Part shown: positions 1 to 64,000 of the stretch, piece by piece
How positions within the stretch are numbered: position 1 is the stretch's first letter
Layout: each line of letters starts with the position of its first letter
Origin: Cyanophora paradoxa CCMP329
Lineage: Eukaryota > Plantae > Glaucophyta
Assembly: GCA_004431415.1 (NCBI GenBank)
Contig: QPMI01000395.1
Coordinates: 124,001 to 188,000, forward strand
Length of the DNA: 64,000 nt
Reading direction: 5' to 3'
Translations under genes and position numbers: made by a program
Notes under the pieces: generated by a model
What the model saw: only the letters and a program-made list of their open reading frames with translations
Database searches by the model: none
Told to the model about the DNA's origin: nothing

Positions 1-446
1 CTCGAGATTGCAATTAATATTCGGACGCAGAAATGAATATGGACGCAATTGAAGAATAATTTCTGCGAAGCGCGAGCGCGAGCGCAAGGGCGCGCGCACC
101 ACCGCCCCGGGAGAGTCCAGCAGTTCTGCTCGAGGGCGCTGAGCGGTGAGCGAATGCACATCAAAGGCAGATCAAAGGAAGTCGAAATAAATCAAAGGCG
201 ACTTCGAAATTAATCAATAAAAGTAGATTTGATCATGCGCGCTGAGCGAGGGGTTCTATTCTGGATACCCAAGGGATTGATATCGTGAGAGAAATCGTGC
301 CCGGCGGCCAATTGCAGGGGCCAATTGCAAGCTGAAGGCGAAACTTGAAAGTGATTTTGTGCTTTGAAACTTAATCGTGACAAGCTAGCCTGTAGGTAGT
401 GGCCAGAAAAGTAATTACGGAACTCGACTCAGAGCTCGGGGCGGAC

Positions 447-1751
447 CGATGCGGGGAATGAGGGACTCGTCGGGGGGCGACTTCTGGTCCGCCCACACCT
501 GCCCCCGGGCCCGGCCCCGCGCTCAGGGCAAGACGGTTGGAGAGGCGTTATCGGGAGAAATTAAAGGGACTCGGGGCTCGGGGGGCGGGGCGGGCACGAA
601 GATGACGCCCTGGGCGAGGGCGATGGGGTAGGCGGCCACGCAGGCGCGGCGCTGGTTGATGGCGGCGCCGGCCTCGAGCTGCGGGATGCGCGCGCAGCGG
701 CCGGATCCGTCGAACTGCCACCCGTGGTAGCCGCACTCGAGCAGGGGCCCCTCGAGGCGCCCGTCGGAGAGCGGCACCGCGCGGTGCGGGCACCGGTCCA
801 GCACGCAGTGCACCGCCCCGCCCTCCCCCTGCGCCCCGGCCATGCCACCCGCGCGCGCCGGCGCCGGCGGCTCGGGACGAGAGGCGCGGCGCGGGGCGCG
901 GGGCCGGGCGGGCGGGGCGCACGGCCCAGAGGACGAGGGGCTCGTCGAAGAGGGAGAAGGCGTACGGGCGGCCCCGCGGGAAGTCCTCCACGAAGGCCAC
1001 CGGGTACCTGCGCGCGCCCCCCGCCGCCCGGGCGCGCGTGAGCCCCGCAGCCGGTCCAATGGCCCGCGCGCCGGAGCTTCGACTTCGAATTCGCGGCACC
1101 AGTTCTTGCGCCACTCGAAGGGCTGCTGCTCGCGATCGGCCGCCGGCTCCGTCTGCTTTGCCGAGCCGGCCTCGGCCGACGACGACGGGAGCGGGCACGC
1201 GAGGCCAGCAGCTTGGCCGCCCCGCGCCTCGGGCTTGCGAGCCGGCGATGCCGCGCCCGCGCCGTTGCTGCCGCCGCTGACGGGCGCGTCGGAGCCGGTG
1301 GGTGCCGGCGGGAGGGGGCTGTCGACGTCTGGGCCGCCAAGCTCCGCCCGGACCGCGAATTCGAAGCGGGCTCCTGCGCGCGCGTAAGCAACCCAAATAA
1401 AAGCGATTCCGCATGTAAGTATGCTTTTTTAAGCTGAACCGGCACGTTTTCGCGCACTCTCCCGAGCGCACCTTGGCCTGCCGCGGCCGGCCAGCCGCCG
1501 CTCATGATCAGGAGGCGCGCGGGGGATCCCACGCCCGTGAAAAAGCTCCGGCTGCAGCTGATCGCCCCCGCTGCGGCCGGACGCCTCCGCCCGGCACCGC
1601 GTGAGCCGCCGGACCAAGCGGAACGAGAGCCGGCGCGATCAGCGCCGGCGGGGCGGCCGATCGCGAGCGGCGCAATTGCAAAGACGACGAGGGGCGCGGT
1701 CGGTGCTGAGGCGCGCGGGGGAGGGATCGGCGCCGCGAGAAAGGCCGCCAT
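447..1751 (-). CDS. Rieske [2Fe-2S] oxygenase, Tic55/PAO family, plastid-targeted; 3' part not in window
   Basis: Spliced exons read FEWRKNW|YPVAFVEDFPRGRPYAFSLFDEPLVLWA|GEGGAVHCVLDRCPHRAVPLSDGRLEGPLLECGYHGWQFDGSGRCARIPQL...QGVIF|VWADQKSPP. Rieske CxH and CxxH motifs are present. N-terminus MAAFLAAP...SFFTG is transit-peptide-like. The last exon found ends at 447. Confidence 0.85.
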
Positions 1752-2143
1752 CGCTGCGAGCGGAGAGCCTAAGCTTGAGGACTCGAGCTCGGGATCCGGA
1801 AGGGAGGAAACTCGCGGATAATCCTGGCCTCGACCTCGAGCTCGCCGCGGCGCCTCGAGCTCGATCGCGAGCTTCAGCTCGGGTGCACGAGATCTAGATG
1901 CACTAGATATCGATATCGCTGCGAGCGGATTTCAACGGTTAGAATTCGATCGCGGTGAGCCTTGGGGAAGAGGAAACTCGAGGCCAGGATATCATGAGCA
2001 TGCGAGGGAAGATCTAGAGCCGCCGGCGCCCTCACGATATCGATCGCGAGGGAACTCGAGCTCCTGCGCACGATTAATTTGCCCCGGCGCCGCCGGGCCG
2101 GCCTCGCTCGAGAGGAAATAGATCTGATTTACATTGGGCCTGC

Positions 2144-2872
2144 GGCCTGCGGCCCCACGGTATGCGTATTGGTAGAAACAGGGGCCCCCCCCCACCGCTC
2201 GAGGGATGGTCGGGGGCCTGATGGGGTAGGGCGCTAAGCGCCGACAGAAATTGTCGCGGGCGATGGCAAGTCCGGCTAGAGCTTAGTCGGCTGGGCCGGG
2301 CGCGGCCGCAGGCCGCGGGCCGGGAGCCGGCTAGGCGTGGCCGGTCGCGACTTGGCTTGGTGACTTTCGGGCGCAGCCGAATGATTTTCGGTGCAGCGGT
2401 TGTTGGGGTTCGGAACCCAAGCTTAAGTCGGAACCAAATTCGGGATCCTTGAACCGTGAAAGTCCTAGAAAATACTTGCTAGTTTGCAACGCGGGCTAGT
2501 ATAAGTAGCCGCTGCCCTGCCAAAGTTGTCATTCTTTGTGAGGCGCACAGCCTCGAAATACTAGCAGCGAAACTCTGCCTCTCTGCGGCTGCACCTTGCC
2601 TTTGCAATTTGGGAGAGCCTTGCATTGAATTGCACTACTAGCTGGGATCGCATCTCAGGTCTGTTACTACTCTGTTATTAGGCCTCTGGTTAAAACCCCT
2701 AGACTATATCTGGGCCTTGCCCGGATTTAACCAGACGCTAAATAAAATTCTACTGGGGTAACGAATGGCCGAGGCCGGGGGGGAGGCTGGAATCCGGGGG
2801 ACGGGGCGAGGGCGGTCAAGGTGCTACTGGGGTGCGTCGGGGCGGGGCTGGCCGAGGAGAGAGGCGAGGCCG
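2144..2872. repeat. Left arm of a ~240-bp inverted repeat (partner 10482-10719), interrupted by an insertion at 2252-2744
   Basis: 2144-2251 is the near-exact reverse complement of ~10613-10719. 2745-2872 matches the reverse complement of 10482-10617 with more divergence. Confidence 0.9.
2252..2744 (+). mobile_element. Probable solo LTR (493 bp)
   Basis: Absent from the partner repeat arm. Flanked by AAAT duplication (2248-2251 and 2745-2748). Starts TGTCGC and ends ...TAAATA (one change from CA). Has an internal TATAAGTA and a 3' hairpin TCTGGTTAAA/TTTAACCAGA. Confidence 0.55.
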
Positions 2873-3648
2873 CGTAGGACCGCGGTCTTCAGGCCTTCTC
2901 GGTCGGGCTCCTGCTGCGGCGCCGGGGCCGCGCCGGATGGAAGGAGGTCGTTGAGGAGGCCGAGGAGGGCGGCTGTCGGGGCCGTCTGGGACTGGTCCGG
3001 GCCCGGCGCCGGCGCCACGGACGGCGGCGGAACCACGGCCGGGCCCGGGCGGCGGTCGGCGCGGTACCGTTGGCCGGGACGGTTCCGAGGGGGGCGGTGC
3101 CCGGCGCGGGCCCCGGGCAGCGCCGGGCGCGGGTCCCGTGGCGGCGCCCGGCGCGGGCTCCAAGCTTAAGGTACCGTAGTACCGTTGGCGCGGGCTTGGC
3201 CATATGCATGGGCGAGGTTGGCTTCGAGGGCGCCAAAGGCGTCGCCGAGCCGCCGGGCGTGCGCGGCTTTGTCGGCGGCGGGGCTGGCGGCGAGCTCGGC
3301 CTCGGCAGCGGCCTCCTCCGCCAAGTCCGAGGCGGACTCCGGCGCGAGCCCCGGGCGCCCGGCGCCGCCCCGAGGGCGGCGTCGGCTAGCGCTCCGGCGG
3401 CGGCGGCTGGCGATGGCGGTTCGGAGGGCGGCCACGGCGTCGGGCCGATAGCGCCGGTCATGGTGCCGGAGTAGGCCGGGGGGATGGGGCCGGGGCGAGG
3501 TCCGCGCCCGTGAGGCCCGCGGCCTGGACTCCGTACTCCGCCAGGACGGAAAGAAGGGCCGAGCTCGAGGCTGCCGCAGGCGTGGCGGCGGTGGCGGGGC
3601 TTTGGCGGCAGCCGTGGCGGGGGCCGCGGGCGGGGCGGCGGCGGCGGA

Positions 3649-3683
<35 letters not shown>

Positions 3684-3830
3684 GCGGCGGCGGGCGGGGC
3701 GGGGGCGACGGGGGGTTCAGGCTCGCCGGCGTGAAAGGCCCCGCGCCCGCCACGCCCTGCAGCTGGGAAGCGGGAGTCAGACTGAAGCCGAACTGCCAGG
3801 GCCGGGCGGGGGCAGGGGATGGGAACGCCC
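2824..3830 (-). pseudogene. Degenerate Ala/Pro-rich ORF of an unclassified repeat element
   Basis: Broken helical-looking segments (LAEEAAAEAELAA..RRLGDAFGALEANLAHAY; TAALLGLLNDLL..KTAVLRGLASLLGQPRPDAPQ) run into the inverted-repeat arm. The partner arm encodes GLASLFGPPRPDAPQ. Confidence 0.35.
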
Positions 3831-4673
3831 CCCCCCCCCCCCCCCCCCCCCGACACCCTCCCCAACCCAACCCCCGGCCCCACAAAGCGGCCCCTTCCCC
3901 CAAACCAATAGCCCTCCCCCGCGCCCCCACCCGAGGGACCCGTCCGCGATCTTCCCCCCCCCTAAACACCCCGCCCCCTTCCCGGCGCCCCCCCCCTCCC
4001 CCCCCTCCCCCCCCCCCCCACCCCCCAAGCGGGCACGTCCTCCCCCCCACCCTCGAGCTCACGCGTACGAGTGCGGCGCCACGAGTCGATTTTCCAGATG
4101 AACGATTTTTTTCGAACTCAAGCAAACCTTTGTGAATGAATTATAAATCGGTGCGTAGTCGAACCGTTTGAACGTTTAACGTCAACTTCGAATTCGTCAA
4201 GTCGTCGTCGACTCGTCGACTCGTCGTGACGGACGAGTCACTGACGACGTCCGACGGTCGTCCGACGCCGGACCGACGGTCAACGAACTCGGAACTCCGC
4301 GTCGAGTCGACGTCCGCATTGTACAGTATATGTATATGTTTATATATGCATAGTGCATATAAAAACGCCATACCGGTGCACGTATACCGTATACGGTTAA
4401 CGTACGGGTACCGGTTATAAACTCTATAAATGGACGCGACCAATGACGCCGACCATCGGACTAAATGCAGCAGTGCACGGTGCACGCGTACGCGTGCATG
4501 GCACGTGCACGTGACCTCGCCGATGATGGCGGGCATCGCCGGGCAACGCCGGGCATCGGCCGTGATTGGCGGCCGATCGATCGCTTCTCGAAAGTACTTT
4601 ATAATTATAGTCATGCTGCTGACTCACGTGCACTGAGTCATGCATGCGCATGATACGTACTATGCAGTCTATG

Positions 4674-4908
4674 CCGTGTGGCACTAAATTACCGCGGCAT
4701 AGTTAAATTACCGCGGCTAAATTAAATTACCGCGGCACCAAATTACCGCGTTTTAGAAACTTGAGGCTTGTATGGGGCGGAAATTGTAGGGGGTACTGTA
4801 TGGGGCGACAGCTCAGGAGAGAATTACGTATACCGCGGTACTAAATTACCGCGTTTTAACAAATTCTCGGCGAGGTAATTTGGTACCGCGGTAATTAAGT
4901 AGTAACTG
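4674..4908. mobile_element. MITE with AAATTACCGCGG subterminal repeats (same family as 11209-11495)
   Basis: Repeated AAATTACCGCG in both orientations; shares the core TTGAGGCTTGTATGGGGC..GGGTACTGTATGGGGCGAC with ~11311-11360. Confidence 0.7.
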
Positions 4909-5087
4909 TAACTATAGCCAGTTCAAGTTCAGGCTGTCGGAGGCTCGGAGCCTCGGAGCGGGCCGGTCCGAGCGGAGCCCAACTGCATTCGTCATGACTC
5001 AGTGAATATTAATCATGATGATTCGTGGACTTTCCGGGATCCGCAAAGTTTCCGGACCGAATTCGAAACGTTCAAACGGTTCCGGAT

Positions 5088-5578
5088 TAGGGCTGTCGTC
5101 AGTCACTGACAGTCACAGTCAGAGGGTCTGACTGACCTCACTGGGTCAGCTTTTGGCTGACTGACGTTTTCTCAGTCCCATACAAAACCCTGCTGGGAGC
5201 GTGCCCCCCTGCGGGCTTTTTCCATCTAAAGCTGTCGTAGGTCGATTAAAAAATGATCTTCTGTCGTCGAAATCTTCAAGAAACCGCCCATGTGCATGGT
5301 AAGAGGCTAATGGAGTCTGACGTGCGCATGGCGGGGGCCGAATCTCCTTTTCTCGTCCTCTCTGCTCGCATAACGTGCCTGGCCTGATGCTTGGCAACTT
5401 GAAAATAGTCTTGAATGAAGTAGATAGATCGCGCTTGGGTCAATTCCTGCCAATTTCCTGGTCATTTTTCCCGGCTTTTGCACGGTAGCCTGACTTGAAC
5501 CTCGGGTTGACTGATTCAGTCACAGTCAGGGGGGCTGACGGACTGGGTCAGCCGGGGGACTGACTGACGACAGCACTA
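5088..5578. mobile_element. hAT-type MITE, copy 1
   Basis: TIR TAGGGCTGTCGTCAGTCA / TGACTGACGACAGCACTA. The 8-bp TSD TTCCGGAT lies at 5080-5087 and 5587-5594, the right copy displaced by an 8-nt micro-insertion. Near-identical to 45638-46123. Confidence 0.9.
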
Positions 5579-6480
5579 TCATAGTATTCCGGATCCGAAC
5601 TTCGGACTCTAAGTTCGGAGTTCGAACTTCGGAACTTCAAACCGTTACTTGCACGGAGTGCCACGGACTCGGGAACTTCGGAACTTCAAACCGTTAGTCG
5701 TCGCCGACTCGTCGCCGAGTCGTCGGTTACTTGCACGGTTAATTAATATTGCGGAGCGCCTCCGATCCGAATCATCCGATGCGACATCATGCGAGACTCA
5801 GCAGCGAGAGTCCAAGACTCTAGATCTGAGGCTCCGCGATCCTCCGACTTTCAAAGTTTCAAGTTTTGGCAAATTTAAATTAAAAAAACTATTGCTCGCA
5901 AGTTCAACGGTTCAACGGTTCATGATCAGACTGGCCGCTGCAGATCTCGATTCTCGAATCTCAGTCTCAAGTTGGCCGGGAACTTGCCAGGCTTGGCCCG
6001 CCGGAGCCGGGGCCAATTGCAATTTGCAATACGCCGTGACGTATACTGGAGTACGTGGTGGTATCGCATGCATTTTCATAGTGTTCAACTTTTGTCATAT
6101 TAATAATGACAGTGTTATAATTAGGTTTAATTTGACGTATACGCCGCGGCGCGTACTGCGGCGTACAGGACAGTGCGTTCACGTGCACGTAACTTCGGTA
6201 ACTTAGCTATACTACCGGTATAGCTATGATAGTACGTAATATCCGTTTCCCGAATACCCCGCCGGGCTGCGGTCGTAATAATATCCGTTCCCGTTCAACG
6301 GTTAGTACTTTAGGCTTCCTTTCCGTTTCCGTTAGTAGACTAGTAGCGATAGCTTTAATTAGGCCTATATAGCTAGGCTGGACCCATGCAGCTGCAGACT
6401 GCAGCCTGCAGTTCAAAATTCGCGAATTTCCGTGATACATTATATAATTTATATTACGTTTTTGCATCAAATTAAATTGC

Positions 6481-7909
6481 CTCTGCCCCGCTTCCGAGTG
6501 TTGGCGAGACTGTCCTCTTTTCGGTCTCCCCGTCATTCCGGCTCCCTGCTCCCCCTTCGGCGCCTCGGGTCCCATATGCGGGTCCTATCCCGCTTCCTGG
6601 CGCTCGTGAGATTCGCCGCCGGCGCCCTCGTCGGGCCCTTGCGCCCTCGAGCTCGTCTCTCTCTGCGCCGCCCATGGCCATGACCTCCGTGTCATCTGAT
6701 CCGGCGCCACCCGACCTTTCTCCAGCTTCGCTGCCCTCTCTTCGGCGCCGGCAGCGATCCCCGTCACCTGCTCGCGGCCCTTCCCCTGCCTCCGACCCTT
6801 CCTCGGCCCCTCCTCGCCTAGGCCTCTTCCGTCTCGTCGGCCCCCGCCGCATTCCCGTCGGCGGATCTCTCGATCGACCCTGGACTCTCCGCCTGCCACT
6901 GTCTGCGGGGTACCTCCGCCGCCGTGTTCGGCGCCGGCTGTCAGTACTTTGCTCGGTAGCTCCCCCGTCGTGGCTCCTCGGGGGCCTCTTCGTCGTCGTC
7001 GTTCGCTGGGTTCCGGCTCCGGGTCAGATTTCTCGCCGGGCTTACCTTCTCCTGGCTCTGCTCCTGGGCCCTCAGCTCCGGGACCGGCTTCCCCGATCTC
7101 CTCCCGGACTCGTGGTCGTACCCGTCGCCGGCTTGCCGAGCCTGCGGCTCCTTCTACTTCCCCCCGGCGGTTTGCCGGGCCGGACCCTCCGGCCTTTGTT
7201 CTTGATACCGGACTGCCGCCTTTGCCTTCGTCTTCTGCTTCGCTGGTCGCGATCGTATCCCGCCGGCGCCGGCGTACTTCTTCGTCTTCTAGTTTAGTTC
7301 GGTCTGGTTCGGATTCTGATCGTAGTGTTGATGCTAGAGTTAGTTTCAATACTAGCTATAGTCCTCGTGCTCGACCTGTTGTTCGCCGTCGTTTGCAGTT
7401 CGATTGCCCGCCTCGACCCTGGCCGGCTTTAGTGATTCCTTTGACTGTCCTTTTGCCTGCTCTTGATCCGCCTGCTCCGCCTCCTGTGTCCTCCTCGACC
7501 TCGTGCCGTAGCTCTGCCCTTTCGCATCGTCCTGCTTCGCCTCCGCCTCCATGTCGTCTTGTTGTTCCTCTTACTTGTCTTCTTCCTGTTATTTATCTTT
7601 CTCAATTTTGTCCCCCGCTTCTTAGTGATGTAATTCCTTCTGATATTGATGGTATCTCTAGCTCTGGCTCTTCTTCGTGTCAGTTATCCTCTGTCCCTAG
7701 ATCTGCTCGATTTATCGTCTCTTCTCGCTATCGATCTGTCTCGAGCTCTGTGTCTTTCCTTTTTTATTGTCGATTTTGGCTCTTTGTCTTATCTTTCTTC
7801 GTGCTCTTGTCTTAGTTATTTTGCTTTTTTGTCTTTATGCCCCCTGGGCAGCCCCCGCAGTGCTGGTGTCTAGAGACTGTGGCCGGTAATTCACCAAAAA
7901 AAAAAAAAA
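6481..7909 (+). mobile_element. 5'-truncated non-LTR retroposon (TPRT insertion) with Ser/Pro/Arg-rich ORF remnant
   Basis: A14 tail at 7896-7909. Exact 13-bp TSD CAAATTAAATTGC at 6468-6480 and 7910-7922. A reading frame is open from the 5' boundary; the ORF 6949-7815 has T-rich third positions. Confidence 0.9.
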
Positions 7910-10481
7910 CAAATTAAATTGCATGCAATTGCAATATTAATTAAGCGGGGAGTTGATGATGGTACCCCCCGGCGAGCGACGCAGCGAGCCAGCGCCTAGC
8001 GCCGCGATTACGGCGCACCAGGGTAGCGGCGCCTCCGAAAGGGCCCCGCTGGAACCCCTGAAGCGCGCTGGAAAGCGGCCGGACGCCCCGGCTTCGAACT
8101 CGCCACCCAGCGCTCTCCCGCAGCGACAGCTTGGCAGAGCGGCAGGTCTACTCGACCAGAGAACATCGCACGCTCGACCCCGACGACCCCGGCAACGCGC
8201 CGCGGGCGCCCGACGCCGCGCGTGTCCTCGCCGCGCCTCCCGCCCCGAGCCCCTCGAAGCCTCCACCACTACGCCCACTGACGACCTCACTCTCAACCTA
8301 TCACCTACGGCCGCCCGCCGGGCCCTCGCGCCCGCCGCCGACCCGCCGCCGCCTGCGCGACTTGCGCCTCCACACCTCCCTCGCTACCGCCGACACGCTC
8401 GCCTCCCGCCGCCACCGCTGCTCTTGCCCCCTCTGCCCTCTCTCGCCCGTTGCCCCAGTCGCCCTCTCCCATGGCCCCACCTTTCACCCCCTCTGCCCCC
8501 GCCGTTCTGCTGATCTCCCGCTACCCCAGGGAGGGGACGGTGGTGCGGGCTGCCAGGTGGAAGGTCGTCGGTCGGCCGCTGAACCCACCGGCGCCTGCCC
8601 CGGCCACGCGCCAGGCCGGGGCGGTCGGACCGCCGTGGAGGGGGCTCGTCATTGCCCGCGGCGGGGGGGAGGCGGTCGGCGGGCGGCTGGAAGCCCGGCG
8701 GAACGCGCCACTTGAACCTCCCTCCTCCCGACCGCGGCTGCCCGACCGTCGGACCCGGTCCTCCCCCGTCCTTTCCCGCCGCCCAACGTCGCCCCATGCC
8801 GTGCCCTCCTCCCTGCCCCCGTCCCCCTTTCCCCCGACCAATCTTCCCCGATGCTCCGAGCCCGGCGGCTCCACCAGGCTTGCTCTCGCACGAGCGAGCC
8901 CCCAACCCGACCCGCCGTGCCGACGACACGGCGGGCCGTACTCTAGCGTGTACAGAGTGGCTAGATTATAGTGCGCCTTCTCGGAGGCCCTAGCCTACTA
9001 GGCATAGAGCTAACTACAGCTGCAGCTCACTTCGCTGCCCACCTCTGATTTCTACTCTCGTCCCTGGGTAGCCACTCCCTCTCCCGCGTAGGATCTTTCC
9101 TGTGCTGCAGCTCTACTACTAGGCTAGACTTAGTTCCCGGGGTAGCGTCTTCAGTTACTTTCATATCCGAGCTCCACCCGGTCCGATGTCCGAAAGGCTT
9201 AGTCCCGTAGGCTCATCTCTCGACTTGACACAGATGGACACCTCAGCTAAATCTCTAGCCATTTGTCTTGGTGTGTGCGAATTCATTTAAGACCCGAGCC
9301 CCTCGAAGCACATTCGACATCTAACACGATCCTTTTCGAGCTCAGGAACGTGATAACCCGCGCCGGCGGAGCGACTGACCCACATCGCCAGCTTGCAGCT
9401 GCATGCGCAGCCGCTGAGCTGCATCCACAGCGCAAGCTGAGGCGCCTGCCGGACATCGAACACGCGCACACGGCCAGCACGCGCAGCTGCTTCATCTCGA
9501 TCTGCTCATGAGGCCCGCGCGCGCCCACTCACTCCGACCCACTCTCTCATCCCGCGCGCGCGCGGCGCCTCGCCTCCGCCCCGTCCCGCCCGCCCAGCGG
9601 CCGGGCCATCCACGTCGCCTTCACCTCACACCGCGTGCGCACGGCCCGGCCGCCGCCACGCAGCGCCATGGAAGGCGCGCGGCCGGAACCTGCGGCCGGC
9701 CGCCGCCGCCGAGCGCCACCACGTCGACCCTCGAGCTCTCGATCTGACCTGACGGCTGGCCTGTGGCGCCCCACTGCTCGCGCGCCACGTCCTACGGTCC
9801 CCTGCAGTCGGATCCCAGCCCTTGCGTCCCTTGCCCCTCGCCCGCGCTAGCCAGGAACTGATCCCCACCTCCTTTTTGCCCAGGGTCTCGCCCTTGGACT
9901 CGTCCTCGGTGAAGCGGGTGCCCCTCCCGGCCAGCGCCCTGCCGCCGACGTCACGCCAGGCCGTCGCCGGCCTCCCGCCCCCCTCTTAAGGACCCTTGCG
10001 CCATCATAGGCATAGACGCCCCCGCCCAAGTCGCGCCTGTATATGGCACCACGCCCGGAAGCCTCACATCACCGCGCTGCATGCCCGGACCGACGCGCCT
10101 TTTCCCCTCACAGGCTGGATCAGCGTCCGTCGGCCGGTGCCCCCGCCTGTCCCCCGGGCCTGGCAACCCCGGGGGGCGAGATCAAGCACAATAGAGACTG
10201 CCTCCAGCGGGCGTGGCGCCCCCGTCTGGCTCGCGCGACAGCCCCTGGGACTCTGGTCTATATTTCGGGCTATGCATGCTGAGCTCGATCTTCCCCGCCT
10301 GGCTCCCCGAGCTGCCCCCCGCAGGCCTTTTCCTTTTCCCGTCGACGTCGAGCCCGATGCCCTCGGCTGCCCCTCTGCCCCGTGCACTCGCTCTCTCCCT
10401 GCCCTCCCCCGGACCGCCCCGGTCGGCGCCGGCCCTCTGGCCCTCTCTCCCATGGCCACGTGCACCTCGGCCCGCCCTCTT

Positions 10482-10719
10482 CGGCCTCGCCTCCCTCTTC
10501 GGCCCGCCCCGCCCCGACGCTCCCCAGGAGCACCTTGCAATTGACCGCCCTCGCCCCCTCTCCCGGATCCCAGCCTCCCCCCCCGGCCTCGGCCCTTAGT
10601 TACCCCAGTAGCATTTCTGTCGGCGCTTAGCGCCCTACCCCATCAGGCCCCCGACCATCCCTCGAGCGGTGGGGGGGCCCCCTGTTGTTACCAATACGCA
10701 TTCCGTGGGGCCGCAGGCC
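10482..10719. repeat. Right arm of the inverted repeat (partner 2144-2872)
   Basis: Reverse-complement match to the left arm; contains hairpins GGCGC-TTA-GCGCC and GGCCCC...GGGGCC. Confidence 0.9.
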
Positions 10720-11208
10720 TCACCCATACTGGAAATATTAATTAAGCAAATTGTTTTTTTAAGCTACATGCAATAAGTGTTTTTAATATTAATTAAAGTA
10801 TACGTATACGTACATGTTCAGTCGCAAGGTTTGAAAAGTTCTTGAAAACCATGCGGAGCGCGAGTCGGTGCGCCTCCGCGATCGGCCGGACCGCGAAGTG
10901 AAAAAATCTAAAAAAACCACAATGCAACCTATAGCTACTGGCTGCAACTACCAGTGTCTACCACTGCAGCTGGAAACGTTAACGTTAACTTCGTGGGAAG
11001 CTTAAGCTTTTTGTTTTAAGCTTACATCATCAAGTTGCATCAACTTGGCAACGTTAACTTGCATGCAATTAACTCTGGCAAATATTAACTTAGTAACTTT
11101 AGTAACGGCGCGCCGCGGCGGGCCGCGCGGCGCCCGGGCGCCGCCGGCGGGGCAAGTCGCCGCCACTAGCGGTACTAGTATACGGAGTGGGCCACTGGGC
11201 CCATACTA

Positions 11209-11495
11209 CCGTCGGGCATTAAATTACTGCGGCGTTAATTAACGCGGTTTCAAAACTGGCACTCCACTGAGCGAAATACCGCGGTACCAAATTAACGCGG
11301 TTTTAAATAATTGAGGCTTGTATGGGGCAGTAATTTGATGGGGTACTGTATGGGGCGACCTGTCAGCAGCAAATTACCGCGGCACCAAATTACCGCGTTT
11401 TAACAAACCTTTGGCGCGTTAATTAGGTACCGCGTTAGTTAAGTGCCCGCGATTAGTTAAGTGCCCGCGGTACCGCGTTAGTTAAGTGCCCGCGG
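11209..11495. mobile_element. TA-flanked (Tc1/mariner/pogo-like) MITE with triplicated right end
   Basis: TA|CCGTCGGGCATTAAATT ... TTAGTTAAGTGCCCGCG occurs three times, followed by TA; homologous to 4674-4908. Confidence 0.7.
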
Positions 11496-11680
11496 TACTT
11501 AGGCGATTGCAAGCCTGGCCATGCATGGCGTGGGCACTGGGCACGTCGGCTGTTGGGGCCTGAGCTCAATCTTTAGTAATATAACTTGGGGGATCATGAT
11601 TCATTATTATTGGAGGATTTATCGCATTGAGTCAGTGGAGGCGATTCGAAGCTTAAGCATGCACTGCAGACTGCACGTGG

Positions 11681-11920
11681 AATTGCCGTGTATTGCTGAG
11701 CGGCCGAATTCGGCAATTTAGAGACACGGCAATTCTCAGGGGGTACTAGTACCGGAATAGCTGTGGCGATAAATTGCCGAATCCAGCGTCTGCTGAGCCT
11801 CTGCAGCAGTCTCTGCTCAGACTTCTGTATGCCGGGCTAGGGAATTACCTACCCCCCCTCTGCGAATTCCGCCTCAGCAATTTACGGCAATTTAAAACAT
11901 CGGCTAAATAAGTATTCCTA
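11681..11920. mobile_element. MITE-like element with AATTGCCG repeats (inverted relative of 17168-17365)
   Basis: AATTGCCGTGTATTGCTGAG / CTCAGCAATTTACGGCAATT inverted pair; GTGGCGATAAATTGCCGAAT shared in reverse with ~17310-17330. Confidence 0.6.
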
Positions 11921-12140
11921 GTTTAATTTCCTGCAGTCGAGTCGTCGCGGCCGCCAGGCGGCCGGCGCCGGGCCGCCGCGCGGCCGATCGCGAGTCGCGA
12001 TCGCGACTCGCGACGTCGACGTCGACGTCGATGTCGACGCCGCGGATCCGGACGCGGACTGACGTCCGACGGTCCAGTCGTCGTGCAGCGACGTCCACAT
12101 GTACATGCGTACATGTACTGTGATGCATATGTACAAGCTA

Positions 12141-12327
12141 CTGTGTAACAGAATATTAGTTCGCGCGTATTATTAGTTCGGTACCAAATTAGTGCGTTTT
12201 CTGCCGTGAAAACGCACTAATTTGAGACCGTAGGAGTATAGCGTTTACGCCCTCCGCCTCATTCGCTCAATTTCGCTGACGCGCTAAATACTAATAATAA
12301 CGTGCGAATTAATATTGTGTTACACGG
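12141..12327. mobile_element. MITE with ~36-bp imperfect TIRs
   Basis: TA|CTGTGTAACAGAATATTAGTTCGCGCGTATTATTAG pairs with CTAATAATAACGTGCGAATTAATATTGTGTTACACGG. Confidence 0.75.
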
Positions 12328-13131
12328 ACGGTAACACGGTATACGTATAGGCGGGCGTTTCGAATTCGCCCCGGCGGAATTCGAAGCCTCGCGAGTCGCG
12401 ATCCGGTAATCGGAGCCTCGCGGGCCCGGGCCGACCCGGCCGAGTCAGAAGACTCCGAGTCTAGCGGCTCTAGCGGCGAGTCTAGCCCCTAGCTATCATA
12501 GTATAGGCCTAGAAGATCTGTCCGGTCGACGGTCGTCGGACTCCGATGATAGTACGGTACCAAAGTTTAATTTTCAAGTTTGAGGCCCGACTATATAGCT
12601 ACTAAAGTTTTATCGTATACTAAACTTGAGGTGCTGGGGGGGTACGTATTGCAGTCACAGTTGCAGCGCGCGGGTCGTCCTATTATGACCGGACTCCTAT
12701 GGCTACCAAACCGACTATGCAACTGGCGCAAACCCCGCGGGATAACTAATTATTTTGGGGTCTTAAATATTACCCGAATTACAGTAACTAAGCAGGCCCG
12801 CGGGCCGGCGGCCGCGGGCTTGGCCATGTCCCACAGTCCCAGTACTAGTGGGCCAGCTAGTAGTGGCTTCCAGACTAAGTTCCAGACTTCCAGTGGCTTG
12901 CCCGGGCGGCCGCACTGCGCCGTGCGGCACTGTCGATGTCACAGTGTTAACGTTGCACATGCAGTGTCATGCACTCGGCGCAGTGCGCTGCTGTATACGT
13001 ACATGTGCGCATGCACATCGCCTTCAGGTTTAATTTGCAATAGTAGCTCGTGGTTCGGCACTAAGATAGCTGATCGAAACAGCAGGCGAGCATCCGCAGA
13101 GCAGGATCCCCGGATTAGCGGATCTATATCG

Positions 13132-14463
13132 ATGCGCATAGCCGATCTTATCAACATTGAGCCGGCCCAGGCTGTGGCCGCCCAGCCGCCGCCCGTCGAG
13201 CTCGCTCTCCCGGCGCGGCGCGCTGACGAAGCGTCCGATGTTGACGAGGAGCGCTGCCCCTTTGTCCTCGTCCACGCCGGCAAGGGCCGCCCCGCCCCCC
13301 ACTCGAGGTCCGCGCGCTCCTACGACAGCGACGACAGCCACGGATCGCCGGTTCGTGCGCGTACGGCCTGCAACAGTGCAGCGTTGACTTCCCGTATTTA
13401 ATTTAACACTCGCGCGCAGAGGTACGAGGCCGTCGGGGAGCAGCCCGGGGGCGGCTACCTGCTTGTCAGCGTCCGGTTCGCCCCCGCGCGCGCAGCCTGC
13501 CGGTGACCCGTCTGACCCCCCGGCCTCCCTCGAATGCGCGTGCAGGCGTTACAGGCTGCAAACGAGGCTCGGCGGCGGCCTGGGCGCCAGCGGGGCGGGG
13601 CACTGGCACGGCCGCGTCCTGAGGGTCCGCCTCGTCTTTCATGGTCCGCTTTTGCCCGCCCCTCCGCCCTTTAATAAGTGCCTTCAGCAGTAAATTTATT
13701 CTTGCTCTGACGGTGAGCCCCGGAGCAGACAACGGGCAAGCTGTGCCGGCGCTGGACAACAGCGCGGGCCCGCTCCTCGCGTTCCCGACGGAGGCGGGGC
13801 CCTACGGCCTGCCCGTGAGCTCCGTCTCCCTCCGCATGGACGCCAGCGGCGCCTCCTCCGCCTCCTTCGGGATCGGAGCCAGCACGCACAGGCACGGAGG
13901 GCGCCTTTTCCGCCTCACATTCGAAGACGATTCCGGTCAGGCAATCGCTTCCTTCGGCCCCATCCGCACTGTCGCGCACCTGCCCCGCGCCCCGCGCCGT
14001 CCACGGTGCTTGCTTCGAGTTCCCTCCTTGAAATTTGTCTGCCGTCGCTTATCGGCCCCGCAGCTCCTCCGCCGGCGCCGTTCTCTCTGTAGCCACGGAG
14101 GAAAATGGAGAAGCGGCCGTGGCCATCAAACGGGCGCGGGCGGAGGCGGCGGCGCGGCGACCGCGGGCGGGCAAGTCCGGGAGGCGCTCGGCGCTGGCGC
14201 TGCCGGCGTCGCCGTCGGCGTCGGAGCCCGGGAGCGCGGACGGGGACGACGCGGCGTCGACCGCCTCGGCCTCCTCCGACGGCGCCCGCAGCGCCTCCTG
14301 CTCCCTCTTCGACCTCGCCGCCATCGCCTGCGCCTCCGCCCCCGCCGACCCCCGCCCCGCCAAGCGCCCCCGCCCCGCCCCGGAGCCCGCCCCCCTCCAG
14401 CTGGCCATGGATCGCCTTCCCTTCCCCTCCTGGCCCTCTTTCCCCGTGTACACGGTCTCGTAG
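13132..14463 (+). CDS. Putative transcription factor with STAT/CudA-like Ig-fold DNA-binding domain
   Basis: Spliced: MRIADLIN...RYRLQTRL..VLRVRLVFH|DNGQAVPALDNSAGPLL...SFGIGASTHRHGGRLFRLTFE..FGPIRTVAH, then basic NLS-like KRARAE..RR and PAKRPR; stop at 14461-14463. Confidence 0.6.
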
Positions 14464-15353
14464 AGGCCCAGGCCTCGGCTGCGTTCCTTTCGTGATAGGA
14501 CCATCAGGTCGTCGATCGAATTGCAGGGTGGCGTAGGGTAGTTCATGTTTTCGCCCACGGTTAGGCCGTTTCTTCGGATATCGATATCGGGACTAACTAT
14601 TAATATTCGTACATGTGCGCGCCGCATATATATCTATTTCATTTGCTTTTGTGTATATCAGAATTAGATTATCACTAGTCAAGACTCAAGAATGACAGTG
14701 CGGAGCAGGCCTAGAATGAGTCGTATATATTTTTATGACCAGTGCAATTTTAAACTGTGCAAAATATGTCATTATGTACATCTGCAGCTCGCTAATGATC
14801 GGATCAAGCTAATTATAAGTATACTGTTGACTATCAATATCCTCTCAGAGTCTCTTCATGAGACTTAGTAGTAACGTACTACTTTCTTTGCACTGCGGCA
14901 TGTTGGTATATCGCACAAAGTCGGTGTAGAGCGCTATAGACTGGTCCGACGGTCCGTAGTGCAAGTAGAGTGAACTTCAATCGAAATGCGCAACCCGAAC
15001 GTTGACCTCAGGGGCCTGGAGCTGATTATAACATCAACCGAATCGCGAAATCTCAAGTTTGATTGATTTGAAAAATTTATAAATAGTTACAGCGACATTC
15101 TGCAATTGCAAATTGATAAGAACTGATCATGGTTGATAAGCATTGCGATCGGGGCCTGCGGAACCGGGAGCCTGCGCTACCTGGCACGAGCTCGAGTTTA
15201 ATATAACGTTGGAGGCTTGCGTCGGCACGAGCTCGAGGTGGAGGGCGATCGCGAGTCGAGGGGGTTGGTGCGTTGAGTCCCAGGGACTGCATGCATACGT
15301 ACACGATGCGCATGCGCTCGCTAGCGCTACATATCGATATCGTCGACGGGGAT

Positions 15354-15384
<31 letters not shown>

Positions 15385-16148
15385 CTGGTCGGAGGTGACC
15401 ATGCATATGCATCATGGCATGTCACTGGCATGTTACAAATCAATCAAATGGCCGAAGCGAAGAGTATACGTAGAGGAGGTCGAAGTCCAGGGCTTCGAGA
15501 ATTCGAGCTCGCTAACTATGATCATGAGCTCGCCTGGCCCAGTGGGAAAGGGTCACCGGGTGGCCGGCGTGCTACGTTTACGGTATATATATACGTAGTG
15601 GGGCGCGCAGCGCCCCGCGGCCGGCCCGGGGCCCGCACCGCCGGCCGCGGCCACGGGCCACGTGCCACGGTGGATATGGGCCCGTGGACGACGTCGTTAC
15701 AGTTGGGGTTGCAAGTTGTAGTGGATGATGATTATAAAATTATATTCGATGACGATACTTCGCGCTTCTTTGCGCTTCGAATTCTTCGCGTACTTGTACA
15801 TGCGCGCCGCGCCGGCGGCGTGGGGACTCGGGAGGCGTAAACACAGGCAGCTGCAGGTGAAGGTGTCACTGTAGCTATATATCAATATTGGCGCAGGCCT
15901 AGGCACAGCGGGCTCGATCGCGAGCTCACCTGCGGCTGCGCACCCGCCTCGCATATGCCGCGCGCAGTGCATGCCGCAGTGCGCAGGCCTAGGCCTAGCT
16001 ATATATAGGGCGATCTTCTTCTCAGAGTCTCAGAGTCTCTGAGTCTCACGCGCGCGAGCTCAGCTCCGCCTTTCGAGATTCGCCGATCGCGAGACTCGAA
16101 AGCCCCCACAATTGCAGCCTTGAGCTTGAATTTGAGTTAACGTTCCTC

Positions 16149-17018
16149 CGATCCGCGCGCGCCGCGGCGCGCGTACGCGAAACTGTTTATTTAAATTTGC
16201 TCGGGGTTCAACGGTTAGCTGGGCGCGGCGGGAGAGGCTATAGCTAGGCTCGAGCTCATATACGGCTCTAGATCTCGAGCGCTAGCTAGCGCAGCTCCCC
16301 GATCGCGAGCCTGAAGAGTCCGAGCCTCGGCCGCGGATCATCCGATGATCGGATCCGGACTGCCGCGGGCCGGACCGGATCCCGGAGGAGCCGGTCGGCG
16401 ATCGGCCGCGGCCGGGGCGCCGCCGGGCCGCGGCGCCGATCATCGATATCCGACATTTACAGCGCTAGCAGCTCGCGAGCTGCAGCTGTGGCAGCCGCGC
16501 GCGGAATTGCAGTACACGCGCGCGCGCGCGCGCACGAGGTGAGCAGACCGTACAGGGGGGTTCAGGTCGCAGTCAGACTCGCAGACTCGCAGGCTCGCAG
16601 CTCGTCTGGGTACAGACTGTACAGTGGAGGATGGGGGGCCCAATCGTGTAGGGGTAACGAGTCGAGACTTTTTTCACGGCATGAAGTTCCGATCGCGACC
16701 ATGCATGATATATGCATGACCACATGCATGCAAATTGCAAAGGAACTTCCGAAGTTCAAGGCTTCGAATTCGACGTCGACCGTCGAGTCGGCGTCGACTC
16801 GCGGCGTCGAGTACTACTAGGCTAGTAGGCTAGTCGGCCGCGTCGACGTCCGGCGTCGACTCTCTTCCAAGTTCGATCGCGAACACTCCTGTGTGTGCAC
16901 AGTCTGAGTGCACTGTGCACGTGCTGTGCCAGTACTGTGTTTTCTAGCAGCAGCTGCAGCAGCAGGCAGTGCCAGGCACGCGCGCGCGAACAGCAGCAGC
17001 TTGCCCGATCAGCTGCAG
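16149..17018 (+). repeat. 870-bp direct duplication, copy 1
   Basis: Near-identical to 18413-19289; visible differences are a 1-nt indel or two and one 8-nt insertion. Confidence 0.95.
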
Positions 17019-17167
17019 GCTTGAAATGAATGTAGGGTTCAACCGTTCAAGTTGCATCATGATCAGCTGTACGCGTGTTTTAGCCGACTGACCAATGACA
17101 CGACAGAAAATATTCACTTCGATTCACTATAGCAGTAGTATAGCTACGTACGGATACCGCTACACTG

Positions 17168-17365
17168 TAGGACGGCTTTTTTAGCCGTAGTTTTAAATTG
17201 CCGTAAATGGCCGAGACGCTGAATTCGGCAATTGTAAGCATCGGCAATGTTGCTGGGGGTAGTAGGGGTATTTTTAGGCCGCAATAGAGCTTCGGAGCGA
17301 AAGCCTGCATTCGGCAATTTATCGCCACGGCAATTCCGGTTTTGGGCGAATTCGGCAATTTTACT
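17168..17365. mobile_element. MITE-like element related to 11681-11920
   Basis: TAGGA..TTTAGCCG..GTTTTAAATTGCCGTAAAT matches the reverse complement of ~11880-11920. Confidence 0.55.
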
Positions 17366-17677
17366 CTACGGTTTTCGAGGCCGATCATCGGATGGAACGC
17401 AGTAATTTGGTAGCGCAGACTGCAGCTGCGCAGTAAAGCGCCTACCGGCGCAGAAAATTTGGAACGCAGTAATTTGTGGCGCAGTAAATAAGTATTACAC
17501 GCCGAACAAAATACACGGTAAAAAAATACATGGTAGTTATACGCGCGGCGCGCGGCGGCCCCTTCGAATTTTTCGAATGATCGACGGAGCCAATCGCACG
17601 ACGTCAGACGTCCGAGCTCCGACGCTCGAGACTCGAGAGTCGGACCGCGCCTCCGACTCTCCGACGTCGATCGCGAC

Positions 17678-18408
17678 TAGGGGTGCGGCTTGACCGCCAG
17701 AAAGTCGGCTCAAGTCAAGCCAAGCCCGGAGCGCTCGCGGCTAAGCCAAGCCAAGCCGGCCGGCCGGCCCGGACAAGCGCTTGGCCACTTGGCCGGGTCA
17801 AGCGCTTGGCCCGGCTTGAGGCAAGCCGAAGGGGGGGTACCCTTTCACAGGCCCTTAGCGCCGCAGCGATTAGCGTGTTCGAATTCAGCAGCTTCAGCTT
17901 CGAATTCGAAAGGAACACGCACATCTAATCGAGCTGAAGAGGGTCAGCCTCGCTGGAACCGCTAATGGCATCTGCCTTAAGCTTGCGCTTGCCAGAACCG
18001 GTAGAGAGCATACCTGCCTTGTCGAAAATCGGAATGCCAGCTCTAGCCACGTGCACGACTAGTACTCGTAAAGAAACCGTTAACGTTGAACATGATTGAT
18101 CATCGGATGAAACAGAGTCGTCGACGTCGGCAAGGCTAGATCTAGATCTGTTCTCGCTGACACAGAGGCCGCCGTTGAAACGAGATGTTAACGTTGCCGT
18201 CGGCCCCCTTGCCGAGCAGCGTCTGCACGCTCTTGCTCTTGGCCATGGGCGGCATGCCGGCGATGATGCGAACGCAGGCGCCGCCCCCCCCCCCCCCCCC
18301 CCCGCCGGGCTTGAGCCGGCTTGAGCCGGCCAAAAGCCGGGCAAGCGCTTGCCGCCCCAGCCCGGCTTGAGCTTTGGCTCAAGCGCTTGACGGCAAGCCG
18401 CAGGCCTA
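17678..18408 (-). mobile_element. Internally deleted hAT transposon with transposase remnants
   Basis: Ends TAGGGGTGCGGCTTG / CAAGCCGCAGGCCTA. TSD ATCGCGAC/ATCGCGAT (7 of 8 match). CAAGC/GCTTG subterminal repeats. The minus strand encodes MPPMAKSKSVQ.. and hATC-like GGLCVSENRSSLADDSVSSIMF after micro-insertions are removed. Confidence 0.8.
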
Positions 18409-18412
18409 ATCG

Positions 18413-19289
18413 CGATCCGCGCGCGCCGCGGCGCGCGTACGCGAAACTGTTTATTTAAATTTGCTCGGGGTTCAACGGTTAGCTGGGCGCGGCGGGAGAG
18501 GCTATAGCTAGGCTCGAGCTCATATACGGCTCTAGATCTCGAGCGCTAGCTAGCGCAGCTCCCCGATCGCGAGCCTGAAGAGTCCGAGCCTCGGCCGCGG
18601 ATCATCCGATGATCGGATCCGGACTGCCGCGGGCCGGACCGGATCCCGGAGGAGCCGGTCGGCGATCGGCCGCGGCCGGGCGCCGCCGGGCCGCGGCGCC
18701 GATCATCGATATCCGACATTTACAGCGCTAGCAGCTCGCGAGCTGCAGCTGTGGCAGCCGCGCGCGGAATTGCAGTACACGCGCGCGCGCGCGCGCACGA
18801 GGTGAGCAGACCGTACAGGGGGGTTCAGGTCGCAGTCAGACTCGCAGACTCGCAGGCTCGCAGCTCGTCTGGGTACAGACTGTACAGTGGAGGATGGGGG
18901 GCCCAATCGTGTAGGGGTAACGAGTCGAGACTTTTTTCACGGCATGAAGTTCCGATCGCGACCATGCATGATATATGCATGACCACATGCATGCAAATTG
19001 CAAAGGAACTTCCGAAGTTCAAGGCTTCGAATTCGACGTCGACCGTCGAGTCGGCGTCGACTCGCGGCGTCGAGTACTACTAGGCTAGTAGGCTAGTCGG
19101 CCGCGTCGACGACTCGACGTCCGGCGTCGACTCTCTTCCAAGTTCGATCGCGAACACTCCTGTGTGTGCACAGTCTGAGTGCACTGTGCACGTGCTGTGC
19201 CAGTACTGTGTTTTCTAGCAGCAGCTGCAGCAGCAGGCAGTGCCAGGCACGCGCGCGCGAACAGCAGCAGCTTGCCCGATCAGCTGCAG
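18413..19289 (+). repeat. 870-bp direct duplication, copy 2
   Basis: Near-identical to 16149-17018; starts within the hAT right flank. Confidence 0.95.
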
Positions 19290-19311
19290 CCAGCGCGCGC
19301 GCGGGCGCGCA

Positions 19312-19552
19312 CACAGCTCGTTTTTTTTCCTAATCGACCCAACACGGCCCGGATATGGGCAAGGGTAGCCGGCGATCGCGATAACTTTTCACCCGCCGCA
19401 GAACGGCTAGTCTCCTCGCAACAGCTTGTAGCCGGCATGCTACCGGGTAGATTGCACTAGCTAAAGCCGGGGAATTCCGAAAACCCGAGGGGAATTTAAC
19501 GAAACCGGATATTCGGCCGTGTCGGGTCGACCGGTAAAAAAAACGAGCTGTG
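19312..19552. mobile_element. CAC..GTG-terminated (CMC/CACTA-like) MITE
   Basis: TIR CACAGCTCGTTTTTTTT..TCGACCC.ACACGGCC / GGCCGTGT.GGGTCGA..AAAAAAAACGAGCTGTG; flanked by CA/CA. Confidence 0.8.
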
Positions 19553-19874
19553 CACGAGAAACGAATTTCGAGGTCCCGGCGGGCCGGCGGCGGCGGGTCC
19601 GATTCAACAGCCTGGCAGCATCAGCGAGATCATAGGGGGATCGATCGCTGCGATCGTGATATCACGCTTTCCTGGCCAAGTGCAGAGAGCCAGCGAGCGT
19701 GCATCGTGCCCCCGGCCCCCGGCCGTAGAGTGCCGAGTGCGCACCGCGGTGCCAGACGCGGCGCACGCGTGGAATCGGAGCGCGCGTAGACCACATCCAC
19801 ACGGAGCGGATTGCGGCCTGCAGTCCGCGTAGCTGCTGCGCAAGACGGAGGGGAGCGGCGACCAGTGCAATGCC

Positions 19875-22800
19875 ATGGCGCCCGAGCGACCATTGCAATT
19901 GCAAACGTCCTTCACGCACGGGAGGGAGCTCGGGAGCGGCTCCGCGTTCGGGAAGTCTCTGCCGGTCAGCGCCGACGCATCAATGCTGCGCGAGTTGCGC
20001 AGGTGAGCACTGCGCCCATTAGCACGCAGCTATGCCATAGCCAGCACCGCTGAGTCGGCGCTGACCCATTTCCCCAGGGCGCTAGCGGTGCCGGAGACCT
20101 TTATCAGGCGAGCGGTTCAGATCTTGGCAGAAGCGATCGGAGCGGCGGCCGCTGAGGTCTGGGATCGTCCCCGGCCTTGCGATGTCGACGGGGCATCCAG
20201 CTCCCCGCTTGTCTTGGCGGCCGCTTGGCCCCGCGTGGCGGGGACTGCGCGCCCGCCATCCATTCCGCCGAGCGAGGGAGCTCCCGTTTCCGTGGACGGC
20301 TGCGGCGGCGAGGGCGGCGCGTTTGGGCTCTGCGTGCCGGCGGCCGTGCGCCCCGGCGCAGAGCCGAGCGGGGTGCTCCTCTTGCGTTTCAAGACGGCCG
20401 CGGATCGCGACGGGGCCGCCCTGGAGCGCTCCGCCCTCCTGAGCGAGGCTTCTGAGAGCCTCGCAGCCGGCTTGGAAGGTGCCGCCTCCCGACGCGGACC
20501 GCGGCCGGCCGCGGCCGCAGAGATTTGATCTCCGCTGACCCCGGTCCCGGGCCGGCCGGCAGTCGCCCGCCGCCTCTCCGCATCGTCGCCGCTCGAGGGC
20601 ATCGCCGCCGCGTTCACGGGCGGGGGCCCCCGCCCCGACGACTCCGCTTTCGAGCGCGCGGCCGAGTCCGTCCGCGCCGCGCTCGGGGCCCGCCGGTGCG
20701 CATGCACCCGCGCCCCGCCCGGCTGCGTCCCCGCGTCGGTCTCACGCTTTCCCAGGTGCTACGTGCTGCAGGGGTTCGCCCCCGGTCTGGACCTGCGCGG
20801 CTCCGCCCCCGCCGGCCTCCCCGCCCCGTTCCTCTGCCCCGAGGCACGTCCCTCTGTGCCCCGAGGCGGCCGCCGGCTCTGCCGCTGACTCAGACGCTGC
20901 TGCGGGCAGGCCTCCAGCGACTTGGCGGCCGGCCGGCGCCGCACGGCGGACTGCGGGCTCGTCTGCGAGCCCGTGCCTTTCCGCGGCGCCTCGATCGGTG
21001 CGCGCGCAGCCGCCCCGCCCGCCGCCCTCCGCCCGCGGCCGTCGCAGAACGCGCCCGCCGCGCAGGGGCGCTCTGCGTGCTGCCGGCGGCGGGCCGGGCG
21101 TGGTCACCCTCGGACGCCGCCCTGCTCGCCCGCTGCGCCTTCGCGCTGGCGTGCCCCCTCGCGGAGGCGCCCCGCGGCCCCCACGCCAGCTCATCCTCCT
21201 CACCCACCCCGCCCTGCACCCCAAAGACGCCCGCGAGCCCCGTCCGCCGCCCAGCCTCGGCCCGCCCGGCCGGCCCTCCTCCTCCGCTGACTGTGCGCGT
21301 TCGCGGCAGGGCGCCGGCGCCGGCGCCGGAGCCTCCTGGGGGGACGCGCCGGACCTGTACGGCTCGTGGTGCGCGTGCCCCGCCCGCCCGAGCGCCGCGC
21401 CCCATCGCGAGCGCCCGCGCAGCGCCCGGCTGGCGGCCGCCGCCCTGCGCGCCGAGTGGACCGCCGTCCTCCGCGCGGGACAGCCCGAGCCGCTCGGCGA
21501 GTACTCCGCCGCCGCCGCCGGGCCGCGCCCGCCTGCCCTCCCCTGCCGGCTCGTCCTCGGAGAGCCGGCGTGCTTCGAGGAGGGCGGGCGGCACTGGGCG
21601 GCGGCCCCCGCCGGCGCGGGCCATCTGCTCGTCGCCTCGCGCCGCGGGACGGCCCCGCCTCGGCCCCGCCCCCCGGCTTCGGCCCGGACGAGCTGGGCGC
21701 TCTGGAGGCGGCCGGCCGGCTGCTCGCGGGGGCGGCGGAGGCGGCGCAGGCGGCCGAGCAGCTTGAGGCTGCGCGGAGGCGGCTCCAGCGCCTCGAGCGG
21801 GCCGACCAGCTCATGGCCGGTGCGTCCACGACCTCTAGGATCGTGTGACTTTAACTAAGGCAATAAAAGGCAAGATCCTAAGACGCTGCTCTAGGAGAGA
21901 AGCCGTCCTGTTAGCTAGCTCACGGCCGACCCCCGGCCCGCGCTTCGCGTCGCGGCCTACGCTACGCTACGCTTCACCCCATCACCTCACACCTCCGCTC
22001 GCTCGCTCGCTCGCTCGCTCTCAGGGATCACGCGGACGCTGAACACGGTGCTGGAGGTGGCCGACCTCCCCGCCTCCCTCCGCATCGTCGCCAACGGTGC
22101 GCCCCACGCGCCCCCACGCAGAGCCCGCTTGTCGGGAGCGCCAGCACCCCTCCTTATAGCGTCCGAGGGGCGCCCGCCCGCCATCTTAGGGCGCCCCGCC
22201 CGCCCCCCCGCCCCCCCGCCCCCCCGCCCCTCTCCCGAGTCTGCTTGCCTTGGCTCTACGGGGGTTTCAGCAACGCTCCTTTTAGAGTCCTGCGGGCGCC
22301 CTGCCATCTTCCTCCCCCTCCCCCTTCCTCTCACACCGGCGCGGGCGCCCGCCCGCAGCCTTCGGGGCCGAGCGCGTCTTCCTCTACAACCTCTCTACCC
22401 CCGAGGACCTCACCAGGCGGGCCGCCCCCCCTCCCCTCCCCCCCTCTCCTGCCCGACGCGGCCCGCCCTCGCAGCGCGCGGTCGACGCCGGTGGCCGAGC
22501 ACCTCGCCTCGGGGGACGTCCCCTCCTTCACCAACGTGCGCGCCCCCGGGGCCGCGCCTGGCTGGGCGGCGCGGGGCGGCGCGGCCGCGGCGGGGCAGAA
22601 GCTTAGGCATGGGGAGAGGGAGCCCGGCGGCCGACCGCCCTTCGTTCGCAGATCGCGATCACGGCGGAGGACACGGCCTTCATGCTCCGCACCATGCAGC
22701 TCGGGCCCGGTCCGCCCGCCCCCGCCCCGCGAGCCCCCGCCCCCCGCGGGCTCGAGCCCCGCGAGGAGCTCGAACCCCGCCCCTGTACCCCTCTAACCCG

Positions 22801-25800
22801 TACCCCCCCCTTAGTGCCCGGGGTGCTGCTGGTGGAGGACGTGGAGGAGCTCCTCCGCAACGCGCCCCCGGAGCTCACCGCCAAGGTCCGCCCCGCCGGG
22901 ACGCGTTGCCACCCCCGCCCCGTCCCCGATGCGGTGGCGTGGGATTGGAGGGCCCTCCCGCCCCGCCCCGCCCCGCTGAGGCGGCGGCGGCAGTTCGCGT
23001 GCATGCGGACCAAGTCGACGATGAGCGCCCTCTGCGTCTTCTCCGGCACCTACGTCGGTCCGCGCCGCCGCTTCTTCCTCCTTCTCGAGCCCCCCAGGCT
23101 AGCCCGCCCGCGGCAGGGTACATCGGGGTGGAGCGGGTGACGTCGCGCGCGGGGTGGCGCCTGGAGGAGGACGGCGAGCTCCTCCGCCGCGTCGCCGAGG
23201 CCTTCGCCGCCGTGCGCTCGGGTCGCCGCCGTGGAGCTCGAGGACCTAGGCTAGCGAGAAATGGCTCTTGATATAGCCCGCGTAGACCGGGACGCCCCCG
23301 CTTCCGCTTTCCAACTGAACGTTCGAACGTTCGTCTGATGCGCCCGCAGGCGCTGGCGCACGCGCGCCTCTTCGCCTCGCACCGCGAGCAGGAGAAGGCC
23401 CTCCGGGTGCGAACGGAGCCGAGCCAAAGCGGCCCGGCCCGCCGCCCCGCGGGCCCGGCCGCTGAGAAACAAGGCGGGGCGCAGCGGCAGCTGCGGGACA
23501 AGGACCTCCTCGCCCGCGTCACCCGCTCCCTCCTCGCCGACCAGGCCCGCCCCCCCGCCCGCCCCCCTCCCTTAAACAGAGAAGAGACTAGAGAGGGCCT
23601 ACTTGGGAGGCCTGAGCTCCGGCCTCCTCCCCTCCATCCCGACGACCCAACTGGTCGCCCCGCCCAACCTGCGATGACGCCGCCCGCCGGGCAGGTGGAC
23701 GAGACGCTGGAGCAGCTGCTCTCGCGAGGCGCCGAGGTCATCGGCGGCGCCCTCTCCGCCCAGCGCGTCTGGTGCGCACTCATCCGCCGGAGCCGAGGGA
23801 GGAGCGAGGGGCTTGGCGTGAAGTCCACGCGTCCCGCTCTTTCTTCGCGTCTGAATTAAGCTCTAGCACAGAGGCGCAAACTTAGCGCTTAGCTCAAGAG
23901 CCGCGGGTTCTTTTCTCGCCTCGCGCCTGATCGCGCGCGTGCGCGCGCACCGGCAGCCTCTGGGAGTGCTCGAGCGGCGCTGGGGGCGCGGGGGCGGGCC
24001 CCCCCGGAGCCTCCACCCCAGCCTTCGTGTGGTCCGCCGGGTCCGCCGGGCCCGACGGGTCAGCTGAGTCCGCCGGATCCGACGCGGTGCGCGCGGCCCC
24101 TCCCTTGAGCTCCCCGCCCGCCCCTTCACGCGAGCGACACGGCCCCGCGCGCAGGGCGCCGGCGCCGCCTCCCCCTCCGCCTCCCCCTCCTCCTCGGGGC
24201 TCGCCGGCCTCCTCGCGGGGGGCCCCGCCGAGCGCGCCCGCGTCTTCGCCGCCATGGACCAGAGCCCCGGTCCGCTTTCTCCCTTAAGCTTCCGCCCTTA
24301 AGCCCCTCGAGCCCTTACGCTTCCGCCCCCGCAGAGGGCGTGCTGGCCGTGCCCGACGTCGCCGCCTTCCTCGCCGAGGCCGCCGCCGCCGGACCCGCCT
24401 CCGATGATGCCGCCGCCCCCGGGCCCGAGGCCCGCCCGCCCGCCCGCCCGCCCCTTTAACTCGTCGCCCCTCACTTCTCGCGGGCAGGCCCCCCCCGGGG
24501 CGCGGGCGGCCTCCTCGATGGCCACCCGCGCCTACTTCCAGGGCGCCGTCCAGGGTACCCCCGCCCCGCCCGCCCCGCCCCGCCCCGCCCCGCCACGAAG
24601 GGCGCCCCGCCCCGCGCCGCGCCCCGCGCCGCCGCTGAGGGGCGGCCCTCGGCCCCGCCTCAGGGGTGGTGGTGGTGGAGATGCCGGGGGAGGCGGTGCA
24701 GTGGAGCCGCGAGGACGCCCTCCTCCTCCGCCAGGCGAGCCCGGGAGGGGGGGTACAGGGGAGGAGGAGATAGAAGCTGCGAGCCAGCCCGCTGCAGAAG
24801 TAGGAGGGGTAGAAGGGGCGGGGGAGCTGAGCTGTGCGGGGCAGGCGGCGGACCAGATGGGCGTCGCGATCGCGCACGCGCGCCTCGTCGGGCGCTACCG
24901 CGAGCAGGTGGGGCCCGACCCGGCTGTGCCTTCGCGCCTGGAGCGGGCCCTCACGGGCGCGCCTCATCAGAACGCGGAGCTGCAGCGGCAGCTGACGCAC
25001 TCGTCGCTGCTGCAGGCCATCACCCGCGAGATCCACCAGGCGCCCGCCCTCGGCCCCTCGCCCTTCCCTCCCTTCTCCCCCCGGGCCCCCCACTCACCGG
25101 CCCCCAGGTCCTGGGCGTGCGGGAGGTCTTTGCGACCTCTTGCAACCTCGTCCGCCAGGTGCCCGCCCGCCCGCCCGGCGCCGACCCGAGGCCCGCTCTC
25201 CTCCTCCGCAGCCGGGCCCGGTCCGACCCGCCCGCCCTCCCGCTCCCCCGCAGGCCTTCGCCGCCTCGCGCGTCCGCATCACCTGCCTCGACGGTGAGGC
25301 GCCGCCCGCCCGCCCCGCCCGCCCCGCCCCGCCCCGCCCCGCCCGCCCCGCCGCGTGGCCCGGCGGCCCCTCACTCACGGGCGCCCCGCCGCCCCCGCCG
25401 CCGCCTGCAGAGCCGTCGCTGGACGCCGTGTCGCTGGACCCGGCGCTGGCGCCCCCCGCGGGGGACCCCCGCCGCGGCTCGGCCGCCGCCGAGTACGACA
25501 AGCGCTTCGCCGGTCGGCCCCTCCCCCGCCCCCGCCCCCGCCCGCCTCTTCGTCTCTGCCTGACGCCCCGGCCCCGCGCCTGCGCCTCCCCTCAGAGCTC
25601 TCGCTGGAGGCCGTATCGGCGATCGCCGAGGCCGCCGGGCCCGCGCCCGCGCCCGGGGCCCCCCGCCACATCCGTCCGCCCCTTCCCGGCCCGAGAGCCT
25701 TCTGGGCGTCCGCCATCCCAGGAGCTGAGCGCGGGCGGGGGCAGCGGCGGCGTGGGGCGAGGCGGCGAGCGCGAAGGACCCGATCGCCTCGTGGCGCCAG

Positions 25801-27855
25801 CTCCTCCTCAACAGTGCGCGCGGCCCGGGCCCGCCCCGCCCCGCGTCCTCGTCGCCTCCTTCCTCTGACGGCCCCGCCCCCGGCCCCGCGCAGGCGGGCG
25901 CGACGTCCTCGCCATCAACGACGTCCACGACGTGCGCCCCGCCCCGCCCCGCCCCGCCCCGCCCCGCCCCGCCCTCCCCGGGGCCCCCGGGCGAGCCGGC
26001 CCCGCCTGAGCGGCGCCCTCGCGCGCGCCGGCAGCCGCGGGAGCTGCAGCGGCTGGGGATCCCCCTGGACCACGGCTTCTTCGAGCAGCTCCGCCGCAAG
26101 TCCGACCTCACCGGCATCAAGTCCGCCCCGCCCCCAGCCCGGAGCCCGTCTCTGCCCCTCACCGCCTTCCAGGAGCATGATGGTGGCCGTGACGACCTTC
26201 CAGGGCAAGCGCACCGGTGCGCCCCGCCCCGCCCCGCCCCGCCCCTTTGCTGCCCCCCGCTCTCCGCCTCTGACCTGGGGCGGCAGGGGTGATCTCGGTG
26301 TCGCAGCTGGACCGGCGCCGCGCCTGGCACCCCGACGAGCTCCGCCTCCTCCAGACCGTCGCCGAGCAGGCGCCCCCGCCCCGCCCCGGCGTCGAGCCCC
26401 GCGCCAAGGGAAAGCTGAGGGGCGGCCCGCGGGGGCAGATCGGGGTGGCCATCGCGCAGTCGCGCCTCCTCTCGAGCGAGAAGGAGCAGCGCGAGCTCCT
26501 CGCCTCCCAGGCGCGCGGGGCCCTCCCGGGGTTCATTCACGGAATCTATTTATAGCTAACCGGGGGCGCCCCCCTCAGAACGCGGCGCTGGAGGAGGCGC
26601 GGCGGGAGGCGGACGCGGCGAGCCGCTCCAAGTCCCAGTTCCTCGCCATGGTCCGCCCGCCCCGCCCCCGAGGCGAGGGCGGAGCCCGACGCCTGCCCCG
26701 CGCCCCGCCGCAGGTCTCGCACGAGGTCCGGACGCCCATGAACGCCATCCTCGTGCGCCCCGCCCCCCGCCCCGCCCCGCCGCCTTCTGAGCCCCGCCGC
26801 CCCGCCGCCTTCGTTCGCAGAACATGGCCGACTTCCTGCTGGTCCCCCGCCCCAACCCCGCCCACCAGCCCCCCTTGAGCTCGCTCCGGGCATGCGCAGG
26901 ACACGGAGCTGACGGAGTCGCAGCGCGACTTCTGCGCCACCATCCAGGTGAGGGCGGGCGGGGCCCGGGGCGGGCGGGGCGGGAGCCCGGGGGGGCCCCG
27001 CCCACCGCCCCCCCCGCAGAACTCGTCGACGGCGCTGCTGAACATCCTGCGGGACATCCTCGACACCTCGCGCCTCGAGTTCAACAAGGCCCGCCGCCCC
27101 CGCCCCGCCCCGCCCCGCAAGCAAGGCTTTGCGAGGCTCCAACGGGGGCCGCGCAGGTCGAGATCCGGCCGGCCCCGCTCGCCCTCCCGGGCCTCGTCGA
27201 GCAGGTGCGAACGAAGAGCCGGGGGCTCGGCCGCGGGCGCCCGAACCCCAACCGACGCCTCCGCTCGCAGGTGGTGGACCTGATGGGCCCCTCGGCCGCC
27301 CAGAAGGGCCTCGAGTGCGCTGCGCCGCCCCGAGCGCCGCCCAGGCTTTGCCCTCGAATCTAGAGCTGGGCGCTCGAGCTCTAGCTAGCCATCTATCTAG
27401 CAATCTAGAGCCGGGCGCTCGAGCTAGCTATCTGTGCAGCGCCGCCGCTTACGCGCCGGGGCGGGCGGGCGCAGCCTGAGCTGGCACATCGCGCGGGGCT
27501 GCCCCCGGACGCTGCACGCCGACGGGCCGCGCCTGAACCAGATCCTCGTCAACCTCCTCGGCAACGCCATCAAGGCGAGCCTGACCGATCTGAGCCGATC
27601 TGATCCGATCTGATCTGAGCCGATATGGTCTGAGCCGATCTCCCCCCCCCCCGCAGTTCACGTCGAAGGGGGAGATCAGCGTGCGGGTGTACACGGCGCC
27701 GGCGCCGCCCCCGGGGACCCGCGAGGGCCTCGCGGCCGGGGCCGGCGGCGGCGGGGCCGGCGGGGGCGAGGCGGGGCCCGCGGAGGCCGCCCAGGGCGAG
27801 GGCGGCGCCGCCGGCTCCTCCAGCCAAGCCGAGGCCAAGCCTGAGGCGCTGGCGC

Positions 27856-27888
<33 letters not shown>

Positions 27889-30800
27889 AGGGCGGGGGAG
27901 CGCTCTCCGAGTGGCTCCTCTTCGAGGTGCGAGCGAAGGCGGGGGCGCGCCCCCTCCGGGCCCTGACGGGGCCGGGGGCAGATCCGGGACACGGGGATCG
28001 GGATCTCTCGGGAGGGCCAGCAGCGTCTCTTCTCCTGGTTCTACCAGGTGCCCCCGCGCGCCCGAGGGCCCCGCCAGAGGAGCCGGAGAGGGCCGGAGAG
28101 GGCCTATCCCGCGAGGCGACCGCTCGCTTGCGGCTCGCGCCTCACGGGCGGGGCGGGGGCAGGTGGACAGCTCGCACTCGCGGCAGTACGCGGGGACGGG
28201 CCTCGGCCTCTTCATCTCGCGCAAGCTCGCCCTCCTCATGGGCGGCGACCTCACCGTCCGCTCCGAAGAGGTCCGCGGGGCCGGCGGGCCCCGCCCCGCC
28301 CCGCCCGTCCCGTCCCGTCCCGGCCGACGCGGCCGCAGGGTGCGGGGTCAACGTTCGTGCTGGCGCTGCCGCTCGCGGGCCTCCTCCTCGACGAGCCCTC
28401 CCCCGCCCGCGTGCGACCGCCGAGAGAAGAAGGAGGCGAGCCGCCGCCGGCTGAGGCGCCCCGCCCCGCAGACCGGCTCGGGCCCCTCCTCCGCCTCGAG
28501 CTCGCGGGGCGGGATGGAGGCGGCGTGGCGGGCGGCCCCCGTGGGGCTCGTCGGCCGCACCGTCGCCATCTGGTCTCGCTCCGCCGTCACCCGCGTGCGC
28601 GGCCGCCCCGGCAGTCAGACCCTAGATGACTAGGGGAGCCCGCGCCTCACTCGGGGCGGGCGGGGCGGGGCAGGACCTGCTGCGGGAGGCGCTGGAGGAC
28701 GCGGGGGCCGCCGTCCGCGAGATCCCCGCGCCCCCCGCCCGCCCCACCCGCAGGGCCCGCCCGCCCCCCTCCCTCCCTCTCCTTCCTGCCCGGAAACCGA
28801 AGCCGTCTCCCCCGCAGGGCGCGCGGCCGCCCGAGCTCGAGATCGCGTCCCCCTACGGCGACGAGGAGGAGGACGAGGCGGAGGCGGATGCGCGGGGCGC
28901 CGGCGCCGAAGAGGAGGAGGAGGAGGAGGAGGACCGCTCGCCGCCGCCCTCGGACGAGGCCCGCGCCCCTCCCGAGTACTGCACTGCACTGTACGGCGCG
29001 CTGAGGCGCCCCCCTCGCCCGCGCAGGAGCCGGAGGGCGGGGCGGGTCCGGAGCTCTGGCTGGGGCCGGGGCCGGCGGGGGCCAAGGCGGACGCCATCGT
29101 ATGGGACGTCGGCGCCCTCTCCGCCGCCCCCTCCCTCGACCCCCAGGTCCCGTACCCCCCCGGCCCCGCCCGGCCCTTCTCCCCCTCCCTTCCCGGATGC
29201 GCCCTCGTCTTAGACCGCGAAGAGAAAACGAAAGAGACTGCCTGCCGCGCGGAGTTCTCCCCTCGAGCTCGCTGCGCGCCCCTGGCCCAGCTTGACGCCG
29301 CGCGCCCCCACAGATCCCGCGAATGGCGGAGCGGGCGGGGATCCCCTGCGTCGCCCTCGCCCCGCGGGGCTACCCCTGCCTCGGAGTCGTCGTCCAGGTC
29401 CGCCTGTACCCCCCCCTCCCCCCATCCGGGCCCTGCCTGAGCGCCTCGCGTGCCGCGCGCAGTCGTGCTCGGCGGTCGTCTCGAAGCCGGTCAAGCCTCG
29501 CGCCCTTCTCGACACACTCGAGAAGGCCCGCCCGCGCGCCTCCTCCAGCACCCTCTGATTCAGAGTCCTCTCGCCTCACCGGGCGGTGTTGCTGGCGCGC
29601 AGGCGCTGGCGCACGGGCCGGGGCCGGTGCCGGGCCTGCTGGGGTCCGGCCTGGGGGGCCTGCTGGGGCCCGGCCTCGGCATGGGCTCCCGCTCCGCCTC
29701 CGCCTCCTCCGCCCTCTGCGACCTCGACCGTGCGGCCCCCGCCCCGCCCCGCCCCGCCCCGCCCCGCCCTTGCTCACTCGGGCGCGCAGAGGCGGCGCTG
29801 CAGCTGCCGCAGCTGCGGAGCCCGCGGGCGAGCGTCGCCTCGGCGCCCTCGGCCCTCTCCTACGCCTTCGAGCGCCTCCACGCCGCCGCGCCCCGCCCCA
29901 CCCGCGTGCGCCGGTGCAAGAGAGCTGCCGGCGCCCGCCCCTGACGCTACGGGCGGCAGGCTGGCGGCCGGCGTGTCGGCCTCGTTCGCGCCGCACAACG
30001 TGCTCGCGGCGGGGTGGCCGGGGCGCGCCCCCCGCGCTCCCCGGCCTCGGGCTCCCGCTCGGGCTCCGCCTGCAGCTCGCCCCTGGGGAGCCCGCGCCCG
30101 GCCCGGGCCCGGGCCCCGCCGCCAGCCCGCCGCCGCCCCGCCGGCCCCGCCCGGCCTCTCCAACTCGCTCGTCCCGCCCGTCTCCGCCCTCGGCCTCGCC
30201 CCGGCGGCCCCGCCCCCGCCCCGCGCCGGCGCCCTCGCCCAAGGCGGCGGCGGGGGCGGCGCCCATCCGCGTGCTGGTGGCAGAGGACGTGGCCGTCAAC
30301 GTCAAGATCCTCCTCCTCATGCTCCAGGTCCGGGGCGGGCGAGGGCGGGGGCCGGGGCCGGGGCCGGGGCGGGCCGCGCCGACGTGCACGCCCCCGCAGA
30401 AGCGGGGCTACCCCTCTGCCGACGTGGTGCCGAACGGGCTGGAGGCGGTGCGGGCGGTGCGCGGGGCGGCCGCCGCCGGGCCCCTACGACTGCCTCCTCC
30501 TCGACATCATGATGTGCGCCCGCCCGGGGCCGGGGCGGGCCGGGGCCGGCCGGGCCGGGGCCTAGAGGGGGCGTGCAGGGCCCGCCCCGCGCCGCCCGCG
30601 CCGCTCAGGGCGGGCGGCGGGGGCAGGCCGGTGATGGACGGGCTGACGGCGGCGCGGCGCATCGCGGAGGAGGTCCCCCGCGCCCAGCGGCCCTACATCA
30701 TCGGTCCGCCCGCCCCCTCGGGACCCCGCCATCTCCGATCGCCGCTGACGGGGCGCGGCAGCGCTCACGGCGAACGCGATGCAGGGGGACCGCGAGGCGG

Positions 30801-31021
30801 CCCTCGCCGCCGGCATGCACGACTACATCCCCAGTGCGCCCCCCGCCCGCCCGCTCTTGCGCCCGGGTCGCCCCCGGCCCCGAGCTCGGGCGGCAGAGCC
30901 GGTGCGGCCCGACGTGCTGGTGGCCGCCCTCGAGCGCTGCCGCGCCGCCCTCGCCCGCGGCGGCCTCGCCGGGCGCCCCGAGGCCCCCGCCCAGCCCGGC
31001 CCCGGCCCCGGCGCGAAGTAG
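19875..31021 (+). CDS. Multi-GAF hybrid histidine kinase (about 5 GAF, HisKA, HATPase, degenerate REC, REC); dozens of short introns
   Basis: Spliced H-box [11 protein letters not shown]|[14 protein letters not shown]-box [15 protein letters not shown]|FT, G1 [10 protein letters not shown]2 [14 protein letters not shown]. Receiver [16 protein letters not shown]|[23 protein letters not shown]. Repeated GAF ends such as [18 protein letters not shown]|IGVAIAQ and [12 protein letters not shown]|[11 protein letters not shown]. Confidence 0.92.
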
Positions 31022-31354
31022 GCCGGCCGGCCTCCCCCTCCCCCCCCGTGCGGGGCGGCGGCCATAAGAAAAAGTAATTGAAAAAACCGCCGAGCAGAAT
31101 TCGAACTTCAGCCTTTCTAATGCTTCGAATTCATGATCAAGGCTTCCTGGTACGGTCCGAAGCTCATGATCAGCTGCGCTTGTACACGTGGCCCAGTACT
31201 ATTGGGGGGCTGGCATTGCTGAGCGCGCTATAGCTAGTAGGCTACATAGCTATAGCTATAGCTACATAGCTAGCTCTAATTATAACTGCTGGCGCGCGCC
31301 GGCGGCGCCCGCGGTCGGGGGCCCCTCGCAAATTGCGCTTGCCCGCCGCGGCCT

Positions 31355-31528
31355 CAGTTTCGGGTCTCCCATTTCGCCGCGGAAATAAACCGAGTCCCGT
31401 CCCGGTTTTTTGTATGGGCCAGTTCGCAACACAATTGGGCGCCGCCATAGTAAAAACCGGGAAAATTCCCGGTTTTTTGGGTAACGCGGTCGAATCTCGG
31501 GGGGTCCGCTTTCCCGAGAAACTCGGGG
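31355..31528. mobile_element. Degenerate MITE-like segment abutting the WD40-WSC fragment
   Basis: Internal inverted repeats AAAAACCGGGA / TCCCGGTTTTT; imperfect ends. Confidence 0.35.
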
Positions 31529-33760
31529 GTGGCTGGAGGCGACCTGGGAAACGTGTACATGTGGGACTTCACTTCGCCGAACAACCAAGTTTTCCTGTGC
31601 GCAGACCTGTCCACAACGAATTATTCGTATCCAGCTACTTCGATTGCTGCCTTTAACGACATGAAACTTGGCGTCACTCTCGTTGCATGTGGACAGGATT
31701 CGGGCTTTGTGGTTTTCCTGACAAGTAACTATATATACAGCTTGAACAGCTCTAGCTTCATACGAGCAGTCGACATGGGCAGCGGCACTCCGGTCCGCGC
31801 CCTCGAGTTTTACTTCGACGGAAGTCTTCTCTTTTCCGCCTCTGATGACGGGTGAACGTGATCTGATTGGAAAATGATCTGGGGTACCTGGTCTGATTGA
31901 CCAATTTCAGATACGTCCGAATCGCGACGGTCGACGACGGCGTGATTCAGGCAGTGCTCACTTCAGTAGGCTATCGCCCAATTTTCTCGATAGCAGTGTC
32001 GACGCATCCCCTGTTCTTTTATCTAATCGCTGGCGGGGCTCAAGGAGACCTGCGCTTTTGGACCGTGGACTCTAAAATCCTTCCCAAGAACCTGACGTCT
32101 GCCGTTTGGATTCCCACCGATTTGACCGGCCAGCCAAACACAACTGACGCCCAAGTCAAGGCGCTGGCTCTATCTCCAACGGACGATTACTTCGCGGCAG
32201 TCGTCCGTACGATGTTGGACACATTCCCACTCTGGCAAGTAACGCTTCCGGCGACCCCTCTCCCGCGCCCGGCAACTTGGCCTCCCACCACCGCGTACAA
32301 TTACACATACGGCGATTGTTACATCAGCCCGTTGCCGACGTGGCACACTGAAACTACCCAGAACGTAACATTCCAGAGCTCCATAATGACCCTGGCCCTT
32401 TGTAGAGACCTGGCCATAACGCATCCGGCGGGACCCTTCCGCTACTTTGGAGTCTCGGTCTGTCATTTAATTTGTCTCAATCGCATGTGACTGAATATTT
32501 TTAATGCTGCCTTTGCACATGTACACATGTACAGAATGGTGACACCTGCTCCGTGCGTATTTTACACATTATAATAAGCGATCTTTGTAGAGTATATTGA
32601 AGTCGACGCTGCTTGTTGCAGTTTGGGCACTGGTTGGTGTTTACGACCGGAACATCAGTATCCGTAGCAGGCGGAGTGGAATGCGCATTCCCATGCGCAG
32701 GGTCACCTACAGCTACCGAAAAATGCGGCAGCGGGCCGCCTCTTAGTGCCAAAATTACGATGGCCGTTTATTCTATCGACGTGCCGTCCAGGAACAACAG
32801 TTTGCCGCCCGGGGCTACGCTTCTGAGTTACAACTTCACGTACACCGGATGTTTCAACGATCCGGATCAGGGGACCGCGCTGGGCGTCCCAGATGTACAT
32901 GTGTTTCGGAATCAAGTCGCGAACATAAATATGATGACCGCGGAGTACTGCGGGAATCTGGCTGCGAACTTGCTTGGCGGACCCTACAGCTTTTTTGGCA
33001 TAAGCATGGAACAGGCTTCTGAGTGCTACGTGCGCTAGGAGCTTTGTGCGCGATCGTGCTTCTGGTTAACGGCGCGGCGCCGCACAGGTCGGCGATTTCA
33101 AGAAGTACGTACCGTTCAAGGCACCAGACGCATGGTGTGATTGGGTTTGCCAAGGAAACGCAAGTCAATTTTGCGGATCGCAGTTCTACCTCTCCGTTTA
33201 CAAGCTGGCGTGGGTTATCCAGCCGCCCGGGACGCCGGGCCCCCCTCCGACCCCAACACCCAGTCCCTCCGCGATCGCGACCCCTACTCCGTTAATGTTG
33301 CCGTCGCCTTCTGCGAGCCCCAGGACCACACCCACGCCGACCGCAACCGCAACGCCCTCGCCTACCGCACTACCCACTCCGGATCCACCCGCCGTCGTCA
33401 CTCCCGCGCCGCTTGTCATCGTCTACACGTCCCCTGTCGCGAGCTCTGTCGTCGGCGTCGGGCAGGAGCTCGTCGTCCAGTACAGCTTCGCGTCCGTTTT
33501 CGCCTCGGACACTGAAGTCCTCCTCGTGGACGCCTTGTCCTCGACCGTAAGACACCCCCGCACGCTGCATCCATATGCATGCTTCTCGTGACCGATGATC
33601 GTTTAATATGTTTGCAGCTCCTCATATCGGGGCAGCCCATCTATGTCGGCGGCGGGTCGTTCCGCGTTGCAATCCCCCCCGCCGCTCCTGCGGGCAGATA
33701 CGTAGTGCGAATCCGCGTCGTTTCCCTCGCGAGCTCTGTCGACTCTCCGAGCTTCAGGTC
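31529..33760 (+). CDS. WD40 + 2 WSC + Pro/Thr stalk + Ig-like (Kre9/Ser-Thr-rich type) extracellular protein; apparently 5'-truncated
   Basis: WD-like VRALEFYFDGSLLFSASDDG|YVRI and LIAGGAQGDLRFW. WSC-like YTGCFND..MTAEYC..FFGISMEQASECY|..CDWVCQGNASQFCGS. PTPTPSP stalk. GGGSFRVAIPPAAPAGRYVVRI. No start codon or signal peptide found. Confidence 0.7.
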
Positions 33761-33891
33761 CGTATTCCTTGCAAACAAGATGCACGATGCGATGCCACCA
33801 ACATTTGCCGCGGAGTGCTGGCGCGTGCTTTACGCAGCCTTTGAAAAGAAAGCACTGTGCGGATCGATTGAGGTCTCTCTTCTAAATGTTA

Positions 33892-34077
33892 AATGCCTAT
33901 CAGTCTAAGAAAAGAGGAAGCCAAGAGACACGATGCGGCTTGCATTCGAAATAAATATAAGAGGCGGAGCGAGAATGCCTATGATGCCTATCAGTCTAAG
34001 AAAAAGCTTAAGAGGAAGCCACGAGACACGATTCTGCTTGCATTCACAATAAATAAGAGGCGGTGCGAGGAATGCCC
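33892..34077. repeat. ~90-bp tandem duplication between convergent genes
   Basis: ATGCCTATCAGTCTAAGAAAA..GAGACACGAT..GCTTGCATTC..TAAGAGGCGG occurs twice. Confidence 0.8.
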
Positions 34078-34116
34078 TCGAGACGTCTTCACTCGTGCTG
34101 CAAGCAGCAGAGGAAA

Positions 34117-37100
34117 TCAGAGGTGTATGGTCACAGCGCCAACATTCGGGGTCGACGACCGCGGCTGCAGGCCGATCGTGAGGGTTGCTGGGGTATACGT
34201 AGGCGCGGGCGATTGCACCCGTGCGGGCGGCTGCGCCGGCGGCTGCCCGTGCCGACTGGCGCCGAATCGCTTCTCGAAGATAACGTTCATCTCCTGCTCC
34301 TCGTCCTCCTGCGCAGGGCGTCATGAGATTCAAGAGGTCGGGCGGCCTCAGCTCCAGGAAAGTCGCACCGCGCCGCCGAAAAGCATCTGCCCGAAGTTGG
34401 CCGCGCTGGCCGCCCGCTGCCCGCCGCGTCGGCCGCCCGCTGCCCGCCGCGCTGCCCGTCCGCGGGCTGCTCCGCCCAGGCGTCGCTCGGCCCCGCTCGC
34501 CCCCGCCGGAAGATCTGCAGGTGGTCGAAGGTGGATCACGAGTCGAGGGAATGCGTCAGACCTTGCGATAACAAAAGCGGGAGAAGATGCCGATTTTCTT
34601 GAAGAGGAACCTGCGGGCCGCCATGATCGATGTGAAAGCGGGGAAAAGCTCCGATGAAAAAGCGCCGCACTTGAACATGTTGCGCTCAGCGCGGACCTGG
34701 TTGATGAACAGCACGGCGATCGCGACGATCTGAGGGGTTTCAGAGCACTGAACGAAGCTGGAGCAGTGGGCAGGGGGGGTACCTGGATGATGGAGGCGGC
34801 GAGGGACAGGGTGGGTACGGCGTCGCCGCCCGGGTTCGCCCCGATCTGCGCGCGGCGGACTGAGCCCGAGAAAGCACAGATAAAAAGCCTAGCAAGCAAG
34901 GCGAACAGCAAGGAGGATGCCGAGGCAGGTCAGCTGAAGCGCCTCTATGACGAGCTGCACGTAGTTCTCGATCCTAGCAGTAGCGGTTAGGCCAAGGCGG
35001 GGGCCGGGGCGAGGGCGGCACACCACTCCCTGCGAGAGCCGTTAGCGCGCGTTCACGCGTGTGAGAAAGCGATCGATGTCGGGTGCACCGGAAGGGCCAG
35101 AAGGCGAGCACGTAGAGGACCTCGATGCTGTTGATGAGGATGAGGGCCGCGATCTGGAGGCCGACATACCAGAAGGCGGGGCCGTCGGGGCCCTGCGCGC
35201 TCGCCCTCAGACTGAGCGCGAAGCGAAGATCAGATCAGATCTGAGCGCGCCTCGTTGGGGTCGTTGATGAGGCCGACGGCGAGGCCCGAGCTGAGCTTTT
35301 TGAGGAGGTCCCACGTCTGCGGCGGGGCGCTCAGATCAGATCAGATCTGAAATGCTGCGCGCGCCGCGGAGGCCGGAGGTCCGCAGCGTACCCCGAACCC
35401 TGCGCGCGTGAACGCCAGTCAGCCAGACAGCGAGCGGCGTGAACAGAAGACGGCGGACATTTCCCGAAGTTGTCCCCTCTAGAGAAGAAGAGAAGGTTAG
35501 AAAGGAGAAGCAGCTGTAGAGGGCCGCCGCGCACCGGTAGGGGTCGAAGAAGGCGTCAAACGTCCAGCGGAAGTTTCGCGCTGCGGATTCGGCCCCGCTT
35601 CAGAGGCTCTCCTTGAGAGAAAAAGGCTTTCTCGTACCCGTCCAAAAAGTCCTCTTCGCCTCCTGCTGCCGCGGGTCCACAACCCCTGCGCCGAATTACG
35701 GGCGGGGCAAGACAAAGCCGAGGCAGAACCGAAGCCGCTCACAGAGGCCGCGCTCCCAGTTGGCCCAGACGACCCAGATGCGGAGGTGGCGGCGGGCGAG
35801 CGAGCCCCGCCACCACAGCGCGAGGCGGGCGCGCCGCTCGCGGGCCTCCCGCACCTGCCGCTGGAGCCATCGCTTCGTGCGGCTGTACTCGTCCATCGGC
35901 TTCGGCGCCTCGGGGCTCCACAGCTCCAGGTCCGCCTTGGCCGCCTTGGGCGCGTGGGGCGGCCGGCGGCGGGCACCGCCGGGGACCAGCATTGCGGCGA
36001 GGTCGGCCCCGCCGCGCGCCCTCTCTTGCTCCCCATGGGCGGGGCCGGCCCCGCCGCGGGCCCTGTGCCCGTGCGGGTGCACAAAGGCCGGCGTGGCGGG
36101 GACCTTGCCCTTGCCCTCCGCGATGAGGTCCTCCTGCTTGTGGCGGAACTGGCGGAACTCGTCCTGCGCGAAGGTTCGGTTCCAGGCGGGAAAGATAAGG
36201 AAGCCCGCGGCGCTCGCCTGCTCGAGCTCGATCATCCTCATCTCGTCGTCGCCGTCGCCGCGGTCCTTGCCCGCCCACATCCGCTTCCAGTCCGGCTCCT
36301 CGTGCTCCAGCCTGCGCCCGGTCGGCGCCTGCCGGCTCGTGAGAGGCTGCTGTGCGCACCAGAGGATCTGCGACTCGAATTGGAGCCGCCAGACAATCAC
36401 GGCGACCGTGAAGATGAGGAAAAACCCGCCGGCGCACGCCTGCACAAACCGCCTCCGTGAGAGCCTTCGAAACGCGGAGGGAATGCAGCGCACCAGGAGG
36501 AGGGCGCCGGTGGTGCGCCAGTAGGTGTCGTTGAGGCGCGCCGTCGCCGCGCACGCGAGGATGAATCCCTGCGGACTCTATGACTAACGCAAGAAACCGG
36601 ACGCGGTGAGAGCGGGGACCTCGTAGGCAATGATGAGCACCTACGCTCAGCGTCAAAGGGCTGATGACAAAGCGTATGGCTGCAGCGGAGGGCGCACTGT
36701 GATCTGGGGCTTGGGGAACCAGAGGATCTTGGGCGTCTCCTCGAACTTGAAGTGGTGGCGGCAGACGAACGTCCCGACGGCCTGCAGCACCGAGACGCCC
36801 ACGAAGATTACCGCCGTCCAGAACCTGCGGTTCGGATCCCGGAGGGGTCAGAAAAATCTGGAGAGGGTTCCGCCACGAAGCGCACAGGCTCTCTTGGAGG
36901 AACGGGGCGCCGATCTCGCCTGCGAGATGGGATGGGCGGCACAGTGCGCGGACTGCGCTTTGGATGGCTGCACGGACCGCCGATCTCGCGGCTGAAGGAG
37001 TTGATGCCCAGGAGGTGCCGGCGGCCGCTCTTGCCGCCGCCCGAGCTCCGCTGGCCGAAGCTCCCCAGGCAGAACATCGTCCACTGAGCCGAGGTGGACG

Positions 37101-40100
37101 TCGCGTTGTAGTTGCCCGGCAGGCTGAGCGCCAAGAAGCTGCGGCCGCAGCCGTGAGTGCCGAGAGAGGAAACCAAACAAAGATGGTGGTGCCTTGTTAG
37201 GGAGATGAACTGCGCCTGGTTGATGATACCTGGCTGGCAGCGTTGGCATTCCGGTCAAGAAGCAGAAGCGCCGCGGCAAAGAGCGGACCGAAGGCCCCGC
37301 TGCCGTAGGCGCTGCCTGCGCCGCCTCCGACGCTGCTGGCCATTGACGCGGCAACGGAGCTGCAAAGACCGTCGGCGAAAGAATGCAACCGCAAACGAGC
37401 GAGCTCGCCTGCCGACGGAGAAGGCCACGCCTCCCGCGACGGCGGCGGCAACGGCGGCGGTGATTGCGCGACCGATCGACTTCGGGCCAAGGTCAGCGGA
37501 AGGAACCAAAGAAGAGCCGGGAATGTGAGGATGCACCTGTCCCACTTCGTTCGGGTCGTCGGCCCCGGCCGGCGCCCGCCCTGCACGCAGCACTGAAATG
37601 CGACCCCACAACACCGGACCACGCGCGCACCCTCGCAGATGGTGATCGCGAGGGCGATGGCCGCGTTCTGCACCTCTTCCTGCGAGGGTGCCTTGTCAGC
37701 TCTGCACGGCTTAACAAACGCTCACGGTCCGGCGAACCTGCAGCTCGAGCGTCACAGGTAACATGGAAGTGACGTTCGGTTGCGTGACAATCTCCCGGAA
37801 GAGATCGAAGCCGCTGGCGAATGCGTATCGATCCGAAATCGCCGGCACGGCGTACACCTGCTCGCGTTTTGGTACACGAGATCGATGATAACCGGTACAG
37901 CCGCGGCTCACGTTGGAACGCTTCCGCGCGAGGGCGCTGGCGTTGCGCGTCTCTCCGGTGTCCAACGGCGCGTCGAACGAGAGCAGCACCATCGAACGGA
38001 CGACTCCCGCGCGCCGCCTGGCCTCCAAGACCGCCCTGCCCGCCTCCACTCCCCGCGACATGAGGCGGGGCATGGAAGGAAAGGTCTCCTGTCGAAAGGA
38101 TCACTCAAGACTCGAGTCCAATGAAGAAGGCGGACGCACTGTGGAGAGCTTCTTTGCGGCGATGAGATCGTGGAGGGTCTTAACCTCGGCTCTATCCACG
38201 ACGAGGCTCGCGTTGCCCGACGGCGCCAGGTTGAAGCGCACGAACGAAGCGTAAGAGTCGGGGCCCTGCGACGCAAGCGCAGTGGTCATGCAAGGATCTC
38301 GACTGTTCGAGGGGTCTTACCTGGAGCCAGAACGGGCGCAGCAGCATCTGAACGAACTCCATCGCCGAAGCGTACGAGGCGGCCGAAGCGGCGGCATCGA
38401 CGGCGACGACGATGTCCTTTGGCACGTTGCATGTGTACCTGAGAACACGACGTTTTAGGAAAGTGAGATGCGCTGTAGAACGCGGCGCGCACTCGTCGGT
38501 GACGTAGAGCGTGAGCATGTCCGACTCAGCGTACGCATTCTCGTCGTCCAGAGCTTGAATCCGAGTCAGAGGTCGTCAGTGGAACCCCGAGCGCTAGCAG
38601 AAAGCGCACCGATGGCGCGGACGAAGTAGGTGCCGGCCTTCAGGCTCAGCGACAGCGAATCCGCAGTTGAGCTCTGCAGTGCGTCGCTCACGTACCACTC
38701 GAAACCCGACAGGACGCCCGGCGGGAAGTCCCTGCTGGCGGCAAAGACGTCGGCCTTGCCGAGCTTCGTCTTCCGGTCGATGATGATGTAGGAGTACTTG
38801 TTGGACGGCCGGATGGAGAGGACCGGCACGGACGGCGGCGGGTTGCCTGGCGACGATCACTCAGAGGGGCGGCATTGATTGACGGAAGAGCGCAAACCGA
38901 GCGGGTTGGCGACGTTGATAAACACTCTGCGGACTGGGTACGGCCCCAGCGCAGAGCCTGGGAAGCTCGCCGCGCCGAACCCGGAAAGCCTCTCGGCTAT
39001 CTCCGATCCGGTGTAACCTGAGACGATGAATCACGCAAGGCACAGGATTGAAGCAATCCAAGACGCGGCTTGCCGAAGACAGCAGGGACCTGCGCCGAGA
39101 TCGCCGCGCCTGCGCCTTCCGGGCAGGTTGCGGCTCGAACGTTTCCGAACGCATTCGCGTCGAACTGAACGTTCGCGGCGGCGCCGAGCGCGGAGGCGAG
39201 GGCCGATCCGACCGAGGTGCCGTTGAAGGTGCGAGCAAACGTGCTGGCGCCGGCGCCGTCGATGCAAATGACGCAGGTAACGGCTAGGACCGGGGCGTCA
39301 GTTGCGTGTGCGCAGCCGTCAACGCAAGACCTCAAACGCACTCTTGCGGTTCAGCACCGTGATCTTGACGACTGCGGTGGAAGACTGCAGGCATCTCAGC
39401 CGCCGATAACTTGCGTTTGCGCAAAGAGCGCGAACCTGGCCCAGCCGATCGGTGACCGTGAGCTGGAACGTCGATATTCCCGCGCGGAGGCGCTTCACAG
39501 TCGTCTGCGCAGATGACGCGCTGGCGATGAGGGCCGGCCGCCTCGGGTCCGTCAGTTCGATCTCCGCCCACTGGTACGATGAAACCGCCTTTCCGTCGCA
39601 CGCCACACTTTCAGAGCCGCTAAGCAGTGCCACACCGCGGCCGGACTCGAACGTGATTGCCGCCCCGGGTCCTGCATCAGGTTCATTGAGTTGCAAATTG
39701 CTCACTCGCGCGCACGAAGGCATAACGCTCACCTGTTTTACTGAAGATCTCCTCAGCTGTAGCGACAGCTTTCGGGGGCTTGCCGAGACAGGGGTCGGGC
39801 TGCGGTGGCGCTGCAGAGCAAGGTCAACGGCGTCGCGCACACACAAAGTCTACTCCGGCGCACCTGAAATGACTTCGGAGAGTGGGGTCGTGCCGATAGT
39901 GCCTTCAACTGTGACGCGAACTCGGTAACTGCCGGGATCCGACGGAGCCATCCAGCTGAAGGCCTGGAGATTGTTGCTCGTTGTGTATTGCTGATGTGTG
40001 CGCCCTGTCAGATGCTGGAGGACGCGAAGGCAAAGCTCGACGAGAAAAGAGCCGAACCGCGAGTGACTTGTCGGTGGAGCTCAGAATCGAGACTGACGCG

Positions 40101-43100
40101 TTGACGTCGCGCGACAGCGAGACCGTCGTCCAGAGAACGCTACACGAAACGTCAATTCACGCACGCGTGCATCGAAAACAGAGCTGCACGTGTAGGACTG
40201 TCCTGACGTCAGGGTCGGGATCGCCTGCACCGTCACCGAAGGCTGCGCCGTGGACGTGATGGAGAACAGCGGGCTTGCGCTGGAAACTTTATAGTCGGCG
40301 ACGCCAATCTCGATACGGTAAGCCCCTTTGCTGCGTCAGCGCCCCTTAACTCTTTGAGCCGCGATCGCACCTTTCAGCAAGTTGTCGGGCACTGTCCAAG
40401 TGTAGGATCCAGTGTTGGGCGCATCCGTCACGATGCTCTGCGCAGAATTCAATGATTTATCGGTGACTGCGGTGCTAAAGGCAAATGCAGAGCAACGAAC
40501 TGTGACAACGCCGTCGGAACGCGCGAGACGGATGGCGGTCGTCAGCGATGCGACGTTTGCGAGGTCCCACCGGATCGAAACGCGCGAGCCCGTCGTGAAG
40601 CTTTGGCGGCCGTCCGGCAAGCGGACGATGACTGCAATGAGAATCAACGAGCAGTTCAACGAAGAGACGATTTCAGAGCCGAGCGCACGATAGGCCGGAG
40701 GGAGTTCGACGAGGAACTGGCGCATGTGATCATGATCAGTGAATGAGCTGCGCCGCAGGAAGCTTTAGCAAGTTCACCTGTACGCTTGTGCTGCGGACAG
40801 TCCGGCCGCCCACGCTCGCGCTGATCTCCAAGAAGAAAACGCCACCACCGAGAGTCGAGGGAGGAACCCAAGCAAAGACCCCCGTGTTGTCCACCACAGC
40901 GACCTGTCGTCAGTATCACGAGTCACGACAATCCACTAAGTGCAAAGCGGGCGGCGTGAGCGGCGGCGCACTGGCGCTGTGGCGCCGCTGGCCACGTTTG
41001 CGATGGCGAGCTGCACCAGAGCATCTGCCGGAATCCCGGCGGAGATCCAGCGGACGAGGAATTGCGTTCCGACGGTAAGCTTAACATCAACACCCTGTGA
41101 ATTCTTAAGGAGCTGGTGACAGTGCGAGAAGAAAATGAGCGGCTTGCGTTGCCAGAGGTTGCGGCAGATGGAGATTGGAAAACGATCCCGGCTACGTGCA
41201 ATATCAGCTTCACGCAAGTTGCAGAGAAGGCAAACGTTGACGCACGCTTGCAGCTGCCTCCGACACAGAACGCGGTCGACGTACCGACAGCCGCATCGGA
41301 AGGGACTTCAGCCTGCAACCCATGATCAGATCCGATTGACTCAGGCAATATTGTATTGCAAGCATAGTACAGACCTGCAGAACGTAGATGCCGTCCCTCA
41401 CATCACTACTGATGTTCCAAGCGAAACTTCCGGACTGTACTTGAAGCAGACGCCGTGCCGCGCCGTACGCGTTGCTAGTCGTCTGGGACGATAGCGGCAC
41501 CTTTGAAGCGATCAACTGCGTAGGCGCGGTCGAAGGTCAGCGCGCGAGTGCAATTACGGAAAATCTGCCGCACTTCCAAGGCAGTGAGGCCAGGGAAGGA
41601 CAGGAGGGCGAGAGAGGCTTGAGATTGGCCCGGCGTTGGATTCGATGTCGAGATCGAGAGATTGCAAACGTCGCCTTGCGAGTATTCCGACTCGAAGTTC
41701 GGGCCCCCCACGGTCACCGAGTAGGCTGCACATGGGTGAGAAAAGACTAAACGCAGTTGGCAGCGCCCGCAAAAAAATCGCACGTCGGACGGCGAACTCG
41801 CTGCTAGAAGCAGACACGGTGCCGCTTGACGAAGCGCTCGTAACTTCGAATGAATATCGGCCGGGAGAGAGGCTACCAAACGTCCAAGGCAGCGAGCCGA
41901 CGGAGGACGAGGACGAAACCTGGACCGTCTGCAAGCACAAGCGCTCAGATCGCACGCGCAAGTCTGCGGCAAATGCAAGCGGCACCTTGACCGTGGCCTG
42001 CGCAGCGGACGACACGAGGGCCACCGTGACCACCTGGGTTCCGGAGACGCCGCGCGTCTCCCAAGACACGAGCACGGTTTCCCCCAGAACGACTTCGGAC
42101 GCCGCGGTCGGCGACAGGACGAGAATGCTGCTCGCGTTCGAGGCCAAGGCCACCGCGTCGGATGCTGCGCGCGGTCAGGCACCGCTGCGGCGCGACCCGG
42201 GCGGGCGCAGGGACCGTCGATCATCTGGAAGACGTCGCTCAGCATGGCCAAGGGGGTCTTCGCCGCCGGGCCCTCGAGGATGACCGAGACCTGCGTTCGG
42301 TCAACGCGCGCCTCCGATCCGTGGGCCGTCCGCGAAGCATCAGCGGCATGCGCAGCCTCGCCGAGTCGCACCTGGTACTGGCCCGCTGTAAGAGTCGTGG
42401 AGGCCGCCATTGAGGCTGAGCCTGAGTTCACGCCAGAATAAACAGCCTGCGAACCTTGGTCGTCAGCTCCGGGCATCTAAAACCAGACTCGCAGCGTGCC
42501 TGAGACACAGAGCGGTCAACGGGAAAGACGGCGACCGTCGCTTGCGTGTACGTGGAAGTGTCTGATGTCCAAGCAATGGACGCGGTGCTTCCAAGCACGA
42601 TCACTGAAGTCGACGTCGGATACATGACTTGGGGCGCTGCGACGAGGGGCGGCGCGGGCGAGGGACTCGCGCTCGGCAACGGGCTGGCAGTGGGGGAGGG
42701 GCTAGAGGGATTGGCTATAGCTAGTGGAGACGGGCTGGGCGAGGGGCCAAGGGAGGAGGTGGGGGAGGGGCTGGGCGAGGTGGGCCAGGGGCTCGGTGAG
42801 GGGCTGGGCAGGGACGTGGGCGGCAGGCTGGGCGACGGGCTCGGCGACGGGCTGGGCGACGGGCTCGGCGACGGGCTGGGTGACGGGCTCGGGCTCGGCG
42901 TCTCCGTCGGCGACGGGCTGGGCGACGGGCTCGGGCTCGGCGTCTCCGTCGGCGACGGGCTGGGCGACGGGCTCGGGCTCGGCGTCTCCGTCGGCGACGG
43001 GCTGGGCGACGGGCTCGGGCTCGGCGTCTCCGTCGGCGACGGGCTGGGCGACGGGCTCGGGCTCGGCGTCTCCGTCGGCGACGGGCTGGGCGACGGGCTC

Positions 43101-44955
43101 GGGCTCGGCGTCTCCATCGGCGACGGGCTGGGCGACGGGCTCGGCGACGGGCTCGGGGTCGGGGTCACTGTCGGCGCTGGGAGTCGAGAGCGTTCATTGC
43201 ACGGCGGACGGGGGACTATTGTGCACCGGTGCCGTTAAACCACATCTGTGCTAAGGATATGGGTGAAGCCGCGTTCAAGGTGTTATCGCCGAGCGCAAAC
43301 ACGCTGTTCGGATAGTTCAGGCATCGATATCGTGATTCTATAACCACGCAGGCCAGACGCACAGAGAGCATGTTTGGCGGTCGGACCCATAGGCGGAGTA
43401 CGAGTGGCCCCAGCTTTGAGTAACGGTTGTGAAGTTGCTTGCATCTACGCGAAAGCACACCCTCAGACGCGAGACGCGAGCTTCCGGATTGCGCAGCCAC
43501 GCGGTCACCTGTAGTGTTCAAGATGTTCGTTTTCCCGGTTTGACCATCGGAGTGGATCAAATAATTTCCACAGGATCCAAGCATAAGGAATGGGTAAGAA
43601 GCCTGAAGAGGGGTGAGTGTAGTGGTTCCGACGAATTTAAAAGCCTTTGTAGTGGCCGATAGGTCCACATAGCTGCACAGCGCAAAGAATGAGCACAGCA
43701 AAGGATGGAAGAGCAGTACAAGCTGGCTTCGCACTACAGCGCGTTTGGGATTGCGAGTGCGGTACTGGTACCGCCATTGCCTCCAATGACGTACCACTTG
43801 CTGTCTGCGCGAAAGACAGCGTCACAATACCGCTTCTTTTCCAATATTCAGGGCATCGCAATCGCACCGAGTCTTGCGCAGGCGGGATTCTTTCGGCCCT
43901 GTATCGACCCCGCCCCGCCCGTCGAGATCGATGTCGTCCACGAAGCGCCGCCCCAGCTGCGCTGATGTGAGTCTTGTAATGATACCCAGCCATACCCGAC
44001 GCGAGAGAGACCTGATGAGGTCTCCGAGGAATCCGTTTAGTAACCCCGAGTAACCTCCGAAGACCTGGCCGCAAAGCGGCAGCATCAAGCGATGGTCACC
44101 GGCGGAAGACATAGAAGAGCTGTTCACCCAAACCGACCCGCCGTAGACAGTCATACCTGGCAATATATATCGATCGGACGGCGTAAACGTAAAGTCTGCG
44201 ATTTGCACGCACAGTGATTTTGCCGGGTTGACGGCAAGGCCGTACGCGTTGTGCGGCTGGAGAGAGCGATTGGAAAGCTGTAGAAGTCCGTCACAGTTGT
44301 ACCAGAGTTGAAGTTGAATCCACCTGCGCGCATCCATTACACGCGTGCACGCGATCGCAGCGCGCGGCCGCGGGCCGCATCCGCACCACCGCAGTAAATG
44401 GTCGACGCTTCATCCCAGGCGCACCTGCGGGCGATCAGAGACCGACAAGCAGAGAAACCAAATCGGGTACGCGAAGTCTCCGATGCCGGCCGAGCCTACG
44501 GTGGTGTCGCCCGCCGGGCCGGGCAGCGTGGCGGTCGCTGGAAGGGTCCACGTCGACGTCTCCAGGTTCAACGTCGCAATGGTGTTCTTATAAATGCGCA
44601 AGCCGCCCGCCGAATTTTCATAGCCCCCGAACACCCCGAAGATTCGGGTTGAGCCGCTTCGAAAGACGAGCCCAGCGGCATTCACCCGCCCAGCAGCTGG
44701 AAACGAGGGAAGGGTCGTTGATAGCAGATTCGCGGGGGCTGCGCATGGAGGACCGTGTCAGGGGCACTGCGTCTAGAGAAGCACTTATGGCCAAGTGGTC
44801 GGCGCACCTGTTTGGCCCAGTGCTGACAGCACCAGCGAGAATTGTATCAGGCCGCGCAGAATTAGAGCATGCGGCGATCGCCGCGCCGCCCGCCCTTTTT
44901 CTCCAATTGCAAGCAGTGCCCTGAGAATTGGAGAAGGCTGGTAAGAGAGGCTCAT
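34117..44955 (-). CDS. Giant multi-pass membrane protein: signal peptide, Kelch-like repeats, (SP)n stalk, tandem Ig-like domains, PKD-like domain, TRP/Flc-like transmembrane region
   Basis: Exons join in frame: [19 protein letters not shown]|APANL..GVFGGYE; VFGGYSG; TPSPSPSP repeats; [13 protein letters not shown]; [20 protein letters not shown]; [15 protein letters not shown]; [13 protein letters not shown]|GDNFGKW|FG|[32 protein letters not shown]; ends GAVTIHL*. Confidence 0.82.
42825..43168 (-). repeat. Coding tandem repeat, 42-bp unit [14 protein letters not shown] (about 5 copies) plus (SP)n
   Basis: GGCGACGGGCTGGGCGACGGGCTCGGGCTCGGCGTCTCCGTC repeated. Confidence 0.95.
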
Positions 44956-45637
44956 GCCAAGACGAGGCCGCAGCGCAGGCCAGGCCAGGCCGGGAAGTGA
45001 TCATGGTTTGAAGGCCGACAACCGCCGGGGAACCGAGGAATGAGAAGAGGGGCGCACCTTCGGGCCGCAGGCGCCTGCACCTTCTTCTCAGCGCTTGCAT
45101 GACCTTGAACAGGGTCAGCGCTTCCGCATGGACCGTACATCTGCGCGCACATGTGTCGGCCGGCTGCGTCCGCGAACGTCCGGACGCGCGCACCATGTGT
45201 CTATATATATATATATACATGACCGCAGTTCGTGCGCTGGTGGGTTGAGGCCGGCACATACGCCGCGCGGAGCAGTGACTGACGAGTCGCCGCGCGGCCG
45301 GCGCCGGCGCCGAGCTCGACGTCCCAGGCCAGGCCCGCGCTGGTCGTCGCCGTACGCGTCGGCTGGCTCTCGAATATCGCAGTGCGGCTGCCGGGCACGC
45401 GCTGCGCAGCGGCGCTATGCCTCGCTGATCATGCCGATGTCTGAAAGCTGCACAAGCCGATGTCGGCCACTGCGGCCACTGCGCTCGAGCGCTTGGGGCT
45501 CGCGCGCTCTCGCTGCCAGGCTGCTGCTGAGCGCGAGCCCACTGAGCGAGTGCCACGGTGCGCGGCTGCGCGGGCCGGGCGCCGGCGTCGCCGACGGAAC
45601 AGTCAGCGGCCTGTGCGGTAGGCTGTACGGTCTGTAC

Positions 45638-46123
45638 TAGGGCTGTCGTCAGTCACTGACAGTCACAGTCAGAGGGTCTGACTGACCTCACTGGGTCAGC
45701 TTTTGGCTGACTGACGTTTTCTCAGTCCCATACAACACCCTGCTGGGAGCGTGCCCCCCTGCGGGCTTTTTCCATCTAAAGCTGACGTGGGTCGACCAAA
45801 AAATGATCTCCTGTCGTCGAAATCTTCAAGAAACCGCCGCGGCGCCCATGTGCATGGTAAGAGGCTAATGGAGTCTGACGTGCGCCTGGCGGGGGCCGAA
45901 TCTCCTTTTCTCGTCCTCTCTGCTCGCATAACGTGCCTGGCCTGATGCTTGGCAACTTGAATGAAGTAGATAGATCGCGCTTGGGTCAATTCCTGCCAAT
46001 TTCCTGGTCATTTTCCCCGGCTTTTGCACGGTAGCCTGACTGAACCTCGGGTTGACTGATTCAGTCACAGTCAGTGGGGCTGACGGACTGGGTCAGCCGG
46101 GGGACTGACTGACGACAGCACTA
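45638..46123. mobile_element. hAT-type MITE, copy 2
   Basis: Same TIRs as 5088-5578; perfect 8-bp TSD GTCTGTAC at 45630-45637 and 46124-46131. Confidence 0.95.
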
Positions 46124-46673
46124 GTCTGTACCGGACAGCCTATATATAGCTAGGCGCTGGGACAGCTGGGAGTCAGTGGGACAGTCGGCGTGCGGAATTC
46201 GAAAGGCGGGGGAGGCCGCCGCGGCGGCCGCTGAGCAGATCTAGAGGAGGCTCTCTGAGGAGCGCACTGCCACTCAGCGCAGCGGCCCCGCGGGCCGCGG
46301 CCGGCGGCGCGGCCGCCGGCAGGCGGCGGCAGCTGCAGGCCGATCGCGAGCGCGACCACCGCCGACCAGCCTGGCAGCGCCGCGCTAGCCGCTAGGGGCG
46401 AGCCTAGCGCTAGCCGCTGGAGCCTGGCGGCCGCGGCCCGCGGTTCGCGCGGGGAATCGCGCCACATTAAATATTGCCTAGGAGCCAGAATCAAAAGCTC
46501 CGAGGCTTTCCGAAAGGTACGCACGCGAGCTCGAGGCTACCGGTAGCGCTCCGACCGTCGGACTTTCCGCGAGCGGATTCGAGCTATAGCTGCCTGGCGC
46601 CGAAACTTAGGCCCGAAAGAGGAGAGGAGAGGGGAGCTTGAGGCCCAGAGTCGAGGGGACCGGAGGAGATCTA

Positions 46674-46927
46674 CTGTAGAACTAGAAATATTTAGTGGGC
46701 TGCATATTTATAGTACTAAAAAGTTTTGGGCGATCTACTAAATATTGGTACTAAAAAGTTTTGGGCGATTTCTCGCCTGCTAAAGGCGAGATTTCTTAGG
46801 GGTAGTCCCTTCTCCGCCATACAAAAGCCCTGCGAAGACCGACCTACTAAAGATTTTGCCCCTGCTAAAATGACAGTTTTGGCGAACTACTAATTATTTT
46901 CCTGTACTAAATAAACTAGTTCTACAG
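46674..46927. mobile_element. TA-flanked Tc1/mariner-type MITE
   Basis: TA|CTGTAGAACTAG ... CTAGTTCTACAG|TA; internal GTACTAAAAAGTTTTGGGCGAT occurs twice. Confidence 0.85.
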
Positions 46928-47200
46928 TACTAGATCTAGAGGAGAGGACCGCCGGGCCGGGAGGTTGTTCCGGCACCAAGTGTGCACTGCGGCAACTTGA
47001 AACTACCCGAATGACCCCCAAAAGCTATTAGGCCGCGTCGCGATCGCGGGGGCGGCTTCGCGTAGCTAGCGCGCGCGGAGCAGGTGTAGCGATGCGCAAA
47101 TCTAGTATAGGCATCAGAGCATCGGCTGAGGTGCCACGGTGGTCGGGTGCGGCCAGCGCGGCCGATCGTCCGCCAGCAATAACAGCGGCGCTAGTAGATT

Positions 47201-47399
47201 AGGGGGTCAACTGGGCTATTACCAGGCTGAAACCGGGCTGAACCATTAGCCCGGCCGATAGCCCGCCGAGCTGATTCCGAGCTAAAGCTGAGCATTTTCT
47301 AAAATCTATGCCAAGTATGACTGCAGTGGCGCTATTCCTGGGCTATTTCCGGGCTAAATTTTAGCTCAGCTTTGGCTCGGTTTTAGCTCACCGGACCCT
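47201..47399. mobile_element. Degenerate MITE (GGGTC..GACCC ends)
   Basis: Imperfect terminal match and internal GGGCTA/TAGCCC/GAGCT repeats. Confidence 0.35.
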
Positions 47400-48262
47400 T
47401 TCACCCGCCCACCCTGCCCCGCCCCGCCCGCCCCGCGCTTGGTGGACATGAGATGAAATACTTCATTACTAGGGGCCCGGCCGCGTTTGTCGCGCCGGGG
47501 GTGCAAGGGGGGAACCGGGATCTAATGAAAGAGTCGTAGTGGGACGCACATGCGTGCGGCAGATCGACCCCGGCGCCGGCCCAGTGCGCGCGGGAGCTCG
47601 AGGTTGAAGTGTATATATATATATATACGTAAAGATAAACACAGATTAAGATTGAAAAAAAAGAAAAGGCTCGATTAGCACACGCTGCGATCAAACCGAA
47701 TAAAGAAAAGCCTCAATGAAAGGCCAGATTCAGCGCACACTATATTAAAGATTGTTCTGGAGCCAAAAAACGCTGAGCATCAACTGTGTTCGCACGGCCG
47801 CGGCCTACCGCTAACCCTGAACAGCTGGCTAAAAGATGATGGTGCTGTCTGCAGAGGGCTCGCCGTAAACATAGGCGATCCAGGCCTTCTGGAGGGGGTC
47901 GGGGCGGAAGTCGATTCTGGAGGGGATCGGGGCGGAAGTCGACTTTGGGCGGAATAATGTCCCGAATCCGATGGTCATCCCGAATAATGTGAATGACTTG
48001 TTGCTCCAGGCTCGGGATGATTCTATCGCAAACCTGATTGATTTGACGGGCCGGCGCTACTCCGTTCCTCTCAGGCAGTTGAAACGCTCCAGGCTGAGCG
48101 TGCGCATGCAGCATGCGCAGCGGCGCTGAGGCACTGCAGCAGGATATAGCTAGCTGCCAGCTGCAGTAGCACGCGGCATCACACGATTTCCAACTTTGAC
48201 GGGCGCTGCAGCTGCAGCTGGCCGGCAGCTGCAGGAATCGCCGCGCGCGCCGGCGCCGCGTG

Positions 48263-51200
48263 ATGGGCCCTTCGACCTCGCTCCTCCACGATCTCCTCCG
48301 TCTGGTCGGCGCGTCCGCGGCCGACGGCGCCGGCGCCGGCGTGGCGATACCGATGAATCCGAAGTGTCCGTCCGCGCCGGCAGCAGTCGCGCCCGTCAGC
48401 CTGCACCTTTCCAGCAGCGGCGGCGGCACGGCCAAAGCTCCGGATCCGGCTGCAGCTGCCGCCACGGCGGGCGCTGAGCGCGGCTCGCTGGCGGCGCCCT
48501 CGCCGGCCGCGGGCCCGCTCTTCTCGCCCCGCCGTTCCGCGGCGGCGGAGGCTCTTCTCGAGGCCCAGGAACACGTCGCCGAGTGCCTCGCAGACGCCTC
48601 GCCCGCCACGAGGCACGCACGCCACCGCCGCGCGGTCGCCGGTTAAACTGCCGTCTCTGACGGCGCGCCCCGTCCGACCACATGCGCAGCATCGGCGGGC
48701 CGCTTCGCCGCGCCCTCGCGCTCGCAGGGCGGGCGCTGCGCTGCGGCCACGCAAGCATCCATGTCTTTAACGCCGGTGAGCGCGCGCACTGCTGCAGATG
48801 CAGTGATAAACGGGATCTACCGTACCTCCAAGTACTAATTCCGTCGCCCAGCGCGGTCGATGCGCCTGGCATGCATCGCTGAGTACTTCGATCCAGCCAG
48901 CGAGCGCCCCGGGGCCCCGCGGCGCGATCCGCGGCCTTCGAATTCTGGTTCCCGATCCCGAGCCGGCTCTAGATCTCTCGTGCGCGCCCCTGGGTCCAGC
49001 CGGTCGCGATCGCGAGATCAAATCGTGATTTGATCCGGCGTCTGTTACTTCCTGTTTCGCCAGGCACATGTGCATGCTGTTGGTTCGATTCTGGGGTCCG
49101 ACGCGGGCCAGGCGGTTGCGTTCTCGAACGCAGCGTCGGCTTCAGCCGCGGGCAGCGCCGGCGTGCACGTGGCCGGCGGCGCGGCGGGCACCGGCCCAGC
49201 ATGGAGCGAATACCTCGCTCAGCACTCGGCCGACAGCGGCATGGGGTGCAAGGTGTGCTCCGCCTTCGAATTTAAATTCAACTTACCGGTCCAGTATTTG
49301 ACTTCGAGCGTTCCTCAGCTGTGGCACGCGGGCGTCCTGTACGGGTACGTCGCGGTTCCGACGGTTCACCGCGTCGGGTCGGGATCGGAGGAACTGGAGT
49401 GGACGGGGCCCGAGCGGAGCTTCCTCTCCGCGTTCTCGAAGCGAGTCTCGCAGTGTCTCGCCCGCCGCCCCGACGCCCTCGCCTCGGTGCCTCGTCTTTG
49501 ATTTCGGTCGCCTGAACTTATCTCGAATTCCATCGACTTATATATGTCCGGTCCCGCTCGCAACTCCAGCTCTTGGACGAGCTCGAGGGTCCAGAAGCAG
49601 GCGACAGCGGCGAGGAGGGTGCTGCGGATGCAGCTGCAGCGGGGCCGGGCGGAGGATCCGGATCCGAAGCTCGAGGCGACACGGGCGGGCCCTCGACACC
49701 GGCACCTGCGGCGACCGAGCTCAAGCCTCCGGCGGCAGCGCCCCGGGTTCGCTTTGAGATTAGCTCGGCCACAGAGGGAGGAGATGACGGGGCTCCGAAT
49801 TCGGCCGCGAAACCTCCGGATCCCAATTGCAAGTCGCCGATGGCAACTCCGCCGGCCCCGAAGCTTGTCGTCAGCTGCAACTCTCCGGAAAAGAGCGCGC
49901 CGGCGCCGGCGCCCGCCCCGCCGGCCCCGAAGCTTGTCGTCAGCTGCAGCTCTCCGGAAGAGAGCGCGCCGGCGCCGGCGCCCGCCCCGCCCCTCCCGGT
50001 CTCCATTTGCCTCGACGGCGCCGCCCCCGCCTTGGCTATAGCCCTCGAGCTCGGGATCGCTCCCGGCTCCGCGGGGCCGATCGCGACGGATACCGATGCG
50101 TCCCCGCCCCCCTCGAGATCGCCGCCGAGCCCCGATCGCGAGCCCGCGGCCAGCGCCGCGGCCGCGCCCGGCAGCTCGAACGGCAGCGTCGACGCCCGGC
50201 GCCATCGCGATCGGCCGCAGCTGACGCTGCACGTGCCCGCCCCCTCCAGCTCGAGCTCCGGCTGCGGCTCTTCCCATCCGGCGCGGTACCTGCAGCTCTC
50301 GCCCCGCCGCTTCGTGGTCGAGCCAGCGGGCGCCGGCACGAACGCTGCCTTCGCCTCGCCCTCCATCGCCGGCGGCGCCGCGGCCGGTGACAGCAGCGTT
50401 ATAATTAACCGCCGCCGCTCCTGGTCCCCTGTACCCGAGATCGACGCCCCCTCTTCGAGTTCCGACCCCGCCACACCCCCGGACGGACTTGAGGTGCGCC
50501 CCTGCAAGGCTAGCTCGTCTGGTCCGGGACTGCGCACCCAAGGCTTCGGCTTCAATCTCGGTTCGAATTCCCCTCAGATCCTGGAGCACATGGGGGGCGG
50601 CGCCTACGCCGACGTGTACCGCGCGCGCTGGCGCACCAACGCCGTTGTCGTCCGCGTGGTTCGGCCCCCTGCAGATTCAAATTGAAGCAGTTCCATTGAA
50701 AGATCTAGAACTTTGACCTCAAGCGTCTTGCAGATCCGGACCCTCCAAACGGAAGACGCCGCGTCGCTGGCGCGCTTCCGAAGCGAGGTGGCCGCTCTCC
50801 AGTGCGCCCAGTCCGACTCGCTGGCCCCGGGCCCCTCTACTCTGATTATGACTCGCCCGCGCAGTTTGCTGCGGCACCCCTCGCTGGTCCTGTTCATGGG
50901 GGCGTCGATACAGCCTCCGAATCTGTTCATCGTCAACGAGTGCGGCCTATATTTCAAACTCAAACCAGCATCTGAAAATAAAATAATTCTTCAGTTTAAC
51001 GTGAACTTTGAAGCGCCCTGAAATCGAGGCTAAGCGAGGGCCGGGGCGGCGCGCGCGCGTGCGCAGGTACCTCCCGGGTGGCTCCCTGGAGCGGAGGATC
51101 CACGGGCCCGGCGGGGGGCCGCTGCCCCTCACAGAGACCCTCGCCCTCGCCCACACCGTCGCAACGGGCCTCCACTACCTCCGCATGAGCGGCTACCCCC

Positions 51201-52176
51201 ACCGGCACGCACAGGAAATGCTTTAAAATTTCTGATCATGACCTTCAATTCGTGCGCTCACGTTCGATCGTCCGTGTAGGGACCTTCGGCCTGCAAACCT
51301 CTTCTTCGATCTCGACGGGCGCATCAAAATCGCGGGTTCGAATCCTCCGCCGACTCCGATATCGCCGAGTTGAGGCGTACCCTTCCGTCGATTCCGAGTA
51401 TTTCTGTACCCCGGGTGCAGGCTTCGGCCTCTCGGACTCGCGATCGGTCAACCTCGAGGGGGTACTTGCATCCCCGCAGGAACACGCACGGTACCCCTAT
51501 CCACTCCTTAGCTTCTCCCGCCACGTCAATGTATATTTAAGAGCACGAGCGCCCCGCGCATCACAGGTACGCCGCCCCGGAGATCCTTCGGCTCGCATCT
51601 GCGGCGCCCCCGGCCGGGTCCGGGTCCTCCTCGGCTTCGGACTCCCGCTTCGACGTCTACAGCTTCGGAGTCGTCCTTTGGTGCGCTTTTCCGTATAATT
51701 TGCAATCGGAGCTATAGCTAGTTTCTAATGACTCTGCGCGGGGCCGCAGGGAGTGCGCGACGGGCGAGGCGCCTCACGGGGATCTCTCCCCGGCCGAAGT
51801 CGCCGCGAGGGCGGCCGCGGCCGCGCGCGCGGGCGGCGCCGCCGATCGCGGTTTCGAAGCGACACAGCGGCTGCGCGACCCGACCCGTGCGTGGGCCTAC
51901 CCCTCGAGCTCCGGCCTCCGCCGCCCTTCCTCTCCGACGCCGACTAGACTCCCCCTCCCCCCTCTAGATCTCTTCCCCCCTCCCCTCCCCCTCCCCCGTT
52001 CCGCCAGACCCCTAGGCCTTCCCTCCCCTCACTCGAACCCCTCTGCACGCCCGCCCCCCTTCCCCACCCCCCCCCCCCCCCCCCCCCGGCGATAATCCGG
52101 GATAGACAGCTCTAACGACCCCCTCCTCCCCCTCCCGCGATGCAGCCCTGCCCTCCGAATCCCTTTTCCCGCCACC

Positions 52177-52210
<34 letters not shown>

Positions 52211-52463
52211 CGATTATCCAGGATAGACAGCTCTAACAACTCGAACAGATCCCGAACGGTGCCCCGCCCCGCTTGCCCGACTCATCCTGGACTGCCTCAG
52301 TCTCGACCCAATGTGCGGAGCCTTTCTAAGCAGCTCTTTAAATTAATATCGATACTCAGACCCTGACCGCACGTTCTATCTCAGGGCACGGCCCTCTTTC
52401 GCTGCGGTCATCGAGCGCCTGGCTCAGCTGACGGCCACTGTAGCGGCAGCACGCCCGAGCTAA
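48263..52463 (+). CDS. GAF domain + Raf-like/TKL protein kinase (predicted pseudokinase)
   Basis: GAF: LRRALALAGRALRCGHASI..CIAEY..GCK|LWHAGVLYGYVAV..WTGPERSFLSAFSKRV. Kinase: MGGGAYADVYRARW, LRHPSLVLFMGA, YLPGGSL, HR|DLRPANL, IKIA|GFG, YAAPEIL, DVYSFGVVLW, RPSFAAVIERL. Confidence 0.85.
52060..52240. repeat. Intronic tandem duplication with poly-C tracts
   Basis: (C)n GGCGAT.ATCC.GGATAGACAGCTCTAAC occurs twice. Confidence 0.8.
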
Positions 52464-52665
52464 GCGTGAATTACGCCTGCGGCGCTGGCCACGAATTTCG
52501 CGGCAATTTTTGCTTTCTAGATCTGTTCTTTTCACATATGGGGTGTCATGATCTTTTTCACACATGCAGTTGGTGTGCGTGAGTTAGCTTTTTTAGAAAT
52601 TTGTGTCGTGCAGTTGCTGTGTCTATATTTATCGCCGGAAAACATCTGTGATTTCGCACGATAAA

Positions 52666-53351
52666 GATTAAAGATTTTCTATGTGTGTGAAGTGCCGTGG
52701 ACGCCATAATGGATTTCGTATTTCACTGAGTCTTTTTTTTGCAAAAGTGGACGTCGCATTGATACACCACGGCACATGTATCAATGTTCTACGTGACGTG
52801 CCCTTCCGACCGGTCAACTATCTAGCCGAAGGTGCTATCTAGGTGCTTCGTATTTCACTGAGTCAGCTGCAGATGCATACTATGATAGCTGTAGATCAGG
52901 GATTCTAAGTATTTGCAGAGTGCGGATTAGACGTTCGCCAAGCTTAAACGCATGCTTCATTGTTTCGCTTGTATCGATTAAGATTTTCTCTGTGTGTGAA
53001 GTGCCGTGGACACCATAATGGATTTCGTATTTCAGCTGCAGATGCATAGCTGTAGATCAGGGATTCTAAGTATTTGCAGAGTGCGGATTAGACGTTCGCC
53101 AAGCTTAAACGCATGCTTCATTGTTTCGCTTGTATCGATTAAGATTTTCTCTGTGTGTGAAGTGCCGTGGACACCATAATGGATTTCTTATTTCAGATGC
53201 ATATGCATATGCATAGCTGAATTTCAGGGATTCTAAGATACCAGACTTATTTCTAGATATATACACTGTGACAGCACCCTATATAGCTATTTGCAGAGAG
53301 TTTCTAGATATATACACTGTGACAGCACCCTATATAGCTATTTGCAGAGAG
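52666..53351. repeat. Complex tandem repeat (~160-bp units, plus a 51-bp unit twice)
   Basis: AAGATTTTCTC.TGTGTGTGAAGTGCCGTGGAC.CCATAATGGATTTC occurs three times; TCTAGATATATACACTGTGACAGCACCCTATATAGCTATTTGCAGAGAG twice. Confidence 0.9.
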
Positions 53352-53986
53352 CAGGTTAGCCGTTTGCCAAACTCAAACTCTTCTCTGTTTCGCTTCTTTG
53401 TTTCTTTGATATTTAGATATCGATTCAAGTGCCTAGTTCGACAGCTTCTGATTCTAGTCAATTAAGAAGCCCAGCGGGACTGCTGGAAGGGCGATTCCCT
53501 TCGAGCGCGGTCGGATATCGATGAGGACTCCGGGAGGAAGGCCTCATGATCAGGACTGCGCATGTGCATGCTGGAGGTCGACCAATGACGCGCGAGACGA
53601 ACGTACGCCTAGCCTATCGGATCTCTTATCTATGTTTGCATTGCGAAAAACCTATATGAATGTTGCAGCTGAAGAATCTTGCAATATGCGATTCTCGGTC
53701 TGAACTGCGCATGCGTGCTCGCCTAATGTATCTGAGAGTGCACCCTAGCAGCCTAAGCTTTAGCTGGCGGAGAGTCAAAGAACGGGGCAACGAAGCTACG
53801 TATATATATATATATATATGCTGTTCGTAAAAAGAAAAAAGACGATCGCGAATTTTTTGAAGCAGAGAGAATTTCGGTGCTATGGTACCGGTGGAAGTCG
53901 AAGCAAAAAATTGAACAGGAGAACGCTTATGATCGTTGAATTCGAAGCCGCTGACGAATAGAGTCCAGAGCGCGCGGAGCCGCGCA

Positions 53987-55120
53987 CTACGGTCCGGCGG
54001 GGGCGGGCGCGGCCGCCTCGGCCGCCCGCGCGGCGGCGAGGGCGTTGGAGACGGCCACGAGTTCGTCCAGGAGCCGCCGCTGCATCCGCTGGAGCCGCTC
54101 CGCCGGCAGCCCCGCGAGGGCCTCCGGAGCCGGAATAAGGTTCTCCTGCGCGGCCTCCAGCTCGGCCCGCAGCTGCTCCGCCAGCGCCCGCGATTCCGCC
54201 AGCTCGTCCCGGAGCTGCGCGAGCTGCTCGAGGGCGGGCGGCTCGAGCTCGAGCTCGTCCTCCGCGGCCGGCGACGTCGACTCGGGCTCCATCACGGCGG
54301 CTGCTGCTGGCTGCGGCTCCACCGCGGCAGCTGCTGGCTGCGGGGCAAGGCTTTCGAAATAGTTCACCGGACTGCCAATTCGGGAAGAAGGCCGGCTCAT
54401 GTGCTGGTACTCAAGAACGATAATGACCCTACAAAAGGATCCGGAGTTATTACACGCTGCAGGATTTGATGTATTTTAATTTTCGAGATCTAGAACGGAT
54501 CATATGCATGACATTTAAAATTTTAAGGGTGCAAATAGCTATAGTTAGTATTAGTTACATGTACAGATAACGCACGATTGGTTCAGAATTTTATTCAGAA
54601 CGAATGACTCCAATAGAATGACATCATTCGTCATAAGCTCACTTCTTTCCACATCCTCGTTGAGAGCGGTGCATAGGATGGCGTGCGCGCAGTACTGGCC
54701 ATCTGAGAGGACAAGGCTGATTTCTAGATTAGATAGCACGTAATGGCTTGTGGCAAGAAGCAGCCTCGCGCGCATACCGGTAGCGGTCCGTATTTCCGAC
54801 GCGCTTGAGATCAATGACTTGCAAAGCGGGAGGATTAGATTTAGCCGACTCGTCAGGATTTCCGTGGGCCAAAATACGCCCGAGAGCCCCTGCGTCGAGG
54901 ACGTCGACCGGCTCGTGCGTATGCATAGCCGTCTCCGGCTCCTGCATAGCTATCCCATGAGCCAGGCCTGCTGAATCCTGAATGTCGGGATCCGCCGATG
55001 GCTCTAGCTCCGGATCCACCTTCGCTCTCTTCCGGGAAAGTGACCTGCAGAACCGCATGCATTGTCTTAGCTTAAGCATCGCGATATGAAAACGTCGTGC
55101 CGGAAAGGCGCGTACTCCAT
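53987..55120 (-). CDS. Protein with RPA1 N-terminal OB domain (Rep-A_N) and C-terminal coiled coil
   Basis: LDAGALGRIL..PALQVIDLKRVGNTDRYR|LVLSDGQYCAHAILCTALNEDV..NKILNQS|VIIVLEYQHM..RIGSPVNY, then LEQLAQLRDELAESRALAEQLRAELE..stop; N-terminal RKRAK. Confidence 0.8.
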
Positions 55121-56080
55121 GAGGGCGGCCGCGGGATATATAAATCGATCCGCGAAGATTCGCGCGTGCGAAAGCGTGGAAAGCGCCCCTGGGCACTCCT
55201 GCGTATATATACGTAGATGCATCAGCACGAATAGCCCAAGAAGGGACCGCGCGCCATGCCCCGCGAGCGTGAAACAGGCGGCATTCGTTATTCGAAACAG
55301 GCTTAAGCTTAAACTAAAGCTTGCACTTGCGGGCCTGTAAACGTGACCCTGTGAAGCGGCAGGTGGGCGCCTTCGGCTTCCTGGAGCGCATCGCGTTCAT
55401 CGACGATTACGCGAATTTCGGACCTCGGACCGCGAAAGAAGGGTGCGGACCTCGCGGCCTTGAAAAGGCTCGAATGTGCTGTTCAGGGTTCGAATTCGCG
55501 CGAGCGTGTATAGGAGACCGGCGAAGATTTTGCGGAATTTCGCGGGCGCCGGCGGGTCAGTGCACGTGTACCCTGCGAATCTGCTCAGCGATTCCTGTGG
55601 GCCTGACCCCTTCGAATTCAGCCTCCCTTTCTGCTCCCTTTCTGAGGCGAGACCCTCTCTTCGAATTCCGCTTAAATGTATATATAAGCTTCTCCTCTTT
55701 CCGGAATCCCTCTAGATCTAGATCTGTGGCTCTCTTCGAATTCAAGTTCCCTCTAGAGAAATGCGAGCTCGGGATCGAGCTCGAGGCGTGCCCGGGTCTA
55801 GGCCCTCTATAGCTAGGGCCCGGGGGGAACGTTCCACGACGTCGACACTTGCAATTGGCGCCGCGGCGCCGGCGCCGGCGCCGGCGCCGCGCGCGCGACG
55901 TCGACGACGCCCGAATTTCATCTCGGCCGCCGCGCGCCAGGATCCGGAATTAAAAAGCAGAAATTGAAGGCCAGCGCGCATCATCGCTCAGCTGACACTC
56001 CTTCCTCCCCCTCAACTTCACCTGTACCCGGCACGTGAAAAAAACACAGATCGGCGGTCTCCGGAGAGCGACAAGCAACG

Positions 56081-59000
56081 ATGGCGGAGCGCGAAGCCGC
56101 GCCGATCATGAGCTTGCCGGGTGCGCACACTCGCTAGAGCTCCACCCGCACGTAGCACGAAGCGTAAACGCGCCCGCCCGGACGCGGAGGCTCTCGCTGC
56201 AACGCTGAAGCTATCGCAGATGATCTGGTGCTGGCGGTGATGGAGAGGGCGGCCGCGGCTTGCGGGACGTTCGCCGTCCTGCGTGGCCTCGCCTCCTCTC
56301 GGCGCCGCTTCCAGCGGCTCGCGTACGGGGAGTCCTCGAAGCTCTTCATGGAGCCTGCGTTCGTCAGCGGCCGCCAGGGACCTCGCCCGGTGAGCAAATC
56401 TTGCTCTTGCTCAATCATCGCGCGCGCGCGGGGCACGCGGGGGCCGGGCCAGCACGCGAGCGCGCTCGCTTCGGCTCACGCGCGTGCGCCGCGCAGGCTG
56501 GCGACACGGTCCTGGACGTGGCGCGGCTGGCGGCGCGGTTCGGCGGCCGCGTCGAGCGCCTTCACCTCCGCGACGTTAGCTTCGCCCTCCGATGCGCCGG
56601 CGCCGCCGAGGGCGAGGGCGAGGGCGAGAGCTGCGCCCCTCCGAGCAGCGGAGAGCAGCCGCAGGATGGGGCGGCGGCCGCGGCGGCAGCAGCCGGCGGC
56701 TCTGCCGGCCCGCCTGCCCGCGCGGACGGCATCCTTCTGGAAGCCCTCTGCTCTTGCCCGAACCTGACGCACCTCTCTTTCTCCGGCGCCGGCGCCGAGG
56801 ACGCCCACCGGTCCCTCGCCGCCCTCGAATCCCTCCCCTCCGGCTTCGCCCTGCCCCGCCTCCGCCACCTCGACCTCTGCGGCCACATCGTACCCCTCCC
56901 CGCCTTCCGCCGCCTCCTGGGAGCGTGCTCGGCCTCCCTCGAGCGCCTCTACCTCCGGTGCGCCCCGCCTCCGTACCCCCCTCTCTCCGCCCCGCGCACG
57001 GGCCCGAGCCGCCGGCGCGGCAGGGGTACGCGGGTGGTCGAAAGCGCCATCGACTTCTCCGGCGAGGAGGGCGAGGCGGCGAGGGAGGCGGCCCCCTACC
57101 GCCTGAGGGGCAACGTCCCCATCGTCCACGCCCTCGACGGCCTCGAGTGAGCGTACCCCCCACCCCGCCCCGCCCTCCTCCCCCGGGCCCCGGCTCACCT
57201 GACTCTGACTGAGCCCCCAGCTTCCCGCGGCTGGCGAGCCTGGACGTGTCGAGCTCGGACGACTGCGCGGGGGCGGACGACCTGGGAGGCTTCGCGGCGC
57301 TGCGGGCCCTCCACGCCCGCCTCCCCGCCCTCCGCGACCTCGCCGCCGTGCGCCCCGCCCTTTAATTTGCATTTTAATGCGCCGCAAACGTCCCGCCCTT
57401 CGAATCACTTTAAGATCACAAGCATCGCCGCCGCCGGAATCGTCCCAGTAGTACAAGCATCGCCGCCGCCAAACCTTTAGACCTTTAGAGCAACTCCTGT
57501 TATCTGAGTCCTCTTGGGGTCCCCTCGCCTGCCCCGCCCTTCGTGACCTCGTCGCCGAGCGCCCTTCGAGTCTTTCTGAACACCAACCCCCCGCCCCCCT
57601 CCCCGCCTCCGCCCCTCTCGCTGCCAAACCTATCTCTCTTCAAACCTTGTTAGACGGTGTCGCCGTGACCCCCTCGCCCGTCGCTCCAAACCCCCCCCCC
57701 CCCCCCCCCGGTCGCCCCCACCCCCTGTCCTCCCCTTCCCTCCCCGCCCCTCCCTCCCCTCCCCTTTCCGCGCCTCCCTCCCCCCCCCCCTTTTCTTCGG
57801 CTGCTTACTGTACTCCTAAAGAGGCAGCCTGGCAGCAAAGGCAAAGCTGAGCTTTCAGGCAACGACGCGAAATCGAAATCTGATCCGCCCGCGCCGACGC
57901 GCAGGTCCACTGGTACTACATAGGGGACGCAGAGCGGGGCGAGTGGGAGGCGATGGGGGCGCGCGCCCGCAGCTCCGGCGGCCTCGTCATCGACCTGAAC
58001 CTCGTGCGCCGACCTGCCCACCCGCCCGCCCGAACCCGGGCCGCCCCGTTCTGCCCACCCACAGCCGCGGCCGACACGGCCGGGCGCGGCAGAGGGACAT
58101 GTTGGACCCCGCCGCGCTGCGGGCGCTGCACGCCCACTTCGACGGGGGACCGTTCCTCCGCCCCGAGGGCTCCCGCCTGCCCCTCGCCCGCCTCGCCGCC
58201 CCCGCCTTCCTCAAAGGCGCCCGACCGCCCCCTCCCACCCCTCTGCCCAGCCCGCTGATCTGCCCGGCAGCCGTCTCCTGGCCGCTGCCGGAAGACGCGC
58301 GGCGGCTCGTCTCCGAGCTCGGCGTGTCGCCGGCCGCCCCCCTGCCCGGCGGCGAGCCTCCGTCAGGCCCCTGGGTGAGACTCCCCCTTGAGCTTGAGCT
58401 TAAGCTGCAGCCTTGTCCCATCTCACTGCCGCCCGGCGTCGTCGTCGTCGTCGATGCTAGACGGCGCCGCACTTCCGGGAGCTGGACGAGGCGTGGGGGT
58501 CGAGCGCCCTCCACGCTCTCGCGCGCCACGAGCACACCCTGGACCCCGGGGCCGCCCAGCAGGCGAGCGATCATGACCATGAGCGATCGCGCGCCGCCTC
58601 CGCTCGCTGGCTCACCCGCCAAGCCCGGCTACTAGGCTACTAGGCTTCTTACCGCCGGGCTATAGGCTACTAGGCGAGCGAGCGATCGCGCGCCGCCTCC
58701 ACTCACTCAGCTGATCGCCGCTTTCGCCGCAGCTGATCGAGGAGTGGGGCCTGGCGCCCCTCGTGCACGCCCCGGCGCGCGGGGGCGCCTCCCGTGGCCA
58801 CGCGCCGCTGCACCTCGCCGCAAGCGCCCCCTGGCCCGACATGCTCGAGGTCCTGCTCGAGCTGGGCGCCGACCCCCTCGCACGGGTACGCCCCGGCCCC
58901 GCCCCTGCTCCGCCCCTGTCAGACGGCCGATCGACCGGGCCCTGCATGCGCAGGACGCGGCGGGGTACACAGCCCTCCACGTCGCCTGCGATCTCGGGCG

Positions 59001-59597
59001 GACGGAGGCGGCGCGGACGCTGCTGGAGGCGGCGCAGCGCGCGGGTACCGAGCTCGAGCTCCTGTCCGCGAAGGACGGCGAGGGGCGTACCCCCCTACAG
59101 AGGCTCCTGGGAGCCTGCAGCGCCGTGCGACTCGCCGGACGCTCCCGCATCGCTGCGCAAGCGGTCGGTGCGTCTCTCCGTGTCCCGCCGCAACGGATGC
59201 TGCTATATATAGCTCGCTCCGGGCTGCTACCGACCCCTCCCTCAGAGCTCCTGAGGCTCGATGGCGCAACGCTGGAGGCCCTGGGGGCACGCCAAGCCTT
59301 CCTGGAGGAGCCGCGCTGGGGCGAGAGGGGTACCGAGCCCCTCCTGCACTTCGCGACCTGCACGGGTACCCCCGAAGCCGTGCGGGCCCTGCTCGACGCG
59401 GGCGCCGACCCCTCCTCAAGGTCCGTACCCCCCCTCCCATCCGATCCGTGCCCCCCCCCCCCCCCCCTAAACTTCGTGCGCAGGACAGGGACGGGGCGAC
59501 GGTGGAGGAGGCGGCGGAGCGGGCCCGGCGCTGCGCCGCCCAGGCGCTGTTCGGCAATTCGGGGCCGTTCGGATTCGGCGCTGGGGGGTTCGGCTGA
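56081..59597 (+). CDS. F-box + LRR-like + ankyrin-repeat protein
   Basis: F-box IMSLP|DDLVLAVME..LASSRRRFQRLA. LRR CPNLTHLSFS, LPRLRHLDLCG, SLERLYL. Ankyrin APLHLAA..LLELGADP, GYTALHVAC, GRTPL, VRALLDAGADP. Confidence 0.8.
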
Positions 59598-61233
59598 GGG
59601 CCGCACCCCTCCAGATCTAGAGCCGCCCGCGAGCTGGGATGGTAGTTATACATTTCATTACATTTTACGGACTTCGAATTCATTTTTTCGTAGTTCATGA
59701 CATTTCATTAGTTATACATGGATTTCATCGTGGTTAGACCCTCGCTGCACATTCACTTCTGATCAAGCTTAAGTGCACGTGTACGGAATTTAATTCGTCC
59801 CCGCCCGGGCCCCCACCCCGGGCCCTACATAGGAGGGCAGTCTGGCCGCCGCGGCCTGGCCCAGTGGCCGTCACGCGCGGCACCGGTACCGGATCGGAGC
59901 CGGCCCCGCGCGCGCCGGCCCCGGGCCCGGCCCCCGCCACGGGCTGGCCGGCGCCCGACCGGCGCCCGGCCCGGCAGGCCCGGCTGGGCCACCCGGACGC
60001 CGGGCGGCCGACTTGGCGAGGTCGGCCAGATCGGCCATGGGGGGCCGTGCGCACGCCCGGCCCGGTCCGGCCCGACACGTGCACCACTGCCGGCCGGCCT
60101 GCGCATGCGCTGCCGGCCGCGAGTGCCACGGTGCCGCCGCCGCAGTGCCGACGCCGACCCGCGGCCGTTGTACCGAGGGCCGACGTCGACGCGTGGTCGG
60201 CCGGCGGCCCCCGGCCCCCGGCCCCCGGCCCCCGGCCATGCGCATATGCATGCCCCGCCGGCGCCACAGCCGCCGCACAGCGCCAGGCTAGTAGAGGCTA
60301 CCCCCGGCCGGGCCGGCCCCCCGGGCCCGGGTACACCTACCCGGCCCTAGAAAAAAGTAAGCCGGCTAGGAGGTCGAGTCCTGGTCGACTGGCACAGTGG
60401 CACGTGCCACGTGCACGACGACTGCCTTTTACTTTTTTTTTGCATTTCACTGTACCCGCTTAACCGTTGAACGTGTTAATTAAGTCAGCGCGGTACATAT
60501 ATGATCATGATAAGTCGTATACGCACACGGTAGTACTATACCGGTACCGTACTTGTAACCGTAGTAGACTACTAGTAGTGACGCCGTGACGGTACCGGTC
60601 GGGTCCAAGCAGCCTGCAACTTTTTTAGGCTGCATGCAAGGCATTGCAAGCTAGCTATATAGGCTCCGAGCAGCCTGCACCCGGTGACCATGTACTAAAA
60701 AAAATACTTATATTATACGCGTACGGTGATCATGATTCATGAGTGACCGTGACTCCGTGCACGTGAGTCGGTGACCCGCCGGGCCGCCGGGGCCGGTGAC
60801 CACTGATCATGACCCGGCGCCCCGGCTCGTCTATATTCGTCATACCTGCAATATTAATTTGACGAATATTTGATGCTCTTTAACGGAAATTATGTATGGC
60901 TAGGGTATACTAACAGCTGACCGTCGGACCCGTCTATGGCGGAGTCTTGGGGCTGACGAAAATTTGATGATGTCGAACCATATTTTCGTCACGATTTTCG
61001 GGTTTTGTCGAAATTAAGACTCGACCGTCGGACGAAAATTTCTAGGTTTACAGTAGGTACTACGGAGTCTAGATCTACGGTACGCGTCCCGAGTGCGTTT
61101 TGCTTAATTCAAAGTTTGGTTGAAATTGGTTCTGTCCCTTCCCGGGTCCGCTCTCGCCCAGCAGCTGCCGGGCAGTGCAGCGCATACCTTACTCGAGCTC
61201 TCTTCTTCTCCTCAGGAATTCAAAATCGCCGAC

Positions 61234-61709
61234 ATGGGAGCCGCTTCTTCAAGTGCGTGCCCGCCCTCCGATCCGCTCCGTTGCAGTTGCCGCATTCTCA
61301 CAAGGCACGCGCATCCGATGATCAAACATCAGACGTCCGGTGTTGGTCGACGGACAACTGTTCCGGGCCATCGATATCCACTCACGCCGACTCCTCCTGG
61401 AGTGCACTTGCATTCTGCAGAAACAACGCCAAAAGTTCCTATACTTTTGAAGGCGGCAGCTGTCAGCAGGTGCATTACGGACGATTCTTCCAGCTCGACG
61501 ACGAGACGCATGCGCATGCCGCTGAAGACGATCTCGCCGCCGTGCGCGCGCCGGCGCCGCTTCCGCCCCGAGCACTCGCATACTTCCGCTGACGCCCGCT
61601 CGTTTGGCGCCTCGCGTAGGTCGAGGAGGAGCTCGAGGCGGACGCGCAGGAGGCGTCCCTCGCCGAGGCCACCGCCGTCGACGTCGACGAGTGTCTCCTC
61701 GTCGCCTAA
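61234..61709 (+). CDS. Small acidic protein with possible N-myristoylation motif
   Basis: ATG GGA GCC GCT TCT TCA (MGAASS) followed by a GTGCGT donor; later exons ..HYGRFFQLDDE..AEDDLAA|VEEELEADAQEASLAEATAVDVDECLLVA*. Middle exons are unresolved. Confidence 0.4.
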
Positions 61710-62503
61710 GACGGATCGGGCTTCCGCGCATGTGAAATCGATCGCGAGTCTCTCGTGAATTCAAGGATTGGCCTTGCAGGAAGGGTTCAATGACTTTCGC
61801 CTCGTTTTCGCGGGGAGTGCAGGTGGGGAGGCCCTTTCAAATTTGGGCCCGTGGGGGTGGGGGGGATGGGGTCTGGTGTCACAGCATGCATGCGCAGTGT
61901 CAAGGGACCGAAGTGTGTCCGGTTGGGTGCGCCAGAGAGTGTACGAGCAAGGATCTGCATGCGCAGGAGAGTGCATGCGATGGTTCATTTCAATAATTTG
62001 CTGCTCAGCGGCTGTTTCCCTACTTCCCCTAGGCCTGCAGCTTCTTCCGAAGTTCGGCCTTTTTTTTTTACGTAATCCTGTAGTGTATTAGCCTATAGCT
62101 AGTAGGGGACGGAGCCCCGACTACACAACAGCTACTGCTATTACAGTGCCGCAGTGCCATCGTACTACCCTAGGCCTAAGCCTACCAAAAAACACAACAC
62201 GCTAGTCTACTTCCCCACTTGTGGGCCTCCGACTAGACGAACCCCTAGGGATAACCCTACGCTAGCGCTGACCCAAGCTTAGCTCTCAAACTACGTGAGC
62301 AGCCCCGGGAAATCCGGAGCCTCCTCGGCACCGCCGAGGCAGGTATACGTAGGTCGAGCTCTCGAGGGGGGAGGGAGCTGGGGCTGGGAGGCCTAGGAGG
62401 CTGCCCGCACACGCGTGGAGCAGCGGGGGGCCCGTCCGAGGACGTCGACGTCGACGTCGACGTCGACGTACCCCCGGGGCCCGTCTGCAGACGGGCCCGG
62501 AGG

Positions 62504-62811
62504 ACACATATACAACGCCCGGCTTTTAGACCTCGGCTAATTTAAATTGATATCGTTAGTATATAACCTGTATTTATAATAGATCTATCGTGAATATGTG
62601 TGTGTTTTATCTGTTATATGTATTTATTTTATCGTGAGTTATAGCTTCTTTTTAATAAAATATGTGAAATATGTATAGTTTATGTGAAGTTTAGCTATAT
62701 TCTCGATGAGTAGACTTATATATATCGTGAGTTTCATTATAGTATAGGTGTGACTCAACTTAGTTTAATTATAACTTGCCTCAGTCTAAAAGCCGGGCGT
62801 TGTATATGTGT
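62504..62811. mobile_element. AT-rich element with perfect 28-bp inverted repeats
   Basis: ACACATATACAACGCCCGGCTTTTAGAC (62504-62531) / GTCTAAAAGCCGGGCGTTGTATATGTGT (62784-62811); no TSD seen. Confidence 0.75.
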
Positions 62812-62974
62812 GTTGTTCTGAATTTTCAATGCATAAGCGACGATCATGCGTCGTTTCATCAAAAACAACTACCATGAGCTGCATGGAACGTTCTGTATGC
62901 GGCTCTCTATAAAACAAAGTAGATCTATGATATATTATGATTGATTCTTTTGTATTTTAATTGGTCTTATTCAG

Positions 62975-64000
62975 TGTTACAGGTGTTACAGGTTTATCCC
63001 AAAGTCCGCCCTAGGAGTGGGGTCTTGGTTCCCGAGTTTGGGCAAGACCTGTAACACCTGTAACAACGTAAACAATTATCGTGTGCTGCATAAAACATTT
63101 CGCGCGCATCGAAAATATGTGATAGTGAATAGTTTCGCACTGAAAACGATACGAAATTGATCGTTATAATACAAAAATAATTACTACTGATATTATTATG
63201 ATATACTAAGACTGATATTTTGTTGTTTTAATAGGTTCTTACTGAATTAGGTCAGTGTTACAGGTGTTACAGGTTCATCCCAAACTTTGCCCTAGGAGGG
63301 GTGGGGATAGGAAACTTTGGATAGACCTGTAACACCTGTAACACCTTACTGATTAGCACGTAAATGCATGAGTTTCGCATCGAGATCGTGCGGCTACACA
63401 TAGAAACTACGCAATTTACCGCAACTACTCAAAGAAACTACGCAATTTAATACCGGAACTACTGAAAAGATACCAAAACTACGCAACTACGCAACTTTCA
63501 GAAAAAGTTTGAAACTCGGGCTGGAAAAATTTAGAAAAGTGTAAAACTTGCGTAGTTGCGTAGTTTTGGTTTCGTTTGCGTAGTTTTGGTTTCGAATTGC
63601 GTAGTTTTTCATGGTAAGATGAGTAGTTTCAAGTAGTTTATATATTATAAAGTAGTTTCTTATTAATATCAATATGATTCTATGATATATACCATGCTTT
63701 CTCTACTGAAAAGAGCGCCGGCATACTACAAGGGAAGCTACGCGATAGTTTCGCACTGAAACACGACCGTTTTATAGGCTACGCAATAGTCTCGCACTGA
63801 GAAGCATGCGGGCAATCGGAGACTACGCAATTTAACGTAACTACGCATGAAAACTACGCAATCTGATCGCTTTTAATACCGAAAACTACACATTTAATAC
63901 CAAAACTACGCAACTACGCAACTTTCTGAAAAAGTTTAGAAGTTGGCGGGGAAAAAAATTAGAGAAGTGAAAAACTTGCGTAGTTGCGTAGTTTTGGTAT
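62975..64000. repeat. Array of four hairpin modules with iterated arms in AT-rich DNA
   Basis: (TGTTACAGG)2..(CCTGTAACA)2 at 62975-63065 and 63256-63343; (ACTACGCA)2..(TGCGTAGT)2 at 63472-63570 and 63897-64000. Confidence 0.9.

Follow-up and report, generated by a model that had tools for sequence, protein, structure and literature searches.

Results

Micro-insertion motifs exceed expectation across the locus

Which process has filled the non-coding DNA of this locus with hundreds of short palindromic motifs that obey one rule? In each motif, a triplet NNN has become NNN-rc(NNN)-NNN, where rc is the reverse complement (+6 bp), or NNN-C-rc(NNN)-G-NNN (+8 bp). We analysed these motifs, here called scars, over the window, that is, the whole stretch of 64,000 nucleotides; coordinates are given without strand. 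The genome of the window is GC-rich and algal-type.

Order-2 Markov shuffles made within 2-kb blocks served as controls. NNN-x-rc-y-NNN 11-mers with any spacers occurred 183 times in the 64 kb, compared with about 48–57 expected from the shuffles. With the spacer pair (C,G), which defines the 8-bp form, 92 exact 11-mers were counted in 1..64000 against 5.7 ± 2.5 in the composition-matched shuffles, a 16-fold excess, whereas the mirror pair (G,C) gave 18 against 6.3. A preliminary description of this DNA had quoted seven motifs, each of which proved exact in its place, and had found more than 30 11-mers by eye, a claim that the count of 92 bears out. Its expectation of one per 65 kb applies at uniform base composition; the real composition gives about 6, and the excess is still 16-fold. 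Spacer-less NNN-rc-NNN 9-mers, the 6-bp form, numbered 541 in all (55 ± 8 in the shuffles). After removal of (CG)n and (TA)n runs, 460 non-trivial 9-mers were left, compared with 41 ± 5; they formed 374 separate clusters, and 316 of these were single events. Triplets with at least one A/T accounted for 349 9-mers where 13 were expected. Enrichment over Markov shuffles and a C/G spacer bias, both anticipated in the preliminary description, were thus found in the window.

Greedy un-insertion took out 3494 bp from the window and about 350 bp from the shuffles. Exact scars amount to 5.5% of the window, with a maximum of 14.6% in a 4-kb bin, and decayed scars would raise the overall share; the earlier suggestion that insertion and excision cycles wrote much of the non-coding DNA was overstated. 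The densest bin (16001..20000) holds 88 9-mers and 19 C/G 11-mers, with 14.6% of its bases removable as exact scars. The stretch 32001..44000 is sparse and near the shuffle level (6–9 9-mers per 4 kb, about 1% removable) and is probably genic or unique DNA. The 8-bp scars are clustered, with 23 neighbours within 60 bp against 13.2 ± 4.2 (p about 0.016), which fits local hopping.

All 32 double-strand triplet classes were found among the scars, and the rule explains an excess of restriction-site-like hexamers. CTCGAG and GACGTC are examples of a few frequent hexamers. Their frequency, together with the finding that 37% of all 6-bp palindromes fall within a 9-mer, might suggest that palindromic hexamers are retained by selection as protein-binding or modification sites. 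We regard this as very improbable, since every triplet class is used, the motifs appear as indels between young repeat copies, scars are nested and decay by single mismatches about as in neutral DNA, and a likely genic stretch is avoided.

Scars arise by insertion into plain triplets

The polarity of the events was read from eight paralogue, family or target-site duplication (TSD) comparisons. Among the ten indels of at least 6 bp between repeat copies, eight obeyed the rule, every one inserted into a plain triplet, in agreement with the earlier claim of 6- or 8-bp insertions. For the 8-bp form, the scar on TCA at 52855..52865 has its plain counterpart near 53032, in the repeat unit that follows, and the scar on ATA at 52877..52887 corresponds to plain ATA at 53046. 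The scar on CGC at 45835..45845 lies within one copy of a hAT-type MITE, the other copy being plain at 5285. At 5577..5587, the scar on TAT straddles the end and TSD of a hAT-type MITE, and taking out its 8 bp restores the 8-bp TSD TTCCGGAT, as had been proposed. An 8-bp insertion at 19106..19116 keeps the 3-1-3-1-3 frame with A and C as spacers and is plain at 16843; an imperfect tandem duplication of 8 bp within palindromic surroundings is an alternative reading. The plain copies at 5285, 16843, 53032 and 53046 are those named in the preliminary description.

For the 6-bp form, TTG-CAA-TTG at 10535..10543 and TAC-GTA-TAC at 4825..4833 have plain paralogues near 2800 and 11370, respectively. 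TCG-CGA-TCG at 7247..7255 lies in a poly(A) retroposon copy, and some other copies of this family in read sets lack exactly the 6 bp at 7247. Scars are also nested: at 12488..12510, an 8-bp scar sits in a 6-bp scar within another 6-bp scar, three events that collapse stepwise to CCT, and at 4624..4640 an older 8-bp scar on TCA has had its C spacer overlaid by a 6-bp event, CAC-GTG-CAC. Larger indels between paralogues were retroposon-like insertions, not elements with a 3-bp TSD. A restored hAT transposase frame upon scar removal near 18060–18185 was not reproduced, as judged by ORF length.

The duplicate pair 16149–17018 / 18413–19289 differs by one event, that at 19106..19116, with 0 substitutions in about 870 bp, indicating that the process is recent. 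The other two repeat pairs carry two events each, against nine and five substitutions.

Short-range template switching, or slippage in palindromic microsatellites, might create and expand such motifs during replication. The window does contain a run with an 8-bp period, at 16020, and (GACGTC)n arrays, at 12012 and 62441, consistent with this, and mutations by short template switching are known, with local inverted copies and small palindromes as their products (PMC5453318, PMC7954356). However, most clusters are single events, and the paralogue comparisons indicated that the plain sites were not palindromic before insertion. Template switches copy a nearby template and vary in length, whereas the inverted piece here is always the site's own 3 nt, flanked by its direct repeat, and the optional C and G have no local template. 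Replication error is therefore an improbable source of the scars.

Unit length, spacers and flanking bases are specific

The direct repeat in every scar was 3 nt, as in the 3-bp TSD of CACTA/En-Spm elements, and in all events rc(NNN) lay between both TSD copies, as expected of an inverted flank copy (P nucleotides) from a hairpin. The same design with units of 4–8 nt gave only (CG)n/(TA)n runs or hexamer arrays in the 64-kb window. Among the exact forms scored, only full forms reached 13- to 14.5-fold enrichment, partial-P forms being at 1.2- to 1.4-fold, and the heterogeneous outcomes expected of hairpin footprints (variable P length, deletions) did not appear. One-sided forms (C only or G only) were at about 2-fold, the same as mirror controls, and represent background. 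NNN-CG-NNN and other 2- or 4-nt spacers gave no signal, a CC spacer excess was traced to (CCCCG)n arrays, and no other spacer pair was enriched comparably to (C,G). Plain TSD retention was only 1.27-fold enriched.

The C and G spacers were independent of the −1 and +1 bases at plain sites and thus untemplated by the flanks. A centre copied from the flanks in the manner of hAT is thereby excluded, and the evidence points to an outside source for the spacer base, for example the end of an element. A hAT-style model with a 5-bp TSD (C-NNN-G), in which the spacers are complements of the flank bases, fits the scar at 52877 but fails at 45835, 52855 and 5577; it was also ruled out because the 11-mers are not tied to C at −1 or G at +1. 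At the 6-bp sites, base −1 was C 105 times (71.5 expected) and base +1 was G 113 times (68.5 expected), a C^NNN^G bias with the two-fold symmetry to be expected of a dimeric transposase.

Independent sequence data reproduce the motifs

Logan contigs of four public runs (2012, 2019 and two from 2024; four studies or years) cover two unique stretches, 4034–4750 and 5549–6508, with 0 substitutions or other base differences; the sole gap in the match to the window was 1 bp, in one run. These stretches hold 32 motifs (21 of the 6-bp form and 11 of the 8-bp form), all of which were reproduced. The motifs therefore do not reflect an assembly artefact, a concern for which the preliminary description had looked to independent reads; we found no point in support of a sequencing or assembly artefact and give that explanation almost no credence. 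The four runs look like one strain, with no indel polymorphism scorable between them.

Search for a responsible element

Within the 64-kb window, we found no element that combines a 3-bp TSD with C...G (or G...C) ends. CAC...GTG ends with a 3-bp TSD gave 17 candidates in the window compared with 15 in a shifted-TSD control, that is, no sign of a resident copy; CACT...AGTG pairs in the window yielded nothing convincing, and none of the 47 pairs from a strict scan of the window for terminal inverted repeats belonged to a 3-bp-TSD family. This absence is weak evidence, because 100–1000 genomic copies would predict only 0.06–0.6 copies per 64 kb. Two candidates were rejected: the TSD of the MITE at 19312–19552 (CACAG...CTGTG) measures 2 or 4 bp rather than 3, and the inverted repeat of CACTAAATTACCGCGG at 4682, considered as an element terminus, continues outwards. 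A Pfam scan of 29 ORFs detected no transposase, and an Rfam scan returned nothing. The retroposon 3' end had 0 matches in a metagenome scan; a protein search for further parts of the genome gave no matches for its one query, and two exact-protein look-ups returned no record. The scars themselves reveal only the outermost element base, C on the left and G on the right. C...G ends fit this reading, but so, equally, would G...C ends: had the base been kept by the opposite strand, the spacer C would be complementary to a 5'-G at the end of the element.

Discussion

The pattern consists of insertions in 10- to 16-fold excess with a 3-nt unit, untemplated C/G, a base bias at the 6-bp sites, nesting and recency. 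From it we infer a transposon, flank hairpins and an element end that would supply the C: the motifs are rather probably scars left by insertion and excision cycles of cut-and-paste elements with 3-bp target duplications. The elements may be CACTA/CMC-like or belong to another 3-bp-TSD family. An inserted element would have NNN on either side, and excision would turn each flank into a covalently closed hairpin. Opening by a host nuclease would take place off the apex of each hairpin, by about 2 nt or more; the tail of the left end would then begin to read rc(NNN), and that of the right end would finish it. The tails would overlap in register, pair and be sealed, giving NNN-rc(NNN)-NNN (+6 bp). 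If the first nick fell one base inside the element, each hairpin tip would gain an extra base, C on the 3'-ending strands, and the product would be NNN-C-rc(NNN)-G-NNN (+8 bp). The product would be stereotyped because, wherever off the apex the hairpins are opened, both P-tails spell rc(TSD), with an overlap that is in register. This two-hairpin model, suggested for CACTA elements in the preliminary description, reproduces both products exactly; the C...G-ended element that it calls for did not turn up in the window.

Coordination of the two ends, with one-sided C or G forms at background, argues for excision scars, as does the use of all triplet classes, which matches the variable 3-bp target of CACTA. 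Against them stand an outcome that is almost deterministic here, unlike the heterogeneous known footprints, the A and C spacers of the 19106 event, which symmetric element ends do not explain, the slight TSD retention and the unenriched NNN-CG-NNN. Plant CACTA, hAT, Mutator and other footprints are heterogeneous, with deletions and filler, and only 8 of 94 rice excisions were rated 'perfect' (PMC4423477); Ds left 28 different footprints in Candida (PMC5873905).

It is established that hAT, Transib, RAG and MULE excision passes through hairpin flanks and leaves palindromic P-insertions and microhomology joints (PMC5873905, PMC5499845). The literature searched contained no demonstration of hairpin excision by CACTA/CMC transposases and no description of a uniform, genome-wide scar signature. 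hAT elements (Ac/Ds, Hermes) likewise leave palindromic additions centred on the former junction and joined through microhomology of opened hairpins (PMC5873905, PMC2921059). However, the hAT centre is the complement of the flanking base, the hAT TSD is 8 bp and dozens of variants arise, whereas the scars here have no centre or a fixed, flank-independent C/G, a 3-bp unit and a nearly invariant product. V(D)J recombination and Transib-RAG share a flush nick by a CAC-type end, a perfect flank hairpin and off-apex opening that yields P nucleotides (PMC5499845), but RAG and Transib duplications are 5 bp, and their joints are diversified by trimming and N addition, whereas the scars are untrimmed. 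With the same triplet at the end of both flanks, the two P-tails here would be in register when they meet. CACTA/En-Spm (CMC) elements duplicate 3 bp at variable targets and end in CACT(A/G)...(T/C)AGTG, hence in C...G (PMC4423477 Table 1, PMC6379663); they differ in that no copy lies within the window and reported CACTA footprints varied (PMC6379663). PIF/Harbinger and piggyBac also have short TSDs (3 and 4 bp, respectively), but each has a specific target (TWA, TTAA) and in most cases leaves by precise excision (PMC4561436, PMC7351741), whereas here every triplet class occurs, without preference for TAA/TTA, and a scar is the rule.

A transposon-independent process would instead have a host or domesticated nuclease make 3-bp staggered breaks or aborted target cuts, with the ends filled, hairpinned or snapped back and joined by rc(NNN) overlap, sometimes with a C added to each 3' end. 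The window holds no matching element, the near-deterministic product is unlike known excision footprints (PMC4423477) and the rate is high relative to substitutions, all of which agree with such break and repair. However, an element end offers a simpler source for a C that is fixed, symmetric and untemplated at both 3' ends, the concerted ends and symmetric site bias still suggest a transposase-like dimer, and no known repair pathway yields a fixed 3-nt inverted triplication. We consider break and repair unlikely, although it deserves more weight than replication error. Whether the cuts come from 3-bp-TSD excision or from an element-free, transposase-like nuclease, there is about an even chance that a single near-deterministic, hairpin-type process inserts 6 or 8 bp into triplets at random, at a rate of roughly at least one tenth of the base-substitution rate.

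The rule has a practical use, since in-silico 'un-insertion' can help in aligning repeats, dating copies and repairing reading frames. If no transposon is involved, the scars represent an undescribed mutational signature. A hairpin-type process, if real, would account for more small insertions than any other source and would contribute measurably to the build-up of intergenic DNA (5–15% as still-exact scars). If the scars are excision footprints, they would document, as fossils, hundreds of thousands of transposition cycles (about 1 per 150 bp here) and give direct in vivo evidence of flank-hairpin excision in a 3-bp-TSD superfamily. How an element is cut, flush or one base inside, with its ends in concert, would thereby be recorded in vivo on a genome scale for the first time. 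Transposon excision alone could then be a leading indel process, able to lengthen intergenic DNA and fill it with palindromes.

Two insertion forms are enriched in the window

Each of the seven motifs quoted in the preliminary description was found with the reading and at the coordinates reported there. The G+C content of the window was 64%, and the bins spanned 51% to 78%; expected counts were obtained from Markov sequences of order 1 to order 3 made in 2-kb blocks, which preserved local composition. The 11-mer pattern NNN-x-rc(NNN)-y-NNN, in which rc(NNN) is the reverse complement of the triplet and x and y are spacer bases, occurred at 183 sites against 48-57 expected. In 92 of the 183, x was C and y was G. 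This C/G class (the 8-bp form, a plain triplet plus 8 bp) was expected only 5.7 ± 2.5 times, a 16-fold excess, and the mirror G/C class was found 18 times against 6.3 expected. The spacer-less 9-mers NNN-rc(NNN)-NNN (the 6-bp form, a plain triplet plus 6 bp) numbered 541 against 55 ± 8 expected, and 460 against 41 ± 5 when (CG)n and (TA)n runs were left out. These 460 formed 374 separate clusters, 316 of them single events; 9-mers on triplets with at least one A or T numbered 349 against 13. We call one exact copy of either form a scar.

Related designs showed little or no such enrichment. In the window, units of 4 to 8 nt of the same design were merely dinucleotide runs and palindromic-hexamer arrays, and NNN-CG-NNN was at background level. 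An excess of CC as the spacer came from numerous arrays of (CCCCG)n, (CGCCC)n and (GGC)n units at positions 20000-31000, where G+C content is very high (74-78%). Triplets separated by one or two palindromic bases were enriched just 1.2-1.4-fold, isolated tandem triplet duplications only 1.27-fold, and one-sided spacer forms about 2-fold, matching their mirror controls. Two forms alone stood out, the complete 6-bp form (13-fold) and the complete 8-bp form with C/G spacers (14.5-fold). Template switching as the source of the motifs is contradicted by several results. All 32 double-strand triplet classes were in use, indicating that there is no TWA-type target. A 9-mer contained 37% of the 6-bp palindromes of the window; the idea that selection for palindromes keeps the motifs is likewise at odds with several results.

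The motifs arise as recent insertions

In a gapped self-comparison of the window, three paralogue pairs aligned well and several others less so. We scored ten indels of at least 6 bp, seven from paralogue alignments and one each from a TSD (target-site duplication) comparison, a tandem array read by eye, and read data. Eight of the ten fitted the rule: 45835, 52855, 52877, 5577 and 19106 (8 bp), and 10535, 4825 and 7247 (6 bp). The exceptions were insertions of 12 bp at 5398 and 10 bp at 63863. The partner copy had the plain triplet for every fitting indel, indicating that the events were insertions.

The direct ~870-bp duplicates at 16149-17018 and 18413-19289 had no substitutions and differed solely by one rule-fitting 8-bp event and a separate 1-bp indel, suggesting that the duplication took place very recently or that a young element is present twice. 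The two copies of a ~480-bp hAT-type MITE (5090-5578 and 45640-46123; ends TAGGGCTGTCG...) had nine substitutions and two rule-fitting events, including 5577 at the edge. Their 8-bp TSDs were GTCTGTAC for the copy at 45.6 kb and, after scar removal, TTCCGGAT for the copy at 5.1 kb, where the empty site is itself a near-palindrome of ~30 nt. The 161-bp tandem units had five substitutions and two rule-fitting events, including 52855 at the edge. Events in pairs with so few substitutions indicated that the process is recent, and from these small numbers we infer an insertion rate on the order of one-tenth that of substitutions, or higher. One-mismatch relatives of the 9-mer were ~150-200 above control relations (complement-only or reverse-only middle triplet), and the excess of exact forms was ~240-300, a relation that would roughly match neutral decay across ~0.2 substitutions per site, a noisy estimate.

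Other repeats in the window were also noted. The T-run at the left end of a ~113-bp retroposed unit (52733-52845) is a poly(A) tail read from the other strand, so that the unit has minus-strand orientation. The 17-bp direct repeat on both of its sides contains an 8-bp scar, which is therefore older than the retroposition. Positions 6482-7905 hold a 5'-truncated poly(A) retroposon (LINE/SINE-like) between perfect 12-bp TSDs, CAAATTAAATTG; its summed contig depth, up to ~1000x that of unique DNA, indicated a very high-copy family. A foldback-like repeat family with AAATTACCGCGG-type subterminal motifs (4685-4900 and 11190-11500) had a contig depth of ~90x unique DNA, and a 6-bp scar was among the differences between its two copies. 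A 308-bp cassette at 62504-62811 is closed by 36-nt inverted repeats (ACACATATACAACGCC...).

Independent runs carry the same motifs

The test stretch was present in 24 public runs of one organism. Logan contigs from four runs (2012, 2019 and two of 2024) covered 4034-4750 and 5549-6508, which carry 21 motifs of the 6-bp form and 11 of the 8-bp form, with no substitutions and a single 1-bp gap in one run. The four runs behaved as one strain, and their agreement is uninformative on polymorphism. An artefactual origin of the motifs is contradicted by several results.

Spacer bases and insertion sites

Among 85 distinct 11-mers, neither C at -1 nor G at +1 was required; the C and G were thus not copied from the flanks, indicating that the spacer bases originate outside the site. 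The two ends were concerted, either both flush or with an extra base on both. A hAT-like scheme, with a 5-bp duplication C-NNN-G and spacers complementary to the element-adjacent bases, fitted 52877 and failed at 45835, 52855 and 5577. At 244 distinct 6-bp events, the plain sites were biased with two-fold symmetry: C preceded the triplet 105 times (71.5 expected) and G followed it 113 times (68.5 expected). This polarity was absent from the 8-bp events, although the difference between the two forms was weak (p = 0.026). Same-type neighbours within 60 bp of 8-bp scars numbered 23, against 13.2 ± 4.2 when labels were shuffled over all scars (p ~0.016), an excess that small local duplications may inflate.

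A proposed hairpin mechanism and the search for its agent

The preliminary description attributed the motifs to excision of a transposon with 3-bp TSDs. An element of this kind would excise to leave both flanks closed as hairpins, and off-apex opening would add palindromic tails to them. With an identical triplet at the end of each flank, the left tail would start, and the right tail finish, by reading rc(NNN). Opening at the usual ~2 nt from the apex would give the tails one base in common, and longer tails more; the in-register joint would be NNN-rc(NNN)-NNN whatever the tail length, so that the stereotypy would require no special enzyme, provided that hairpins are consistently opened off the apex, ends are not resected and microhomology guides the joining. 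If the nick fell one base inside the element, each hairpin tip would hold one element base, which the top strand would show as a left-hand C and a right-hand G. Retention on the opposite strand of the complement of a 5'-G end would give the same product, making 'C...G ends' one reading among others. The interpretation is partly supported: the mechanism is plausible in this sharpened form and is the simplest scheme giving both products, with a transposon as its putative agent. It is established that hAT, Transib/RAG and MULE elements produce flank hairpins, P-insertions and microhomology joints (PMC5873905, PMC5499845). The TSDs of CACTA elements are 3 bp long, their targets vary, and their ends read CACT(A/G) (PMC4423477, PMC6379663).

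A window scan for elements ending in CAC...GTG and flanked by 3-bp TSDs gave 17 matches against 15 in a shifted control, and neither CACT...AGTG pairs nor a strict TIR scan yielded a 3-bp-TSD family within the window. Two element look-alikes failed on inspection. The 241-bp MITE at 19312-19552 (ends CACAGCTCG...CGAGCTGTG; single copy in the window) admits a TSD of 2 bp (CA) or 4 bp (GCAC) and none of 3 bp. The larger paralogue indels were retroposon-like: a 493-bp insertion at 2252-2744, relative to the inverted paralogue 10482-10722, has this look because it lacks a TIR, is A-rich at the 3' end and has AAAT as its target repeat. The two sides of a ~5.6-kb stretch (11751-17340) are inverted blocks in which GGCAATT-type subterminal repeats abound (36 nt at 92%, 51 nt at 82%); neither true termini nor a TSD could be found for it, and its ORFs had no Pfam match. 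With 100-1000 genomic copies, less than one would be expected per 64 kb, so absence from the window is weak negative evidence.

Taking ~0.006 scars per bp, ~0.1-0.2 substitutions per site and a genome size on the 100-Mb scale suggested by contig totals, we roughly estimate that ~0.001-0.01 excisions per genome per generation would be needed, for which 100 copies at 1e-4 each would suffice. The observed scale is plausible on this argument.

Relation to known footprints and extent of the scars

Palindromic excision footprints are already known as a kind. Those of plant elements are heterogeneous (PMC4423477, PMC5873905), whereas the scars of the window represent a near-deterministic outcome, a real difference. 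On account of this difference, a nuclease-and-repair process acting without a transposon stays a live alternative to transposon excision. In the literature searched, with most subscription papers outside its scope, we found no single invariant product of this type, although an earlier description is possible, and no description of the C/G variant; nor did it describe nesting or a density of ~1 per 150 bp genome-wide (1 per 37 bp in the densest bin).

When exact scars were stripped out greedily, over several rounds, the window lost 3494 bp (5.5%), against ~350 bp in shuffles. The removable share per 4-kb bin ranged from ~1% (32-44 kb) to 14.6% (16-20 kb), and 25 events were exposed once an inner scar was taken out. 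The nested scar at 12488-12510 reduced to CCT in three steps, and that at 4624-4640 to TCA in two. The proposal that insertion and excision cycles may have written much of the non-coding DNA was thus overstated at 5.5% of the window; scars are a substantial, but not dominant, share of present intergenic DNA.
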